From the NCBI RefSeq assembly GCF_036588685.1, contig NC_086386.1:21452001-21516000 (forward strand): a stretch of 64,000 bases of DNA, given 5' to 3'. The notes below the pieces were generated by a model. That model searched no databases and had not been told where the DNA came from. It worked only from the letters and a program-made list of their open reading frames with translations. Within the stretch, counting starts at the first letter, position 1. Every line of letters begins with the position of its first letter. This document shows, one piece after another, positions 1-64,000 of the stretch. This DNA is from Mytilus trossulus (lineage: Eukaryota). A program made the translations under genes and the position numbers.

Positions 1-2879
1 CCCACGTATAAAACAGACAACATCAACCACCAACACTACCATACCTACGTATACAACAGACAACACCAACCACCAACAGTACCATATCAATGTATACAAC
101 AGACAACATCAACCACCGACACTACCATACCCACTTATAAAACAGACAACATCAACCACCAACACTACCATACCTACGTATACAACAGACAACACCAACC
201 ACCAACAGTACCATATCAATGTATACAACAGACAACACCAACCACCAACACTACCATATCCATGTATACAACAGACAACATCAACCACCAACACTACCAT
301 ATCCACGTATACAACAGACAACATCAACCACCAACACTACCATATCCACTTAATACAACAGACAACACCAACCACCAACACTACCATATCCATATTTACA
401 ACAGACAACATCAACCACCAACACTACCATATCCATGTATACAACAGACAACACCAACCACCAACACTACCATATCCACTTATACAACAGACATCAACAA
501 CCAACACTACCATATCCACGTATACAACAGACAACATCAACCACCAACACTACCATACCCACGTATAAAACAGACAACATCAACCACCAACACTACCATA
601 CCTACGTATACAACAGACAACACCAACCACCAACAGTACCATATCAATGTATACAACAGACAACATCAACCACCAACACTACCATATCCATGTATACAAC
701 AGACAACATCAACCACCAACACTACCATATCCACGTATACAACAGACAACATCAACCACCAACACTACCATATCCACTTAATACAACAGACAACACCAAC
801 CACCAACACTACCATATCCATGTATACAACAGACAACATCAACCACCAACACTACCATATCCACTTAATACAACAGACAACACCAACCACCAACACTACC
901 ATATCCACTTAATACAACAGACAACATCAACCACCAGCACTAACATATCCATGTATACAACAGACAACATCAACCACCAACACTACCATATCCACGTATA
1001 CAACAGACAACATCAACCACCAACACTACCATATCCATGTATACAACAGACAACATCAACCACCAACACTACCATATCCATGTATACAACAGACAACATC
1101 AACCACCAACACTACCATATCCACGTATACAACAGACAACATCAACCACCAACACTACCATATCCACTTAATACAACAGACAACACCAACCACCAACACT
1201 ACCATATCCATGTATACAACAGACAACATCAACCACCAACACTACCATATCCATGTATACAACAGACAACATCAACCACCAGCACTACCATATCCATGTA
1301 TACAACAGACAACATCAACCACCAACACTACCATATCCACTTATACAACAGACAACATCAACCACCAACACTATTATACCCACTTATACAACAGACAACA
1401 TCAAACACCAACACTACCATACCCACTTATACAACAGACAATATCAAACACCAACACTACCATATCCACTTATACAACAGACATCAACCACCAACACCAC
1501 TATACTCACGTATACAACAGACAACATCAACCACCAACACTACCATATCCACTTATACAACAGACAATATCAAACACCAATACTACCATATCCACTTATA
1601 CAACAGACAACATCAACCACCAACACTATTATACCCACTTATACAACAGACAACATCAAACACCAACACTACCATACCCACTTATACAACAGACAATATC
1701 AAACACCAACACTACCATATCCACTTATACAACAGACATCAACCACCAACACCACTATACTCACGTATGCAACAGACAACATCAACCACCAACACTACCA
1801 TATCCACTTATACAACAGACAACATCAACCACCAACACTATCATATCCACTTATACAACAAACAACATCAACCACCAACACTACCATATCCACGTATACA
1901 ACAGACAACATCAAACACCAACACTACCATACCCATGTATACAACAGACAACATCAACCACCAACACTACCATATCCACTTAATACAACAGACAACATCA
2001 ACCACCAACACTTCCATACCCACGTTTATAACAGACAATATCAACCACCAACACTACCATATCCATGTATACAACAGACAACATCAACCACCAACACTAC
2101 CATATCCACTTAATACAACAGACAACATCAACCACCAACACTACCATACCCACGTTTACAACAGACAATATCAACCACCAAAACTACCATATCCACTTAA
2201 TACAACAGACAACATCAACCACCAACACTACCATACCCATGTATACAACAGACAACATCAACCACCAACACTATTATACCCACGTTTACAACAGACAATA
2301 TCAACCACCAACACTACCATATCCATGTATACAACAGACAACATAAACCACCAAGACTACCATATCCACGTTTACAACAGACATCAACCACCAATACTAC
2401 CATATCCACTTATACAACAGACAATATCAACCACCAACACTACCATACCCACGTTTACAACAGACAATATCAACCACCAACACTACCATATCCATGTATA
2501 TAACAGACAACATAAACCACCAAGACTACCATATCCACGTTTACAACAGACATCAACCACCAATACTACCATATCCACTTATACAACAGACAATATCAAC
2601 CACCAACACTACCATACCCACGTTTACAACAGACAATATCAACCACCAACACTACCATATCCATGTATACAACAGACAACATAAACCACCAACACTACCA
2701 TACCCACGTATACAACAGACAACATAAACCACCAACACTACCATATCCACGTATACAACAGACAACATAAACCACCAACACTACCATATCCACGTATACA
2801 ACAGACAACATAAACCACCAACACTACCATACCCACGTTTACAACAGACAATATCAACCACCAACACTACCATACCCAC
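1..2879. repeat. 43-bp minisatellite, subfamily A (consensus acagacaacatcaaccaccaacactaccatatccacgtataca), running off the left edge
   Basis: Directly visible tandem units with occasional 40-bp units. Internal higher-order periods of 129, 169 and 255 bp. Confidence 0.97.
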
Positions 2880-2995
2880 GGCGATGCTCACATACATTTT
2901 TGTAATCAACAAACCGCGTTAACCACCCAAGTCAGCATGCTCTCAGCTTATACATCAGACCAAATCCACCACAAACAATGGCATGCTCTTGTATA
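2880..2995. repeat. Degenerate (older) minisatellite units at the A/B boundary
   Basis: ttatacatcagaccaaatccaccacaaacaatggcatgctcttgtata aligns ungapped to the A consensus at 36/48 positions. Identical copy at 5769-5884. Confidence 0.75.
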
Positions 2996-5008
2996 AAACA
3001 ACAGACAGCATCAATCAACAACCCTGCCATACTTACGTCAACAACAGACAACATCAATCAACAACCCTACCATACTTACGTCAACAACAGACAACATCAA
3101 TCAACAACCTTACCATACATACGTCAACAACAGACAGCATCAATCAACAACCCTACCATACTTACATCAACAACAGACAACATCAATCAACAACCCTACC
3201 ATACTTACATCAACAACAGACAACATCAATCAACAACCCTACCATACATACGTCAACAACAGAACCCTACCATACTAACGTCAACAACAGACAACATCAA
3301 TCAACAACCCTACCATACTTACGTCAACAACAGACAGCATCAATCAACAACCCTACCATACTTACGTCAACAACAGACAACATCAATCAACAACCCTACC
3401 ATACTTACGTCAACAGCAGACAACATCAATCAACAACCCTACCATACTTACGTCAACAACAGACAACATCAATCAACAACCTAACCATACTTACGTCAAC
3501 AACAGAAAGCATCAATCAACAACCCTACCATACTTACATCAACAACAGACAACATCAATCAACAACCCTACCATACCTACGTCAACAACAGAAAGCATCA
3601 ATCAACAACCCTACCATACTTACATCAACAACAGACAACATCAATCAACAACCCTACCATACTTACGTCAACATTAGACAACATCAATCAACAACACTAC
3701 CATACTTACGTCAACAACAGACAACATCAATCAACAACCCTACCATACTTACGTCAACAACAGACAACATCAATCAACAACCCTACCATACTTACGTCAA
3801 CAACAGAAAGCATCAATCAACAACACTACCATACTTACATCAACAACAGACAACATCAATCAACAACCCTACCATACTTACGTCAACAACAGACAACATC
3901 AATCAACAACCCTACCATACCTACGTCAACAACAGAATGCATCAATCAACAACCCTTCCATACCTACATCAACAACATACAACATCAATCAACAACCCTA
4001 CCATACATACGTCAACAACAGACAACATCAATCAACAACACTACCATACTTACGTCAACAACAGACAACATCAATCAACAACCCTACCATACTTACGTCA
4101 ACAACAGACAACATCAATCAACAACACTACCATACTTACGTCAACAACAGAAAGCATCAATCAACAACCCTACCATACTTACGTCAACAACAGACAACAT
4201 CAATCAACAACCCTACCATACTTACGTCAACAACAGAAAGCATCAATCAACAACCCTACCATACTTACATCAACAACAGACAACATCAATCAACAACCCT
4301 ACCATACTTACTTCAACAACAGACAACATCAATCAACAACACTACCATACTTACGTCAACAACAGACAACATCAATCAACAACCCTACCATACTTACGTC
4401 AACAACAGACAACATCAATCAACAACACTACCATACTTACGTCAACAACAGAAAGCATCAATCAACAACCCTACCATACTTACGTCAACAACAGACAACA
4501 TCAATCAACAACCCTACCATACTTACGTCAACAACAGAAAGCATCAATCAACAACCCTACCATACTTACATCAACAACAGACAACATCAATCAACAACCC
4601 TACCATACCTTCGTCAACAGCAGACAACATCAATCAACAACCCTACCATACTTACGTCAACAACAGACAGCATCAATCAACAACCCTACCATACTTACGT
4701 CAACAACAGACAACATCAATCAACAACCCTGCCATACTTACGTCAACAGCAGACAACATCAATCAACAACCCTACCATACTTAGGTCAACAACAGACAAC
4801 ATCAATCAACAACCCTACCTTACTTACGTCAACAACAGACAGCATCAATCAACAACCCTACCATACTTACGTCAACAACAGACAACATCAATCAACAACC
4901 TTACCATACTTACGTCAACAACAGAAAGCATCAATCAACAACCCTACCATACTTACATCAACAACAGACAACATCAATCAACAACCCTACCATACCTACG
5001 TCAACAGC
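2996..5008. repeat. 43-bp minisatellite, subfamily B (consensus acagacaacatcaatcaacaaccctaccatacttacgtcaaca)
   Basis: Tandem units; consensus differs from subfamily A at 8 of 43 positions. Confidence 0.97.
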
Positions 5009-5768
5009 AGACAACATCAACCACCAACACTACCATACCCACGTTTACAACAGACAATATCAACCACCAAAACTACCATATCCACTTAATACAACAGACA
5101 ACATCAACCACCAACACTACCATACCCATGTATACAACAGACAACATCAACCACCAACACTATTATACCCACGTTTACAACAGACAATATCAACCACCAA
5201 CACTACCATATCCATGTATACAACAGACAACATAAACCACCAAGACTACCATATCCACGTTTACAACAGACATCAACCACCAATACTACCATATCCACTT
5301 ATACAACAGACAATATCAACCACCAACACTACCATACCCACGTTTACAACAGACAATATCAACCACCAACACTACCATATCCATGTATATAACAGACAAC
5401 ATAAACCACCAAGACTACCATATCCACGTTTACAACAGACATCAACCACCAATACTACCATATCCACTTATACAACAGACAATATCAACCACCAACACTA
5501 CCATACCCACGTTTACAACAGACAATATCAACCACCAACACTACCATATCCATGTATACAACAGACAACATAAACCACCAACACTACCATACCCACGTAT
5601 ACAACAGACAACATAAACCACCAACACTACCATATCCACGTATACAACAGACAACATAAACCACCAACACTACCATATCCACGTATACAACAGACAACAT
5701 AAACCACCAACACTACCATACCCACGTTTACAACAGACAATATCAACCACCAACACTACCATACCCAC
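5009..5768. repeat. 43-bp minisatellite, subfamily A (second block, copy of ~2120-2879)
   Basis: Unit-by-unit variants match 2120-2879 at offset 2889. Confidence 0.95.
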
Positions 5769-5884
5769 GGCGATGCTCACATACATTTTTGTAATCAACA
5801 AACCGCGTTAACCACCCAAGTCAGCATGCTCTCAGCTTATACATCAGACCAAATCCACCACAAACAATGGCATGCTCTTGTATA

Positions 5885-8800
5885 AAACAACAGACAGCAT
5901 CAATCAACAACCCTGCCATACTTACGTCAACAACAGACAACATCAATCAACAACCCTACCATACTTACGTCAACAACAGACAACATCAATCAACAACCTT
6001 ACCATACATACGTCAACAACAGACAGCATCAATCAACAACCCTACCATACTTACATCAACAACAGACAACATCAATCAACAACCCTACCATACTTACATC
6101 AACAACAGACAACATCAATCAACAACCCTACCATACATACGTCAACAACAGAACCCTACCATACTAACGTCAACAACAGACAACATCAATCAACAACCCT
6201 ACCATACTTACGTCAACAACAGACAGCATCAATCAACAACCCTACCATACTTACGTCAACAACAGACAACATCAATCAACAACCCTACCATACTTACGTC
6301 AACAGCAGACAACATCAATCAACAACCCTACCATACTTACGTCAACAACAGACAACATCAATCAACAACCTAACCATACTTACGTCAACAACAGAAAGCA
6401 TCAATCAACAACCCTACCATACTTACATCAACAACAGACAACATCAATCAACAACCCTACCATACCTACGTCAACAACAGAAAGCATCAATCAACAACCC
6501 TACCATACTTACATCAACAACAGACAACATCAATCAACAACCCTACCATACTTACGTCAACATTAGACAACATCAATCAACAACACTACCATACTTACGT
6601 CAACAACAGACAACATCAATCAACAACCCTACCATACTTACGTCAACAACAGACAACATCAATCAACAACCCTACCATACTTACGTCAACAACAGAAAGC
6701 ATCAATCAACAACACTACCATACTTACATCAACAACAGACAACATCAATCAACAACCCTACCATACTTACGTCAACAACAGACAACATCAATCAACAACC
6801 CTACCATACCTACGTCAACAACAGAATGCATCAATCAACAACCCTTCCATACCTACATCAACAACAGACAACATCAATCAACAACCCTACCATACATACG
6901 TCAACAACAGACAACATCAATCAACAACACTACCATACTTACGTCAACAACAGACAACATCAATCAACAACCCTACCATACTTACGTCAACAACAGACAA
7001 CATCAATCAACAACACTACCATACTTACGTCAACAACAGAAAGCATCAATCAACAACCCTACCATACTTACGTCAACAACAGACAACATCAATCAACAAC
7101 CCTACCATACTTACGTCAACAACAGAAAGCATCAATCAACAACCCTACCATACTTACATCAACAACAGACAACATCAATCAACAACCCTACCATACTTAC
7201 GTCAACAACAGACAACATCAATCAACAACACTACCATACTTACGTCAACAACAGACAACATCAATCAACAACCCTACCATACTTACGTCAACAACAGACA
7301 ACATCAATCAACAACACTACCATACTTACGTCAACAACAGAAAGCATCAATCAACAACCCTACCATACTTACGTCAACAACAGACAACATCAATCAACAA
7401 CCCTACCATACTTACGTCAACAACAGAAAGCATCAATCAACAACCCTACCATACTTACATCAACAACAGACAACATCAATCAACAACCCTACCATACCTT
7501 CGTCAACAGCAGACAACATCAATCAACAACCCTACCATACTTACGTCAACAACAGACAGCATCAATCAACAACCCTACCATACTTACGTCAACAACAGAC
7601 AACATCAATCAACAACTCTGCCATACTTACGTCAACAGCAGACAACATCAATCAACAACCCTACCATACTTAGGTCAACAACAGACAACATCAATCAACA
7701 ACCCTACCTTACTTACGTCAACAACAGACAGCATCAATCAACAACCCTACCATACTTACGTCAACAACAGACAACATCAATCAACAACCTTACCATACTT
7801 ACGTCAACAACAGAAAGCATCAATCAACAACCCTACCATACTTACATCAACAACAGACAACATCAATCAACAACCCTACCATACCTACGTCAACAGCAGA
7901 CAACATCAATCAACAACCCTACCATACTTACGTCAACAACAGACAGCATCAATCAACAACCCTACCATACTTACGTCAACAACAGACAACATCAATCAAC
8001 AACCCTGCCATACTTACGTCAACAGCAGACAACATCAATCAACAACCCTACCATACTTACGTCAACAACAGACAACATCAATCAACAACCCTACCATACT
8101 TACGTCAACAACAGACAGCATCAATAAACAACCCTACCATACTTACGTCAACAACAGACAACATCAATCAACAACCTTACCATACTTACGTCAACAACAG
8201 ACAACATCAATCAACAACCCTACCATACTTACGTCAACAACAGACAACATCAATCAACAACCCTACCGTACTTACGTCAACAACAGACAACATCAATCAA
8301 CAACCCTGCATACTTACGTCAACAGCAGACAACATCAATCAACAACCCTACCATACTTACGTCAACAACAGACAACATCAATCAACAACCCTACCATACT
8401 TACGTCAACAACAGAAAGCATCAATCAACAACACTACCATACTTACGTCAACAACAGACAACATCAATCAACAACCCTACCATACTTACGTCAACAACAG
8501 ACAACATCAATCAACAACCTTACCATACTTACGTCAACAACAGACAGCATCAATCAACAACCCTACCATACTTACGTCAACAACAGACAACATCAATCAA
8601 CAACCCTACCATACTTACGTCAACAACAGACAGCATCAATCAACAACCCTACCATACTTACGTCAACAACAGACAGCATCAATCACCAACCCTACCATAC
8701 TTACGTCAACAACAGACAACATCAATCACCAACCCTACCATACTTACGTCAACAACAGACAACATCAATCACCAACCCTACCATACTTACGTCAACAACA

Positions 8801-8960
8801 GACAACATCAATCAACAACCCTACCATACTTACGTCAACAACAGACAACATCAATCAACAACCCTACCATACTTACGTCAACAACAGACAACATCAATCA
8901 CCAACCCTACCATACTTACGTCAACAACAGACAACATCAATCATCAAGTTGAACCCTACA
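5885..8960. repeat. 43-bp minisatellite, subfamily B (second block)
   Basis: 5885-7897 copies 2996-5008; the array then continues and decays at ~8945-8980. Confidence 0.96.
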
Positions 8961-11900
8961 ATACATGTACTCACGTTTACTAAAAATCTGAAGAATTGGC
9001 GACATTTTTATACAAGATTTGCTAACATCACCCTAAGACAGCCTCGAGATGAGGTCTAAGTTAGGTATGAAGATATGTCTTATGTGAGATCATAGAAAAA
9101 TTTCGCGATACCATACCCGAATTTTACAAACTTTCTGATTCAATCATTAGCTAAATTCGTGAATAAATCAAATCATCCGTTTTTTAAATCGGTTTCTTGT
9201 TGATTTCATCTTCAAGTGTGTATTCGACCATGATCGTTTTAGACTACCATTCAAATGAACCTGTATTTACTTATTCAATAATTTGGTTTATTCACAGTTA
9301 CCGTATATTGAATTTATATAGATTTTGAATAAAAGAAATTTCCGATATCAAGTTCAGTCAATGCAATAAGATTTTGTTTTGCTTATTTATTGTGTTGCCA
9401 GAGGTTGAACTTTTACGTGACCATTCAGTGGAATGAAATCTTTGATAACTAAATCGGTTCTTTATCGCAGTTACAAGTAATTATTTCTCAAAGATATTTT
9501 AGAGTAATAAAAAAAATTGAAGAACTGGAAATAACAATGCTGCTGGCCATGGTGGATTGATTGATTGTTCATTAACGCTCAGTTGCAAATACCTCATGTA
9601 AATTCTTGAGGAGAATTAAAAATCAAATGAACTGGTTCTACAGTGTGTATATAGGATGGAATGCTAAACTATATAACTGCCACTAGGAAAAGAGGTTATT
9701 TTCTATTAGAGACAGAGATTAAGTCTTGTAGCAGGCTTCCCGCGAATCCTTCGAATTTCAATTATTCCTTCTGGAGCAATCGTGACACATGATCCCTTAC
9801 ACCACGAGACAGCTATTGTGATACCTTAATTCGGTTCCATCAATTCATATAACCAGTATTCTTATGAAATAAAATCGTTTGAACACTTCATGTCGTCATT
9901 TAGAGTAATTTGTTCTTAGTGTTAATGTTTATGGGGTCTTTCTTTCAGTAATTTCGGTTTTCGTTGCTTACTGGTCACAATTAAACGGTTCTATAAAGTA
10001 GACCAGGTTTGTCATATAAAACATTCCGCGTAGTCATTCTATGTGTTAATTTGATTTTGCAAGTAGACAGAAAGCAATACATATATTGTTCCAAAAAATG
10101 ACATACAATGTACACCTTTGTTTAAATTCATAAGTCTTCTTAAGTTTTAAACACTCAGATGAAATACAATTGAAAATAGCATAGATTTTGATTTATTTTT
10201 ATATTATCAACAATCTTATACTTTTATTAAATAAATATGAATAAATCTAACAGTAAAAATACAAATTGTAAGTAATGTTAGTATTTAGTTTCTAGCAATC
10301 TGCCTATTTTTGTCAATTATGAATGACAAATTGAAATGGTATTGTGTAAGAATAGTAAGCTTTATATTACTGCAATAAAGATATGAAGTAATTGTTCAAT
10401 TGTCCTTAATATGATACTTTCAAATCAATATTTTCCAAAGTTATGAATGCTGCATTACACTTAATATTTTAGTTGACACCACCGTGGTCTTTACGTGGGT
10501 TTAAATAAACGTCTGTACTTATAAACTAATTACAAATTAAATGCTGAAAAGGGAAATTTTAATAATATTCTTTTATCTGAAGTCAATACAATATCGATGT
10601 TTAAAACTTTTAAAAGTGTTTTGAACCTCTTTATATAATGGTCACACGTCCGGGTGATTTTCTTTTATTTTATCGTATTTTGGCAATCATTTCTAATACT
10701 GAAATGACAAAGCTTGAAAGGAAATCAAAAACCATATAAACATATGAAATATTAAATGAAATGAGCCATTTTCTATAACGCTTTTTAAATGCATTATTTA
10801 ATTTATGAAAGGGGTACATGAACTTTTAAGCGACAAGTATTTAAAAAGGGGGATAAGTATCGCAATATATTTAGATCTGAATTCGGGTTACAATGTGAGG
10901 GATACGGTTTACGTCAGAAAGACGTCGTACGATTAAGCTTTTTCATCGTGTCAGATATGCAGTTGCTTTCAAGAACGAATTGTGCATGATAACTAGGTCA
11001 TTATGTAATTTCCTTTAATTGTTAGAATGACTTTGTTATGTTTCATATTAGACTTAAATGGGGTCGACTAGTCTGATTTTATAATAGTTCTCTTAAGGAC
11101 AAACTTGTACGAAGAATATGGTCCGACTCAAATTTAGCCATGTAGAAAATTATGAAAAATAAGATGCACATAAAATATTTAGTTGAATTTAAAACCACAG
11201 CAAATTATATGCTTGTGCATAATAATAAAAAGAATACTTCTTGTTTATATAATAAGGAGACAAATTGTTTAATTAATATAAACTAATCAAAAGAAAGAAT
11301 AATTACTTGCTCTATGACAGCAAACAAGAGAAAAGAAGCCATATATAACAGACAGCAACCAAAGACAACCACTGAATTATACACAATGTTTAATGTACAT
11401 GTAGCATTCGTCACACAGCAGTTTTGTTGTCAGATTTAAGGATTGAATTACAATGTACCTAATAAAAATTAAACATTTTTTTTATACATGTACATGATGG
11501 CACATGATATTTATAAATGTAATAAAGTTTTAATATGATATTCATTGCATATAAAAAGTACTAAATCAAGTTCTGCATTTTATAGTTCAAGACATTATAT
11601 ATAAAGCTGTGGTCACATCTTACTGGAAAGCACGAACGGACGACTAACGTATGAGAAAAAAAAGTTTTCCGTTGACAAAATTGTTATCCGTTGGGAGTCC
11701 GTTAAGTACTGACCAAATAAAACGGACACGCACATGATATGTAACGTACGAGAAACGGAAACGTACCGGACAGAACGGACGAGTACCGCATAAAACGGAC
11801 ACCTAACGGAAATGTACCGGATAAAACGGATTAACAAAATATTAAAAAGTTTATGGCGAAATTAATAATACATGTAAATCGCATAAATATTCAAAAAGTT

Positions 11901-13184
11901 TCCGTGTTACTGCTTTTGGTTTGTTCTTCAAAATGCCACCAAAGGGAAGTGTATGACCTGAATAAGAGCTGCTTAATAATGAAGACGTGGTCTTACTCTA
12001 AGATCTATTATCTATAATAAGCATTCATGACACTCAAGAAATCTGACAAACCTATAATTGGCATTTCTGACGCGAAATTTTCAATTGGCATTTATCCGTT
12101 GCAGATCCGTACGGTATTCGATCTAATACAATCTATTACATAATGTGAAACACCAAAATGTCCGTCTAATAACGTGTAATATGTGTAATATATTATACAT
12201 GTCAGGGACTATTTATCGTTTTCATCGAGTAGGTGAAATTATTAAAAACTAAAAGAGTTTTAAGGGACACTTCACAAAGAACACCTGTCATGAGCAATTA
12301 TAGTTAAGTAATGCATATTTTAATTCTTTTGAATGAATTTAAAGTGCTTCTGTATTGCCATATCAAATGCATGCCTGGTGGTATTATTCAGGACACTAAT
12401 TCACGTCGTTAGCAAAATGAAATCCACAAGTTATCTTTCTTTTGTGCAACCATAAAAAAAATATTGAAATACTGATCCCCATGAATCGTGACAACTGATA
12501 TATTCTCTATATATCCAATGGTTTGCCAGTATTTGGTGACCTATATAGGGTATTATACAATATGTATGTTACATAATATGTAAGTTTGCGTTGAAAATTA
12601 AAATCAGACGATTAGATTAACAGGCTCATCGTTGTTTGCATAAGATAACTTGAAGCCTCGTTTATATTTGGTTTCTGGTGAATATTTTCAAAATAATAAT
12701 ATATTGTACCACATGTTCATAATGTGATTTTATATACATGTACATGTATATATATGAATTCATTTAGTTAATGCTGTAGGTACATTGAACATGTACACGT
12801 ATCAAATCCTTACAGTTACCAATATGTCTAGTGTTTTATGTGTAAACTAAGGTGCTTTAGTATAACAAATATTCATGTAATGCGTTTTTTTTAGACAGTG
12901 GCCATGAAAAGTCTTAATTGATTTAATAGGTACTCATTTCATTCTGGTACAATGTAGACATATGAACCTTTTTTCTTTCAAGCGAAGTATATTGAGCAAA
13001 TTAACCATATACGCAGACTTGTATGTCAAAGGACACTTGTAATTGCACTTTCAAGATACATTGTATGTATATATCTAATGTTATTAAGAACAAAGTGTTA
13101 AACGCTCTTTACATGAAATATAAATTCAATGCTTTGCAAAATCTAATTGACTTAAGTATTTAAGTAATAAAAATGTTGATAAAA

Positions 13185-13665
13185 GAGGGTTGGTATCCCG
13201 CTAACATGTTTAGCCCCCATCCCCCACATTCTGTATGTGTCTGTCCTAAGTCAGGCGTCTGTATTTCAGTGGTTGTCATTTGCTGTTGTGCTACATATTG
13301 TTTTCGTTCATTATTCGTTATTTCGGGGTCTTCTATAGCTGACTTTACGATATGGGTTTTGTTCTTTATTGAAGGTCGCACGGTGACTTAAAGTTTTTAA
13401 TTTCAGTATCAGTCGGTCTCTGGTAAAGAGTTGTCTCATTGGCAATCACATCATATAAATTTTTTTTCAACTGAAATCCAACAAGTATTATTCTAAATTT
13501 CAATGATTCATGATAGATAATAAACGTGAATATTTTTATTGTGTTCAGTAAATCATTATGGGTCTTGATTTTAAGCTCTACAAATCTGTTTTGTTTGCAC
13601 TCCTGATGGTGTAACAAACTCAGGAGAGTTGTCTCATTGGCACTCACACCACATCTTCCTATATC
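13185..13665. repeat. Fragments of abundant interspersed repeats (tgtcctaagtcagg family and gagttgtctcattggca family)
   Basis: Same motifs recur at 17380-17520, 26935-26980, 34405-34816 and 41920-41998. Class not determined. Confidence 0.65.
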
Positions 13666-13865
13666 TATCAACACATTTTTATTGTTCTTTCAATTTTTTT
13701 ACAACAATATCAAACATGTATTTGCATTTTCTCATTGAATTTGTTTTAAACAAAATTCCATAGTGATTATCAATGAAACGTAAAGTTAGTTACTCTCTTT
13801 AGCTCAGGGGTTTAAACAAAAGTATATAGTTGCACTTAACTTATAACGCACTGTGAATAGACGGA

Positions 13866-14417
13866 GATGTGCACTTTACGCTAAATAGTGTCCCATATAT
13901 GCTCAATATGGTTCAAATTCGGGCTACGATTGGGCCGAGGAAGATAAACCGAATTCCATTGGAACAATGGATCTTCCTCCACGACGCTTATTTCCAACTT
14001 TGGCGAGCTCTGCACTATATTGGATACAAGCATCTGTGTGTCTGTTCGTAGGCAAAGGTCCTCGAAATTGTATTATCGCACGTTAACCAGTAGCGATGAG
14101 CCGATCTCGAACAGTTCTTGTTTAAAGGCTCCTGTATGGCAATCTTTCCCTTTTTAAGATTGTATTGTTTGCAATGGGTTTCCTTCTGACCAACCTTTAT
14201 TATGCTTTACTTTCCCTATCAGATGTTAAAGGGGGTCTTCCTGACCTTGGAAGGTCTTCAACATCGTTTCTTGCCTGATTTTTTTTCTAAAAACGACTAA
14301 AAGTGGAATGGTGATGATCAACAATACGTGCAATTATCACAGCGACATACATGTACCTGGTTCCCTTATGCTGGCTATCTGCCATCTTGCTGCAGTTATG
14401 AGTTGTGGATGACCAAT
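13866..14417 (-). mobile_element. Decayed, internally deleted Tc1/mariner transposase
   Basis: Minus-strand translation across stops and frameshifts gives IARIVDHHHSTFSR, DLPRSGRPPLTSDRE (GRP linker), RTVRDRL, SWRKIHCSNGIRF (degenerate FSDESRF) and RSPNLNHIEHIWD (SPDLNPIE motif). Confidence 0.88.
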
Positions 14418-14639
14418 TACAAGGTGTCAATAACATAAATTTATAAACTTGGTTATTTTAAGTGTTGAAAACAATGAGGATAAACACATCTGTTTTAGTG
14501 TTTACGAGTACAGTACCTGCATGTGCAGATAAGAACTGATATCGTCGATATTTATTAATTAAATTCAGGTGATATTTATATAAAAACTAGTTCTATTTCA
14601 ACAAATTATTCAACAAAAAAATAAAAATTTTAAACCTGG

Positions 14640-15037
14640 CACCTTTTGTTAGCTTTTATTCGTGTGTTTTTCTGTCCTAATGTTCTCCCATTTTTTTTGT
14701 ATTGTAGTCCTATCATGTACTGTTGTCATTTTAATGTTATATTTAACATTGACATAAAAGTGGGAAGTTTAGCATGCCAAAAAAAATCAGATTCAACCCA
14801 CCACTTTTTGTTAAAATGTCCTGTACCAAGTCAGGAAAATGGTCATTGTTATATATCATAGTTTGTTTCTGTGTGTGTTACATTTTGATGTTGTGTCTCT
14901 GTTGTGTTTCTGTTGTGTCGTTGTTCTCCTTTTATATTTGATGTGTTTCCCTCAGTTTTAGTTTGAAGCCGGATTTGATTTTTTCTCAATCGATTTATGA
15001 ATTTTGAACAGCGGTATACTTCTGTTGCATATATTTG
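14640..15037 (+). repeat. Interspersed repeat, cctgtaccaagtcaggaa family
   Basis: Closely matches 25515-25787. Core motif also at 18858, 37110, 38635 (-), 41497 and 49308. Confidence 0.75.
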
Positions 15038-15069
15038 GATGTAAAAGTACATATGTATCATTTCATTCT

Positions 15070-16600
15070 GTTTCTTGAGTCTGATGGAATGATAATTGTA
15101 ATAGATGTTATAGCAACGCGATGATGTGTGATCTTGTTCATCATAACCAGGCGTGCGCGTAATCTGCGTTGTGTAAATTGTTCCCAGTTGAGTGTATTAG
15201 GCATGTTGTATACACTGCTAGTGTTATTATACTAGCATATACCGAACAGCTCTGCTTTGGACCATATGTATCTTCAAGATGGACTCTGAAGTAAGGGCGA
15301 TCACAAACCGAGCAAGAGTACTCAATTTTCGGAAGGACAAGTGTTGGCCTGGGTCTTTTAAGAACCCATTTAAATGATTTGATTTTATGTTTTCAGTTTT
15401 CTTCTAAGAAAGCCAAGTGTTTTAATTGGCTTTGAAGATATTGTCATCTCAATGTTTATCCCATTTGAGGTTATATTGTAGTGGGATGCCTAGGTACATA
15501 TTAATGATGAAGCAGTTTCTAAATAATGATTGTGAAGAGTGTAGTTATGTTGTAAAGTTTGACGTGTTCTTGTGACAGAGAGAACCGTACACTTGTCTGG
15601 TTGGAAGGCCATCAGCTAGTCCATTTCCCATTTCGCGGCTGCATCAAGATCAGCTTGCAATGTGAGGAAGTCACCCTTGGATTTAAATTGCATGTATGTG
15701 ATACTGTCATATTAAAGCAAACAAACGTTGTTTGCTATGAGTAAAGTAGTCTGGGAGGTGGTTAATATTGGCAAAAATTATGATTGTATCTAAGAGGGTA
15801 CCTTGTCGGACAGTGGATTGAAATTCTGAGATGAAGGAGAGAAGTTGTTTTTGTAAGATCGACAGTGTCGAAAGCCATGTTGGAGGTCGTACAAGATGAT
15901 ATTTTATTTCAAATGTTTCATAATGTGTGATGTGACTAAGTTCTTTATTAACCTGCAGCAAATTAGTTAATGAGATTGGTCTATAACTAAACGGTTTATG
16001 TTTGTTCCCCTTTTTCTATGCCGATGCGACTCTAGCATGTTTTCAATCGTCAGCTATGATTCCAGTCATGTAAGATTATTTGAAACTTTGTCAAAGAAAT
16101 ATTGCAATTTTTGTGTCTACATTTCGTTGAGTAAGCGGCATCTACTGTTATCTGAGTAGCTGGCTTTATGAATTTGATCTTATTTTTAAAAAAAACATTT
16201 TGATCTCTTTTGATGTTATATGTATTTGAATTATTTTCGGATGTTAACATATGTTGTTTTTTTTATGGGAAGATCACAGATGAGTTTTTCAATATAGTCC
16301 CAACAGGCTTTCCTCTGTTCTTTTATAATTTTCAGTGGGTTTTTTTTGTTTTTTTTTTCGCTTTTGTACAGCTTATGTTTATTGTTTATTTGACCTCTTT
16401 TAAAATTGTCAGATCCACTGTTATTTGTGTTTGTTCTAGTGTGTTTTTATAAATGATTTTTGGACTGAGCTGATGATTGTAGATACAAAGAGTTCCCATA
16501 CAAATGTAGCTCATCAGTTTCTAAAGAATCATATGTGTTAATTATTGTTTTATTAATCATGCCTAAATCGGTTTTAATGTCCTCTCAGTTGCCTTTGCTG
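15070..16600 (-). mobile_element. Decayed non-LTR retrotransposon (CR1/L2-like) ORF2, RT and C-terminal region
   Basis: Minus-strand motifs: KKGNKHKPFSYRPISLT, HGFR, VRQGT, INHLPD..RLFA, DLDAAAKWEMD*LMAFQPDKC, YLGI..NLKWDKH, TLGFLRRKLK, TLVLPKIEYSCSV, MVQSRAVRY. Many stops. Confidence 0.88.
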
Positions 16601-17379
16601 TACTACCGGTACGAAATAAGTAGTAGGAATGAAGTAGGAATCTACCTTGAATCAAAGATTCCATATAGTAAGTAGGCGGACATGGAAAATGAACAAAATT
16701 CTGACTAGATTTTTTTAATATTCCTACTACCAAAATCCTACTACCTAGGTGGAATTTACAAAGCCTGTATGGATTTTTTTCTGTTTTAAAAATTTGATTT
16801 GATTATTTCTTTTCCTACTACATGTACCAGATTCCTACCAAACAATCTTTTTACCTGGATTTATTAAGTAATCTTGAACTGGATCTTTGTTTGCTAATGA
16901 CACACATTTTGTAGTGTTAAATGCAAGTAAGTTCCAATTCACATATTTAAAAGTTGGAGGGGATTATTATGAAGAAATGTATCGGAACACTTATGCTGCA
17001 AGCTAGGGTCACACAGCTAAATTATAAAGAAATTCACTCTTAATTTTATCTAGGCATATTTTTGGCTTATCTTCATGTTTATGTAATAAAATTTCTAGCT
17101 TGCATATATTGCAGTTGCCTTTTACGTTTTAAAAGTCCATTTTCTAAAAAATGAATGTATTTTATGAAATTCCTTTGTTCTTTTTTGTTGAGAGTCAAAC
17201 TTAATTCATTGACCCAGTTGTTTATTTGTTAATATACACTTACATTTTGTATATTTTTAGATTCATACAAGAAAACATTTTTTTTAGGTAGAATTTTGAA
17301 AAATTTCTACCAGGTTTTCTAGTAGGAATTTTAATACATATCAAATTATTCCTAATTTGCTTATTCCTATAAAAAAAAA

Positions 17380-17520
17380 GAAGATGTGGTATGATTACCA
17401 ATGAGACAACTCTCCACAAGAGTCCAAAATGACATAGAAATTAACAAATATAGGTCATCGTACAGCTTTAAACAATAGCCAAGCCGATACCGCATAGTCA
17501 GCTATAAAAGGCCCCGAAAT
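17380..17520 (+). repeat. SINE-like interspersed repeat (gatgtggtatgatt..aatgagacaactctc..gctataaaaggcccc)
   Basis: Reverse complement of 13325-13455; partial copies elsewhere in the window. Confidence 0.7.
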
Positions 17521-18599
17521 GAGACTAGACCTCATACTACAAAAAGCAAAGCTATCTGAATATTTTTCCATTTATTTTTTAATCACTTTTTTTAAGATAA
17601 TTTTCCAAATTCACTTTGTTGTGGTCATCAATGCATTTTCTTGCTGTGTTGCAGACAAAGCAGTGTACTTCGACTGTTTTCAGCTGGTTGTTTTTTTTTT
17701 TTTTACATAAACCCCATTTCAGTTATCTTTTTTTAATAATAATGACATTACTGAACTAACGAAGGCCGTAGATTTCAAACAAAGTCATTAGGTGTTAAAA
17801 ATAAGAAAAAGACAAAGGTAATCAAAACATTTTACAGTAGTCATATTACATTATTTTGCCAAATTTGAATATAGCGCACAAAGGTAAAACACAATAGGAT
17901 TAATATCCCTGGTCAGCTTTTTGATATACGGTTAACACTGTTGGCACAATTTAAACCCAGAAAAAGACCTAAAATTTTGGTATGTGAAAAATCAAAAGGG
18001 TAAACCCCTTTCATTTTTGGGGTGGTGAATCCAATTTTTGTGTTTCATTGAAGTTTTTAAAGACAAATTGCAATATTATATGTGATAATGTTTTTATCTG
18101 TGCATGTTTTATTAGTTCATAATGTCTTTATTGAACTATTTTAATATACGTACTCGATCAAGAATCGAAACTATTAGGTCGTTCGAAACTGAGTATTAGT
18201 TTAATTATGATTTGGGAAGATACTTTACCCGCATTAATTATATATATAAGATATTTGTATACTAGACATTGTATAGCAATATTCAATTCTCATTGAGACA
18301 ACATGTTTATGATTTTTACCAAATGTTTATGACAAAATTTTAAAATGAGACTATTTCAATAGATATTGCAGTTTTTTAAGAAGAAAAAAATGAAGGTCGT
18401 TTAAGACCCAAAGCAAACGTAAAAGATACAAAATTAAATATTCATACTGATTTCTGAAATACAGACGACAATGTTTTACCTGAGGTCAGTGATTGATTTT
18501 GTTGCGTTACAGTATTAACCTATGTGGTTTATTTAAAATATTTTTATCCTTTATGGGTTAATTTAACATCTCTAGATAAAATAGTAAAATAAAAAGCAA

Positions 18600-18998
18600 A
18601 ATGAAGTTGTTAAAATTGATGTATGCCTGTTTGTGCTTCTTTGTTACATTTGTTTGTTTTAATAGTGAACAGATTAGGTTAATTACACAATGTTGACATG
18701 ATGTACCCTTATTTTTGAAATGTGTACCTATTGTGTCTGTTTGTTTTGTTCACGCATCGTTGTCAATATAATGGAATTCGATGCGACTGCCATACAAGTG
18801 AGGAGTTTAGCTAGCTTTAAAACCAGGTTCAATCCAACATTTTGTACATAAGAAATGCCTGTACCAAGTCAGGAATACGACAGTTGTTATCCATTTGTTT
18901 GATGTGTTTGATCTTTTGATTTTTCCATTTGATTACAAGGTATGAACTTTTCTTTTTGAATTTTCCTCTGAGTTTAGTATTTTGTGATTTTATTTTTT
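18600..18998 (+). repeat. Interspersed repeat, cctgtaccaagtcaggaa family
   Basis: Matches 36945-37245, 49205-49444 and the reverse copy at 61880-62100. Confidence 0.75.
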
Positions 18999-21900
18999 TT
19001 AAATATTGTGAAGCAATCTGGAAAATCTGGGTAGCAATAACAGAGTGAATTGAATTTTTTCCCATCTTATAGTCTTGAGTTCATACCTTTGTATAGAAAA
19101 CACCTTTTTTTTAATTTCATTTTTAGTATCATAAAACATGTGAAAAACACTTCGAGATTTACAAAAAGAATCAATAAACACTAACGACGCAAAATCACTG
19201 ACTTAGTAAAGACAATTGTAGTGAAGACATATCATTAAACTCATTCATAAATACAACTTAATGAACTGATTTATGAATGAACTGAGGTTATTTAAGACTC
19301 ATATTTGCACCAACACTTCAATCCCTATTGTGCATGCTAATTGGTGTGTTTATCTTAATACATATAATACCTCACCCGATTGCTTTTATGATTGATGAAT
19401 AATTTATGTGAAATGATTTTTTGAAATAGTACATGACCGCAACTGAAAAGGGGTTTTGAACTACAAGCTGAAAAGTAATAAAGGACGCAAAGAAATATAA
19501 ATATAACTTTAAGAAGATATATCATAACGACACGGACTTGACCGGTATTTAATGGTGTAAATGCAGAAATTACAAAGTTAAAAGTCCGAATTCTTTTCGC
19601 ACATATGATTAATCAAAACCACAACTTCTCGAACCCGAGACTGTCCATCTGCAGCTATGTTAATACTAGTACTAAATATATCCAGTCGCTGTACTTTGAT
19701 CTGGCGTACCATTTAGAAACATTTTTGTTGTTTAATTGATATAGCTTGGTTTTAAGTAGTGTCGAGCTTCATTATATACGCAGTCGATGTATACTTTGTA
19801 TGTGTTTGCTATTAAATAAAATCATTTTAAAGTTACATTTAACAAATAATATCTGTATATGAACAGAATTGTAGTTGGTAGTAAAGTAAATTAATACAAA
19901 GCTTCGTAAAGTATTGAATACATAATAAGATGTGGTATATTTTTTATTTAGAAAACTCTTCCGCATAAACCAAATGACATTAACGTTAACAGCTATAGGT
20001 CAGAGTACAGCTTATATGTATAGATTTTCTCAATTTAAAATGTTTTTCAATTTTTATTTTATTTATCAGATATATAGTTAGAATTATCAAAACGTCGAAC
20101 AGAAAGGGAAATCAAGATAAACAGGATAAATGCAGCTAAACTTTCGTCAAACAATGAACTCTAATGACAGCGATCACTCTCTATAATATACCGCACTTAC
20201 CAGTTCCATTGTTGTTCCTAATAACAAATACCTACGTTATTCCGTTGGACTTCAAAATTCACCAACGTTTGAATGTTTTCACTGCCCTGGTAATTGTAGT
20301 CGTTGTGTTGTTACTGTCACGATACCAATTTACTACTGATACCTCTTTTTAAATTCCAGTTTACCAATCAATTTCAAATTTTATATACTTTAATCTAAAA
20401 GTAGATAATTTCTGTCACACGTCAGACTTGTGATATTTGTTTCCATTCGTTTGGTGTGTTTGAGGTTTTGATTTTGCCATTTGTTCAGGCACTGTCCTTT
20501 TTAAATTTTCCATGGAGTTCGGTAGCTTTGTTATTTTACCTATTCCAATCTAGTCTATATACTAGACCCTTAGAAGACGTATTCATATACGCAAACCGTC
20601 TCTGAGAGAGATAAAATGAGAAGTGTTTACATGTAAACTTACAAGTCTAGAATATGCTTTTCTGGCTTATTTATTAGAATAATCTGATAACATAGTTGAT
20701 TTGAATAAACTGATCATGCAATTATGGTTCTTTTTTTGGTATACCCGCGACTTCATTGCAAACCAATTGCGACGACTGTATATTTCATTAAGTTAAATTC
20801 AGCAATTACATAAGTACAGTATCGCACATGGTATAAACAAAACTTTATTATAATGACCGCTGTTGGTACAAATTCGTTAAAATATTACAAATTACTACAT
20901 TATCTAACATTTGTAAAAAAAAAATATTTATGTAAAAAAATAAACAACATAGTAATACAATCAACATCTTAGAGGTAAAATTGTAACATACATGTGTGAT
21001 ACATCTGGTTTTCAAAAATATAACTTTGATACATGTCTATACATAACACGAATTGGTGAAGTTGACACATGTAACGATTTGCCCAGAACAACTGGGGAAA
21101 TTACTTCTTTCTTAAGTCATTTACAAAGCTAAAATGCTCTGATATCGGAGTTTGAATAACGTATATTCAATACAACAAAGTAATTTAAACTTAAAAAATA
21201 AACAATGCACCGATTAATGTAATGCAAAAGTTATACTAAACTCGTATAACATCCGTGTACCATATTCTAATGTAGTGTTAAACGTACAAGAGAAAAGGAC
21301 TCCTCATATCGTGTCAGTTTTAATATGGTTGTTAACACAATCTTTCCTTTACGAAATTAACTTTAAAATATGAATTCAGTTTTTATATGTCTAGTGTAAA
21401 TTACTTTCTTTTGTTATGGTGGTTAATACAATTGTATGATTCATTGTCAACTTTAAACGTTTACCATAAGAGAGATTGAAATCTTAAATTTTATACATTC
21501 AATATCTGTACATGTTTAAATTAGTTCAGAGTGTCTTCAATTAAATACGTTACAATGAGAAAATTATTACAGTACATTCCGTCTACTTTCTAAACAATTC
21601 AGCTCGTTAGATATTGTTTGAAGAAGAATGTTTAATAAGATGTATTTCTAAGATATAAGCCACTATAGAATTCACTGTACGGCCTTCAGCAATGAGCCAA
21701 ACCAATGATATCGTATAGAAAGCTTAATTACAAAATGTTGAACGTGTCACACAATGAAAAAAACGACCTGATTTGTGTACAAAAATAGCGAAAGACTCAT
21801 ATCATAGACCACTAAAATGTATGATCTTGACTTGCAAAAGACATTAACAGAATGTATGCTCTTACTTTTTGTCGAAAGTCTTTTTTTTTTTTACATGTAA

Positions 21901-23164
21901 AGTGAATCAAATTCAAAAACTCTAGCATTCGAGATAAATCCATATACAACTATGGCATTCATAATTGTATTCGGTATTTCCGATTTGATTTGCTTTTATG
22001 TTATTCTTAGAATGACTGGTTACTGGGTAGACATAAATCTGTGTTACACAAATACATACATATAAGTTTAACATCGGTTAGAACATAATATTCTAAATGT
22101 TGAAATATAAAATTAAAGTGTTTGATTATGATGTAAATATGAATATTTAACTAAAAACACATTTTAAAATTTAATGAGTTATGCTGTTTCTTTTTTTTTT
22201 CTTTTTTCCTTTTTTTTTGGGGAAAAGAATATAATAGAAATTGAATATCTGATTTCAAATTCATATTAGACCATTCTGATCCCAATTCAACACATTGTTT
22301 ATTGACCCTTGATTTATCAATGAAAATCGCAAAAGTATGGTTCATAACATCGAAACAAATACCAAAACGGGGACCTCATTTTCTTATGAAACAAATTGTC
22401 CTGCTTATCGTACATAGAGCCGAAAGATAACAACAAACAATTAAACCGCTTTTTGGTCCACAGTATTTAGTAAAATATTATATTCAAAATTTCTGATAAA
22501 TTGTTAATTGTTTGAATCAAATCACTTTGAAAGGGACAAAACCTAAAACAAAACAAACAAAATCTAAATTTAAATTAAAAAAACAACTGTTACACATTAA
22601 ACCTCGATTTCTGATAGCATAAATGTTTACGTGTATCACCATATCGTTAAATCTAAAGAGAGATATGATGCTATTGAGGACAACGTCAATCGTTTTTTTT
22701 CAAAGGGTCAAACAACAAATTAAAAGTAAACATCTCTGTATTTTAACATTGTCATTTGTGAAAGGTATTATATAATGTAGACACCACCACATGTTGACAA
22801 GCTGTATCTGAAATTGATTATTTTTCTTTTTGTCTCATTAAATCTCGTGCAATATAATATGTAAAACATGACACTTGGTTAAGAAAATCAATATGTGTTT
22901 AAATTAAGATCTGATGAAACCTCTGTAGCATATGAATTATCTGCAAATGTGTCTGGCTGTTATGTGTAATTGACATTGATGAGTATATATACTGTTAACT
23001 TAAAGTATATGACAAGAATTATGATAATTTATACTTAATACCTTCAAATGTTTGAATACAGTTTTAATGGACCCAAGTTAGTAACGATGTTATTTGTCAA
23101 AACAAAAGATGATATTGAATTATACTACTAATTTCAAAGGGTGACTTATTCTTATTTCATTATA

Positions 23165-23442
23165 TCAGTTATGTATCGGTGGTAGCGGTTTAGTACGTAT
23201 GGCTGAGCTTGTTGGTGGTCGCGGTTGTTCGGGTAATGGCGTTAGATTTCTTCTCAATGCATCATTTAGAGGTTCTGGCTGTTGGTAAATCGTTGATGTC
23301 ATAGCAAATGGAGAATTGGAGTTTGCAAGATGCCTCGTCTTTTCATCTAAGGTTCTGTCGTTTTCCAGACATTCAACGCTTATTTTGTCTTGTCTAGAAA
23401 CCAGTTTTGGTCTCGAGTTATAATCATTTGAATTTGGATTTT
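23165..23442 (-). CDS. Gene A exon 11 (Pro-rich tail ending KPLPPIHN*)
   Basis: ttcttacag acceptor, open frame to TGA. Confidence 0.85.
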
Positions 23443-26400
23443 CTGTAAGAAATATAACTAATCGTTTCAATACAATTTATTTTTATTTTTATATAATGAA
23501 CATTAACAAAAATATTAACAATATACACACAGCGTGCAATAAGTATTAAAAATATTAACAAACAAATAAAAACAGTTAAAACTGATAACAAAAAACTTAA
23601 CGCAATTAACATCATATGTAATTTCTATTACTATATTGCTCCATTGGTATTGCCCTGTCACGTGGCGATAAAGAATCTACAACTAAATCATCCGACATGG
23701 TTGGTTCTCTCTTCAAATTTAATTCTGAAATGAAGAGAGAACTGCTGTTGTAGATCATCAGTATCGCCGCAATTATGTTTTATATTTACAAGTATAACCA
23801 TCTTATTTGTTTGTGTACTGTCAAAAGGTCAGATTGATGTCTTCTTCCACCGATTTGTTGTTTTATATTAAAATATCCCTTGGTTTTGTTTGTATGCTTT
23901 CATAACAGTTCATATTCATAAAATGTGTTTATAAGCGAATTAAATAATTATCTTCACAGCATGTTGGAATTAAAATAACAATTCGTGCATATTAAATAAA
24001 ACTTTTCTTTCCTAAGCTAGATAGATTTGTAAGAAAAATCATAAAAAAATTCCCTCTTTTATAACCACTGGTTCGATGCCTCTGCTGGTGGACATTTTGT
24101 CCCCGAGGACATCATCCGCCCAGTAGCAAAATTACAATTGGCAATGCATAAAATTACGAAGATGAGTTTTGATCACATCTGTTTTATCGAACTTGTAATA
24201 AAACAATTACAAATTATTCATATCTATATATAACGGTACATGTACCTGTAAAAGTCTAATAGTCGGCTGCAAACCAAATTTATGTGCCAAAAGATACGAA
24301 TTCAATTATCTAATTGTGAACTTATTTGTATGATATGAGGATTGGTGTATGTGCCTAAAACATCCGATAACTGGATAAAGTACAACCTTTAATAGTTTGT
24401 CTTTTCAATAATTACAATTTGTTTGTCGTTTATTTGTCCCTTACCTGAAAGTGTAAAATCTGAATCTGGTGGTAGAGGCTGCTTGATATCGGTGCAATTT
24501 CCTTTCATTGACTGTCTATGCTGAATTTGTGATTTCTTTCCTTTGAAGTATTTCTGATATATGAGGAAAGCAATAATAATGATAGCTATCAGCAATAGTA
24601 TTGACAGGACAGCCCCCACCACTGCTGCTGTGTTACTACCACTTGAAGAACTTTCGCCTGTTGAGGGGTTAGTAATGCTGCTATCGTTGCTAGATGTCGT
24701 AGGCATCATGGTAGTAGTTGAAGTCGTTGTTGTAAATACTGTGAAAAGGATATAAACTTTTCGATTAAAAGAACCATATACATTGTACATTCAAGAAATT
24801 AAATAATCAACGAATAACACATTTTATATAGGCGTGTGTGCAGCCTTCGACAAAACCTCGAAATTAAATATCCCTGAACATTAATACCAATGAAAATACA
24901 TGCATCCACCGAAACTTCAAGTCACATCAGTTTGCAATTAAGCTTTCCTATCATTGTCTTTTTTAAATTCAGGTTTATTGTCTTGTTGTACAGCATGTGT
25001 TTTTGCACTGTTATGTGTAATGTCCATAGGCGGATTCAGGAGGAAAACTTTGGTTGATTATAAAGGGAATCACTGAAGCATGACTGGAGTGCCTCCCTTA
25101 GGTCAGTCAACGCCCCCTCCCCCACCCCTTTATGAAAAGTTCTGGATCCGCATCTGATGTCATGCATGCTTAACATACTTATAAGGTCTAACTTTTTCTT
25201 TCTTAAGTGAGCGTATTATCAAAACGTTAAAAACAACCGATTATTTTTCAAAAGGTACCATATTTATTGTCTTTAAATAAACTCATCATATATACCAGGA
25301 TTGAGATTTTATATTTATGCCAGACGAAACCACCGAAATGTTATTCTTACCGAAGGTAAAACTATTGCTGGAATTTTCTATTGAATTTTAAAAAGACTAT
25401 GATCAGCAATTATCAATTAAAACAAATGATTAAGATATTGATTACTAGCATCTGTGAATGCATTAAAGGGCATGTGAATCTTCTTTTATATTCTATCTTA
25501 ACATAATTAAACACTGCCATAAAAGCAGGAGGTTTGGCTAGCCACACAATCAGGTTCAAACCACAATTTTTTCAAAATATCCTGTACTAAGTCAGGAAAA
25601 TGGCAATGTTTATATTACAGTTCGTTTCTGTGTGTATGTTACATTTTAGTGTTGGGTTTCTGTTGTGCCGTACTTCTCCTGTTATATTTGATGTGTTTCC
25701 CTCAGTTTTGGTTATGTAACCCGGATTTATTTTTTTCTCAATCGATTTATGAATTTCCAACAGCGGTATACTACTGTTGCCTTTATCTAAGCTTGTTAGA
25801 AAAACATTTAATTATATCTAAAACATCTAAAAGCTCTTAAAGACTACTTACGACATGTTTCTGAAATAAATGAAAAACTAGTCATTAGTGTAATCAGAGA
25901 TAATTAAAGACCGATATGTTTCCGATTGTTTTCTCGTGTATTACTTCGGGATTAAAAGACTAGACAAATTGTTTCGACCGTTATATTTGTCCATAATAAG
26001 GTGCCATACAATTTAGAGTATTCAATTACAAAAACACGACTTGTATGCGAGTTGTTTAAAATCCAGTGAAATGACAATCTCAGAATTCAAATATGATTAT
26101 AGCTATTAAAAAGTCTACTTAGAAATAATGATTTGGCTAAAAGAATTCACAATTATGTGTACTTCGATATTTGAATTATTAAGAATAAAAATATGGGTGG
26201 CATTGGTTGTATTTAAGAAACGTAAAACGTCCTCGTGGATATTTAGTTTAAAAGATTTTTATATTTGCATCTTTTTATTTACAATACGTATGTGTTCAGA
26301 TACGTTTATTTGTTTGGAACCAGGTCTTCACTATTCAGTTTTGTGATTGCATATTGTGTTACGATTTTAAATGTAACGGATCAGATCAACGGCAAATAGT

Positions 26401-29400
26401 ACGGTAACCGTTGTAATTAAATAGCAGGAACAATACACAACATTTAGTATTGTTCAAAAAAATTTGCAGACAGTTTCAGTTTATTACAAAGCATTAAATT
26501 TCATTTACATAACATCAGTTTGGTTTTAAAAATAACATACCATATTCTGTCAACGTAATGAGTAAACTGTCAGCATGTGATGTTCTACTTGATGGAACTT
26601 GATTAGCTGCACATCCGCCAGGATTTGTACTAATGGAACGAGAACTACCAGACTGTAATACCGCCTGAAAAAATAGCTTTCTATAAAAAAGAATCTGCAT
26701 TTACAGTTTGTAATAGTTATGAAAGGTACCAGGACTGTAATTTAAGGATGTATTCTCCTGTTCAGTCTCGTTGTAATCTTGTTCTTAAATTATTTCCAAA
26801 ACATGTGATACAAGTGGACAACATGAGTGAATTTTAACAAATATTATAATCAAACATAACTCTGTGAAAAAATTGTGTATTTACAATGAATGAATTTCGA
26901 GTAATCCAGTTTTCAAATTTTACAACCAATCAATAGATATAGGAAGATGTAGTGTGTGCCAATGAGACAACTCTCAATGCAAATAAGAATTTAAAAAAGT
27001 AAACCATAATATACAAGTCTGTATTTTTAGCCAAAATTTTGAGAAAATGGGTGATCGATACAAAAAAATGATTTTAAAAGAATCATATACATCCAATATC
27101 ATTTTGGTCTTTTCAAATTTCTTAGATATGTATTTTTTTCAATCATTTATACCAAAAAAGTTGAAATACTATGCATTTTGTTCTTAAAACTGCGAAAAAT
27201 CACAAAAATTACAAATTTGACAGCATTGTAAATTGTACACAAAAAGCGTCAAAATATGATTAAACTTTCTTATATTAACGCCTACCTATAGTTTTTTTCA
27301 AGTAAAATTTATTCAGATTGGCCTACTTCATCTTTATAGAAAGTATGAAAAAAAGTTTAGTTGTGGAACTGTGATTTTTTTCACGATAATAACCCAAAAA
27401 TAAGTAAAAATCGATAAAAAATGTGAAATCATCAAAATTGTGCATTTTCAAAGAGCCGTAGCAAAAAAATAAAGTGTAACACCAAAGGATTTTTTCTTTA
27501 CCAATTGTTTTGTTACAGTCTTATAAACCCAAAAAATCAGGTTAAGGAAAAAAAGTTTAATTCTAGAAATGTTTGGCTCCTCGAAGGTGTTCACCCTTAA
27601 TACACCAGACGCTCGTTTCGTCTACATGAGACTCATCAGTGATGGTCAGATCAAAATAGTCATAAAGCCAAACAAGTACAAGGTAAAACTAACAGGTTCT
27701 GAATATAATATATATATCGCAGAAATAATGAAATATGCTTTGTAAGCTATACAACAAATTATCTATACAAAATATAAACATAAACAAACTAAAAATAAAT
27801 GCCATTATCACAAATGTGTGAACTGCTCAACAAATCTGACTACCAATTTTCATTTTCGTTAATCAAAATCTAGTAAATACAAGCTTTTGAACATGTAGCT
27901 TAGCGTTTGTTTTTTTTTTTTTTTTTGTAAATTCGGTATTATTTTGAAAAAATATAAAACTAAGTAGCAAAATCAAAAACCCAGAGCATTTTGTTGTCTA
28001 TTATGTCGAAGAATATACGTGAAGAAGGTCGATGCTAAAAAAATATAAATGTCAATCAAATATTCGTCTTAATATGCTTTCATAAATATCAACGAAGACT
28101 GCTTGACATCCTGCTTTAGTCGTTGTGAAGCTTTAGTGAATTGTAAAATTTTGCTTCATATTTAACACTGTGGCTGTAAGATAACTAAAAGCAGTCAAAG
28201 TGCAGTTCAATTGCCTTTTCTTATCATCTGAAACCAGCAAAATGATTCTTAAAAATGTATTATGGTTAATTGTACTTACAATACATGTGAAAATTGGAGC
28301 TGTTCCATCAGAATTTATCAGAATGGTGTAGTATGTTGATCCAGTAGCAGTCACATTTGCCACATTATAGAACAATCCGATGGCTAGAAAAACAGATTGC
28401 AAAATAGGTTATACATAAACTGATCCAAACTAAATGGGATTTGAAATCACGTAAAAGACCTATCGGTGCACTACGTTTGATATCGACTCTTTGCACGGAA
28501 TGTTGTCTCTTTGATATAGTCCTCTTTTCCGTTCTTTTTTTCGAGTGCATACATTTATATTAAAAGTTCTCAGTGAATGCAGAACTCAAATAAAGGTAAC
28601 TGTTTTGAATTTGAATATGGGAAGCTACTCGACATTTGTTAACACTAAATTAGATTAAATATGCATTAAAGAAATAAAAAAAACAGTTTGATACACGAAT
28701 AAATGTGTTTGTTCGAATTCAATTTGTTATAATATAGTTTTTCAAGTAAGGAGATATTTTTCAAAATAACTTGCAGATCAGAATTTGGTGCTTTCGTTGT
28801 TTGTTGTTGGTCAGATGTTTTGCAGATTTATTACTGACTTTGTACCGATTGTTCATGTATATTGCACTTGTTCGGACTTTTTTGGTTTGTTAATAAATTA
28901 CAGATCCAGTTTCATTTGACTGACTTTTTGAGGAATTACAATTAAATGTTCATGTTCGGTCCTTTGACCTATTATGAAGTATAATATAAGGAGAACTATG
29001 TGTGTCCAGCCTATAAATATTATATATATTCGTGTCGAGTCGGTAAATATATGTTTTTCTAAATTGTCAATAGCTACCATTGCAGAATGAAATGTTAGAC
29101 ATGTTAGATGAGCAAGTATGATTTAATATTTAATTTATATCAACAGAAAACATGATTTCGCGCATCTTAGCAGCATAGGGGTAAACACGGCCATTCTCTG
29201 TATACATCTCAGCGGTCGTCAAATTAATCTAATGAAACTTCCTGTGCCTCTGTTAGCTTTGAGAATATATTATTACCTTTTTTTTTATTATCCAAGCAAA
29301 CAAGTCTATATAACCAGTGAAATGATAAAAATTAAATTAAAAAAAAACACAGAAAAGCTTTACTTACTATTTTTTGTAAAATTATGAAACAGCAATAACC

Positions 29401-32400
29401 AATACAATTTTTAAACGTGAAAATCAAATTTTGAATTCAACAAGAAAAGAACTCACTGGAACCCATAACCGTTGTTGCACAAGTTGTGTAGTTTAAAACA
29501 GCAGTGGTTCTGTCTATATCTCCATTCACATAGCATCCGTCCCAGACAGATCCTGTTCCACATGATGTACTGGAACCGTCATTAACAGTGTAGGAAAACA
29601 CTCCAAGAAGAGGATCAGGAAAGTACTGCTCGAGGTGAACAGATTGTTGCATATCTTTAAAAAATGTTAGTTATTGTCAATTATTGTTCTTTTTCAAATA
29701 ATACATGTAGATGACGAAAATGAGGATGGCTGTTGACAATGGCTGGTAAATTTACTGCATATTTTCGATAAGAAAATTCAGATTAACCTTTTGTTTATTT
29801 TATTTTTTGTTTCTAAGATTTTCCTAATCATATCATAATAGTATTTCTTGTGTTACAAGATATTCCATGTTATACGTGACGGTGTGATTAAGGGTATGCA
29901 TGCTTCTGCCGCCAATTAATCTCAGAAATTGCTAGTTCTTATTCGATATTCTTTACATATGAATCTGTTTTGTTCACACTAAACCTATAGTTAAATTCAA
30001 AGGATTGTCAAATGATTTAAAAGTATGTAAATCATTTAATACGAATGCACCATACATTATAATTTATTTGAATTTAAGCAAAACACGATGATTTTCAGAT
30101 AATATAACGAATTACTAACTTCATCATTTTTACTCACTTTCCTTTACTAAAACATTATATTCTCCTGTGGCTGGACCATTCGTATGATTACAATACTGTG
30201 CAGTACTAGTGTAACTTGGATCTTGTAACCGATCTAATAGGAAAACTCTCTGACCGGTAAAATCTTCCACATCTGGGAATAGAAAATAGTCTAATCAAGA
30301 CGATGTACAATAACGAGCATAACACACTTTATTCAACCGATTTCATGAAATCATATAATGTTGTGTGTAAATACTATGATGTGTATTTTTGGATAACACA
30401 GGTGTCAGTACCGCGCTGGCGCTTGCGCCCGTTGTAAAGGGGTAGATTCACAATTAAATATATATATATATTGAATAATCATATAAAACATATTACCCTT
30501 TCAAAAGGGCCTTTGTAAACCTCATCGTTTTTTTATAGTTTATTTATGATCGCCGACACAAAATAGGACTTTGCTAATTTATTGTTGAAGATATTTATGC
30601 AGAAACTGCTGCAATTTTGTTAAATACGTTGTGTTGTCGTCGTGCAGAAACAAATGCATACATTGTAGATACTTTCAGGCTACTGGCCTGTTTGAAGTGC
30701 ACAATATGTTTATGTAGTTGATTTTATGTAATATCAATGATATCAATGTGTTTTGCCATGATATGAATAGGAGGCAATATTTTTGATATGTATTAACCTT
30801 AATGAACAACAAACGAAAATGTAATGACAACTTACTAGACCGCACATAATATGAATAGCTGTTGGTTGTTAGGCTACTATATTCCAGACAATAGACGGCA
30901 TAATAATCCACTCCGAACAAATGATTGTGAGTATCACTTCTGTTAAATTAAGACATGTAATTAAAATTAATAATTTTAACCGACCAATATTCATTATAAT
31001 TTTTTAGATTATTTCTTATAAATTATGCATATTGATGATTTGTAAATGATTAAAAATGTTAAACATCAAATAAGTCAAGCACCTGAGATCACCCCCAGTT
31101 TTGGTGGGGTTCGTGTTGTTTATTCTTTAGTGTTCTATGTTGTGTCATGTGTACTGTTGTTTTTCTGTTTGTCTTTTTCATTTTTAGCTATGGCATTGTC
31201 AGTTTATTTTCGACTTATGAGTTTGACGGTCCCTTTGATATCTTTCGTCCCTCTTTTTCAATATACATACATCGAGATAGAGACCAAAGACACACTCAGA
31301 TAATTATGATTATTTCAACAGACACTAATATTCCTTCAACAGACACTAATAATACTTCAAAAGAACTTATAGGCCAACACCAACAAACCATTCTATAATA
31401 TTAAAACCATCAATAATTCTATGTGAATAAGCACATGGTATAATACTAACTTTTAGCACTTATTCGAAATCATTTTAAATCGTTTTTAACATTAAACTGG
31501 TGGTCAAGATCTTAATAAGGTGCTATTATAGTATTCTTTTATATGTCTTTATGAATATAAATTTTACTGATTAGTCTCAGTGTTATTTTGGTGGTATCCA
31601 TTAGATGTGGCTCTGTACTTATACATCCCGTTATTGTTATACGATATTGTTTGTATTATTGTCTCTCAATTTTGTTAAATTATGCTTTTTCTGTATGCCT
31701 TTATGTGTTTCTTGGTTTCTTATGAAGCCACGGTGGCTCTGTACTTAAATATCCCGTCATTGTGTAATGTTCATACGATGATATATGTTGTTTGAATGTG
31801 TGTCTTTTTGTGTAGACAAGACTAACAAATGTAAACACAAGACTAGAGCAAATAGTCTGACCACCCCAAGGATCTCTCTATATATATATATCTTACATAT
31901 GTCGTATCTCGAAAATCAAAGAGCAAACGCATATCACGTATCAACTGATATACGTTTACTACTTACAAATCACCACCCCCTATGGATCCATTGAGGGTTA
32001 GTAAACTTGAAGGGATTAGAATAAACACAAACAATGAAATGCAATAAGATTTAAAAATATTGAAATAGAAGACGTGACGTCATGATACCCGTATCAAATA
32101 GACTGACAGGCCTAACAGGATCAATAGGGAGTCGGCATTTTAACTCTGAAGGAAAGTTGTCTCATAGACAATAATTCTCACCGTTCTATTTTTTTTCTGT
32201 GCTACAGCTAATTGAACATGTGTAGTGTAAAATATAGTAAAATATAGTAATTCAGTTTCCTGTGTATTTTCTATCTCAAAAAAGTGGACGATACGTTGTC
32301 GAAATCTTGAGTTAATATACGTGCATTTTTTATTTGTTAATCAATTGTTTTTAACAGTTACAGCGGGTAAGCGGGAGTAGACCATAGATATTCACAAAGA

Positions 32401-33773
32401 ATTCTTTTCGAATGTTTGTGAGAATTAAAGAAAATTTTACCATTTTTTTTAATTCTTAAATACAAGAGTTTAATTCACGCCATTGAACTAAAAGATCATA
32501 CCGAAATACTAGATAAGAGGAATCACTTTCAACACAGGTAAAAGTGTTCCATATAGCAGCATTGATTGTGAGTTGCCAGCCACTTGAAACTGCCAATGAA
32601 TTAAAAGTAACAACTCCATTGGTTCGACTGTCCCACCAATTTCCTGTCAGTTGTGACGGAAGAGTACAAGCACATTCTGGAAAAGAATGAATAAATTGAA
32701 AAATATCTATTGTCTCTTTCTCTTTATTTTTGTTTACTGAAATACACGTGTTTCCTGATAAATTCTTGTGAACCAACTTTAGACTTTTTTAATTAAATCA
32801 TTCGATTTGCCCTATTCATGAGTCGTATACGACATCTTACTGTACAGCTGCCGATATCAGATTGTGAGAATATACGATTTCTTGAAACTTTTGAACTTGC
32901 TTTCAAAGACGTTGAGACTATTTTGCAGTAAAAAAACAAGGACACGTTGGTTATGAGACAGTATTAACTGAATGACAAAAATAACCAAAACTTATTAAGC
33001 AGCTCAATACAGAATTTATTTCCACACACACGGTTAGAAAATTGTTTAAAAGATACTAGCTTTTTGTGCAATATATTTATTGTTGAAAGGACAAGGCAAG
33101 AAAGGGCCTGTGTTTGGCCCCCCTATTTTCTAATTTTTCAAATTCTGTTTTGGAAAGCTACTAATCTTATAGATTTGAAGTTTGTTTGGATGAATTTTAA
33201 AACCATTATTTTCAGAAAAAAGGGTGAGGTGAGTGGGTAAAAGGGCATAAAAAAACGGCAAAATAAGGGAAAAACTTACGATTTTCTGGTCATTATTTCT
33301 TAACATTCGATAGGGTGCGCCTACGTGACCAAAGGAATGTTACGTCGATTTAGACAGCAAAAACAGTGCTAATGACATTGGTGGGGCACTTAAAAACTAA
33401 AAATTCGTGGTACAAACACCTTCATTATGAATGATCATTACAATATTTGAATAATAACAGAAAGTTTACCCCCGTCACCAAAATTATTGGTTTTCAAGTT
33501 CATCCAAACAAACTTCAAGCATCAGGGAATATTTTAACATAATGAATCACTGTAGCTTTCCAAAACAAAATTTGAAAAATGAGAAAATAGGGGGCCAAAA
33601 AGGGCCTTATCGTACCTTGTCCTTTCTAAAATTAGCAGGTATATACGGTGAGTATTATTGCAAGACTAAGTACACTATCATTACAGTTAGATAGTTCAAT
33701 ATAGTGACTTACCAAATTCAGTAAGAAATGTAGAGAAGGAATAAATTACAATAAATGATATTCCTCTATACAT
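23165..33773 (-). CDS. Gene A: uncharacterised type I single-pass membrane protein with Cys-rich (DUF7044/DUF7042-like) ectodomain, 11 coding exons, ~524 aa
   Basis: Exons 33773-33713, 32676-32502, 30939-30836, 30272-30138, 29654-29457, 28383-28280, 26664-26541, 25860-25852, 24738-24445, 23724-23632, 23442-23165. All introns are GT-AG with compatible phases (1,2,1,1,1,0,1,1,1,1); 1575 nt open to TGA. Exon-by-exon homology to gene B. The domain name is from recalled motif pattern only. Confidence 0.88.
23632..23724 (-). CDS. Gene A exon 10 (cytoplasmic, LNLKREPTMSDD...)
   Basis: Strong acceptor tctcttcatttcag; weak A|GTAATA donor in the required phase. Confidence 0.65.
24445..24738 (-). CDS. 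Gene A exon 9 (Ser/Thr stalk, TM helix, basic stop-transfer)
   Basis: ttttcacag / GTAAGG; TM AAVVGAVLSILLLIAIIIIAFLIY followed by QKYFKGKK. Confidence 0.93.
25025..25156. mobile_element. Small MITE with hAT-like ends (cataggcggattcag...ctggatccgcatctg)
   Basis: Imperfect 15-bp TIRs; atgtc directly repeated on both sides. Confidence 0.65.
25515..25787 (+). repeat. Interspersed repeat, cctgtaccaagtcaggaa family
   Basis: Matches 14755-15037. Confidence 0.75.
25852..25860 (-). CDS. Gene A exon 8, 9-nt microexon (E-T-C)
   Basis: tttatttcag|AAACATGTC|gtaagt; counterpart at 44443-44451. Confidence 0.85.
26541..26664 (-). CDS. Gene A exon 7 (AVLQSGSS...GGC...LTEY)
   Basis: ttttcag / GTATGT; phase 0-1. 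Confidence 0.9.
26746..27596. mobile_element. Non-autonomous DNA transposon with TTAA target duplication (Kolobok-like GG...CC ends), inserted in another repeat
   Basis: TTAA at 26742-26745 and 27597-27600. Joining the flanks restores the actcatcagtga-family repeat seen uninterrupted at 55313-55390. Confidence 0.72.
28280..28383 (-). CDS. Gene A exon 6 (IGLFYNVANV...FTCI)
   Basis: ttttctag / GTAAGT; 104 nt as in the paralog. Confidence 0.9.
29457..29654 (-). CDS. Gene A exon 5 (FPDPLLGVFSYT...WDGC...NYTTC...GS)
   Basis: aaag / GTGAGT; homologous to 47803-47982. Confidence 0.92.
30138..30272 (-). CDS. Gene A exon 4 (VEDFTGQRVF...CNHTNGPATGEYNVLVKE)
   Basis: ttcccag / GTGAGT; paralog ends in FHVLVKE. 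Confidence 0.92.
30836..30939 (-). CDS. Gene A exon 3 (SDTHNHLFGVDYYAVYCLEY...YYVRS)
   Basis: aacag / GTAAGT; 104 nt, same length as the paralog exon. Confidence 0.92.
31078..31258 (+). repeat. SINE-like interspersed repeat (agcacctgagatcaccc family)
   Basis: Reverse copy at ~57130-57340; partial copies at ~44940-45070 and ~49455-49585. Confidence 0.7.
32502..32676 (-). CDS. Gene A exon 2 (ECACTLPSQLTGNWWDS...CVESDSSYLVF)
   Basis: ttttccag acceptor, GTATGA donor; homologous to 54810-54987. Confidence 0.92.
33085..33626. mobile_element. MITE with ~130-bp terminal inverted repeats in gene A intron 1
   Basis: gaaaggacaagg...ttttggaaagctac...gtttgtttggatgaa versus ttcatccaaacaaac...gtagctttccaaaa...ccttgtcctttc. 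Confidence 0.85.
33713..33773 (-). CDS. Gene A exon 1 (signal peptide MYRGISFIVIYSFSTFLTEF)
   Basis: acaatATG start, hydrophobic peptide, G|GTAAGT donor in phase 1. Confidence 0.78.
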
Positions 33774-34404
33774 ATTGTATATGCCAGCTTAAATCACTCT
33801 CGAATTATAATCTTCATTTTTTTTTTTTATTAAATATTATGATTATGACTATATCCCTGCGTTACACGAAATGAAAATCACCAGTCCGTATTATTGCTTT
33901 AAGACAATGGAAAATGAACTTAATTGTTTTAAATTCAATGGGACGAGATTCTTTTGTTTATAAGTTTGGTCGTAAATGGGTGAAGAATATAAATTATGAG
34001 GTCATCTTTAATCTTATATTTCAAGATTTAGACGGGATTTTCTTTTAAGTTTAGCAAAAGTGCTAACAAGTTTAAAGTTCAAAGCACGCCCTGAATGATT
34101 AGGTTTTCACTTTTTCGTTTTCATTGAATCAGATCCCTTTCGATTGATTTTTCTAACCCAAATTTTTACATGTCAACAAATTGAAAATTTTAATCTTAAA
34201 TGTTATACACAGATTAAGATGATAACCATCCTGATATAATGGAAGTGCATTGTATCAAATTTCACATATGTTCATACCTACCATTTCCTTCCAGTAATAA
34301 GTAAAGTTGAATCACTCCATAAGTTATCTTTCTGAGAATTTCAAACGTGCGCTTTGTTTTTCGTTGAACTGACATTTTTTAATAATTGAATTTTCATTTC
34401 CGAA

Positions 34405-34816
34405 CTGCGAGTACTGTCAGATCTGTACTTAGTGTCTTTTTGTTGTTGGGATGTACAAGTACCCGGCCACGTCCACATGTATTTGTATTTTTATCCATCT
34501 GGTATGTTTAGACTTTTTCAACTGATTTGTATAGTTAGTTCTATATTGTACTGTTGCATTACTGTTCCAGATTAGGGACAGTTGGGATCCCGCTAATATG
34601 TTTAACCCCGCAACATTCTCTATATGTGTGTCTGTCCCTAGTCAGGAGCATGTGATTCAGTGGTTGTCGTTTGTTTTTGTGTTTTATATTTGTTTTTCGT
34701 TCATTAATTTTGTACTTAAATTAAGCCGTTATAGTTTTCTCGTTTTAATTGTTGTACATTGTAAATTCGGGGCCATTTATGGCTGACTATGTGGTATGGG
34801 CTTTGCTCGTTGTTGA
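34405..34816 (+). repeat. Interspersed repeat (gggatcccgctaa..tgtccctagtcaggag family)
   Basis: Similar to 13185-13380 and 37405-37445. Confidence 0.7.
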
Positions 34817-36255
34817 ACAACACGTGCATTTTCTAAATGTTTGAAGTCTGCGTAACCTAATTGAAAACTTGTCTTTAGTTGAACACTTAATTTCGTGGTT
34901 CATCTATACTCCTAAAATCCACGGAAATTGATATCCAACGAATAATATTAAAATGAATCCAAAGTAACCAAAATAACTGCGACCAAAAAATTATTTTGCG
35001 TGAAAGCGGTAAACGAAGTAAGGTTGGACAAGTCAAATTACTAGCTCTATAATTTTAATGATAAGCGGGATACGATATTCTAACAAAACAATTAATAAAC
35101 TTGATCCTGAATCAGATCTCCACTCAAGTCAGACTCCAAACTAAGCCATGCTTGGTTTTCTTTTAATGCTATTGAGAAACGTATATTTTGTTAGCAAATA
35201 AACGCAGACCCGTCCTGACGGAACAAAGAAACTTAGATTTGAACTGCATAAAAAGCTTTTGAGCTATTTAATTAAGTGTTTCGGTTATTGTGCATGTACA
35301 TGATCGGCTTTCAAAAATACGCATTTAGCGTTTCTGATGAAGATAAAGTCAGAAAAGCGCTTCGTAAGCATGACATTTATATATCATGTTGTTTTCAAGA
35401 ATTAAGTCTAGTAGTGGTCTATCATTCGCCGAAGGTATCAACATCTCAGTTGTCAGTTTTTTTGTTCATAAGTTATAACAAATCTTTTGAACTGTTCGTT
35501 TATGAATGAGTAAATTATAAAGGAATAAGATTTGAACTCCCCCAAACAAAAATAATCTTAAACTGATTTAACTAACATAACATGTATTACGTGTTGTGTA
35601 CAGTTTTTACAGTTATGGGTCGGTACCTCTGCTAGTGAACTATCTGTCTCCTTGGGTATCAACAGCTCAATAATTGGTACTACGGTACTTGCATGATTTC
35701 TGATAATGTTTTAATATTTTTTTTATAAATTGTAAAGAAACTACCCCCTCCCCCTTGTTCTTCGATCAAAAGTAAAATACTCACCATATTTATCTCGAAA
35801 TGATTAAAATAATACTCCACAGCGAAGTAGAACAAAATATTTCTTCAATTTGTATACTAAATATATGCAAACTGTCAACTTTCTTTATGAGGAATGGAAG
35901 TGAAAAATAGCACTATATTGTGTTTATTTGGTACACACGGAGATGAAGGCCATAGAAAAACGCATATAAATACATAAGCATACAAAAGAACGAAAAATCA
36001 AAACAAAAACATTGTCGTGACTGAATCTTATAACGTAAAAAAAACTAATATAGACGTACAGAAAATAGACAATTACCTGTCTCGCTCTTTCTCTGCCCTT
36101 ATTTGCGTCCTTCAATTTTTGGAATAATTGTGTAATTATATCAATTATTTGTCTTTAAAACATCGTGGTTTGATAATTAACAGAATAAATATATTTCACA
36201 ATTTTGGATTGTTCAATTTTAGAGGCTTTGTCGAATTTGCCACCAAACGTCCATT

Positions 36256-36940
36256 CATTGCCTATGAAAAATTTTTAAAATTGTTTGTATGCACATTGAA
36301 CATCAAATTTATGTGACGTATATAATTTTTCTAACGTCAGACACTCAAATCAATCCATGTGTTCTTAGACAGTAGATGTTATTGTGTCCTGTTAAATTGT
36401 TCCCTTTAAAAAGTTTTGGATTCTCATATATTCTATGTATAATTTTTGGACTAGTTTAAATCTCGGTCTATTTCTGTAATTTATTCTTACATACTTTTGA
36501 TTTTTTAACCTGTATGCGTACGTTGCCTATGTAAATTTTAAAATATTGTTTGTATGCACATTGAACGACAAATTTATGTGACGTATATAATTTTTCTGAC
36601 GTCGGACACTCAAGTAGATCCATGTGTTCGTGGATAGGTTTTTGTGTCCTGTTAAATTGTTCCTTTTAAAAGTTTTGGATTCTCATAAATTCGATGTATA
36701 ACTTTTGGACTAGTTTGATTTCTGTAATTTATTCTTACATACTTTTGATTTTTTTAACCCTGTCTGCGCTCATTGCCTATGTAAAATTTAAAATTGTTTA
36801 TAATCCAGGTACTTTGGATAACTATTGTATGCACATTGAACGACAAATTTATGTGACGTATATAATTTTTCTGACGTCAGACACTCAAATCAATCCATGT
36901 GTTCGTAGATAGTAGATGTTGTTGTGTCCTGTTAAATTGT
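36256..36940. repeat. Tandem repeat, ~250-265-bp unit, ~2.7 copies
   Basis: Units start at 36256, 36521 and 36771 (ttgcctatg...gtatgcacattgaac...gtgtcctgttaaattgtt). Confidence 0.9.
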
Positions 36941-36944
36941 TATA

Positions 36945-37245
36945 CGATGATGACGACTGATGTTCCCATATTTTGACTATTTTATTGATTGTGACTGTTT
37001 ATTTAACGCATCATGTAAATGTAACGGAATTTGATGAGACTGTTATTAAAGTGAGAGGGTTAGCGCTATAGAACCAGGTTTAATCCACCATTTTCTACAT
37101 TTTAAAATGCCTGTACCAAGTCAGGAATATCACAGTTCTTGTCCATTCGTTTTTGATGCGTTTTGTTTTTTGATTTTGCCATGTGATTATGGACTTTCCA
37201 AATTGATTTTCCTCTGAGTTCAGTATTTTTGTGATTTTACTTTTC
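36945..37245 (+). repeat. Interspersed repeat, cctgtaccaagtcaggaa family
   Basis: Matches 18700-18995 and 49285-49444. Confidence 0.75.
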
Positions 37246-39952
37246 AGTATGCTGTCATCATCATTTCATAGAAATTAGTCAAACTATAAGTGTAATTATT
37301 AAAACCAAAGCGACAACCATTAAAAGAACAATCCGAACAAAAACCCTGAACACTTGAATAGCAAAATAGCCGTGTTTAAAAAACAGTACACAAATAACAA
37401 AACAAACCCCGCCGCATGTTTGCGCCTGTCCCAAGTCAGGAGCATATGACCTTTGTTAGTCTTGTATTATTTTTAATTTTAGTTTCTTGTGTACAATTTG
37501 GAGTTTAGTGTGGCGTTCATTATCACTGAACTAGTATATACATTGTATATTGGTATGGGTCCTTCTAAGGGAAGCTGCATTGAAGACCTGTTTGTGACCT
37601 TCTGCTGTTGTCTTCTCTATGGTCGGATTGTTGTCTCTTTGACACATTCCCCATTTCCATTCTCAATTTTATTGAAGTATTTGTTCGATACCATTTACCA
37701 TCCAGTTTGTAATACATTAGTATTGATTGTTAATGTTAATATTCATACTGTGGTACACTTAAATTCTTAAAGACTTCTGGTTAGTTTAAAATCTTGATTC
37801 ATAATGATTGGTGACCTTTTGATGTTCTCTGTCCATTGATCGGGATATCTTCTCTATAGAATTTAATTAATTCCTCCTTACCATTCTCAATTATATGACA
37901 AAGTCTTTTGTAAAGGTCACTACACTGAATATGAAATAACTCGATTTGTTTTCCTTTTTTATGTAAAAAATCAGTATGAAATAAATACAAGAATATCACA
38001 GATCAATATGTGTATAAATAAATCAATATACAAATGTCAAAAATCATGTTTTCAGCATCATTGTTTTTTCATCAATAAAAACATCAAGGTGGTACAGATA
38101 AACAAGGTCAAACATATTTGAACTTGTAACGTAATATTTTGAGTTGTCAGATGACTTTTTGTAAAAAATTATGCCATTTTATTTCTTCAAGATTCATAGA
38201 CAAGTTTATATATTTAATTAATTCTTAAATGCACATAATGGCGAAAGACATGGATAGAGTTAAAACTAGTCGATTGTAAGTTTTGCGTGATAAAGGGTTT
38301 AAAGGACAAAAATCATATGTGCATGAAAACAAATACATGATGCAATACAAGCCTAATGATGCAATTCAAAATCATTTTCTTCTTTTATAAAAAGAACTTT
38401 GATACAGGTCGTGTTGGTATTCAGTTTGCACAGTGACAATAAACTAGTAAACAAGTGTCATGTTATATATGTTAGTAAGAAGTATTGTCATAATCATGTT
38501 CCGGAACGTAGATTGTAAGAACATAGACAATAGACCAGAGGAAAAAAAAAGAGAAAGCAACATTTTTATACTCAAAAATGGCAAAATCAAATGACAAACC
38601 ACAAAAACAATGAATGGACAAGAATTGTCATATTCCTGACTTGGTACAGGCATTTATAAATGAGGAAAATGGTGGATTAAACCTGGTTTTAGTAATAAGT
38701 GTGTTGATACATGCATTATATTATATGATTCTGCAGACTAACCCATATATAATTAGCTTTTAAAGTACCTGCGTAATAATAACATGGACAACAGTCTACA
38801 CACATGTTTGCATAGGTTTTAAATGCATTTATGAATACCATTATGTAACAAAAGAATGTGGTCTAACTGTATGCTAGTTAAATGACTAGACTATGTTTAT
38901 GAAGAACGTAAAATAAATAAATGAGATGATTTTATTCAAATTGATGCAAATTCTGTGTTGCGTATACTTTTCTCCTTCACTTTATTGTGGAAATTACATC
39001 TGCACTTATGATCATTGAAAGAACTTTTTGAAGGTCGCATTATTTAAAAAATGCTGATGTTATCAAATACAAGCAGAAGGTGACTTCAAAACAAATCAGA
39101 ATTTATTAAACTTTGTAAATATAAAAATTATCAACTCAGATTAAAATATTTTTTGTTTTGTCTTATTGTGAATATTGTACATAAATGTCTACACTTGACC
39201 TTTGTTCAATAATGATATTAATTACACAGTTTGCTGGAGACCTACTACGATATTAATTTGGTTAGTCAATACAAGATGCGGTGCTAGAGAATTTCGAATG
39301 AAAACTTTTAATTTACTGACCCAATATATCGTATTAAATCAGAAGCACACTGTGAACTTAACTAATCTAATCGACTCTCTGAACATGTGGTATTTAGATT
39401 AGTGTTCTATCAAAGTGATTTTATTCTTCGGTACTTAAGAATCTACTTCCATTGGATATATACAAAAACAAATGACAACAATAACAACATCTTAGCCTTA
39501 GATGCGTTTTATGGGTTTTTTTTCTTGCTGTTCATGGTCCATTTTGTCGTCTGTTGAAATCTTTTGTTTCGCTGCTACTAACATTGTATTGCAATTTATC
39601 TTACCTCCCATACATTTCTAATAATGGCTGGTTAAGAGCAACCAAAGGAAACCGTGTATATTCCATTTTAGGTTAGTAAGTTTCCATATTAGGTAAGTAA
39701 TGGAGTTCTGTCCCTTTTTACAAACAACAAGACGGTTCGAGAAAACTCTTAAAGGTTTCAACAGAAGAATAAATGGATAATGAACGATTGAAATTCCATA
39801 CAACATTTTAAAGCTGCCAAGGTGTTATTGATGGTATTTGTTTTTAATAGACTTATGGAAGTTGGTTCATAATACTAATAGTATTGAAACTTGATCAATT
39901 TTATAGGCCACTACGGGTAGTCTATCACATGTTAAGATAGTCGGTAAGATAA

Positions 39953-40197
39953 ATTCTTTACATAGTGCGCTAGTCACCTAATACGATATATATTGGGTCA
40001 GTAAATTCCATATGGGGATTCGAGCTTCGCTCTCACCCCATATAAAATTTACTGAACCCATATATATTTCATTAGGTGACTAGAGCACTATGGAAATAAT
40101 AATACCCCGCCTACTAACCCTTAGGAAATTTATACGGCCTCCATGCGGTTGTGTTTAACCAATCATAGTCTAAATTAGGTATAGGAGGTAAGATATA
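39953..40197. mobile_element. Palindromic non-autonomous element (~130-bp hairpin plus CCAAT-containing tail)
   Basis: catagtgcgctagtcacctaat...attaggtgactagagcactatg. Inverted copy of the tail at 39597-39680 and an arm fragment at 39310-39336. Confidence 0.75.
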
Positions 40198-40675
40198 CGT
40201 CATCTCCATTGACAGGAGTACTGGAACCTCCCGAGGAAAAAATGTAATAAACATTGAAATTTAACATTAGGCGATGAATTGAAAAAAGTGGTAACGTCTC
40301 AGATAGGAATTTGTTTTGTGACAATGGTATATGTTGTGAATTGCAATAAAAAATATAAGATATACAAAAATAAGTTGACAGGAAATGGCTGAACTAGCTA
40401 AAAATATACGAAAAACCTATTTGGACAGACATAAAGATACCGTTGGCATGGACATGAATTAGACATCTACAGTCAGAAAAAAACAATTATAACATGCAAA
40501 TTGTACAAATAAATAACAATATCTAATAACAATATCGATGATATAACTGTCTTTATCTGTGCTCTTTTTCAACAACTTTTACTGTTCATTTCGGTTACAC
40601 ATCACAATTTCTTTTAATACTGATGTATGTGACAAAGTGGCGAGCGCAAACTCTGACTTTCATCCTATCTCGACT

Positions 40676-40797
40676 TTATGTTCTTGTAATTGATGGTAGT
40701 GGTTGATTTTTATTTTCATCCAGAGGTGGAAGCGAGTTATTCTTTTCTTTTGGCGTCTGTATATCAACTACGACCTTTGGAGATGATGGATCGATCG
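40676..40797 (-). CDS. Gene B exon 11 (IDPSSPKVVVDI...QPLPSITRT*)
   Basis: ttgttacag acceptor, phase 1; C-terminal motif resembles gene A KPLPPI. Confidence 0.78.
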
Positions 40798-43700
40798 CTG
40801 TAACAATTATCATTAAGAGTGAAATTATATTGTTTCAGATCATTACAATACTTAAACAAGTGTTTGAACTTGTTTCGCATCTACAATACAGTTTATTAAA
40901 GTGTATTGGGATTGTATGTCATTTGATCGTAGTTTAGACCTACCGTTTACAAACATTAAGCATGTGAACAACAATACCAAATACATCTGATATTGAAGGA
41001 ATGACTTTAATAATTTGTCTGTCTATGAAGAAATAACATAAAACATTTGGTGCACACTGAATAACGCTCGTAGCGGGTTATTAACAGAGTGCACCACATT
41101 TTGTATGTTATTTCGAATAGACAGGAAATATATTACAGTCATTTCTTATAATTTAATTCTAAACTCCATTTTAAAAAATAGAAAACCATGAAAAAACGTT
41201 GATGAGGTCACAGTCACATTACTAAATTATGTCTATGGGCTGATAACAAAATAACGTCAGCCAATCAGAAGACGCGTTACATCCAAAATTAAATTATATA
41301 GTTGTAACATCTTTAAAAGACTAGATAAAACTATGTAAAAATGCAACTTAGTTTCAACTTCGTTTGATTTGAATTTGAATTTTATTTACTAATACTAAAT
41401 CAGTACTGAAGCTAAAATGTGTGTTCTGTTATGCCTAACATTATTTGCTAACTATAAAAACAGATTTAAATCCACTATTTTCGACATACGAAAATGTCTG
41501 TACCAAGTCAGGAATATGACAGTTGTTATTCGTGCGTTTGATGTGTTTGAGGTTCTCATTTTGCTATTTAATTAGAGACCTTCCGGTTTCTAATTTTCAT
41601 AGCTATATAGGGATTCAGATATTTTGTGATTTAACTCATTGCACTTATATGATTGATATAGATCTAAATTTTGAATCGTATTTTTTTTACAAGAAGTGTC
41701 ATTAATCTTATGAAATCATCCTCCTAAATAAATATTTTGTTTTATCTACCAAAATGAATTATAGATGAGGGTATGTCTATTATTAGTACCAAATACCAAA
41801 ACACAGTTTATTAAAATGATATAACAGGTGTAAGGGAATACATATAAGGATAAGAATATCACATTAAAAGTTAGTCGTAGTACATTTAGGGTTTTAAATT
41901 ATTAAGCTTTACGATATAAATAGAAGATGTGGTATAACTGCAAATGAAACAACTCTTCCAAATGACACAGAAAGTAACAACCGTAACTATAGGTCACGTT
42001 TTAATGTAGATGAAAACCGGTCAGAACCAAAGCCCTATAATAGTGTGCTTTTAAATTAAAAAAAAAAAACCTATTGTGATATGTTTTTTTTTCTTTAAAA
42101 TATATAAAACCTCAGACAGTGCGAAAATGTTAGAGCTGTAACCAAAGAAGGTGTTCTACCTGATGTTTATAGATAAAACTAAGGCATATTGAAATGTTAC
42201 ATTTAAACAAGCTGATAAATAGTGATAAACAGTGTCAATATCTGCTTTAATCTTACTATATTTTTCATGTTATACACGTTCATATTTGTAATTTAATCCA
42301 ATAAGTTTTCATCGATTAACTTCATTAGCCGAAACTGATACTGTTATTATTATAACCATTAATACTTAAATAATGATTTAATTCAATACTACAAATACAT
42401 ACATTTACTCACACCCTAACGCCATTAGTCTTGGATTCATCGTCTTTTTGGATTAAAAATTACATTAATTTTGTTATTACTCATTCATCTTCAATTAGTG
42501 AGTAACTTAATAAAGTAAATGTGTTGACCGAAAATAAGCTTGCTTTTTGATATATCAATCTATACTTTTTTCTAATTAAACGAGTTGATAGGAACTTGTC
42601 AATTCTTCATTAAGATTACAAAAACTGCAAATGGGCTCAAATCTACATCCACGTAAAAATAATAACACAAATGAATTGGTGTTATAATTCACAACATCAA
42701 TATTTGAGAGAAAAACATATGATCTAACTTATGCATGCAATTTCATAAAAATAAACTAATACGTACAGCGCTTAATTTTCTTTACAAAAATAATCAGAAA
42801 GAACGTTGAAAACAATAAACGTGTCTTTGTAGATAATATTTTAAAAAATAAATGGGGAAATATTCATTGAAAAATAAAACTTAATTGAGTGAATATGACC
42901 AACAAACGAATTGATAAACATTAGTGTATATGACCCAGCTGCCCTTTTGAGTTTTAAACGAACAGTGTTGTCATTCTATGCTGTTGTTTTGTTTGTCCAC
43001 CGAATTGAAAAAATATATATGTGTTACTTTACCACGGAAGGTAGTCCTACTGACCATGTCGTAACATGGTTCAACAAATATTAGTCCTTCATTATTTACT
43101 ACAAAGTATATATTTACATCTTCAACAAACATGACATCAAACTATACTACCGTTTTGCAAACGGAATTAATAACACGTCTACACTTTTAGTAAACAATGA
43201 ACACATACAACAAATACAGGAAGTACAAAGATCGTGTGTCGTGTCAGTTGCAACTTACAACACATAATAAGGAATGGAATACAAAGGGTAAACTTGGTGG
43301 TCCTCAACAATACTCAATTTACCTATGGTAGATTCAAATATAATACTACGTCTGTTATTTCTTTCAGTGGACGATCCATCTATTAAGAATTGTCCATAAA
43401 CGTGATGTATAAACAATTTATTAACAATGGTAAGGTTTGATATTATTGGAATCAAATGTTTGAATTCTTATTTTATTACTGATTGATACAACTTGTTACA
43501 GGAAATGAAAAAAGCTTTTTGAAATATGTTCAAAGACAATAATTTCAAAATATAATGTCGAAAGGTGTCAAATTATTTTTATTTTAAATGAATTGATATA
43601 TGAGGAAAATAAACTAATGGTTCCAGGTCAATATCGATTAATTGATTTCAGTGCTAAAGAATTTTGTTAACGAATTATAATTTGATGTTCTGTGATCTTC

Positions 43701-46700
43701 AATGGCTGCTGTCACTTTAACGTATAACATAATGGTCCTTCTATTATTCAATCATAAAAAGTTATTTCCAATTTATTTCTTACCGTCAAAACCTTAATCT
43801 AGCAATTGGTGACAGAAGAACAGTTTACCTTACTTAGAATATCGACCCAGTTTCAAGCTTCAAAATGCATGAATGCTTCAATAATTTCTTATTTGGTACA
43901 TTGTTAATATGCACGCTTGTAATTTGATATATCATTTACCTGGTTTTTCGGCATTTTCCTCTGATCCATTCTGTACTTTTGATTTTTGCCACGGGAACGG
44001 TTTTTTCTTATATTTATGGTAAAATATAAATCCACCAATAGCTCCCGCTATTAAAAGGATTAGTACAACAACTACGCCAGCTATAATTCCTACATTAGAT
44101 GAGGAGGACGCGGCCGATGCTGTCGTAAATGCTGTATAAACAGTAAAAAAACTAACTTCTAAATATGCACAAACCTTGAGTAATGGTTAAAAAAATGGGT
44201 ATATTATTAAAACAAATACACTTAAAAAATTTCAACAAATTTTAATTTAAATAAAGGAATAATAATATCTTGAAGGTATGTGTTTTACATGAAAATTTTA
44301 TGTTGGTTATTTGTTAGTAATATTTTTCCAATTGCGCAAATTTATAAACGTAAATCTTTTAAAGTTTACTAGAATATTCCTTTTGACATTTTTATTTACA
44401 TACAAGATGAAGAAAACAGAACAAAAATCATGATTTACTTACGACAGGTTTCTGGAAAAGAAAAAGACAAATATATTAGATAATTGTAGCTATCAACATG
44501 ATCAAATAAGACATAAAAAGAGCAATACACACACAAATACATGTACATAAAAGTACGTCCAAATCTAACATTATGCAATATATAGATATCTGTGTGTGAC
44601 TATAAAAGCTTTCAATTGGTAAATGAAATAAGTATCGGATCGTTCAAAACGGTGATGCTACAAAAACAGGAATAAAATATGAAAAAAACATTATGAAGAT
44701 TTGCTACAATAAAACTGATCTATAAAAAAAATCATATACAAATCGGATGAATGAAATCATATAGACAAATATATGTCGGCGCAAATGCCATTCTTCCTTG
44801 TTATAATCTTCGAATTCTGTACAAATTATCTTTCAACTGTTCCTCAAATTTGATTATCAGTAATTCAAAACAAACAGTGGACCTATTTTACGATGTTGTG
44901 ATACTTGGATCTAAGGGCAATGTTTTGTTTATACGACGAAACACGATCGACCCTGTCTTTTAATTGTTTGTCATTCACTTCTGATTCGCTGTTTTAATGT
45001 TTGAAATTTGCCGAGTCAATTGATCTCTACATGAGTTTTGAATGTCCCCTTAGTATCTCTTCCTCCTGTCCCTTTTTTTGTAAGGAGAATGCATAAAAAA
45101 TGTATTGGTAAAACTAAAATAGTTGTACTTATGACAATGGGAATACCAATAGAACAATGACTAAAAACCATTAATGATCAAACTATGTGTATGCTGACAT
45201 TAAATATTGCCTACCGTAAGCTGATAGCGATATTACAACACTTGATGAATCTGATGTATTGGTAGTGGCGGACTGTCCCTTTACACAGCTTCCTGTATTG
45301 GAGCTGACTGAAGAACCTGATACAGCCTAAAATTATTTTACATAAAATAGTTATAAAAATATCTTGACGGAATTATCAACCTAATTGCCTGACATAAAGT
45401 GAACGGTTGTTATGTATTAACATTTGTCTTGGCGTTACAAGATATGAGTTAATTAGGTATATTGGTTATAGAATCCGTTAATATATTTATCTCGAAACTT
45501 GCATTGCATATTCAAATATAGCTATGATAAGTGCATATAGTATTGCTTTTGACATTTGGAAATGTAATTATTGTTGTGACAAAGCTCAACATATGTTAGA
45601 TGTGTTGTTAGTTTATATATTTAATTATCATATGAATATAATTACCAAACAGGTGAATCTTTTACTCGTAGACGAATCTGCATTGATAATGATAACATAA
45701 CTAGTAGATCCAGAAGTAACGTATTTTGTGGCGTAAAACTCACCACCGGCTGCAATAAAAGAAATACTATATTGTCATTCAGATTGAATTAAAAATAAGT
45801 AAAACAACAGTTGTAATAGAAACTGTGTTCTCTTTAAACTTATTACGTGGTTTTTATGGCATTTTTCTAGCACTTTTATGCAGGTTTTTGTTTGTCTTTT
45901 CTGATGTTCTCTCCGCCATATTTCTATTGATTTGTCGTCAACTCAAGCTAACTCATGGATTAAGAATTACCCATGGTATCTTTTCTGTTTTTGTTTTGAA
46001 CTAAGGTATCTAAATCACAGGCATGTAGTATTGTAACTTTACAAAACATTATCAAATGAGCACAGAAAAGGACACTTTTTTTAATATATATATTTTTATT
46101 TTCCTATCATTCCAAAGTCTCATCTACAAATACAGATGTAATAAGTATCAATATCTGACCATTTTCTTTTTATCTTATTACTTTATTTTTCGAACACAAC
46201 TTATAGAGCCCATGTCAATCCTATGATAATATCTAAGCCATTCAATTGCTTCAGTTACAGTAGACTGTAAATCTTACTAGACATATTAGTAAATATATAT
46301 TTTCAATATCGGAATACATGTATTACAAATATCTTTAAATACATGATATGTTATCATTCAAGATTATACCTGATAAAGATGGGTAAAAATGATACTACAT
46401 AAAACCTCCAATTTAAAAAAAAAAGTTAAATCTGATTGTTCGAATATATCCTCATTCAAAAAGATATGTATAGATGTTTCTTTTGTTTCTGTACAAAACG
46501 TGCACAGTTCTGTTTCACATTTCATAAGTTAAGTAATATTTGTTCCTAGAGTTCTATGCAGCAATCTACATTGAAATGCCCTCAATGAGGGATCATTGGT
46601 TATAAGTAAATGAAGACTAAAAAAACTCCATTCTTTAGCCACAATATCGATTCCTAGTTTTATTTTTTTCATTTTGCTTGTATGAGAGATGGAGTTTCCT

Positions 46701-49700
46701 TCATTGATAAGGTGACTTTTATATAAACTTTAAAAGTCTCATTTTCATTCAAGTATTCTATATTTTGAAGATGTATGTGTACTGAACTAGAACTTTTTTA
46801 AGCACACACTGTATTCACACTAAAATATATTTTATCTACTACTGCATCGAATGTTCTATGATATTTCACAACTCGGGGAGGTTCAACTCACAAGAAAAAA
46901 CGCTAGGTTCATCGATCGTTCTAAACATTCAAATTTTAAATGGTTTTATTTCTTTTTTTCTAATAATCTGTAAAGATATGTGTTCTCTCTTTGTCACGAT
47001 ATCAGACATTATCGCCTTTTTCGTGCCTTCACAAAAGAAAATTCAGAAGAAAGCAAGAAAAGTTGACATCATAATTAATTTTTGATCGATATTGAACTGA
47101 GATCAAATAAACCACAAGTGAATTAGATAAAACCATACTCTTATTATTAACAGGCCAGGAAAGTGATCAATCAGCTTTATAAGATTAAGAGAATGCCTTT
47201 TAAGAAATATTTTACGATATAAAAAATAAATAGGATATAAGACAACAAATACGCCAAATTGAAAGGTGAATTTTTTTAACAATACATAGAGAAAAAAACC
47301 CACATATGTTTGTTCTAGAACGATCGTTTTATGGATTTGGTGTCTCAATAATGTGTTTTAATCATTTCCTAAATGCATAAGAAAACAATAAAAGCACGAA
47401 AGCAGTATAAGAGACAAGCTAATTATCGGCAGTGACTAAACAATAAGAACTAAACAGTGGCTGTTAGCAACAACAAAAAATGGTTTCAACTAAGCTGTAT
47501 AAGGATTCGATGAGAAAAAAATAACGTTAGATACCAATTAAAATGCTTAAAACATTTCGGAAGTATCATTCAACAGGTTCGCTTCCAAATAAAGACAACA
47601 AAACAAGAACATAATAGAGTATTTTTTGGATAAAATTAATCGTGTCTTTACAGAATGGTATAGTTGAACAAATCTAACTATTGAAAATTCGCTGTAATAT
47701 TGCAGTCGTGACACGTCCATTAATTTTGTTATGTCAAAATAAGAACTTGTGACGTCTGTATCTTGACAAACGCTGAGATGTTCCAAACTTTAATATACTT
47801 ACTAGAACCAAACATTTGTGTACTACATTGAGTATAGTTAAATGAAATCGTTGTTCTATTTGTACAAGCATCCCATACAGAACCAGAACCACAAAAGACG
47901 GAGGATGAGGCATCTGTCACTGTGTAAGCGTAAACTCCCAGCAGCGCATCAGGGAACCATTGCTTAACGTCTGCCTGATGATCTGGAAAAAAAACCGTAA
48001 CATTTACTGAATTAGTATACGGTTGGTGTCATTGATGATGTATAAATGCCTATAGCATGCTTAACATTTTTGTATAAATTAACAGTCGTAATCTTGTAAA
48101 CCATTATATAATTAAGAGGCTGTCCAAGTAAATATCAGGCAAATCCTGTGATATGGGTGGCACATCATAATTTTATTCCCACTAAATTTTTGGTTCCGAT
48201 GCAATGTTTATATCATACAAAGGCTATATATGTCAAAGATATTTCTGAATCAACTGTGGATGGCTCAGAAAATGATTTTAAAGTTCACTAACAATGCAAC
48301 ACAATTTTGTACAAAATGAAGAGTTATCTCCCCTTTTCAATGAATTTTCAGTGCTTTCTATGTATTTTTTTCTCTTTATTTGTTGCAGTTAATAGAAAAA
48401 CAAAATTCAACTTTCAGAAAGAATGAATTTATGATATGAAATAGATGAAATCATTTTAAAAACAAAATATGTCTTGTGCCATCCACTGCCTGGTTTTTCC
48501 ATGGACACCCTCTTAAAAACACTATTGTGTAACTCTAAAAAACATGATAAAAACTAAATAAAGTCACCATCTTTGTCTTTTTTTATTATTTTTTCTTGTT
48601 GAAATTTTGACCGAATGTAAGAGAATGTGGATTTACAAATTTTATAACGTAACTAAATATAGAAACAAGGAAAAGTGCTAATACCTGCAAATATTGTAAA
48701 ATAAAGTGAACGTATAGTAAGGTAGAACAAGATTTATGACAAGCAGAATAATTTAAAAAGAATAAGAGCCTCAAACATTTTGTAGATCAGCAGTTGATTG
48801 GTGTCATAACAACTAGTTCTTCCGAGGCTTACGATCAAGAAAATAACACCAACTTGGAAGCAAATGACTGAATCAATTTAAAGGATGAGAACTTACTCTC
48901 TTTCACTAAAACATGGAATTCCTCAGCACTTGGTCCGGAGGTTGGATTACATACTGAGCTTATTGTTACTCCAGCATTTGCAACAGATTCTTCAATGAAT
49001 GATATCCGCGTATCGGCTGCGTTTTCTTCCGTATCTAGAAAAAGACAAATATACCTTAAACGTAATCTGACGTAAATGAAAAAAAAACTAGTTTCTTCGT
49101 TTAATTCTTTAGCTTCACTGATAAAACACAATATATCTTCAAATACACATTCACATAATAGGAATTAATAACAATGAAAAATGTTTAAAAGAAATTTTAA
49201 AGATGGGTTAGCGCTATAAAACAGGGTTTAAAAAGTAAAATCACAAAAATACTGAACTCAGAGGAAAATCAATTAGGAAAGTCCATCATTTTCTACATTT
49301 GAAAATGCCTGTACCAAGTCAGGAATATGACAGTTCTTGTCCATTCGTTTTAGATGCTTTTTGTTATTTGACTTTGCCATGTGATTATGGAACTTTCCGA
49401 ATTGATTTTCCTTTTAGCTCAGTATTTTTGTGATTTTACTTTTTAATTAAAGGTTAGTCTTTAGTGTTCTGTGTTTTGTAAATTGTTGTTTGTCTCTTTT
49501 GGCCTTTTTCTTCTTTTGAAGAAATGGGAAATACATATTCGACTTTATCAGTAAGAATGTTCTATTGTCATCTTTCGCCTCTCGTTTGTACGCCATATGT
49601 CTTATAAAATTCGTATATTTGTTCTGTTGTCAATGAGTTGATCAAATAACATGTATTATTTTTTCTTAGCAATTTTATTCTATTTAATTATCCCTTATAC

Positions 49701-52700
49701 AAAAACAGTGTGGCAAAGAATAAACTAACATGAGATCGATCTATTTGATGATAGTTTTAGGATGAAAATTATACATATAAACTATTCGAAAGTTACAAAT
49801 CTATAAAAACAAAATGGACGCGTATATATATCATTTTGTAAAAGGGACACGTTTTAACTCTGTCTCACTACAATTCAACATCTAGATGTACTCAGATGTT
49901 TTTGCAGGACCTAACAAAGAGAAACAGAAGTACAACAAAAATATATGTATACTCACTAGAATCAAGATAATAATAATAACTGTAGTCTGTTATTTTAGTA
50001 TATCTCACACAATAAAATCCGTAATATTTAGGTCCATAAATTTCTTCACTGTTGGTACTCCTGTAAGTATAGTTCGGTCATTATGAAGATTAAAACAAAA
50101 CAAATAATCATTCATAACCGACAATTAATAATAGTATGCATGTACTAGAAAGTATTGAAGAATGAACAATGAACCATAGTAAGGAGAACATCAATACATG
50201 TATGATAAATTGAATCAGCGATTTACTTCAAGATTAGACATGGTAATTATACTGGAAGTGCACCAACAAAAACTTAATAATACGTGGGTTTTTTTCTCTA
50301 TAACGTAAACATTTCCACACTAGATCGATTGTTTTGGTTTTGTATTATTTAGTTAAAATCGTGTTCTAATTTTTTTGACATTTACTATTTTTAATCAAAA
50401 ACAAGACGAAAAATGCAACATAAAAACGTTATGAAAGTCATCAAATATCTAATTACAAAAACTATAATCTTAATTTAACATTGATTGCACACAAGCAGTT
50501 GTTTTATGGGACTTGATCAATAAGAATGACATATTAAATATATATTCTATAAATTGTCATTCCAATTGCTATTTGTGTGTCTTAATCAAAAAATGATTTT
50601 TTTCATTTAACAATGTCCATAATTTGAAATGAATAAGAAAACACACTAAATATTACTTTTTCTCTTTTTCATGGATACACGGTTTGTACGACAGACAGAA
50701 GAGCGTGACGTCTACACAAGATTCATCATTGACGTGTGAAGCAAGCGAAAATAGCCAGACAACGTATGAACTTAAAGATTATTGAGAACCTGATGAGATA
50801 CTTGTTTGGCAATATTATAACTTTCATTAAATGTTCATGATTCAGACAAATTCTTACAAATATTTAATTAAACACAATCTTCCTTAATATCTTTTGAAAA
50901 GAAGAGACTCGCTTAGATTTCATGGCTATAGGTCATCGTTCGGCCTTTAAAAATAAGCAAAGTCTTTACCACTTAGTCAGGAATTATGTTATGTCATGTT
51001 AAAACACAAATCAAGAAAAAATACTATAATAAGATAAAGTCTTTTAAGACAGACAGCTAGATACCATAAACATACTACGTAAACACAAGCCAGAGTCTGA
51101 GCTTGATTTGCTATATGATATAAAAACTAAACTGACGAAAAAAGGTCATTTATTCAAAATCATAAAATGCAAAAAATACATTTTGCAAATAAAACATTTG
51201 ACATAAAAGTTCATATTTAATATGAAATAATAATACATAATTACTACGAAATAACATCAACTAATATCATGTCAATTGAATAAATGACAAAGAATAGCAA
51301 AGGTGGGGAGAAAAACCTGCCCCATAAATAAACATATATAGTATTACATATCTATTCAAAAGATAATATAAAGGGCGGTATGTGGGTGGGAATTTTGAAC
51401 AAATTGTTTGATAAAAATCACAAGTTAACACATCAAATGCTGATGATAAAAGGAAGTGACCACAATGCACTTACACGTGAACTCGTGCTGACCCGCAATG
51501 CCATTGACCAATAAGAAAGATGATATCCGGTCATGCATTGTTCATAAAAGAAATTTCTCTGCACGTGAAAACAAGTTATCTAATTTCAACAATTTATCGT
51601 TTAATTAAGTAGGACACTCTGACCCTTTGCCCAGACTCGGGACATTATACACTTACAGTAATAATAGATCACTCTTTTATTTAAGTCGGTTAGTAATAAC
51701 CAATTAAACAGAATTATCTTCTCTGCTGTCTTAAATTATTTTATTCCGCTTAATTTTCAATTAGCAAATAAAACTGGTTTTAAGACAGACAGCTAGATAC
51801 CATAAACATACTACGTAAACACAAGCCAGAGTCTGAGCTTGATTTGCTATATGATATAAAAACTAAACTGACGAAAAAAGGTCATTTATTCAAAATCATA
51901 AAATGCAAAAAATACATTTTGCAAATAAAACATTTGACATAAAAGTTCATATTTAATATGAAATAATAATACATAATTACTACGAAATAACATCAACTAA
52001 TATCATGTCAATTGAATAAATGACAAAGAATAGCAAAGGTGGGGAGAAAAACCTGCCACAAATCCACCCTTTGGCTGAAAGAGTGGATGTGAAATCCACT
52101 CTAAGGCTAAAAGGGTGGATCCCCCCATGTATCAAAATACTGGCAATTTTGTATGAAGTTAAAGAATTGATTACAAAATTAATTTATTCCAAACCAATCA
52201 CCATGACGAAAAAATAATTAAATGTAGTTTAGCATGAGTTTCATGGCGAAGCATAAAACAATACAGAGATCATAGACCAAGCTACTACGACCTCTGCAAA
52301 AATATAACATGCGTTTCATGACGAAGCATAAAACAAAACCCACTACATATTAACTTTACAAAAGCAAATACACAAAGGTCATAGACCAAGCTACTACGAC
52401 CTCTGAAAAAGTAGCATGAGTTTCATGACGAAGCATAAAACAATACAGAGATCATAGACCAAGCTACTACGACCTCTGTAAAACCGAAGCAGCATGAGTT
52501 TCATGACGAAGCATAAAACAATACCCACTACATACTACAATATTTGCAAAAGTAAATACACAGAGGTCATAGACCAAGCTACCACAACCTCTGAGAAAAA
52601 TAATACACAGAGGACATAAGTACAAGCAACCATGCCCTCTGCGAAAATTTTAATATCGTCCACATTACCCAAAACAGGCAAAGACAGGTAAATTGGTTCG

Positions 52701-55700
52701 TAATAAATAAGCATTGGGTTGCGGTAAACATATAGGTAAGAGACATATCCTTTTTATACCGATCACATAAAGCAAACAAGGTACACTTGCATAAATTAAA
52801 ATACTAACAATTATAGCGATTAGGCTAACTTGCAAAATTATGATAAGCTCAAACCAAACTGCTGTGACGAGATTTACGAAAGTAGCATGAGTTTGTATGG
52901 TATTATTATCGTTATGCAATAACCCAATTTTTACTTGTAGTAAAATTTAAACGAATCATGTATCTTACAAATACATAAGGCGGATATACGTTCTGCAAAC
53001 ATTATGATGCTGTAAAGGATGCAGTAACTTGTAAAATTACAATCAGGTTAATCATCAGATAAATGATAAATAATTACATTTTGATCGCAAACGCATAGTG
53101 TCGGCACCCACATGAAAATCAAATTGACCCAATATCTCTTTCACAAAGAAATGAATTTGACCAACTGCTCATGTTTGGCATAAATCTATATAGTGAGTTT
53201 TATCCGAATGAAAGGATGGTTAAAAAAATTAACTGTACGTTTGTTCAAAATGTAAGCATAGAATAGCTTAAAAATAAAAGTATAGTTCGATTTTACCTGA
53301 AATAGCTAAAATGAAATCACTCCAGTCCAAAATTATCCATAAAATAAAAAACAAAATCACATATAATTTTGAACAAATTGTTTGATAAAAATCACAAGTT
53401 AACACATCAAATGCTGATGATAAAAGGAAGTGACCACAATGCACTTACACGTGAACTCGTGCTGACCCGCAATGCCATTGACCAATAAGAAAGATGATAT
53501 CCGGTCATGCATTGTTCATAAAAGAAATTTCTCTGCACGTGAAAACAAGTTATCTAATTTCAACAATTTATCGTTTAATTAAGTAGGACACTCTGACCCT
53601 TTGCCCAGACTCGGGACATTATACACTTACAGTAATAATAGATCACTCTTTTATTTAAGTCGGTTAGTAATAACCAATTAAACAGAATTATCTTCTCTGC
53701 TGTCTTAAATTATTTTATTCCGCTTAATTTTCAATTAGCAAATAAAACTGGTTATATGTCATTATTACAATTTTTACAAGTGAAATGCAGCTAGAAATAA
53801 TGAAATGTAATACCTATTTTATTCGAAAAAGTAATGCAAGAAAATGCAGAAACGTAAAACTGGAATTGTGCTAAAATTGCGGAAGCGTAATACGCCCATG
53901 TAAAAATAATTGGATTTACTATTATTACTAGTATCTAATATCAACAGTGAATACTGTTTTGTTTTAACATATAATGTTAATAAAATTGAGAATGGAAATG
54001 GGGAATGTGTCAAAGAGACAACAAGTATGTATAGGGGCGATCCGTAATTCGGCTATATTAGAACATGGCTTTTATGGATTGAATTTAGTTAACACATATT
54101 TGTTACGAGAACATTAAGTTTTGCATGTGTATTTACCGCAAAAATGTCCAATTCATAATGTTGTCCGGGGAAATAAACATGTTTACTGGTTATGGTGTCC
54201 GAATTCCAATGACGAGACGTCATTGCTGCTCTTTAACGACATGTACAATAGAAAACAATGATGGTGTTCGTTTAAGTTCTGGTACAACGGCTTCTAGTGA
54301 TAATGTCCATTAAACAATTATCGACGTAGCCCCAGTGATGCCAATTTTTTCGATTTTTTTGTTTTACCACATTCATATATATACAAAAATAAGGCGAAAT
54401 TTAACAATAAACTTGAATTTAGTAAATGGAAACAAAATTATTGAAAATGAGATTTATCTTTTTAGATTTACTATACCATAATACTTATAATTGGACTGGT
54501 TTGTTTTCTTTATGCAGAACTTACACATGTGATCAACAAATATGATATGGCTTTATGCTGATATGGAGGTCTCGGGATGATATCAGGGCCAATATTGAAA
54601 AGGGCATGTCATAATCTACAAATATTGTACAGACATAAATCATGCAAATTATGATATATGAGTGTTTCTACTTTTAAATTACATATTGGCGTGTTGTAAA
54701 TGATTCTCAAACTGCCATTGCACGAAGTATAAACAAATTAAGTTAAACCTACCTCATATTAAAGTTAAAATCACACTCTGTCCTATAGAAATTATTATAA
54801 GAGACTTACTGAAATAACCAATGAGTGCTGTCACTTTCAATGCAATTGAATATAGTCCAACTTTTGGCAAGTACTGAAACATCCCATCCAGATGAAAATT
54901 GTGAATTACTATTTGAAACTACAATAGTGCCTCGTCTACTGTCCCATATATTTCCATCCAATACCGTTGGCAGTGTGCATGCACATTCTAAAAGAAATAA
55001 GTTAACACAAATGAAGATTATCAATTTAGGGTATATTGATGACGTCAGTTTGGCAGTTCTATTTGGTTTTGTGCTATTTTTTATGGACCATTCATTTAAT
55101 ACCTTTAGATTTTTATATTTTTATGACAAAAAACGGGAGTTAAGCTCAATACTGATGATTTTCTAAAGTTATGGCGATTGATTAATTACCAAATGACGCT
55201 TTATCTCGTGTTCATGCCAAAATTTATAAACCATTATTATTATACATTTCACATTGAAAAAATTGTGTCAATGTTGAAAAACGAGATGATCACTTTTGTC
55301 GTTTAGGGAGTAAACAGTTATCATAAGTATCAGAATTACAATTTAGTACGCCAGACGAGCGTTTCGTCTACGTAAGACTCATCAGTGAACTCATTTGAGT
55401 CTTTTGTAGACGAAACGCGCGTCTTGCGTATATACTAAATTCAGTCCTGGTATCTATGGTGAGTTTATTGAAGAAACAAAACTACAATAACCAAACAAAA
55501 AACTTACTTGTTGACAGCAAGAATGACAAATTTCTATATATAACAGCATATTCATTTATCTTATCATACTTTATAGCATTTATTTTGACATAGTTTTGCA
55601 ATTGCTAATATTTATTTTATTATTTTACATAAAAAAACAAACTAAAAATAAATGAAGAGAAATTATTAAAATGATGAAACCTCTTTTGAAATTATTTCAA

Positions 55701-56161
55701 ATTACCCTAAGTCTTTCCAATTTTTTGTGGAAAGACCTATTGTATTTGGTCTGAAATTTTGCGTTATGTTTTTGTAATTCATAAACTGTTAATCTTATCC
55801 ATCTTACGTCTTTTTGTTGAAGACATTTGTCCAAATTTGAAAATTAGATCTACGTCAATGGTTAAGGTCATGTTATCACTTTGACTTTTTTAACTGAGTA
55901 CCTCATAAAAAAGGTTATTAACAATTTACAATATGCTATTTGTTTTTGTATTCAAGATAAATATATTTAATTGATGGATACTATTTCATTTATACAATTT
56001 AGATTTATGAGGTAATAGTTAACTGTTGAAAAATACGCGTGTGAAAAGATTCTTTACCAAGTGATGATAAGCTAATTGGCATTGCATTATATGATAAAAC
56101 AACATAAGATACCACAAAAAAAAAACAACCAATAACAACAAAACACTGTCTTATTATACAT
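40676..56161 (-). CDS. Gene B: paralog of gene A, type I single-pass membrane protein, 11 coding exons, ~414 aa
   Basis: Exons 56161-56113 (tentative), 54987-54810, 50060-49957, 49034-48897, 47982-47803, 45749-45646, 45326-45215, 44451-44443, 44131-43940, 43379-43323, 40797-40676. GT-AG introns with the same phase series as gene A; all 10 mature ectodomain Cys conserved. Confidence 0.85.
40996..41297 (+). mobile_element. Non-autonomous element with ~150-bp palindrome plus CCAAT tail
   Basis: Reverse-oriented copy at 56522-56825. Confidence 0.8.
43323..43379 (-). CDS. Gene B exon 10 (DGSSTERNNRRSIIFESTI)
   Basis: ttcttaatag / G|GTAAAT; symmetric phase 1-1, position equivalent to gene A exon 10. 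Confidence 0.65.
   Translation of the reverse strand: MDRPLKEITDVVLYLNLP
43940..44131 (-). CDS. Gene B exon 9 (short stalk, TM helix VGIIAGVVVVLILLIAGAIGGFIFY, HKYKKK)
   Basis: tttatacag / GTAAAT. Confidence 0.92.
44443..44451 (-). CDS. Gene B exon 8, 9-nt microexon (E-T-C)
   Basis: cttttccag|AAACCTGTC|gtaagt. Confidence 0.85.
45215..45326 (-). CDS. Gene B exon 7 (AVSGSSVSSNTGSC...LSAY)
   Basis: ttttag / GTAGGC. Confidence 0.88.
45646..45749 (-). CDS. Gene B exon 6 (GGEFYATKYV...RFTCL)
   Basis: ttttattgcag / GTAATT; 104 nt. Confidence 0.9.
47803..47982 (-). CDS. Gene B exon 5 (WFPDALLGVYAYT...WDAC...NYTQC...GS)
   Basis: ttttccag / GTAAGT. Confidence 0.92.
48116..48512. mobile_element. 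MITE with GAG...CTC ends and TTAA TSD (Sola-like) in gene B intron 4
   Basis: ttaa|gaggctgtcca...tggacaccctc|ttaa. Confidence 0.78.
48897..49034 (-). CDS. Gene B exon 4 (TEENAADTRISF...CNPTSGPSAEEFHVLVKE)
   Basis: tttttctag / GTAAGT. Confidence 0.92.
49957..50060 (-). CDS. Gene B exon 3 (STNSEEIYGPKYYGFYCVRY...YYLDS)
   Basis: cttacag / GTGAGT; 104 nt. Confidence 0.92.
51044..53753. mobile_element. Two tandem copies of a TTAA-flanked element (GACAG...CTGTC) with identical ends and different interiors
   Basis: 51044-51321 = 51780-52057 (offset 736); 51391-51779 = 53365-53753 (offset 1974). Confidence 0.8.
52231..52640. repeat. Tandem repeat with alternating short and long units (~182-bp dimer)
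   Basis: catgagtttcatgacgaagcataaaaca...catagaccaagctactacgacctctg, four copies plus a remnant. Confidence 0.85.
54810..54987 (-). CDS. Gene B exon 2 (ECACTLPTVLDGNIWDS...CIESDSTHWLF)
   Basis: tttcttttag / GTAAGT. Confidence 0.92.
55313..55470. repeat. Two inverted, abutting copies of the actcatcagtga-family repeat
   Basis: tacgccagacgagcgtttcgtctac..gactca / tgagtcttttgtagacgaaacgcgcgtcttgcgta. Confidence 0.75.
56113..56161 (-). CDS. Gene B candidate exon 1 (MYNKTVFCCYWLFFFC)
   Basis: ATG plus hydrophobic peptide and a phase-1 but weak G|GTATCT donor. The frame depends on a 10-nt homopolymer. Confidence 0.45.
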
Positions 56162-56521
56162 TTCTTAACGAAATCAAAATAAAAACTGTAATGTATTATA
56201 CGTTTATATGAATGCTTCATGTGCAAATATTAACTTAGAAAACAAACTCATACCTAAAAACACTTCAAATACGAACAATGGTTAATTATGTATCTGAATT
56301 CTGACAAAAGTTTAACTTATATTGTTTGTTTTTTTTAGTCTAGTAGGTTACCATTAAAGGCCATAACCATCACACTTACATATCATGGTTTGTAGAGTGT
56401 TATATAACCTTTCGGCGGTTTTATTGTTTTTTGCTTAAGTTTTATCAGTATATCTTCACTTATTGCATGTCAATTCTTCGTTTCGTATCTTATGCCTTTT
56501 TTTCACGTATTGTAATACAAA

Positions 56522-56825
56522 ATTATTTAATTTTGGATGTAACGCGTCTTCTGATTGGCTGACGTCGTTTTGTTAATCATATCATAGACATAATTTTGTT
56601 ATGTGACCATGACGGCATCAACGTTTTTCATGATTTACGCCTGTTTAAAATGAAATCTAGAATAAAATTATAGACATAACTGTGTATATTTTGTCAGTCT
56701 ATTCGAAATAACATAAAAAAATGTGGTGCACACTGTTAAATAACCCGCTACGGGCGTTATTCAGTGTGCACCACATTTTTCATGTTATTTCTTCAAAGAC
56801 AGAAAAAATATTACAGTCATTCCTT
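56522..56825 (-). mobile_element. Second copy of the palindrome-plus-CCAAT-tail element
   Basis: Reverse complement of 40996-41297. Confidence 0.8.
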
Positions 56826-57562
56826 AAATAACCAAAGAAGCACATACAACTAGCATGACTGTTTGTATATAGCGGTAATACAACTTTCACGGCAAATTTA
56901 CTATTACATATATTCTCTTATTACTAAATTATAAAAGCTTGATATGATAGAAAGCTTCAACATGTAAAGCTTAGTTTATCTCTATCTTATTATTATAAGT
57001 GTGTTACCTAAAATGTATTGTGTCAAAATGTACTTCAAATTCCCTGTTACAAAGAAAATTCTGTATGTAATCCGATATTATACTGCCTCTCGTCAAACGA
57101 GATCGGAGGGATGTGGTTTATAAAGGATAAAGAGAAGCGATATACGCCAAATTCAATTTAAACTCATAAGGCGAGAATAAAGTAACAACTTTATGGTACA
57201 AACAGACGAACATTAGTTCACAAAACACAGCATGTAAAATTGAAGGTTGACCGACAGAAACCCCAGTAGGACATTTGGGTGATCGTAAGTGCTCCGGAAG
57301 GGTAAGCAGTTCCTGCTTCACATATGGCACCCGTCATGTGGTGGTCATATAAGAACTGACTCAGAAGGTTACATTTGAAGGCAAATGTTATGATGTATAA
57401 AATAATGATTGTTGTTCGGCTAGCCAAACCTCCTGCTTATATGGCGATATATAAAATACTGCTTAAATAACAACACTACGTGACCGGAATACATTACACA
57501 CAAGCGAAATAACTTTCAGCAAAGAGAAAAACATAAATAAATCATACAACTGTACATTAAAT

Positions 57563-57662
57563 CATGTACACAGCAGAACAACAACGGACATCTCCCTGAA
57601 ATAAAAGTTTAAAACATGTACACAGCAGAACAACAACGAACATCTCCCTGAAATAAAAGTTA
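57563..57662. repeat. Local 52-bp tandem duplication
   Basis: catgtacacagcagaacaacaacg...gaaataaaagttta twice. Confidence 0.85.
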
Positions 57663-60144
57663 CCAAAGAACGCCATAAACTGCGCGTCATATGAGTAGTA
57701 GATTAACGCCGTAAAAAGGGACGCATATATTATCACAAGTTATCTCGAGAGATATACAATTATATGGAACGAAATTGAAAAATTCACAAATATTTTCAAA
57801 ATATTAGTTTACATAATTATCATGATTATGACGGTCATGAAAGTTTATTCTGACTGAGATGGTAAATCCCAATCTAAGACATAGCAACATGACATAAGTT
57901 AGTGTAGACACATACAAAATGTTTAGATCAACCGATTGTTATTTTCAGGGGAAATGACTTAAATTTTATGGACTGTCAATTTGAAGCTTTCTTCCTAATA
58001 AATCTGTTAGAAAAGTTTCTGCATTAGAGAACAATCCTGCCACAATCCGTATAGTGTGAGCACACATGATCATAAAATATTAATTGAGATATGTAAACAC
58101 CATACAACAGAGCAGATGGTATGTTACTGCTAAGTTAACTGTGACCCAAACGCATGACCATGTTGCAAATGAAACTAAGGTCTTTTTTTAAATATTCCTT
58201 TTTAATGTCTACACATAATAAAAACAGGTCCAACAAGAATAAGAAAGAAACAATGATTTTTTAGTGTTGTTATTTCAAACTACAATACCACGGCTACAAA
58301 TAACACATTACTTCGTAAATCCTTCTTTTTAAATGACTTCCTTTTGAAATGTGGGTATCAAAACGTTTTGTCCTTATATATTGAAGATAAACACACAAAA
58401 CACAATGCGTAAACTTAACTTTTCTTATAGTTATAACTAGTGCTTTACTAGAAAGACAATTAAAACCTGTGTTCAAATATTTGAAGTTCATATCTTTTAA
58501 AAACTAGTTAAACAAATATTGATAGCTTTTATTTTTTTCCCAGGAAGGTTGATATTGGTTTTGTCTACCTTTACAATTAGACTTGATGACCTGGATTAAT
58601 TTCGAAGACTCATTCCCAATACTAGTTATTAATATTAAGTTCGTTTTAAACAAGACAACATTAACTATCTGGAGATTTCAAATGTTTCTTTTCCTAATCC
58701 AGGGTTTAATGGTACATGTAATGTCAAATTCAACCAAAAAGGGTAACGTGTGTTATATACTGAAATGTTTTACTACAAAAAAGTCTACAAAGCTAGACTT
58801 TTACATACATGAACATCCGTTATTTTTTCCAAATCCTCAGAGTTGTACTGATATTGGAGTACAATGTACTATCCTTTAGTACTTAACACACAGCTTTTTC
58901 GTTTACGGTGACTTCAATGGATGAGCCTTAAAGTTTAATGATGGACAATAGGGTATAAGTTCTGCTCATCGTTAGAATGTCGTACGGTGATTTATAATTA
59001 TTTAATTTTCTATTTGTGGATGCATGTTGATTTGGCATTAAATACTTGTAATTATTTGTTAGAAATGTATCTTCAATTTACAAAACTGTCACCCGTCTTC
59101 CTATCTATGACCTGTAACAAATCATTTTAGATTTGTAACAAGTGTAAATTATTTGGGTTAGCGTGTTTACATAAGAACACTGCGTCCTCCTCCGAGACTT
59201 AATGAAATACACCGAGTAAATTGTACTCAAAGTGAATAATCATTGATAATGCAGTGGTGTGGACAAACAAAAATAATTATGTAAATGAACCTTTATTACT
59301 TTGGCTTAGTGAAATGACAATTATTGGATTTTAAAGAAACATGGTATGAGAGTACAACGATTTCCTCCTGTAAGGACATTACAATACATTTATAATCATT
59401 TATTCAAACATGCACTTGCTTTTAACTTAATCCGGGATACTTTTTAAATGACCTTTACAGAAGATTTTATGGATTTTTGTTGTTTAGTCTGATTTAAATA
59501 ATCCCACATACATGTAATCGTTGTCAAATTACAATTACATATGCTCTAAACTCTTACTGATAAAGAAATATAATTGGGCTAAGTTTATGATTCAACGCAG
59601 TATATTACTGGAGATATGGATCATCTACCTTGTCTTATAAAATTAGAAAAAGATCAGTACTTAGGTACTGGTTTCAATAAAGACCGTCCACCAATTATCA
59701 TAATAAGCAACATGTATGGTACAATTATATTGACAAGGACTAATTACATTGTGTTCTGCAAGTCATTTTTAATCTGTAAACTGTCTTTAGACTACCAAAT
59801 CTATTGGTATGAAATTTGCAGTGTGTTAATTGAATTGAAGCTTATCCAATCATTTACAGCCACTTCGATTGAGGACATAAAGGTTGTTAATATTTGTAAG
59901 ATTTTCAATTTTTTAAATTTATCTCTAAAACATACAATATATTGAAGATTAAATACTATAAAATAATTTCACTTCAACTACCATGACCAATATATCATTA
60001 CAAAAATAATTTTGACAGTGATGTATCTAATTAAACAAATAATATTCAATCTTCGATTCAACTTTCGTTTAATAAGGCATTTCATATGATGTCAATAGTG
60101 TTGCGTTTCACCGTTGTAGTTCATATGTTAACTGGAAGACATGG

Positions 60145-60350
60145 AAGACACATTATCTGTATGCTCTTCAACTTCGTACTTTATTTGGCCTTTTTAACTT
60201 TTTTGGATTCGAGCGTCACTGATGAGTTTTTTTTGTAGGTGAAACGCGCGTCTGGCGTATATACTAAATTTAGTCCTGGTATCTATGATGAGTTTATTTA
60301 AATGGTCGGGTTGTTGTCTCTTTGACTCATTTCCCATTTCCATTCTCAAT
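60145..60350 (-). repeat. actcatcagtga-family repeat followed by a cccatttccattctcaat repeat end
   Basis: Matches 55395-55470 and 37620-37670. Confidence 0.72.
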
Positions 60351-62101
60351 AGTATGTCACTCTATCCCAACACATAATTCTGACCAGTCTTTGCTCTAAT
60401 TCCTAAATATCGCTTGCCCAGCTGAGTAGTATCAAATAAAGTGTAAAGGTCATATGAACTCGTGTACCCTAGGCGAGCATGGTACTATGATACCCTATGA
60501 TATAGTTATTAGTTCGTTAATTGATATTAGATGGACCAAAAAAGGAAGTTTAGAAACTATTGAATCTTTATGTTGTTATATTTTTGGCCTGAGTAAAAAA
60601 AGTTTGAAATCCTTATTCAATTTTCCATACAGACATGTTTGGGCAGCAAATTGGTCTGTTACTCAAACAAATATTAACATCTTCAGAAACACTATTTACA
60701 CGTCACATAGATAACAAATTTTACAATGTAAATAAGGGTAAAACAGACGACTTTAACAAAAGCATGGTGTATTCGAATTTCGTTATGAACGGGGTTGTTA
60801 TATATAATCACAGCTATTCTACTTAAATATACAGCCTTTAAATATGCCTATTCATTTATTCTTACATTAACATGGTTTCATCTTATTCTTAAGTTTTACA
60901 AAAGATCTCCATAGATTCTGTTGTACAATCTAATTACATAATTTATCCTTTAAGATAACCATTATAGTTGATTTCATAATATAGCCATTTATTTATGAAA
61001 TTTCACTTTTGTGGAAGTTAGTGATTAGTTGTGTGACAGCTATCATTTTATAGAACTTATGATTGAATGCAATCTATTATGTTACACTTGAACTGTTCAC
61101 TTACTCTCTTTTGAATACACCAAAGGAGAACTATGGGACTGTTGCTTTAACAATAAATTCCTACAATAACCACACTTAATAATATGGAATACTACAATAA
61201 AGAATATGAAACTGAATTGTAGGTACTAACTCCAAAAAGGCAAAAGAAATCAACAGTTACAAAGAACATTTGATTATTCTTTACAATATATTCGAGCAGT
61301 TAGATTATGATTTGAAAAACTATTAACATTTCAACCGATTTTTTTTCCAGTCTGTCAGTCATATGTGAAATATGCATACTGCATACAGACAGAATATTTT
61401 ATACTTATCAAACGCTTAGCTTGGTGTCAATTAAATTTATGTGAAACTTTAAATTCAATTAAGCAAGTGACATTAAAAGAAAATTATTTCTCTTATCAAA
61501 ATCTTCATAAACATACCGTTATTGAATTGTTGACTTCCCAGACATTTATTCGCAGATATTTTTCTGTATGCATCGACCTAAACTACGAGACATGTCGTTA
61601 TAACTAAGGCCTCTGCATAGTGCAAGTGGAAGGGGGGACCGTGATGAAAGAATGTAAACACAAGTGTTCTTGAAGAAAAATAGAAAATAACTGGTTCTTT
61701 ACTGGTGAAATATCAGACAGCTGACAGAAAATTTTATACTTGTCTGACACTTATCTTGGTGTCAAGTAAAGTTATATGAAACTTCAAATTTAATTCAAAC
61801 AAGATTACATGTTTAAATTTATTTGGAGGTTTACTCTACAAAGAAGTGAATGTCATTTATTTTATAAAAAGAAAATATTTCTGTACTAAAATAGTGGATT
61901 AAAACCGATAGTATAGCTAGCAAAACCTCTCACATTTATGACAGTCGCATAAAACGCCATAATATTGTTAACACTGTGTGAACAAAACAGACACTATAGA
62001 TAAAAGTGTCAACAAATAGGGATGCAGCAGTCAACATTGTGTTAAAGTCTTAATCACTATAGAAAAATAGCTTAAACACTATAAAAACAAATTTAATCAC
62101 T

Positions 62102-62211
62102 ATAAAATCAATCAAATATGTCAACTATGGGGCGTTTGAAATTTGCGCCTATTTTTATAAAATCAAACAAATATGTCAACTCGCGGGCGTTTGAAATTTG
62201 CGCCTATTTTT
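62102..62211. repeat. Local 55-bp tandem duplication
   Basis: ataaaatcaa.caaatatgtcaact...gggcgtttgaaatttgcgcctattttt twice. Confidence 0.8.
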
Positions 62212-62389
62212 AATTTCTATCTTTCATTAACGCAGATTGTGAACAGGTAAATTATGTTATGTTTGTATTTATCATTATACACCTCTTCCATTGACCAGTT
62301 GTATATATGCTGTTAATTTTCAATTATAATATGCATAGAACTGTTGCCCCCTCAAATAAAGTGTTGTTGATTTCATCAGACTGGGAGCT

Positions 62390-63560
62390 GGTGGAGGAAA
62401 TCCAGTTTGTTGGATAAAGCAAATCCTGACCGTTACTTATGTCGAAATTAAAACTCCTGAAATGACATACAAGCCAGAGAAAGGAATGATGGATCTCGTT
62501 GTTGGCAAGTACAAAAAGAATAGATTTTAACTATAACCTGTTGGTGTGGTTTTGGAACACTGAATTCACAAATTGAAAGGCGAGTTCACATATGTAAAGA
62601 TCCTATGTGATAGCCGTACAGCTGTTGGAATCTTAACTCAGAACTGGAAGTCAAATAACTGCATTGACACAAACACAGATGATAAAAAAACATTTAGACC
62701 CTCCTAGGAGGCGACATACGAAATAACCTAAATATCTGGGACAATACCCCTAATGCGCCTTGAAATGAGGAACACAAAAGTCACGTGTAAACAAAAAATC
62801 TCTGTGTAGTGATAATTGACACATTTCTATGATAAACAAATGACTGAGCTGAACCATTAGTGTTAATTTAGAAAATAAGGGAACACAAAATAAATGTGTA
62901 AAAACCATGCAGCTATGAAATTTGTTCAAAGTATTAAAATTTCAAAGAACTTATTGTGTTAAAATTGGGATTTTTTACCCTGAGGAGCGACATCGCAAAA
63001 GGATACTCGGGGTTTGCTAAATTACGGGAAAATGAATCACACTTCGTACCCCGAAAATTTAACCACATATGTAAAAATGTCTGAGCTTCGAAACAAGCCA
63101 TCATACATATACAAGTTAACGATATGGGCTGAGCAACAGAAGAAAACGTTTCCATTACGGCCTATGGAGAAACAATTGCGCATATTGCCCCATCTATCTT
63201 GGATCCATGCCATGCTAATGGTGACACGAACGAGATATCAGACCAGTTATCAAAAGATGCAGCACAGGAGGTCTCTAGTTTAAATGACCAGTACAACATC
63301 AGTACAATGCAATATGTGAAAATTGCAGTTATGATGGCAACAAATCTTAAACGACAAATTTCATGCTCTAGAAGTAAAACTGGGAGAGAACTACGCCAAT
63401 AAATACGTGTTTTTTGTAAGGCCCATCAACTTGATTATCATAATCCAGTAATAGAAAGAATCATTTCAGAATTCAGAACTGACTACAATAGGTTAAATAA
63501 ATACTGCCAGCAAATAGACCAATCTTTCAAACGCCTTATTGTGAATGTCCTATTCTATAT
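62390..63560 (+). mobile_element. Decayed 3' part of an RNase H-containing LINE (I/Nimb/Ingi-like), interrupted by a ~470-bp insertion
   Basis: ILCDSRTAVGIL (RNase H D-S motif); WI/PCHANGDTNEISDQLSKDAA (WIPGH..GNE.AD.LAK); EFRTDYNRLNKY...CEC. Confidence 0.78.
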
Positions 63561-64000
63561 TCAACGACTTTTTATCAACAACGTTTACAGATTTTGTTCA
63601 AATACAACTAAGATTCACATTAAGGTATGTCTGTGCATGCCTTTAAATATTGGCGTGAATTGACAAAAAAAACCATCTGTTAAACAAAGAGCAGTGTAAA
63701 GCCGATGTAGGTAATAAATATATATCTCTCATGACGCGTTAAATGTACAAAGGAGTGAAGAAATGTCACCTTGGGTTACAATGAGGAACAAACAATGTTT
63801 AAATGTTTATCTATATCAATGAAGCTGATCATATATAAGCGTATATACTATAATTCTATACCTATAGAAAAACTAGTGAAAGGGGAGGAATCAGTTAAAC
63901 AGGTTCATCAAATAAATATTTCTATCGATAAAAAATCTATTAATCTGATTTATGAAATATATGTAAGCCATTTTTTATTACATGTACCTTATTGAAGAAG

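Follow-up and report, generated by a model that had tools for sequence, protein, structure and literature searches.

Which proteins are encoded by a tandem pair of cysteine-rich genes in the mussel Mytilus trossulus, and do the two genes form a system of their own? The pair lies in a 64,000-nucleotide stretch of contig NC_086386.1 (positions 21,452,001 to 21,516,000; here called the window), and the original prediction described it as hidden from the open reading frame track and as a paired cell-surface receptor or adhesion system. Our preferred reading, which we hold at about even chances, places genes A and B, both intact and spliced, as paralogues in the large mollusc DUF7042 family of single-pass membrane proteins; each product is predicted to have two barrels and is likely to be an independent orphan receptor binding through loops of the outer barrel.

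Gene models and transcript support

Every motif quoted in the prediction was found twice, both times on the minus strand. Splice sites were read and then checked by script, giving 11 coding exons and 419 amino acids for gene A, and 10 coding exons and 493 amino acids for gene B (438 with an alternative last exon). Both reading frames are intact, and all introns in the exon tables are GT-AG. Coordinates below refer to the window unless stated; X1, X2 and X21 denote sources of transcript evidence.

Gene A
G000:C14:21523237-21523300 (window-equivalent 71237-71300, outside the window), minus: exon 1, 64 nt, signal peptide; 21/21 against the P0001 N-terminus, GT donor, phase 1
54988..64000, minus: part of intron 1 (whole 16.2 kb), exon 1 lying beyond the window
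54810..54987, minus: exon 2, 178 nt, predicted barrel 1 strands A-E; RNA joint to exon 3 in X1 and X2
49957..50060, minus: exon 3, 104 nt; splice sites and RNA joints
48897..49034, minus: exon 4, 138 nt, predicted end of barrel 1; splice sites and RNA joints
47803..47982, minus: exon 5, 180 nt, predicted start of barrel 2 (DUF7042); splice sites, Pfam and RNA joints
45646..45749, minus: exon 6, 104 nt; splice sites and RNA joints
45215..45326, minus: exon 7, 112 nt; splice sites and RNA joints
44443..44451, minus: exon 8, 9-nt micro-exon giving the last ectodomain cysteine; nine letters between exons 7 and 9 in contigs of X1 and X2
43940..44131, minus: exon 9, 192 nt, Ser-rich stalk, transmembrane helix (310-337 in the model) and basic stop-transfer stretch; RNA joints
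43323..43379, minus: exon 10, 57-nt tail cassette exon; in P0001, skipped by joint 40797/43940 (X1, one X21 read)
40676..40797, minus: last coding exon, 122 nt including stop, Pro-rich tail end; splice sites and RNA

Gene B
33713..33773, minus: exon 1, 61 nt, signal peptide; 20/20 against P0196
32502..32676, minus: exon 2, 175 nt; RNA joint 30939/32502 in X1
30836..30939, minus: exon 3, 104 nt; splice sites and RNA joint
30138..30272, minus: exon 4, 135 nt; 87% to P0183
29457..29654, minus: exon 5, 198 nt; X1 joint to exon 6, with 11 variant letters
28280..28383, minus: exon 6, 104 nt; splice sites and RNA joint
26541..26664, minus: exon 7, 124 nt; 88% to P0183
25852..25860, minus: exon 8, 9-nt cysteine micro-exon; present in P0044 and P0195, none among the RNA joints listed
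24445..24738, minus: exon 9, 294 nt, Thr/Ser-rich stalk, transmembrane helix and tail start; X1 contig piece 24445-24736
23612..23724, minus: alternative tail exon, by homology; terminal in P0044 (stop at 23612), short internal cassette in P0197
23165..23442, minus: last coding exon, 278 nt including stop, Pro-rich tail end; 83% to P0183, X1 contig piece 22600-23225

The common architecture claimed for the two genes holds: all nine shared introns have identical phases (1,2,1,1,1,0,1,1,1), exons 3 and 6 measure 104 nt and exon 8 measures 9 nt in both genes. The introns themselves have no alignable similarity, as blastn of intron against intron returned five matches of 34-55 nt, all between non-corresponding introns.

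At least seven splice joints of gene A are present in spliced contigs among those listed. Contigs of two runs join exons 2-3, 3-4, 4-5, 5-6, 6-7, 7-8-9 and 9-11, with the nine letters of the micro-exon in place in the 7-8-9 contigs and exon 10 skipped in the 9-11 joint. For gene B the spliced contigs show at least two joints (2-3 and 5-6, no others among those listed), and contig pieces also cover exon 9 and the last exon. The RNA status of the runs is a presumption; the joints nonetheless fall at canonical splice ends. Exon depth is almost nil in two raw-read runs.

The 5' end assigned to gene A, at 56161, is probably wrong, because the first exon of P0001, a protein identical to that of gene A (419/419), sits outside the window, at window-equivalent 71300-71237. 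Judged from sequence, gene A thus probably extends out of the window. The same leader occurs in two M. edulis relatives with one substitution. The ATG at 56161 was considered as a candidate exon 1: it is open to four GT sites, yet no homologue backs it.

The pair is hidden from a scan of open reading frames, but not from RefSeq, where gene A is LOC134697578 (protein XP_063415932.1, identical) and gene B is LOC134697577, a 115-residue fragment (XP_063415931.1) that corresponds to its first three exons. A full-length gene B exists in M. coruscus (P0183, 438/490 identical). The residues of the micro-exon are absent from the database models P0002, P0004, P0008 and P0183. Our analysis extends gene B to a complete model and reveals the 9-nt exon to be missing from several database models.

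Several repeats occur in and around the genes. Window positions 12-8947 are taken up by about 207 tandem copies of a 43-nt unit, in which a higher-order period of about 2,889 nt can be discerned, and the array runs on past the window start; the long plus-strand open frames rich in His, Gln and Thr come from this array and are probably not genes. In intron 2 of gene A (51042-53756), 392 nt are duplicated at 99.7% (51391-51782 / 53365-53756) and 283 nt at 99.6% (51042-51324 / 51778-52060), representing either recent duplication or an assembly artefact. Dispersed inverted and MITE-like repeats in introns and intergenic DNA (33079-33632, 37069-38691, 40991-41302, 49228-49446 and 53979-54024) draw most of the mapped reads.

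Age of the duplication and extent of the family

The two ectodomains are 48% identical (129/271). From residue 23, 11 of 11 cysteines align, the first of which lies at the likely end of the signal peptide in a column that is mostly Gly, Ser or Ala in the family; this leaves the 10 that had been predicted. Synonymous sites are saturated (pS 0.77, pN 0.37) and both frames are open, in agreement with the proposal of an old duplication of which both copies stayed intact.

A profile search returned 592 clusters at E≤0.001, of which the best 150 were listed. The named relatives are proteins of mussels, oysters, scallops, clams and a snail, and Atlas clusters connect them to arthropod DUF7042/43/44 proteins. 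A membrane helix is predicted in 126 of 183 family proteins. Some relatives (P0038, P0172, P0046, P0106, P0143) have two double-barrel units flanking EGF repeats (called 'notch-like' by the source), Sushi repeats, or repeated units.

The contig of the window (C14) carries at least 12 loci with multi-exon family matches, three of which are clustered at 7.7 Mb. Another is a third neighbour of A and B: lying on the opposite (plus) strand, it ends about 7 kb short of the window and has the scallop protein P0127 as its best match. This neighbour (G000:C14:21,416,450-21,445,390; L029, L017, L016, L015) has a long tail and converges on gene B across the satellite. Single-exon matches also occur at 34.3 and 40.4 Mb of C14 and on C1, C2, C6, C8 and C26. 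Three matches at C26 563,944-1,320,469 mirror three at 39.88-40.42 Mb of C14 in score and orientation, and probably represent a second haplotype of that region.

A midpoint-rooted tree was computed for 145 ectodomains, leaving out 12 near-identical oyster and 27 partial sequences. Because A, B and two genes from 7.7 Mb form a clade (support 0.997) in which there are no named oyster or scallop sequences, the A/B duplication probably took place within the mussel lineage and predates the split from M. coruscus. Linkage of family paralogues may be older: the database records of the scallop proteins P0015 (A/B-like) and P0127 both give a contig of 591,364 bases, which suggests an arrangement common to scallop. 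In M. galloprovincialis, the B-type paralogue P0044 shares 60% identity with B; none of the loci found in the present genome corresponds to it closely, a possible case of copy-number variation.

Domain assignment and predicted fold

Assignment of the ectodomain to DUF7042 plus DUF7044 is supported for one half. DUF7042 (PF23069) matches domain 2 with 31.4 bits in P0001 and 30.4 bits in P0183, the orthologue scanned in place of B, above the cut-off of 27. For DUF7044 and DUF7043 (PF23071, PF23070), a Pfam scan gave no match in domain 1 of gene A, while exon 2 of gene B alone scored 14.2 and 12.8 bits, below the 27-bit cut-off (DUF7044, E 0.052). Relatives do pass it, P0143, P0145 and P0147 for DUF7043 and P0143 for DUF7044; with an Atlas feature score of 0.81, the assignment of domain 1 is a lead.

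As predicted, the family is not a characterised one, since database entries of DUF7042 proteins carry no function. Our literature searches, with PF23069, PTHR22255 and IPR055470 among the identifiers covered, found no paper on the family, its loci or its proteins; supplementary gene tables may nevertheless name the loci. PDB sequence searches with two profiles gave matches confined to membrane helices and tails.

The ectodomains of A and B are predicted to fold as two small lipocalin-like barrels; in the first structure model, built on 26 sequences, domain 2 came out unfolded. A type I membrane architecture is supported as well. Foldseek against the PDB and viral models found no match at E≤0.001. 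The structure model and the placement of cysteines suggest an internal duplication, for which hhalign of domain 1 against domain 2 gave 0.9%, not significant.

Tails and alternative splicing

The two genes had been credited with different signalling tails, a claim that was itself inferential. Neither tail contains a Pfam domain, and an ITIM-pattern scan found none in the A tail or in either B tail. Both have an optional exon and Leu-Pro-Pro/Ser motifs, which recur in 33 of 126 family tails and may bind SH3-type adaptors; a literature search with 'LPPI' gave nothing related among the matches listed. The A tail aligns with the B last-exon tail no better than with shuffles (121/500), and with the alternative B tail the figure is 14/500. 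In paired activating and inhibitory immune receptors, one tail carries an ITIM and the other protein has a charged residue in its membrane helix; the helices of A and B contain no charged residue.

Read-through at the micro-exon donors (44443 and 25852) meets a stop two codons on in both genes, and would yield a secreted ectodomain with all cysteines; the RefSeq models P0007 and P0195 end in this way. Such a switch would not be family-wide: among candidate micro-exons the stop is present in only 2 of 7, and among other phase-1 donors in 2 of 12.

Interpretation

According to our preferred reading, exons 2-4 would encode barrel 1 and exons 5-8 barrel 2 (DUF7042), with disulfides predicted to staple each barrel, followed by a Ser/Thr stalk, one predicted membrane helix and a tail predicted to be disordered and to have no enzyme domain, the whole being preceded by a predicted signal peptide. 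Barrel 2 may serve as a conserved pedestal, whereas barrel 1 would set specificity and diverge after duplication. A macromolecular partner would be bound by loops of the outer barrel, and the tail may recruit adaptors through short Pro-rich motifs, with the cassette exon as a tuning device.

The proteins could instead be tethered to the membrane in order to carry or trap a hydrophobic ligand, be it a lipid or, like Wnt, a lipidated morphogen, in the manner of APCDD1 (PF14921; PDB 8E0R; PMC10193966), whose two barrels and single membrane helix are matched by the prediction here. We consider this unlikely. The true APCDD1 lies on a different contig, C6, the only one matched in the genome search with PF14921 (167 bits), and PF14921 gave no match in P0001 at E≤5. 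APCDD1 is without profile similarity to A and B (hhalign probability ≤0.4%) and aligns structurally with one domain at a time, at ranks 15 and 50. The barrels here have about 130 residues, short strands and a large aromatic lining, as opposed to about 160 superposed residues per domain in APCDD1. At least 12 diverging, long-tailed paralogues would also fit a trap for a single morphogen poorly.

Diversifying receptors for immunity or self/non-self recognition, with the loops of barrel 1 as an anticalin-like binding site, seem improbable too, despite strong variation of the A type. Among six A-type Mytilus proteins, which are not necessarily orthologues and whose variants may be ordinary paralogues, highly variable sites number 25/135 in domain 1 against 9/136 in domain 2 (p 0.003), and those of domain 1 lie mostly in long loops (19/70 vs 6/65, p 0.008). 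Loop variation is common to any protein. Between two M. edulis A-type records, identity is 69% for domain 1 and 83% for domain 2, and in M. californianus a single locus has two isoforms that differ in exons 1-3 exclusively. The family is expanded and clustered, and PMC7653742 describes recognition genes as enriched among mussel dispensable genes. On the other hand, B-type domain 1 is conserved (93%), four oyster orthologues have no domain 1 bias by the same count, and the A type is present once in the window plus 40 kb upstream, where exons 2-3 have no spare cassettes. Neither tail offers an ITIM-like motif or signalling domain, and the linkage apparently common to scallop suggests stability. 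Further still from the likely is a new class of animal recognition receptors on tandem lipocalin-like barrels, whose outer loops would diversify by duplication and by swapping of exons 1-3 in mollusc immunity or self/non-self recognition.

Very unlikely, in our judgement, is a mainly structural role with little signalling, in which the proteins would be glycoproteins for adhesion or matrix anchoring and would bind either one another homophilically or the matrix. Several N-glycosylation sequons, the Ser/Thr stalks, relatives with tandem double-barrel repeats and EGF or Sushi arrays, and a matrix adhesin as the closest fold of the model are consistent with it, but the tail motifs are conserved, the tails are alternatively spliced in both genes, and depth in the two raw-read runs is low.

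Least likely of all is the original prediction's dedicated pair, a heterodimer or an activating/inhibitory couple: A and B are adjacent, intact and on one strand, both lack a cysteine pair kept in 93 of 126 aligned relatives, and in M. coruscus the A-type and B-type records both name a contig of 77,002 bases, probably a single one, yet A-B sisterhood has a support of 0.08, two mussel paralogues 14 Mb away share the clade, tandem neighbours are frequent in the family, as the third neighbour and the 7.7-Mb cluster illustrate, and the ITIM-like motif and membrane charge of paired receptors are missing. A complex prediction of the A ectodomain with that of the B orthologue scored 0.04 in a run without alignments and speaks neither way.

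The A/B pair is thus an ordinary old tandem duplication, with gene A already catalogued. It belongs to a family of hundreds of mollusc-type proteins, at least 12 genes per mussel genome, for which our searches found no name or paper, and which now has a testable shape: two barrels, a variable outer barrel, a cysteine micro-exon and a motif-bearing tail. Should the outer barrel prove to be under diversifying selection, invertebrate recognition would have gained a new scaffold.

Comparison with known systems

Outlier lipocalins and calycins, including Treponema pallidum Tp0751 (PDB 5JK2; PMC5040251), are among the closest known systems. The lipocalin motif SCR1 is a Gly-x-Trp on strand A (PMC5040251). 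Domain 1 of B carries it, as do 64 of 118 aligned relatives, and A has Ile in the Trp column; domain 2 has Gly-x-Phe/Tyr in 74 of 126. SCR3 is a basic residue of strand H that stacks on the SCR1 Trp. The last strand of domain 1 ends in Lys or Arg in A, B and 108 of 126 sequences, and domain 2 has none.

The two barrels of APCDD1 are about 25% identical, while those of A and B are mutually undetectable by sequence. The true APCDD1-family gene of this genome (L038, G000:C6:1,457,484-1,461,164) has two large domain-coding frames. Atlas models of arthropod DUF7042/43/44 proteins superpose on the mussel model with a TM of 0.62 over 234 residues; the arthropod form is a multi-domain protein of about 600 residues, whereas the mollusc form is a single two-barrel unit with a membrane helix.

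Follow-up and report, generated by a model that had tools for sequence, protein, structure and literature searches.

Two neighbouring genes in the analysed window (the whole 64,000-nt stretch of Mytilus trossulus DNA) each contain an exon of nine nucleotides that encodes a cysteine close to the end of an extracellular domain. The question raised by this locus is whether the exon acts as a splicing switch, the skipping of which would leave a free thiol in the protein, or forms a constant part of the coding sequence. We consider it highly probable that the exon is real and likely constitutive, that the last cysteine of a predicted two-barrel ectodomain comes from it, and that this cysteine likely pairs with Cys199.

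Organization of the two tandem genes

Genes A and B are arranged in tandem on the minus strand. Their products are 47% identical (154 of 331 aligned residues), and the intron phases are alike from exon 2 to exon 9 (Table 1). Gene A spans positions 33773 to 23165, and gene B extends from an exon 1 located outside the window to approximately position 40682. Judged by their sequences, both products are DUF7042-type single-pass membrane proteins with a common layout: (i) a signal peptide, (ii) an ectodomain of about 280 residues, (iii) a Ser/Thr stalk, (iv) one membrane helix, which occupies residues 338-366 in the predicted model of the orthologue P0001, and (v) a tail. Pro-rich motifs end the tail of gene A. 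The named M. trossulus model P0004 corresponds to gene A over exons 1-3, and the gene B product is identical to the named model P0070 at 306 of 336 residues. P0008, a close relative known from transcripts, has the same three microexon residues. Self-BLAST and six-frame comparison recovered repeats and only some of the exons.

Table 1. Coordinates of the features of genes A and B (window positions unless another contig is named)
Feature	Position	Strand	Basis or remark
Gene A coding exon 1, signal peptide	33713..33773	-	residues 1-20 of named protein P0004, identical
Gene A exon 2, Cys22/24/68	32502..32676	-	RNA joint 30939/32502
Gene A exon 3, Cys96	30836..30939	-	RNA contig pieces
Gene A exon 4, Cys141	30138..30272	-	RNA joint 29654/30138
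Gene A exon 5, Cys190/199/217	29457..29654	-	Cys199 codon at 29535-29533
Gene A exon 6, Cys258	28280..28383	-	RNA joint 26663/28279, cut +1
Gene A exon 7, Cys277 and most of the last barrel strand	26541..26664	-	sequence, RNA contigs
Branch-point-like CTAAT, A at -25 from microexon A	25884..25888	-	motif scan, inferred
Gene A exon 8, 9-nt microexon, phase 1-1, E-T-C, Cys303	25852..25860	-	sequence; RNA contigs of X6, X7, X12, X8
Gene A exon 9, Ser/Thr-rich stalk, transmembrane helix and tail start	24445..24738	-	sequence, RNA contigs
Gene A tail exon, 63 nt, likely optional	23662..23724	-	in gene model P0005, not in P0001
Gene A last coding exon	23165..23442	-	followed by contig cover consistent with 3' UTR
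Gene B exon 1	L023:7300-7238		outside the window
Gene B exons 2-5	54987-54810, 50060-49957, 49034-48897, 47982-47803	-	open frame, GT-AG sites
Gene B exons 6-7 and 9	45749-45646, 45326-45215, 44131-43940	-	open frame, GT-AG sites
Branch-point-like CTAAT, A at -25 from microexon B	44475..44479	-	motif scan, inferred
Gene B exon 8, paralogous 9-nt microexon, E-T-C	44443..44451	-	sequence and homology
Gene B candidate alternative tail exons	~42444-42412, 40798-40682	-	tblastn with gene models P0070 and P0201 only

A 9-nt exon preserved between diverged introns

In gene A, the exon reads AAACATGTC, preceded by cag and followed by gtaagt (25860-25852, minus strand), and in gene B it reads AAACCTGTC within the same flanks (44451-44443, minus strand). 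Both 9-mers stand on the minus strand where the preliminary description had placed them, with AG and GT borders; as it had stated, their sole difference is synonymous (Thr), and their splice sites are strong, as judged by agreement with the consensus alone. Both exons are internal, at most 15 nt long and flanked by canonical splice sites, as coding microexons are, and that of gene A is also present in spliced RNA. The donor of exon 7 and the acceptor of exon 9 are both of phase 1, and in each gene the exon between them is of phase 1-1. Inclusion reads Y-E-T-C-L-F in A and Y-E-T-C-P-F in B; skipping preserves the frame, as described, and reads Y-V-F and Y-A-F, respectively.

Comparison of the exon 7-9 intervals of the two genes gave the microexon with its splice sites as the best local alignment; its score of 38 was reached by none of 100 shuffles, the best of which scored 37. 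The flanking introns proved otherwise unalignable, as had been claimed, since 15 of 100 and 66 of 100 shuffles scored as well. When window positions 9001-64000 were scanned with a pattern, set post hoc, that describes Cys-coding exons of 9 nt and consensus splice sites, the two microexons were the sole matches; shuffled copies gave 0.02 matches each (200 shuffles).

A motif scan of five mussel paralogues found in every one a branch-like motif at -23 to -29 and a donor of the form GT(A/G)AGT; the 20 nt adjoining the AG contain 13-17 pyrimidines. The trinucleotide TGC is absent between the branch-like motif and the AG in all five, the nearest copies being found at -73 (gene B) and -84 (the paralogue on L022).

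Paralogues and conservation

Three further two-barrel genes, each with a 9-nt Cys exon, were found in the genome G000 (L018:3514, L022:700 and C14:7733415), a count that comes from one protein query of that genome. In each of them, the microexon follows the last barrel exon and precedes the membrane exon. The paralogues are located on contig C14 of G000 at 7.71-7.74 Mb and 8.16-8.18 Mb (L017-L022), and two of them face each other. Weak barrel 1 matches on the same contig, L014 and L015, are possibly further members of the family.

The last cysteine is kept in 62 of the 68 homologues that have a residue at this site, and the other nine mature cysteines in 79-90 of 90 rows. In oyster, transcripts carry I-T-C at a point where some gene models are without these residues, and three pairs of clam models differ by three residues ending in Cys at the microexon site. 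The exon is likely common to mussels, oysters and probably clams, which would make it an old microexon; the proteins, rather than their DNA, suggest such bivalve-wide sharing. In limpet, an intron likely follows the cysteine. In the phylogenetic tree, A and B fall inside a supported 9-row clade of mussel-type sequences, and the deep branches are open. Some long homologues (P0069, P0073 and others) have the unit repeated, or fused to Sushi or collagen-like regions.

Predicted fold and the partner of the last cysteine

Counted from the start Met, cysteines are found at positions 22, 24, 68, 96, 141, 190, 199, 217, 258, 277 and 303. The column of Cys22 holds a cysteine in only 9 of 78 homologues, and Cys22 likely leaves with the signal peptide. 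If it is lost with the predicted signal peptide, the ectodomain of both genes has ten cysteines with the exon and nine without it, in agreement with the original count.

An AlphaFold model of the orthologue P0003, built with 90 sequences (mean pLDDT 92.9, pTM 0.88), predicts two 8-stranded beta-barrels followed by the Ser/Thr stalk and one membrane helix. The last strand comprises residues 294-302; Glu and Thr of the microexon end this strand, and Cys303 comes next. The preliminary description had proposed a disulfide at the boundary of domain and stalk, and a switch that frees a thiol there. An intrachain bond at the end of the folded domain is indeed likely, whereas the switch finds no support. 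The partner cysteine, which had been left to structure prediction, is likely Cys199, as judged from strand topology and one shift in pLDDT; we regard a Cys199-Cys303 pair as probable. Strand alternation would group Cys190, Cys217, Cys258 and Cys277 together at one end of barrel 2, with Cys199 and Cys303 at the opposite end, and the complete predicted pairing would be 24-68, 96-141, 190-217, 258-277 and 199-303.

The skip-form orthologue P0001, modelled with the same 89 rows, differs from P0003 next to Cys199: block 201-210, which adjoins this residue, drops from 93 to 80 pLDDT and is the only ectodomain block that falls by more than 10, a shift confounded by a Tyr-to-Gly loop difference between the two orthologues. 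The last strand stops earlier in this model. True losses of Cys199 and Cys303 are few among the homologues. A homodimer prediction (two copies of residues 22-304, run without an alignment) scored 0.00 against a mark of 0.32, which is no evidence either way.

An additional cysteine pair helps to assign the cysteines of barrel 1. Across 85 homologues, both members of this pair are present in 61, neither in 16 and only one in eight; A and B have neither, and one of the three additional paralogues retains the pair. Its first cysteine lies in the same motif as Cys24, and the 24-68 pair is therefore supported, although the barrel 1/barrel 2 profile match behind this argument is weak (P = 0.066).

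It is also conceivable, if improbable, that the exon is constitutive but that Cys303 pairs with Cys24 across the barrels, as in APCDD1, or with another chain. This alternative overlaps the preferred explanation on splicing and differs in the partner alone. In its favour, APCDD1 has an interdomain Cys52-Cys466 bond according to the available text of PMC10193966, it is among the fold matches of barrel 2, and two homologues have the Cys24 equivalent without the Cys68 equivalent. However, the block containing Cys24 is steady in the skip-form model (88 vs 87) and it is the block after Cys199 that falls; the barrel 2 cysteine in the Cys24-type motif co-occurs with a mid-barrel cysteine; and strand parity would bring residues 199 and 303 together, as described above.

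Foldseek returned no clear match (best E 9e-4, TM 0.18), and VIA-align returned generic barrels only (best Z 8.6, rmsd 2.8, 97 aligned). The matches cover residues 171-301, less often 25-160, and are to 8-stranded lipocalin- and streptavidin-like barrels; barrel 1 was hardly probed on its own in these searches. From the lipocalin-like barrels of the model one might tentatively guess that the family are surface binders of a small hydrophobic ligand.

The likeness to APCDD1 (PDB 8E0R) extends over several features: as far as the available text of PMC10193966 describes it, APCDD1 crosses the membrane once, contains a tandem pair of beta-barrels and several disulfides, and has its last cysteine just past the final strand. 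Two tandem beta-barrels and one membrane helix are likewise found in the mussel predicted models. Barrel 2 matched the ABD2 domain of APCDD1 with Z 6.3 (rmsd 3.3, 114 residues, 9% identity, 17th of the best 50), a score that lies under 8 and below those of bacterial and designed barrels (best 8.6), and only one barrel aligns. The mussel protein is smaller (about 280 vs 418 residues), and its inferred disulfide layout differs. APCDD1 has twelve cysteines with a first-to-last interdomain bond; A and B have ten, and the additional pair is present in the 61 of 85 homologues mentioned above. Invertebrate homologues of APCDD1 are described in the available text of the same publication as having 25-40% ectodomain similarity. 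No APCDD1 chain was found among the 10 PDB sequence matches at E <= 1, no APCDD1-named family was present among the 13 Pfam families matched by the 90 members, and the literature records, available in part, yielded nothing relevant on APCDD1 in molluscs. Given a middling fold match and no sequence match, membership in the APCDD1 family was not assigned.

Inclusion of the exon in transcripts

Fourteen runs are on record, all of them assembled contigs whose RNA origin was guessed and for which there is no tissue record; six were aligned, to gene A. GT-AG joints in the gene A contigs identify them as spliced RNA. The 9 nt are present in all six contigs seen to connect exons 7 and 9, and none of them joins these two exons directly (four runs from four studies). 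X6 contributed one of these contigs, X7 two and X12 two, the pairs in X7 and X12 representing two alleles; in the X8 contig the 9 nt are present at the depth of the flanks (40.9, among the joints listed). The run X1 has no joint, yet two of its contigs carry nine extra letters before 26541, at the end of exon 7. One X6 contig of 1289 nt passes unbroken through the microexon and ends at the exon 9 donor; contigs end at this position (24445) in four of four runs, and it is here that gene models diverge through the likely optional tail exon. No intron-retaining contig was seen for gene A in these four runs, whose contigs leave the bins at 25812-26483 without cover. Contigs lose rare isoforms and give no PSI; they demonstrate presence, not absence.

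Transcript-derived (Logan) homologues from oyster and mussel, taken from the protein set P0001-P0068, give the same picture. The three residues are included in 41 of 42 proteins (36 oyster-type and five mussel-type), none has the skip form, and the remaining one runs off after exon 7. Being near-copies that derive from few genes, the 41 do not count as independent events, and one homologue cluster of 58 members was represented by 15 of them. The 36 oyster-type proteins show four tail types, so the Logan data can capture alternative splicing. In these genes alternative splicing appears to act on the cytoplasmic tail instead, and inclusion of the microexon is likely constitutive in gene A.

These data bear directly on the proposed switch, in which some cells would skip the exon and the freed Cys199 would lead to covalent dimers or to retention in the ER. 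The exon is frame-preserving, the skip form is seen in nine of 26 gene models (including two from RefSeq), and its fold is still predicted with high confidence for the greater part of the ectodomain; besides, contigs cannot prove absence. Nevertheless, we rate such regulation as very unlikely. Not one skipped junction is present in the six gene A contigs or the 42 transcript-derived proteins, the DNA holds the exon for every skip-form model checked (P0001, P0070, P0012 and P0078), and the family gains and loses cysteines in pairs. The splice architecture also argues against the switch: the usual mark of neurally regulated microexons, a TGC between the branch-like motif and the AG, is missing in five of five paralogues. 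The evidence approaches the complete inclusion at which the proposal of a switch would fail, though rare or cell-type-specific skipping could escape contigs.

Gene models around the exon

The 26 genome-based models comprise nine with the skip form, nine that include the exon, three that read through the exon 7 donor and five that stop short of the junction; three of the nine including models then read through the microexon donor. In total, 15 of the 21 models that reach the junction are affected, being split, truncated or one cysteine short. Skip forms were found solely among genome-based gene models, examples being the RefSeq models P0009 and P0055 and, for the closest orthologue, both of its models (P0001 and P0005). 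For all skip-form models with a checkable counterpart in G000 (the four named above), the exon is present in the DNA. A late cysteine is lacking in 11 of 46 homologues with a membrane helix, and the one that was traced, P0070, is a gene model. Database proteins of the skip form and truncated ones are likely annotation errors around an exon that is hard to map. A single unmapped 9-nt exon would explain mollusc DUF7042 models that are split, falsely secreted or short of a cysteine, and corrected models would yield a family of two-barrel membrane proteins with paired cysteines.

Truncated models admit a second reading, namely that read-through of the microexon donor produces E-T-C-R-K-stop, i.e. 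a soluble, secreted ectodomain with all ten cysteines. In A (25851-25844) and in B (44442-44435), both on the minus strand, the microexon is followed by R-K-stop, and an AATAAA lies 121 nt (A) and 47 nt (B) into the intron. Three RefSeq models end alike: P0003, which is orthologous to gene A, and the oyster models P0041 and P0042. Nine further proteins, chosen for ends just past the last cysteine, are all RefSeq models and come from five mollusc genera besides Mytilus, plus limpet. However, none of the 42 Logan proteins ends in this way. Sister models (P0006, P0061, P0062 and P0197-P0200) stop via read-through of the upstream donor instead, and breaks on either side are what is expected of annotation failing at an unmappable exon. 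Moreover, R-K is dictated by the donor consensus, two other paralogues lack an immediate stop (17 and 10 residues), and AATAAA is common in DNA of 70% AT. There is little chance, in our estimate, that a secreted isoform of this kind exists.

That the 9 nt are a chance splice-like sequence and no exon is scarcely credible: they are joined between exons 7 and 9 in contigs of four runs, which rules this out for gene A, and the exon is kept in five paralogues.

Proposed mechanism

Returning to the constitutive exon, we propose that default splicing would include it by means of the consensus donor, the pyrimidine tract beside the AG and the branch-like motif at -23 to -29. Cys303 would then close a fifth disulfide and fasten barrel 2 at the end from which the stalk emerges. 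Selection against an unpaired cysteine would keep both exon and splice signals intact between diverging introns; in other words, the exon would persist because its loss leaves a cysteine unpaired.

A composite reading would make the exon a decision point, at which splicing gives the membrane form, donor read-through a secreted C-R-K decoy, and rare skipping a free thiol. We find this distinctly improbable. If a secreted or skipped isoform were real, an unstudied, expanded mollusc family would have its balance of receptor and decoy controlled at the level of splicing. At present, the significance of the exon lies mainly in annotation and evolution.

Comparison with known microexons and with DUF7042

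Conserved 9-nt phase-1 coding microexons are described for plant invertase and AP2 genes in the available text of PMC8831610. As presented there, they share with the mussel exons their length, phase, conserved motif, usual inclusion and frequent misannotation. They differ in belonging to another kingdom and other families, and in their motif, which is catalytic or DNA-binding, whereas the mussel one is likely a disulfide cysteine at the border of domain and stalk.

Neural microexons dependent on SRRM3/4 are characterized, in the available part of bioRxiv 10.1101/2024.09.17.613571, by a distant branch point and pyrimidine tract and by UGC before the AG in 74-79% of cases, the UGC not being strictly required. 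Compared with that description, the mussel microexons are similarly short and frame-preserving, with a strong 5' splice site. Unlike the SRRM3/4 (eMIC) type, they have a tract directly beside the AG, with a branch-like motif at -23 to -29, and no TGC in any of five paralogues; the gene A exon is included in every assembly seen to span it. The mussel exons differ from a regulated microexon of the eMIC type in two sequence features, as the motif scan found neither the UGC nor the distant branch point and tract. The literature, as far as the sources were available, held nothing relevant on mollusc or bivalve microexons, or on constitutive microexons that supply a cysteine or disulfide.

The Pfam family DUF7042 (PF23069; cut-off 27 bits) is matched by the orthologue P0001 with 30.4 bits and by the paralogue P0002 with 27.5 bits; the closest orthologue P0003 scores 25.5 bits, just below the cut-off. 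It is barrel 2 that matches DUF7042, an entry accompanied by DUF7043 and DUF7044, and 75 of 90 homologues match it at E <= 0.001. The top cluster in the ESM Atlas is a mollusc DUF7042 family (0.94). Members of the present subfamily differ from the DUF7042 entry in carrying a pair of barrels together with a stalk and a single membrane helix. In a search with supplements and subscription journals outside its scope, no paper naming DUF7042 and none on the oyster locus LOC105344726 was found.

Repeats in and around the genes

Intron 2 of gene B contains near-identical local duplications (>99%) at window positions 51042-53756, the duplicated pairs being 51042-51324 with 51778-52060 and 51391-51782 with 53365-53756; they reflect either a recent event or an assembly artefact. 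Dispersed intronic repeats occur on both strands (14741-15034, 18683-19003, 25506-25786, 36940-37244 and others) and are heavily covered by unrelated contigs; they are likely remnants of mobile elements. Window positions 12-8947 are taken up by a tandem array with a 43-bp unit, present in about 207 copies and strongly skewed between the strands, which continues into L024. Some of its frames give long Thr-rich or His/Pro-rich repeats, and the array is either a satellite or a mucin-like coding repeat.
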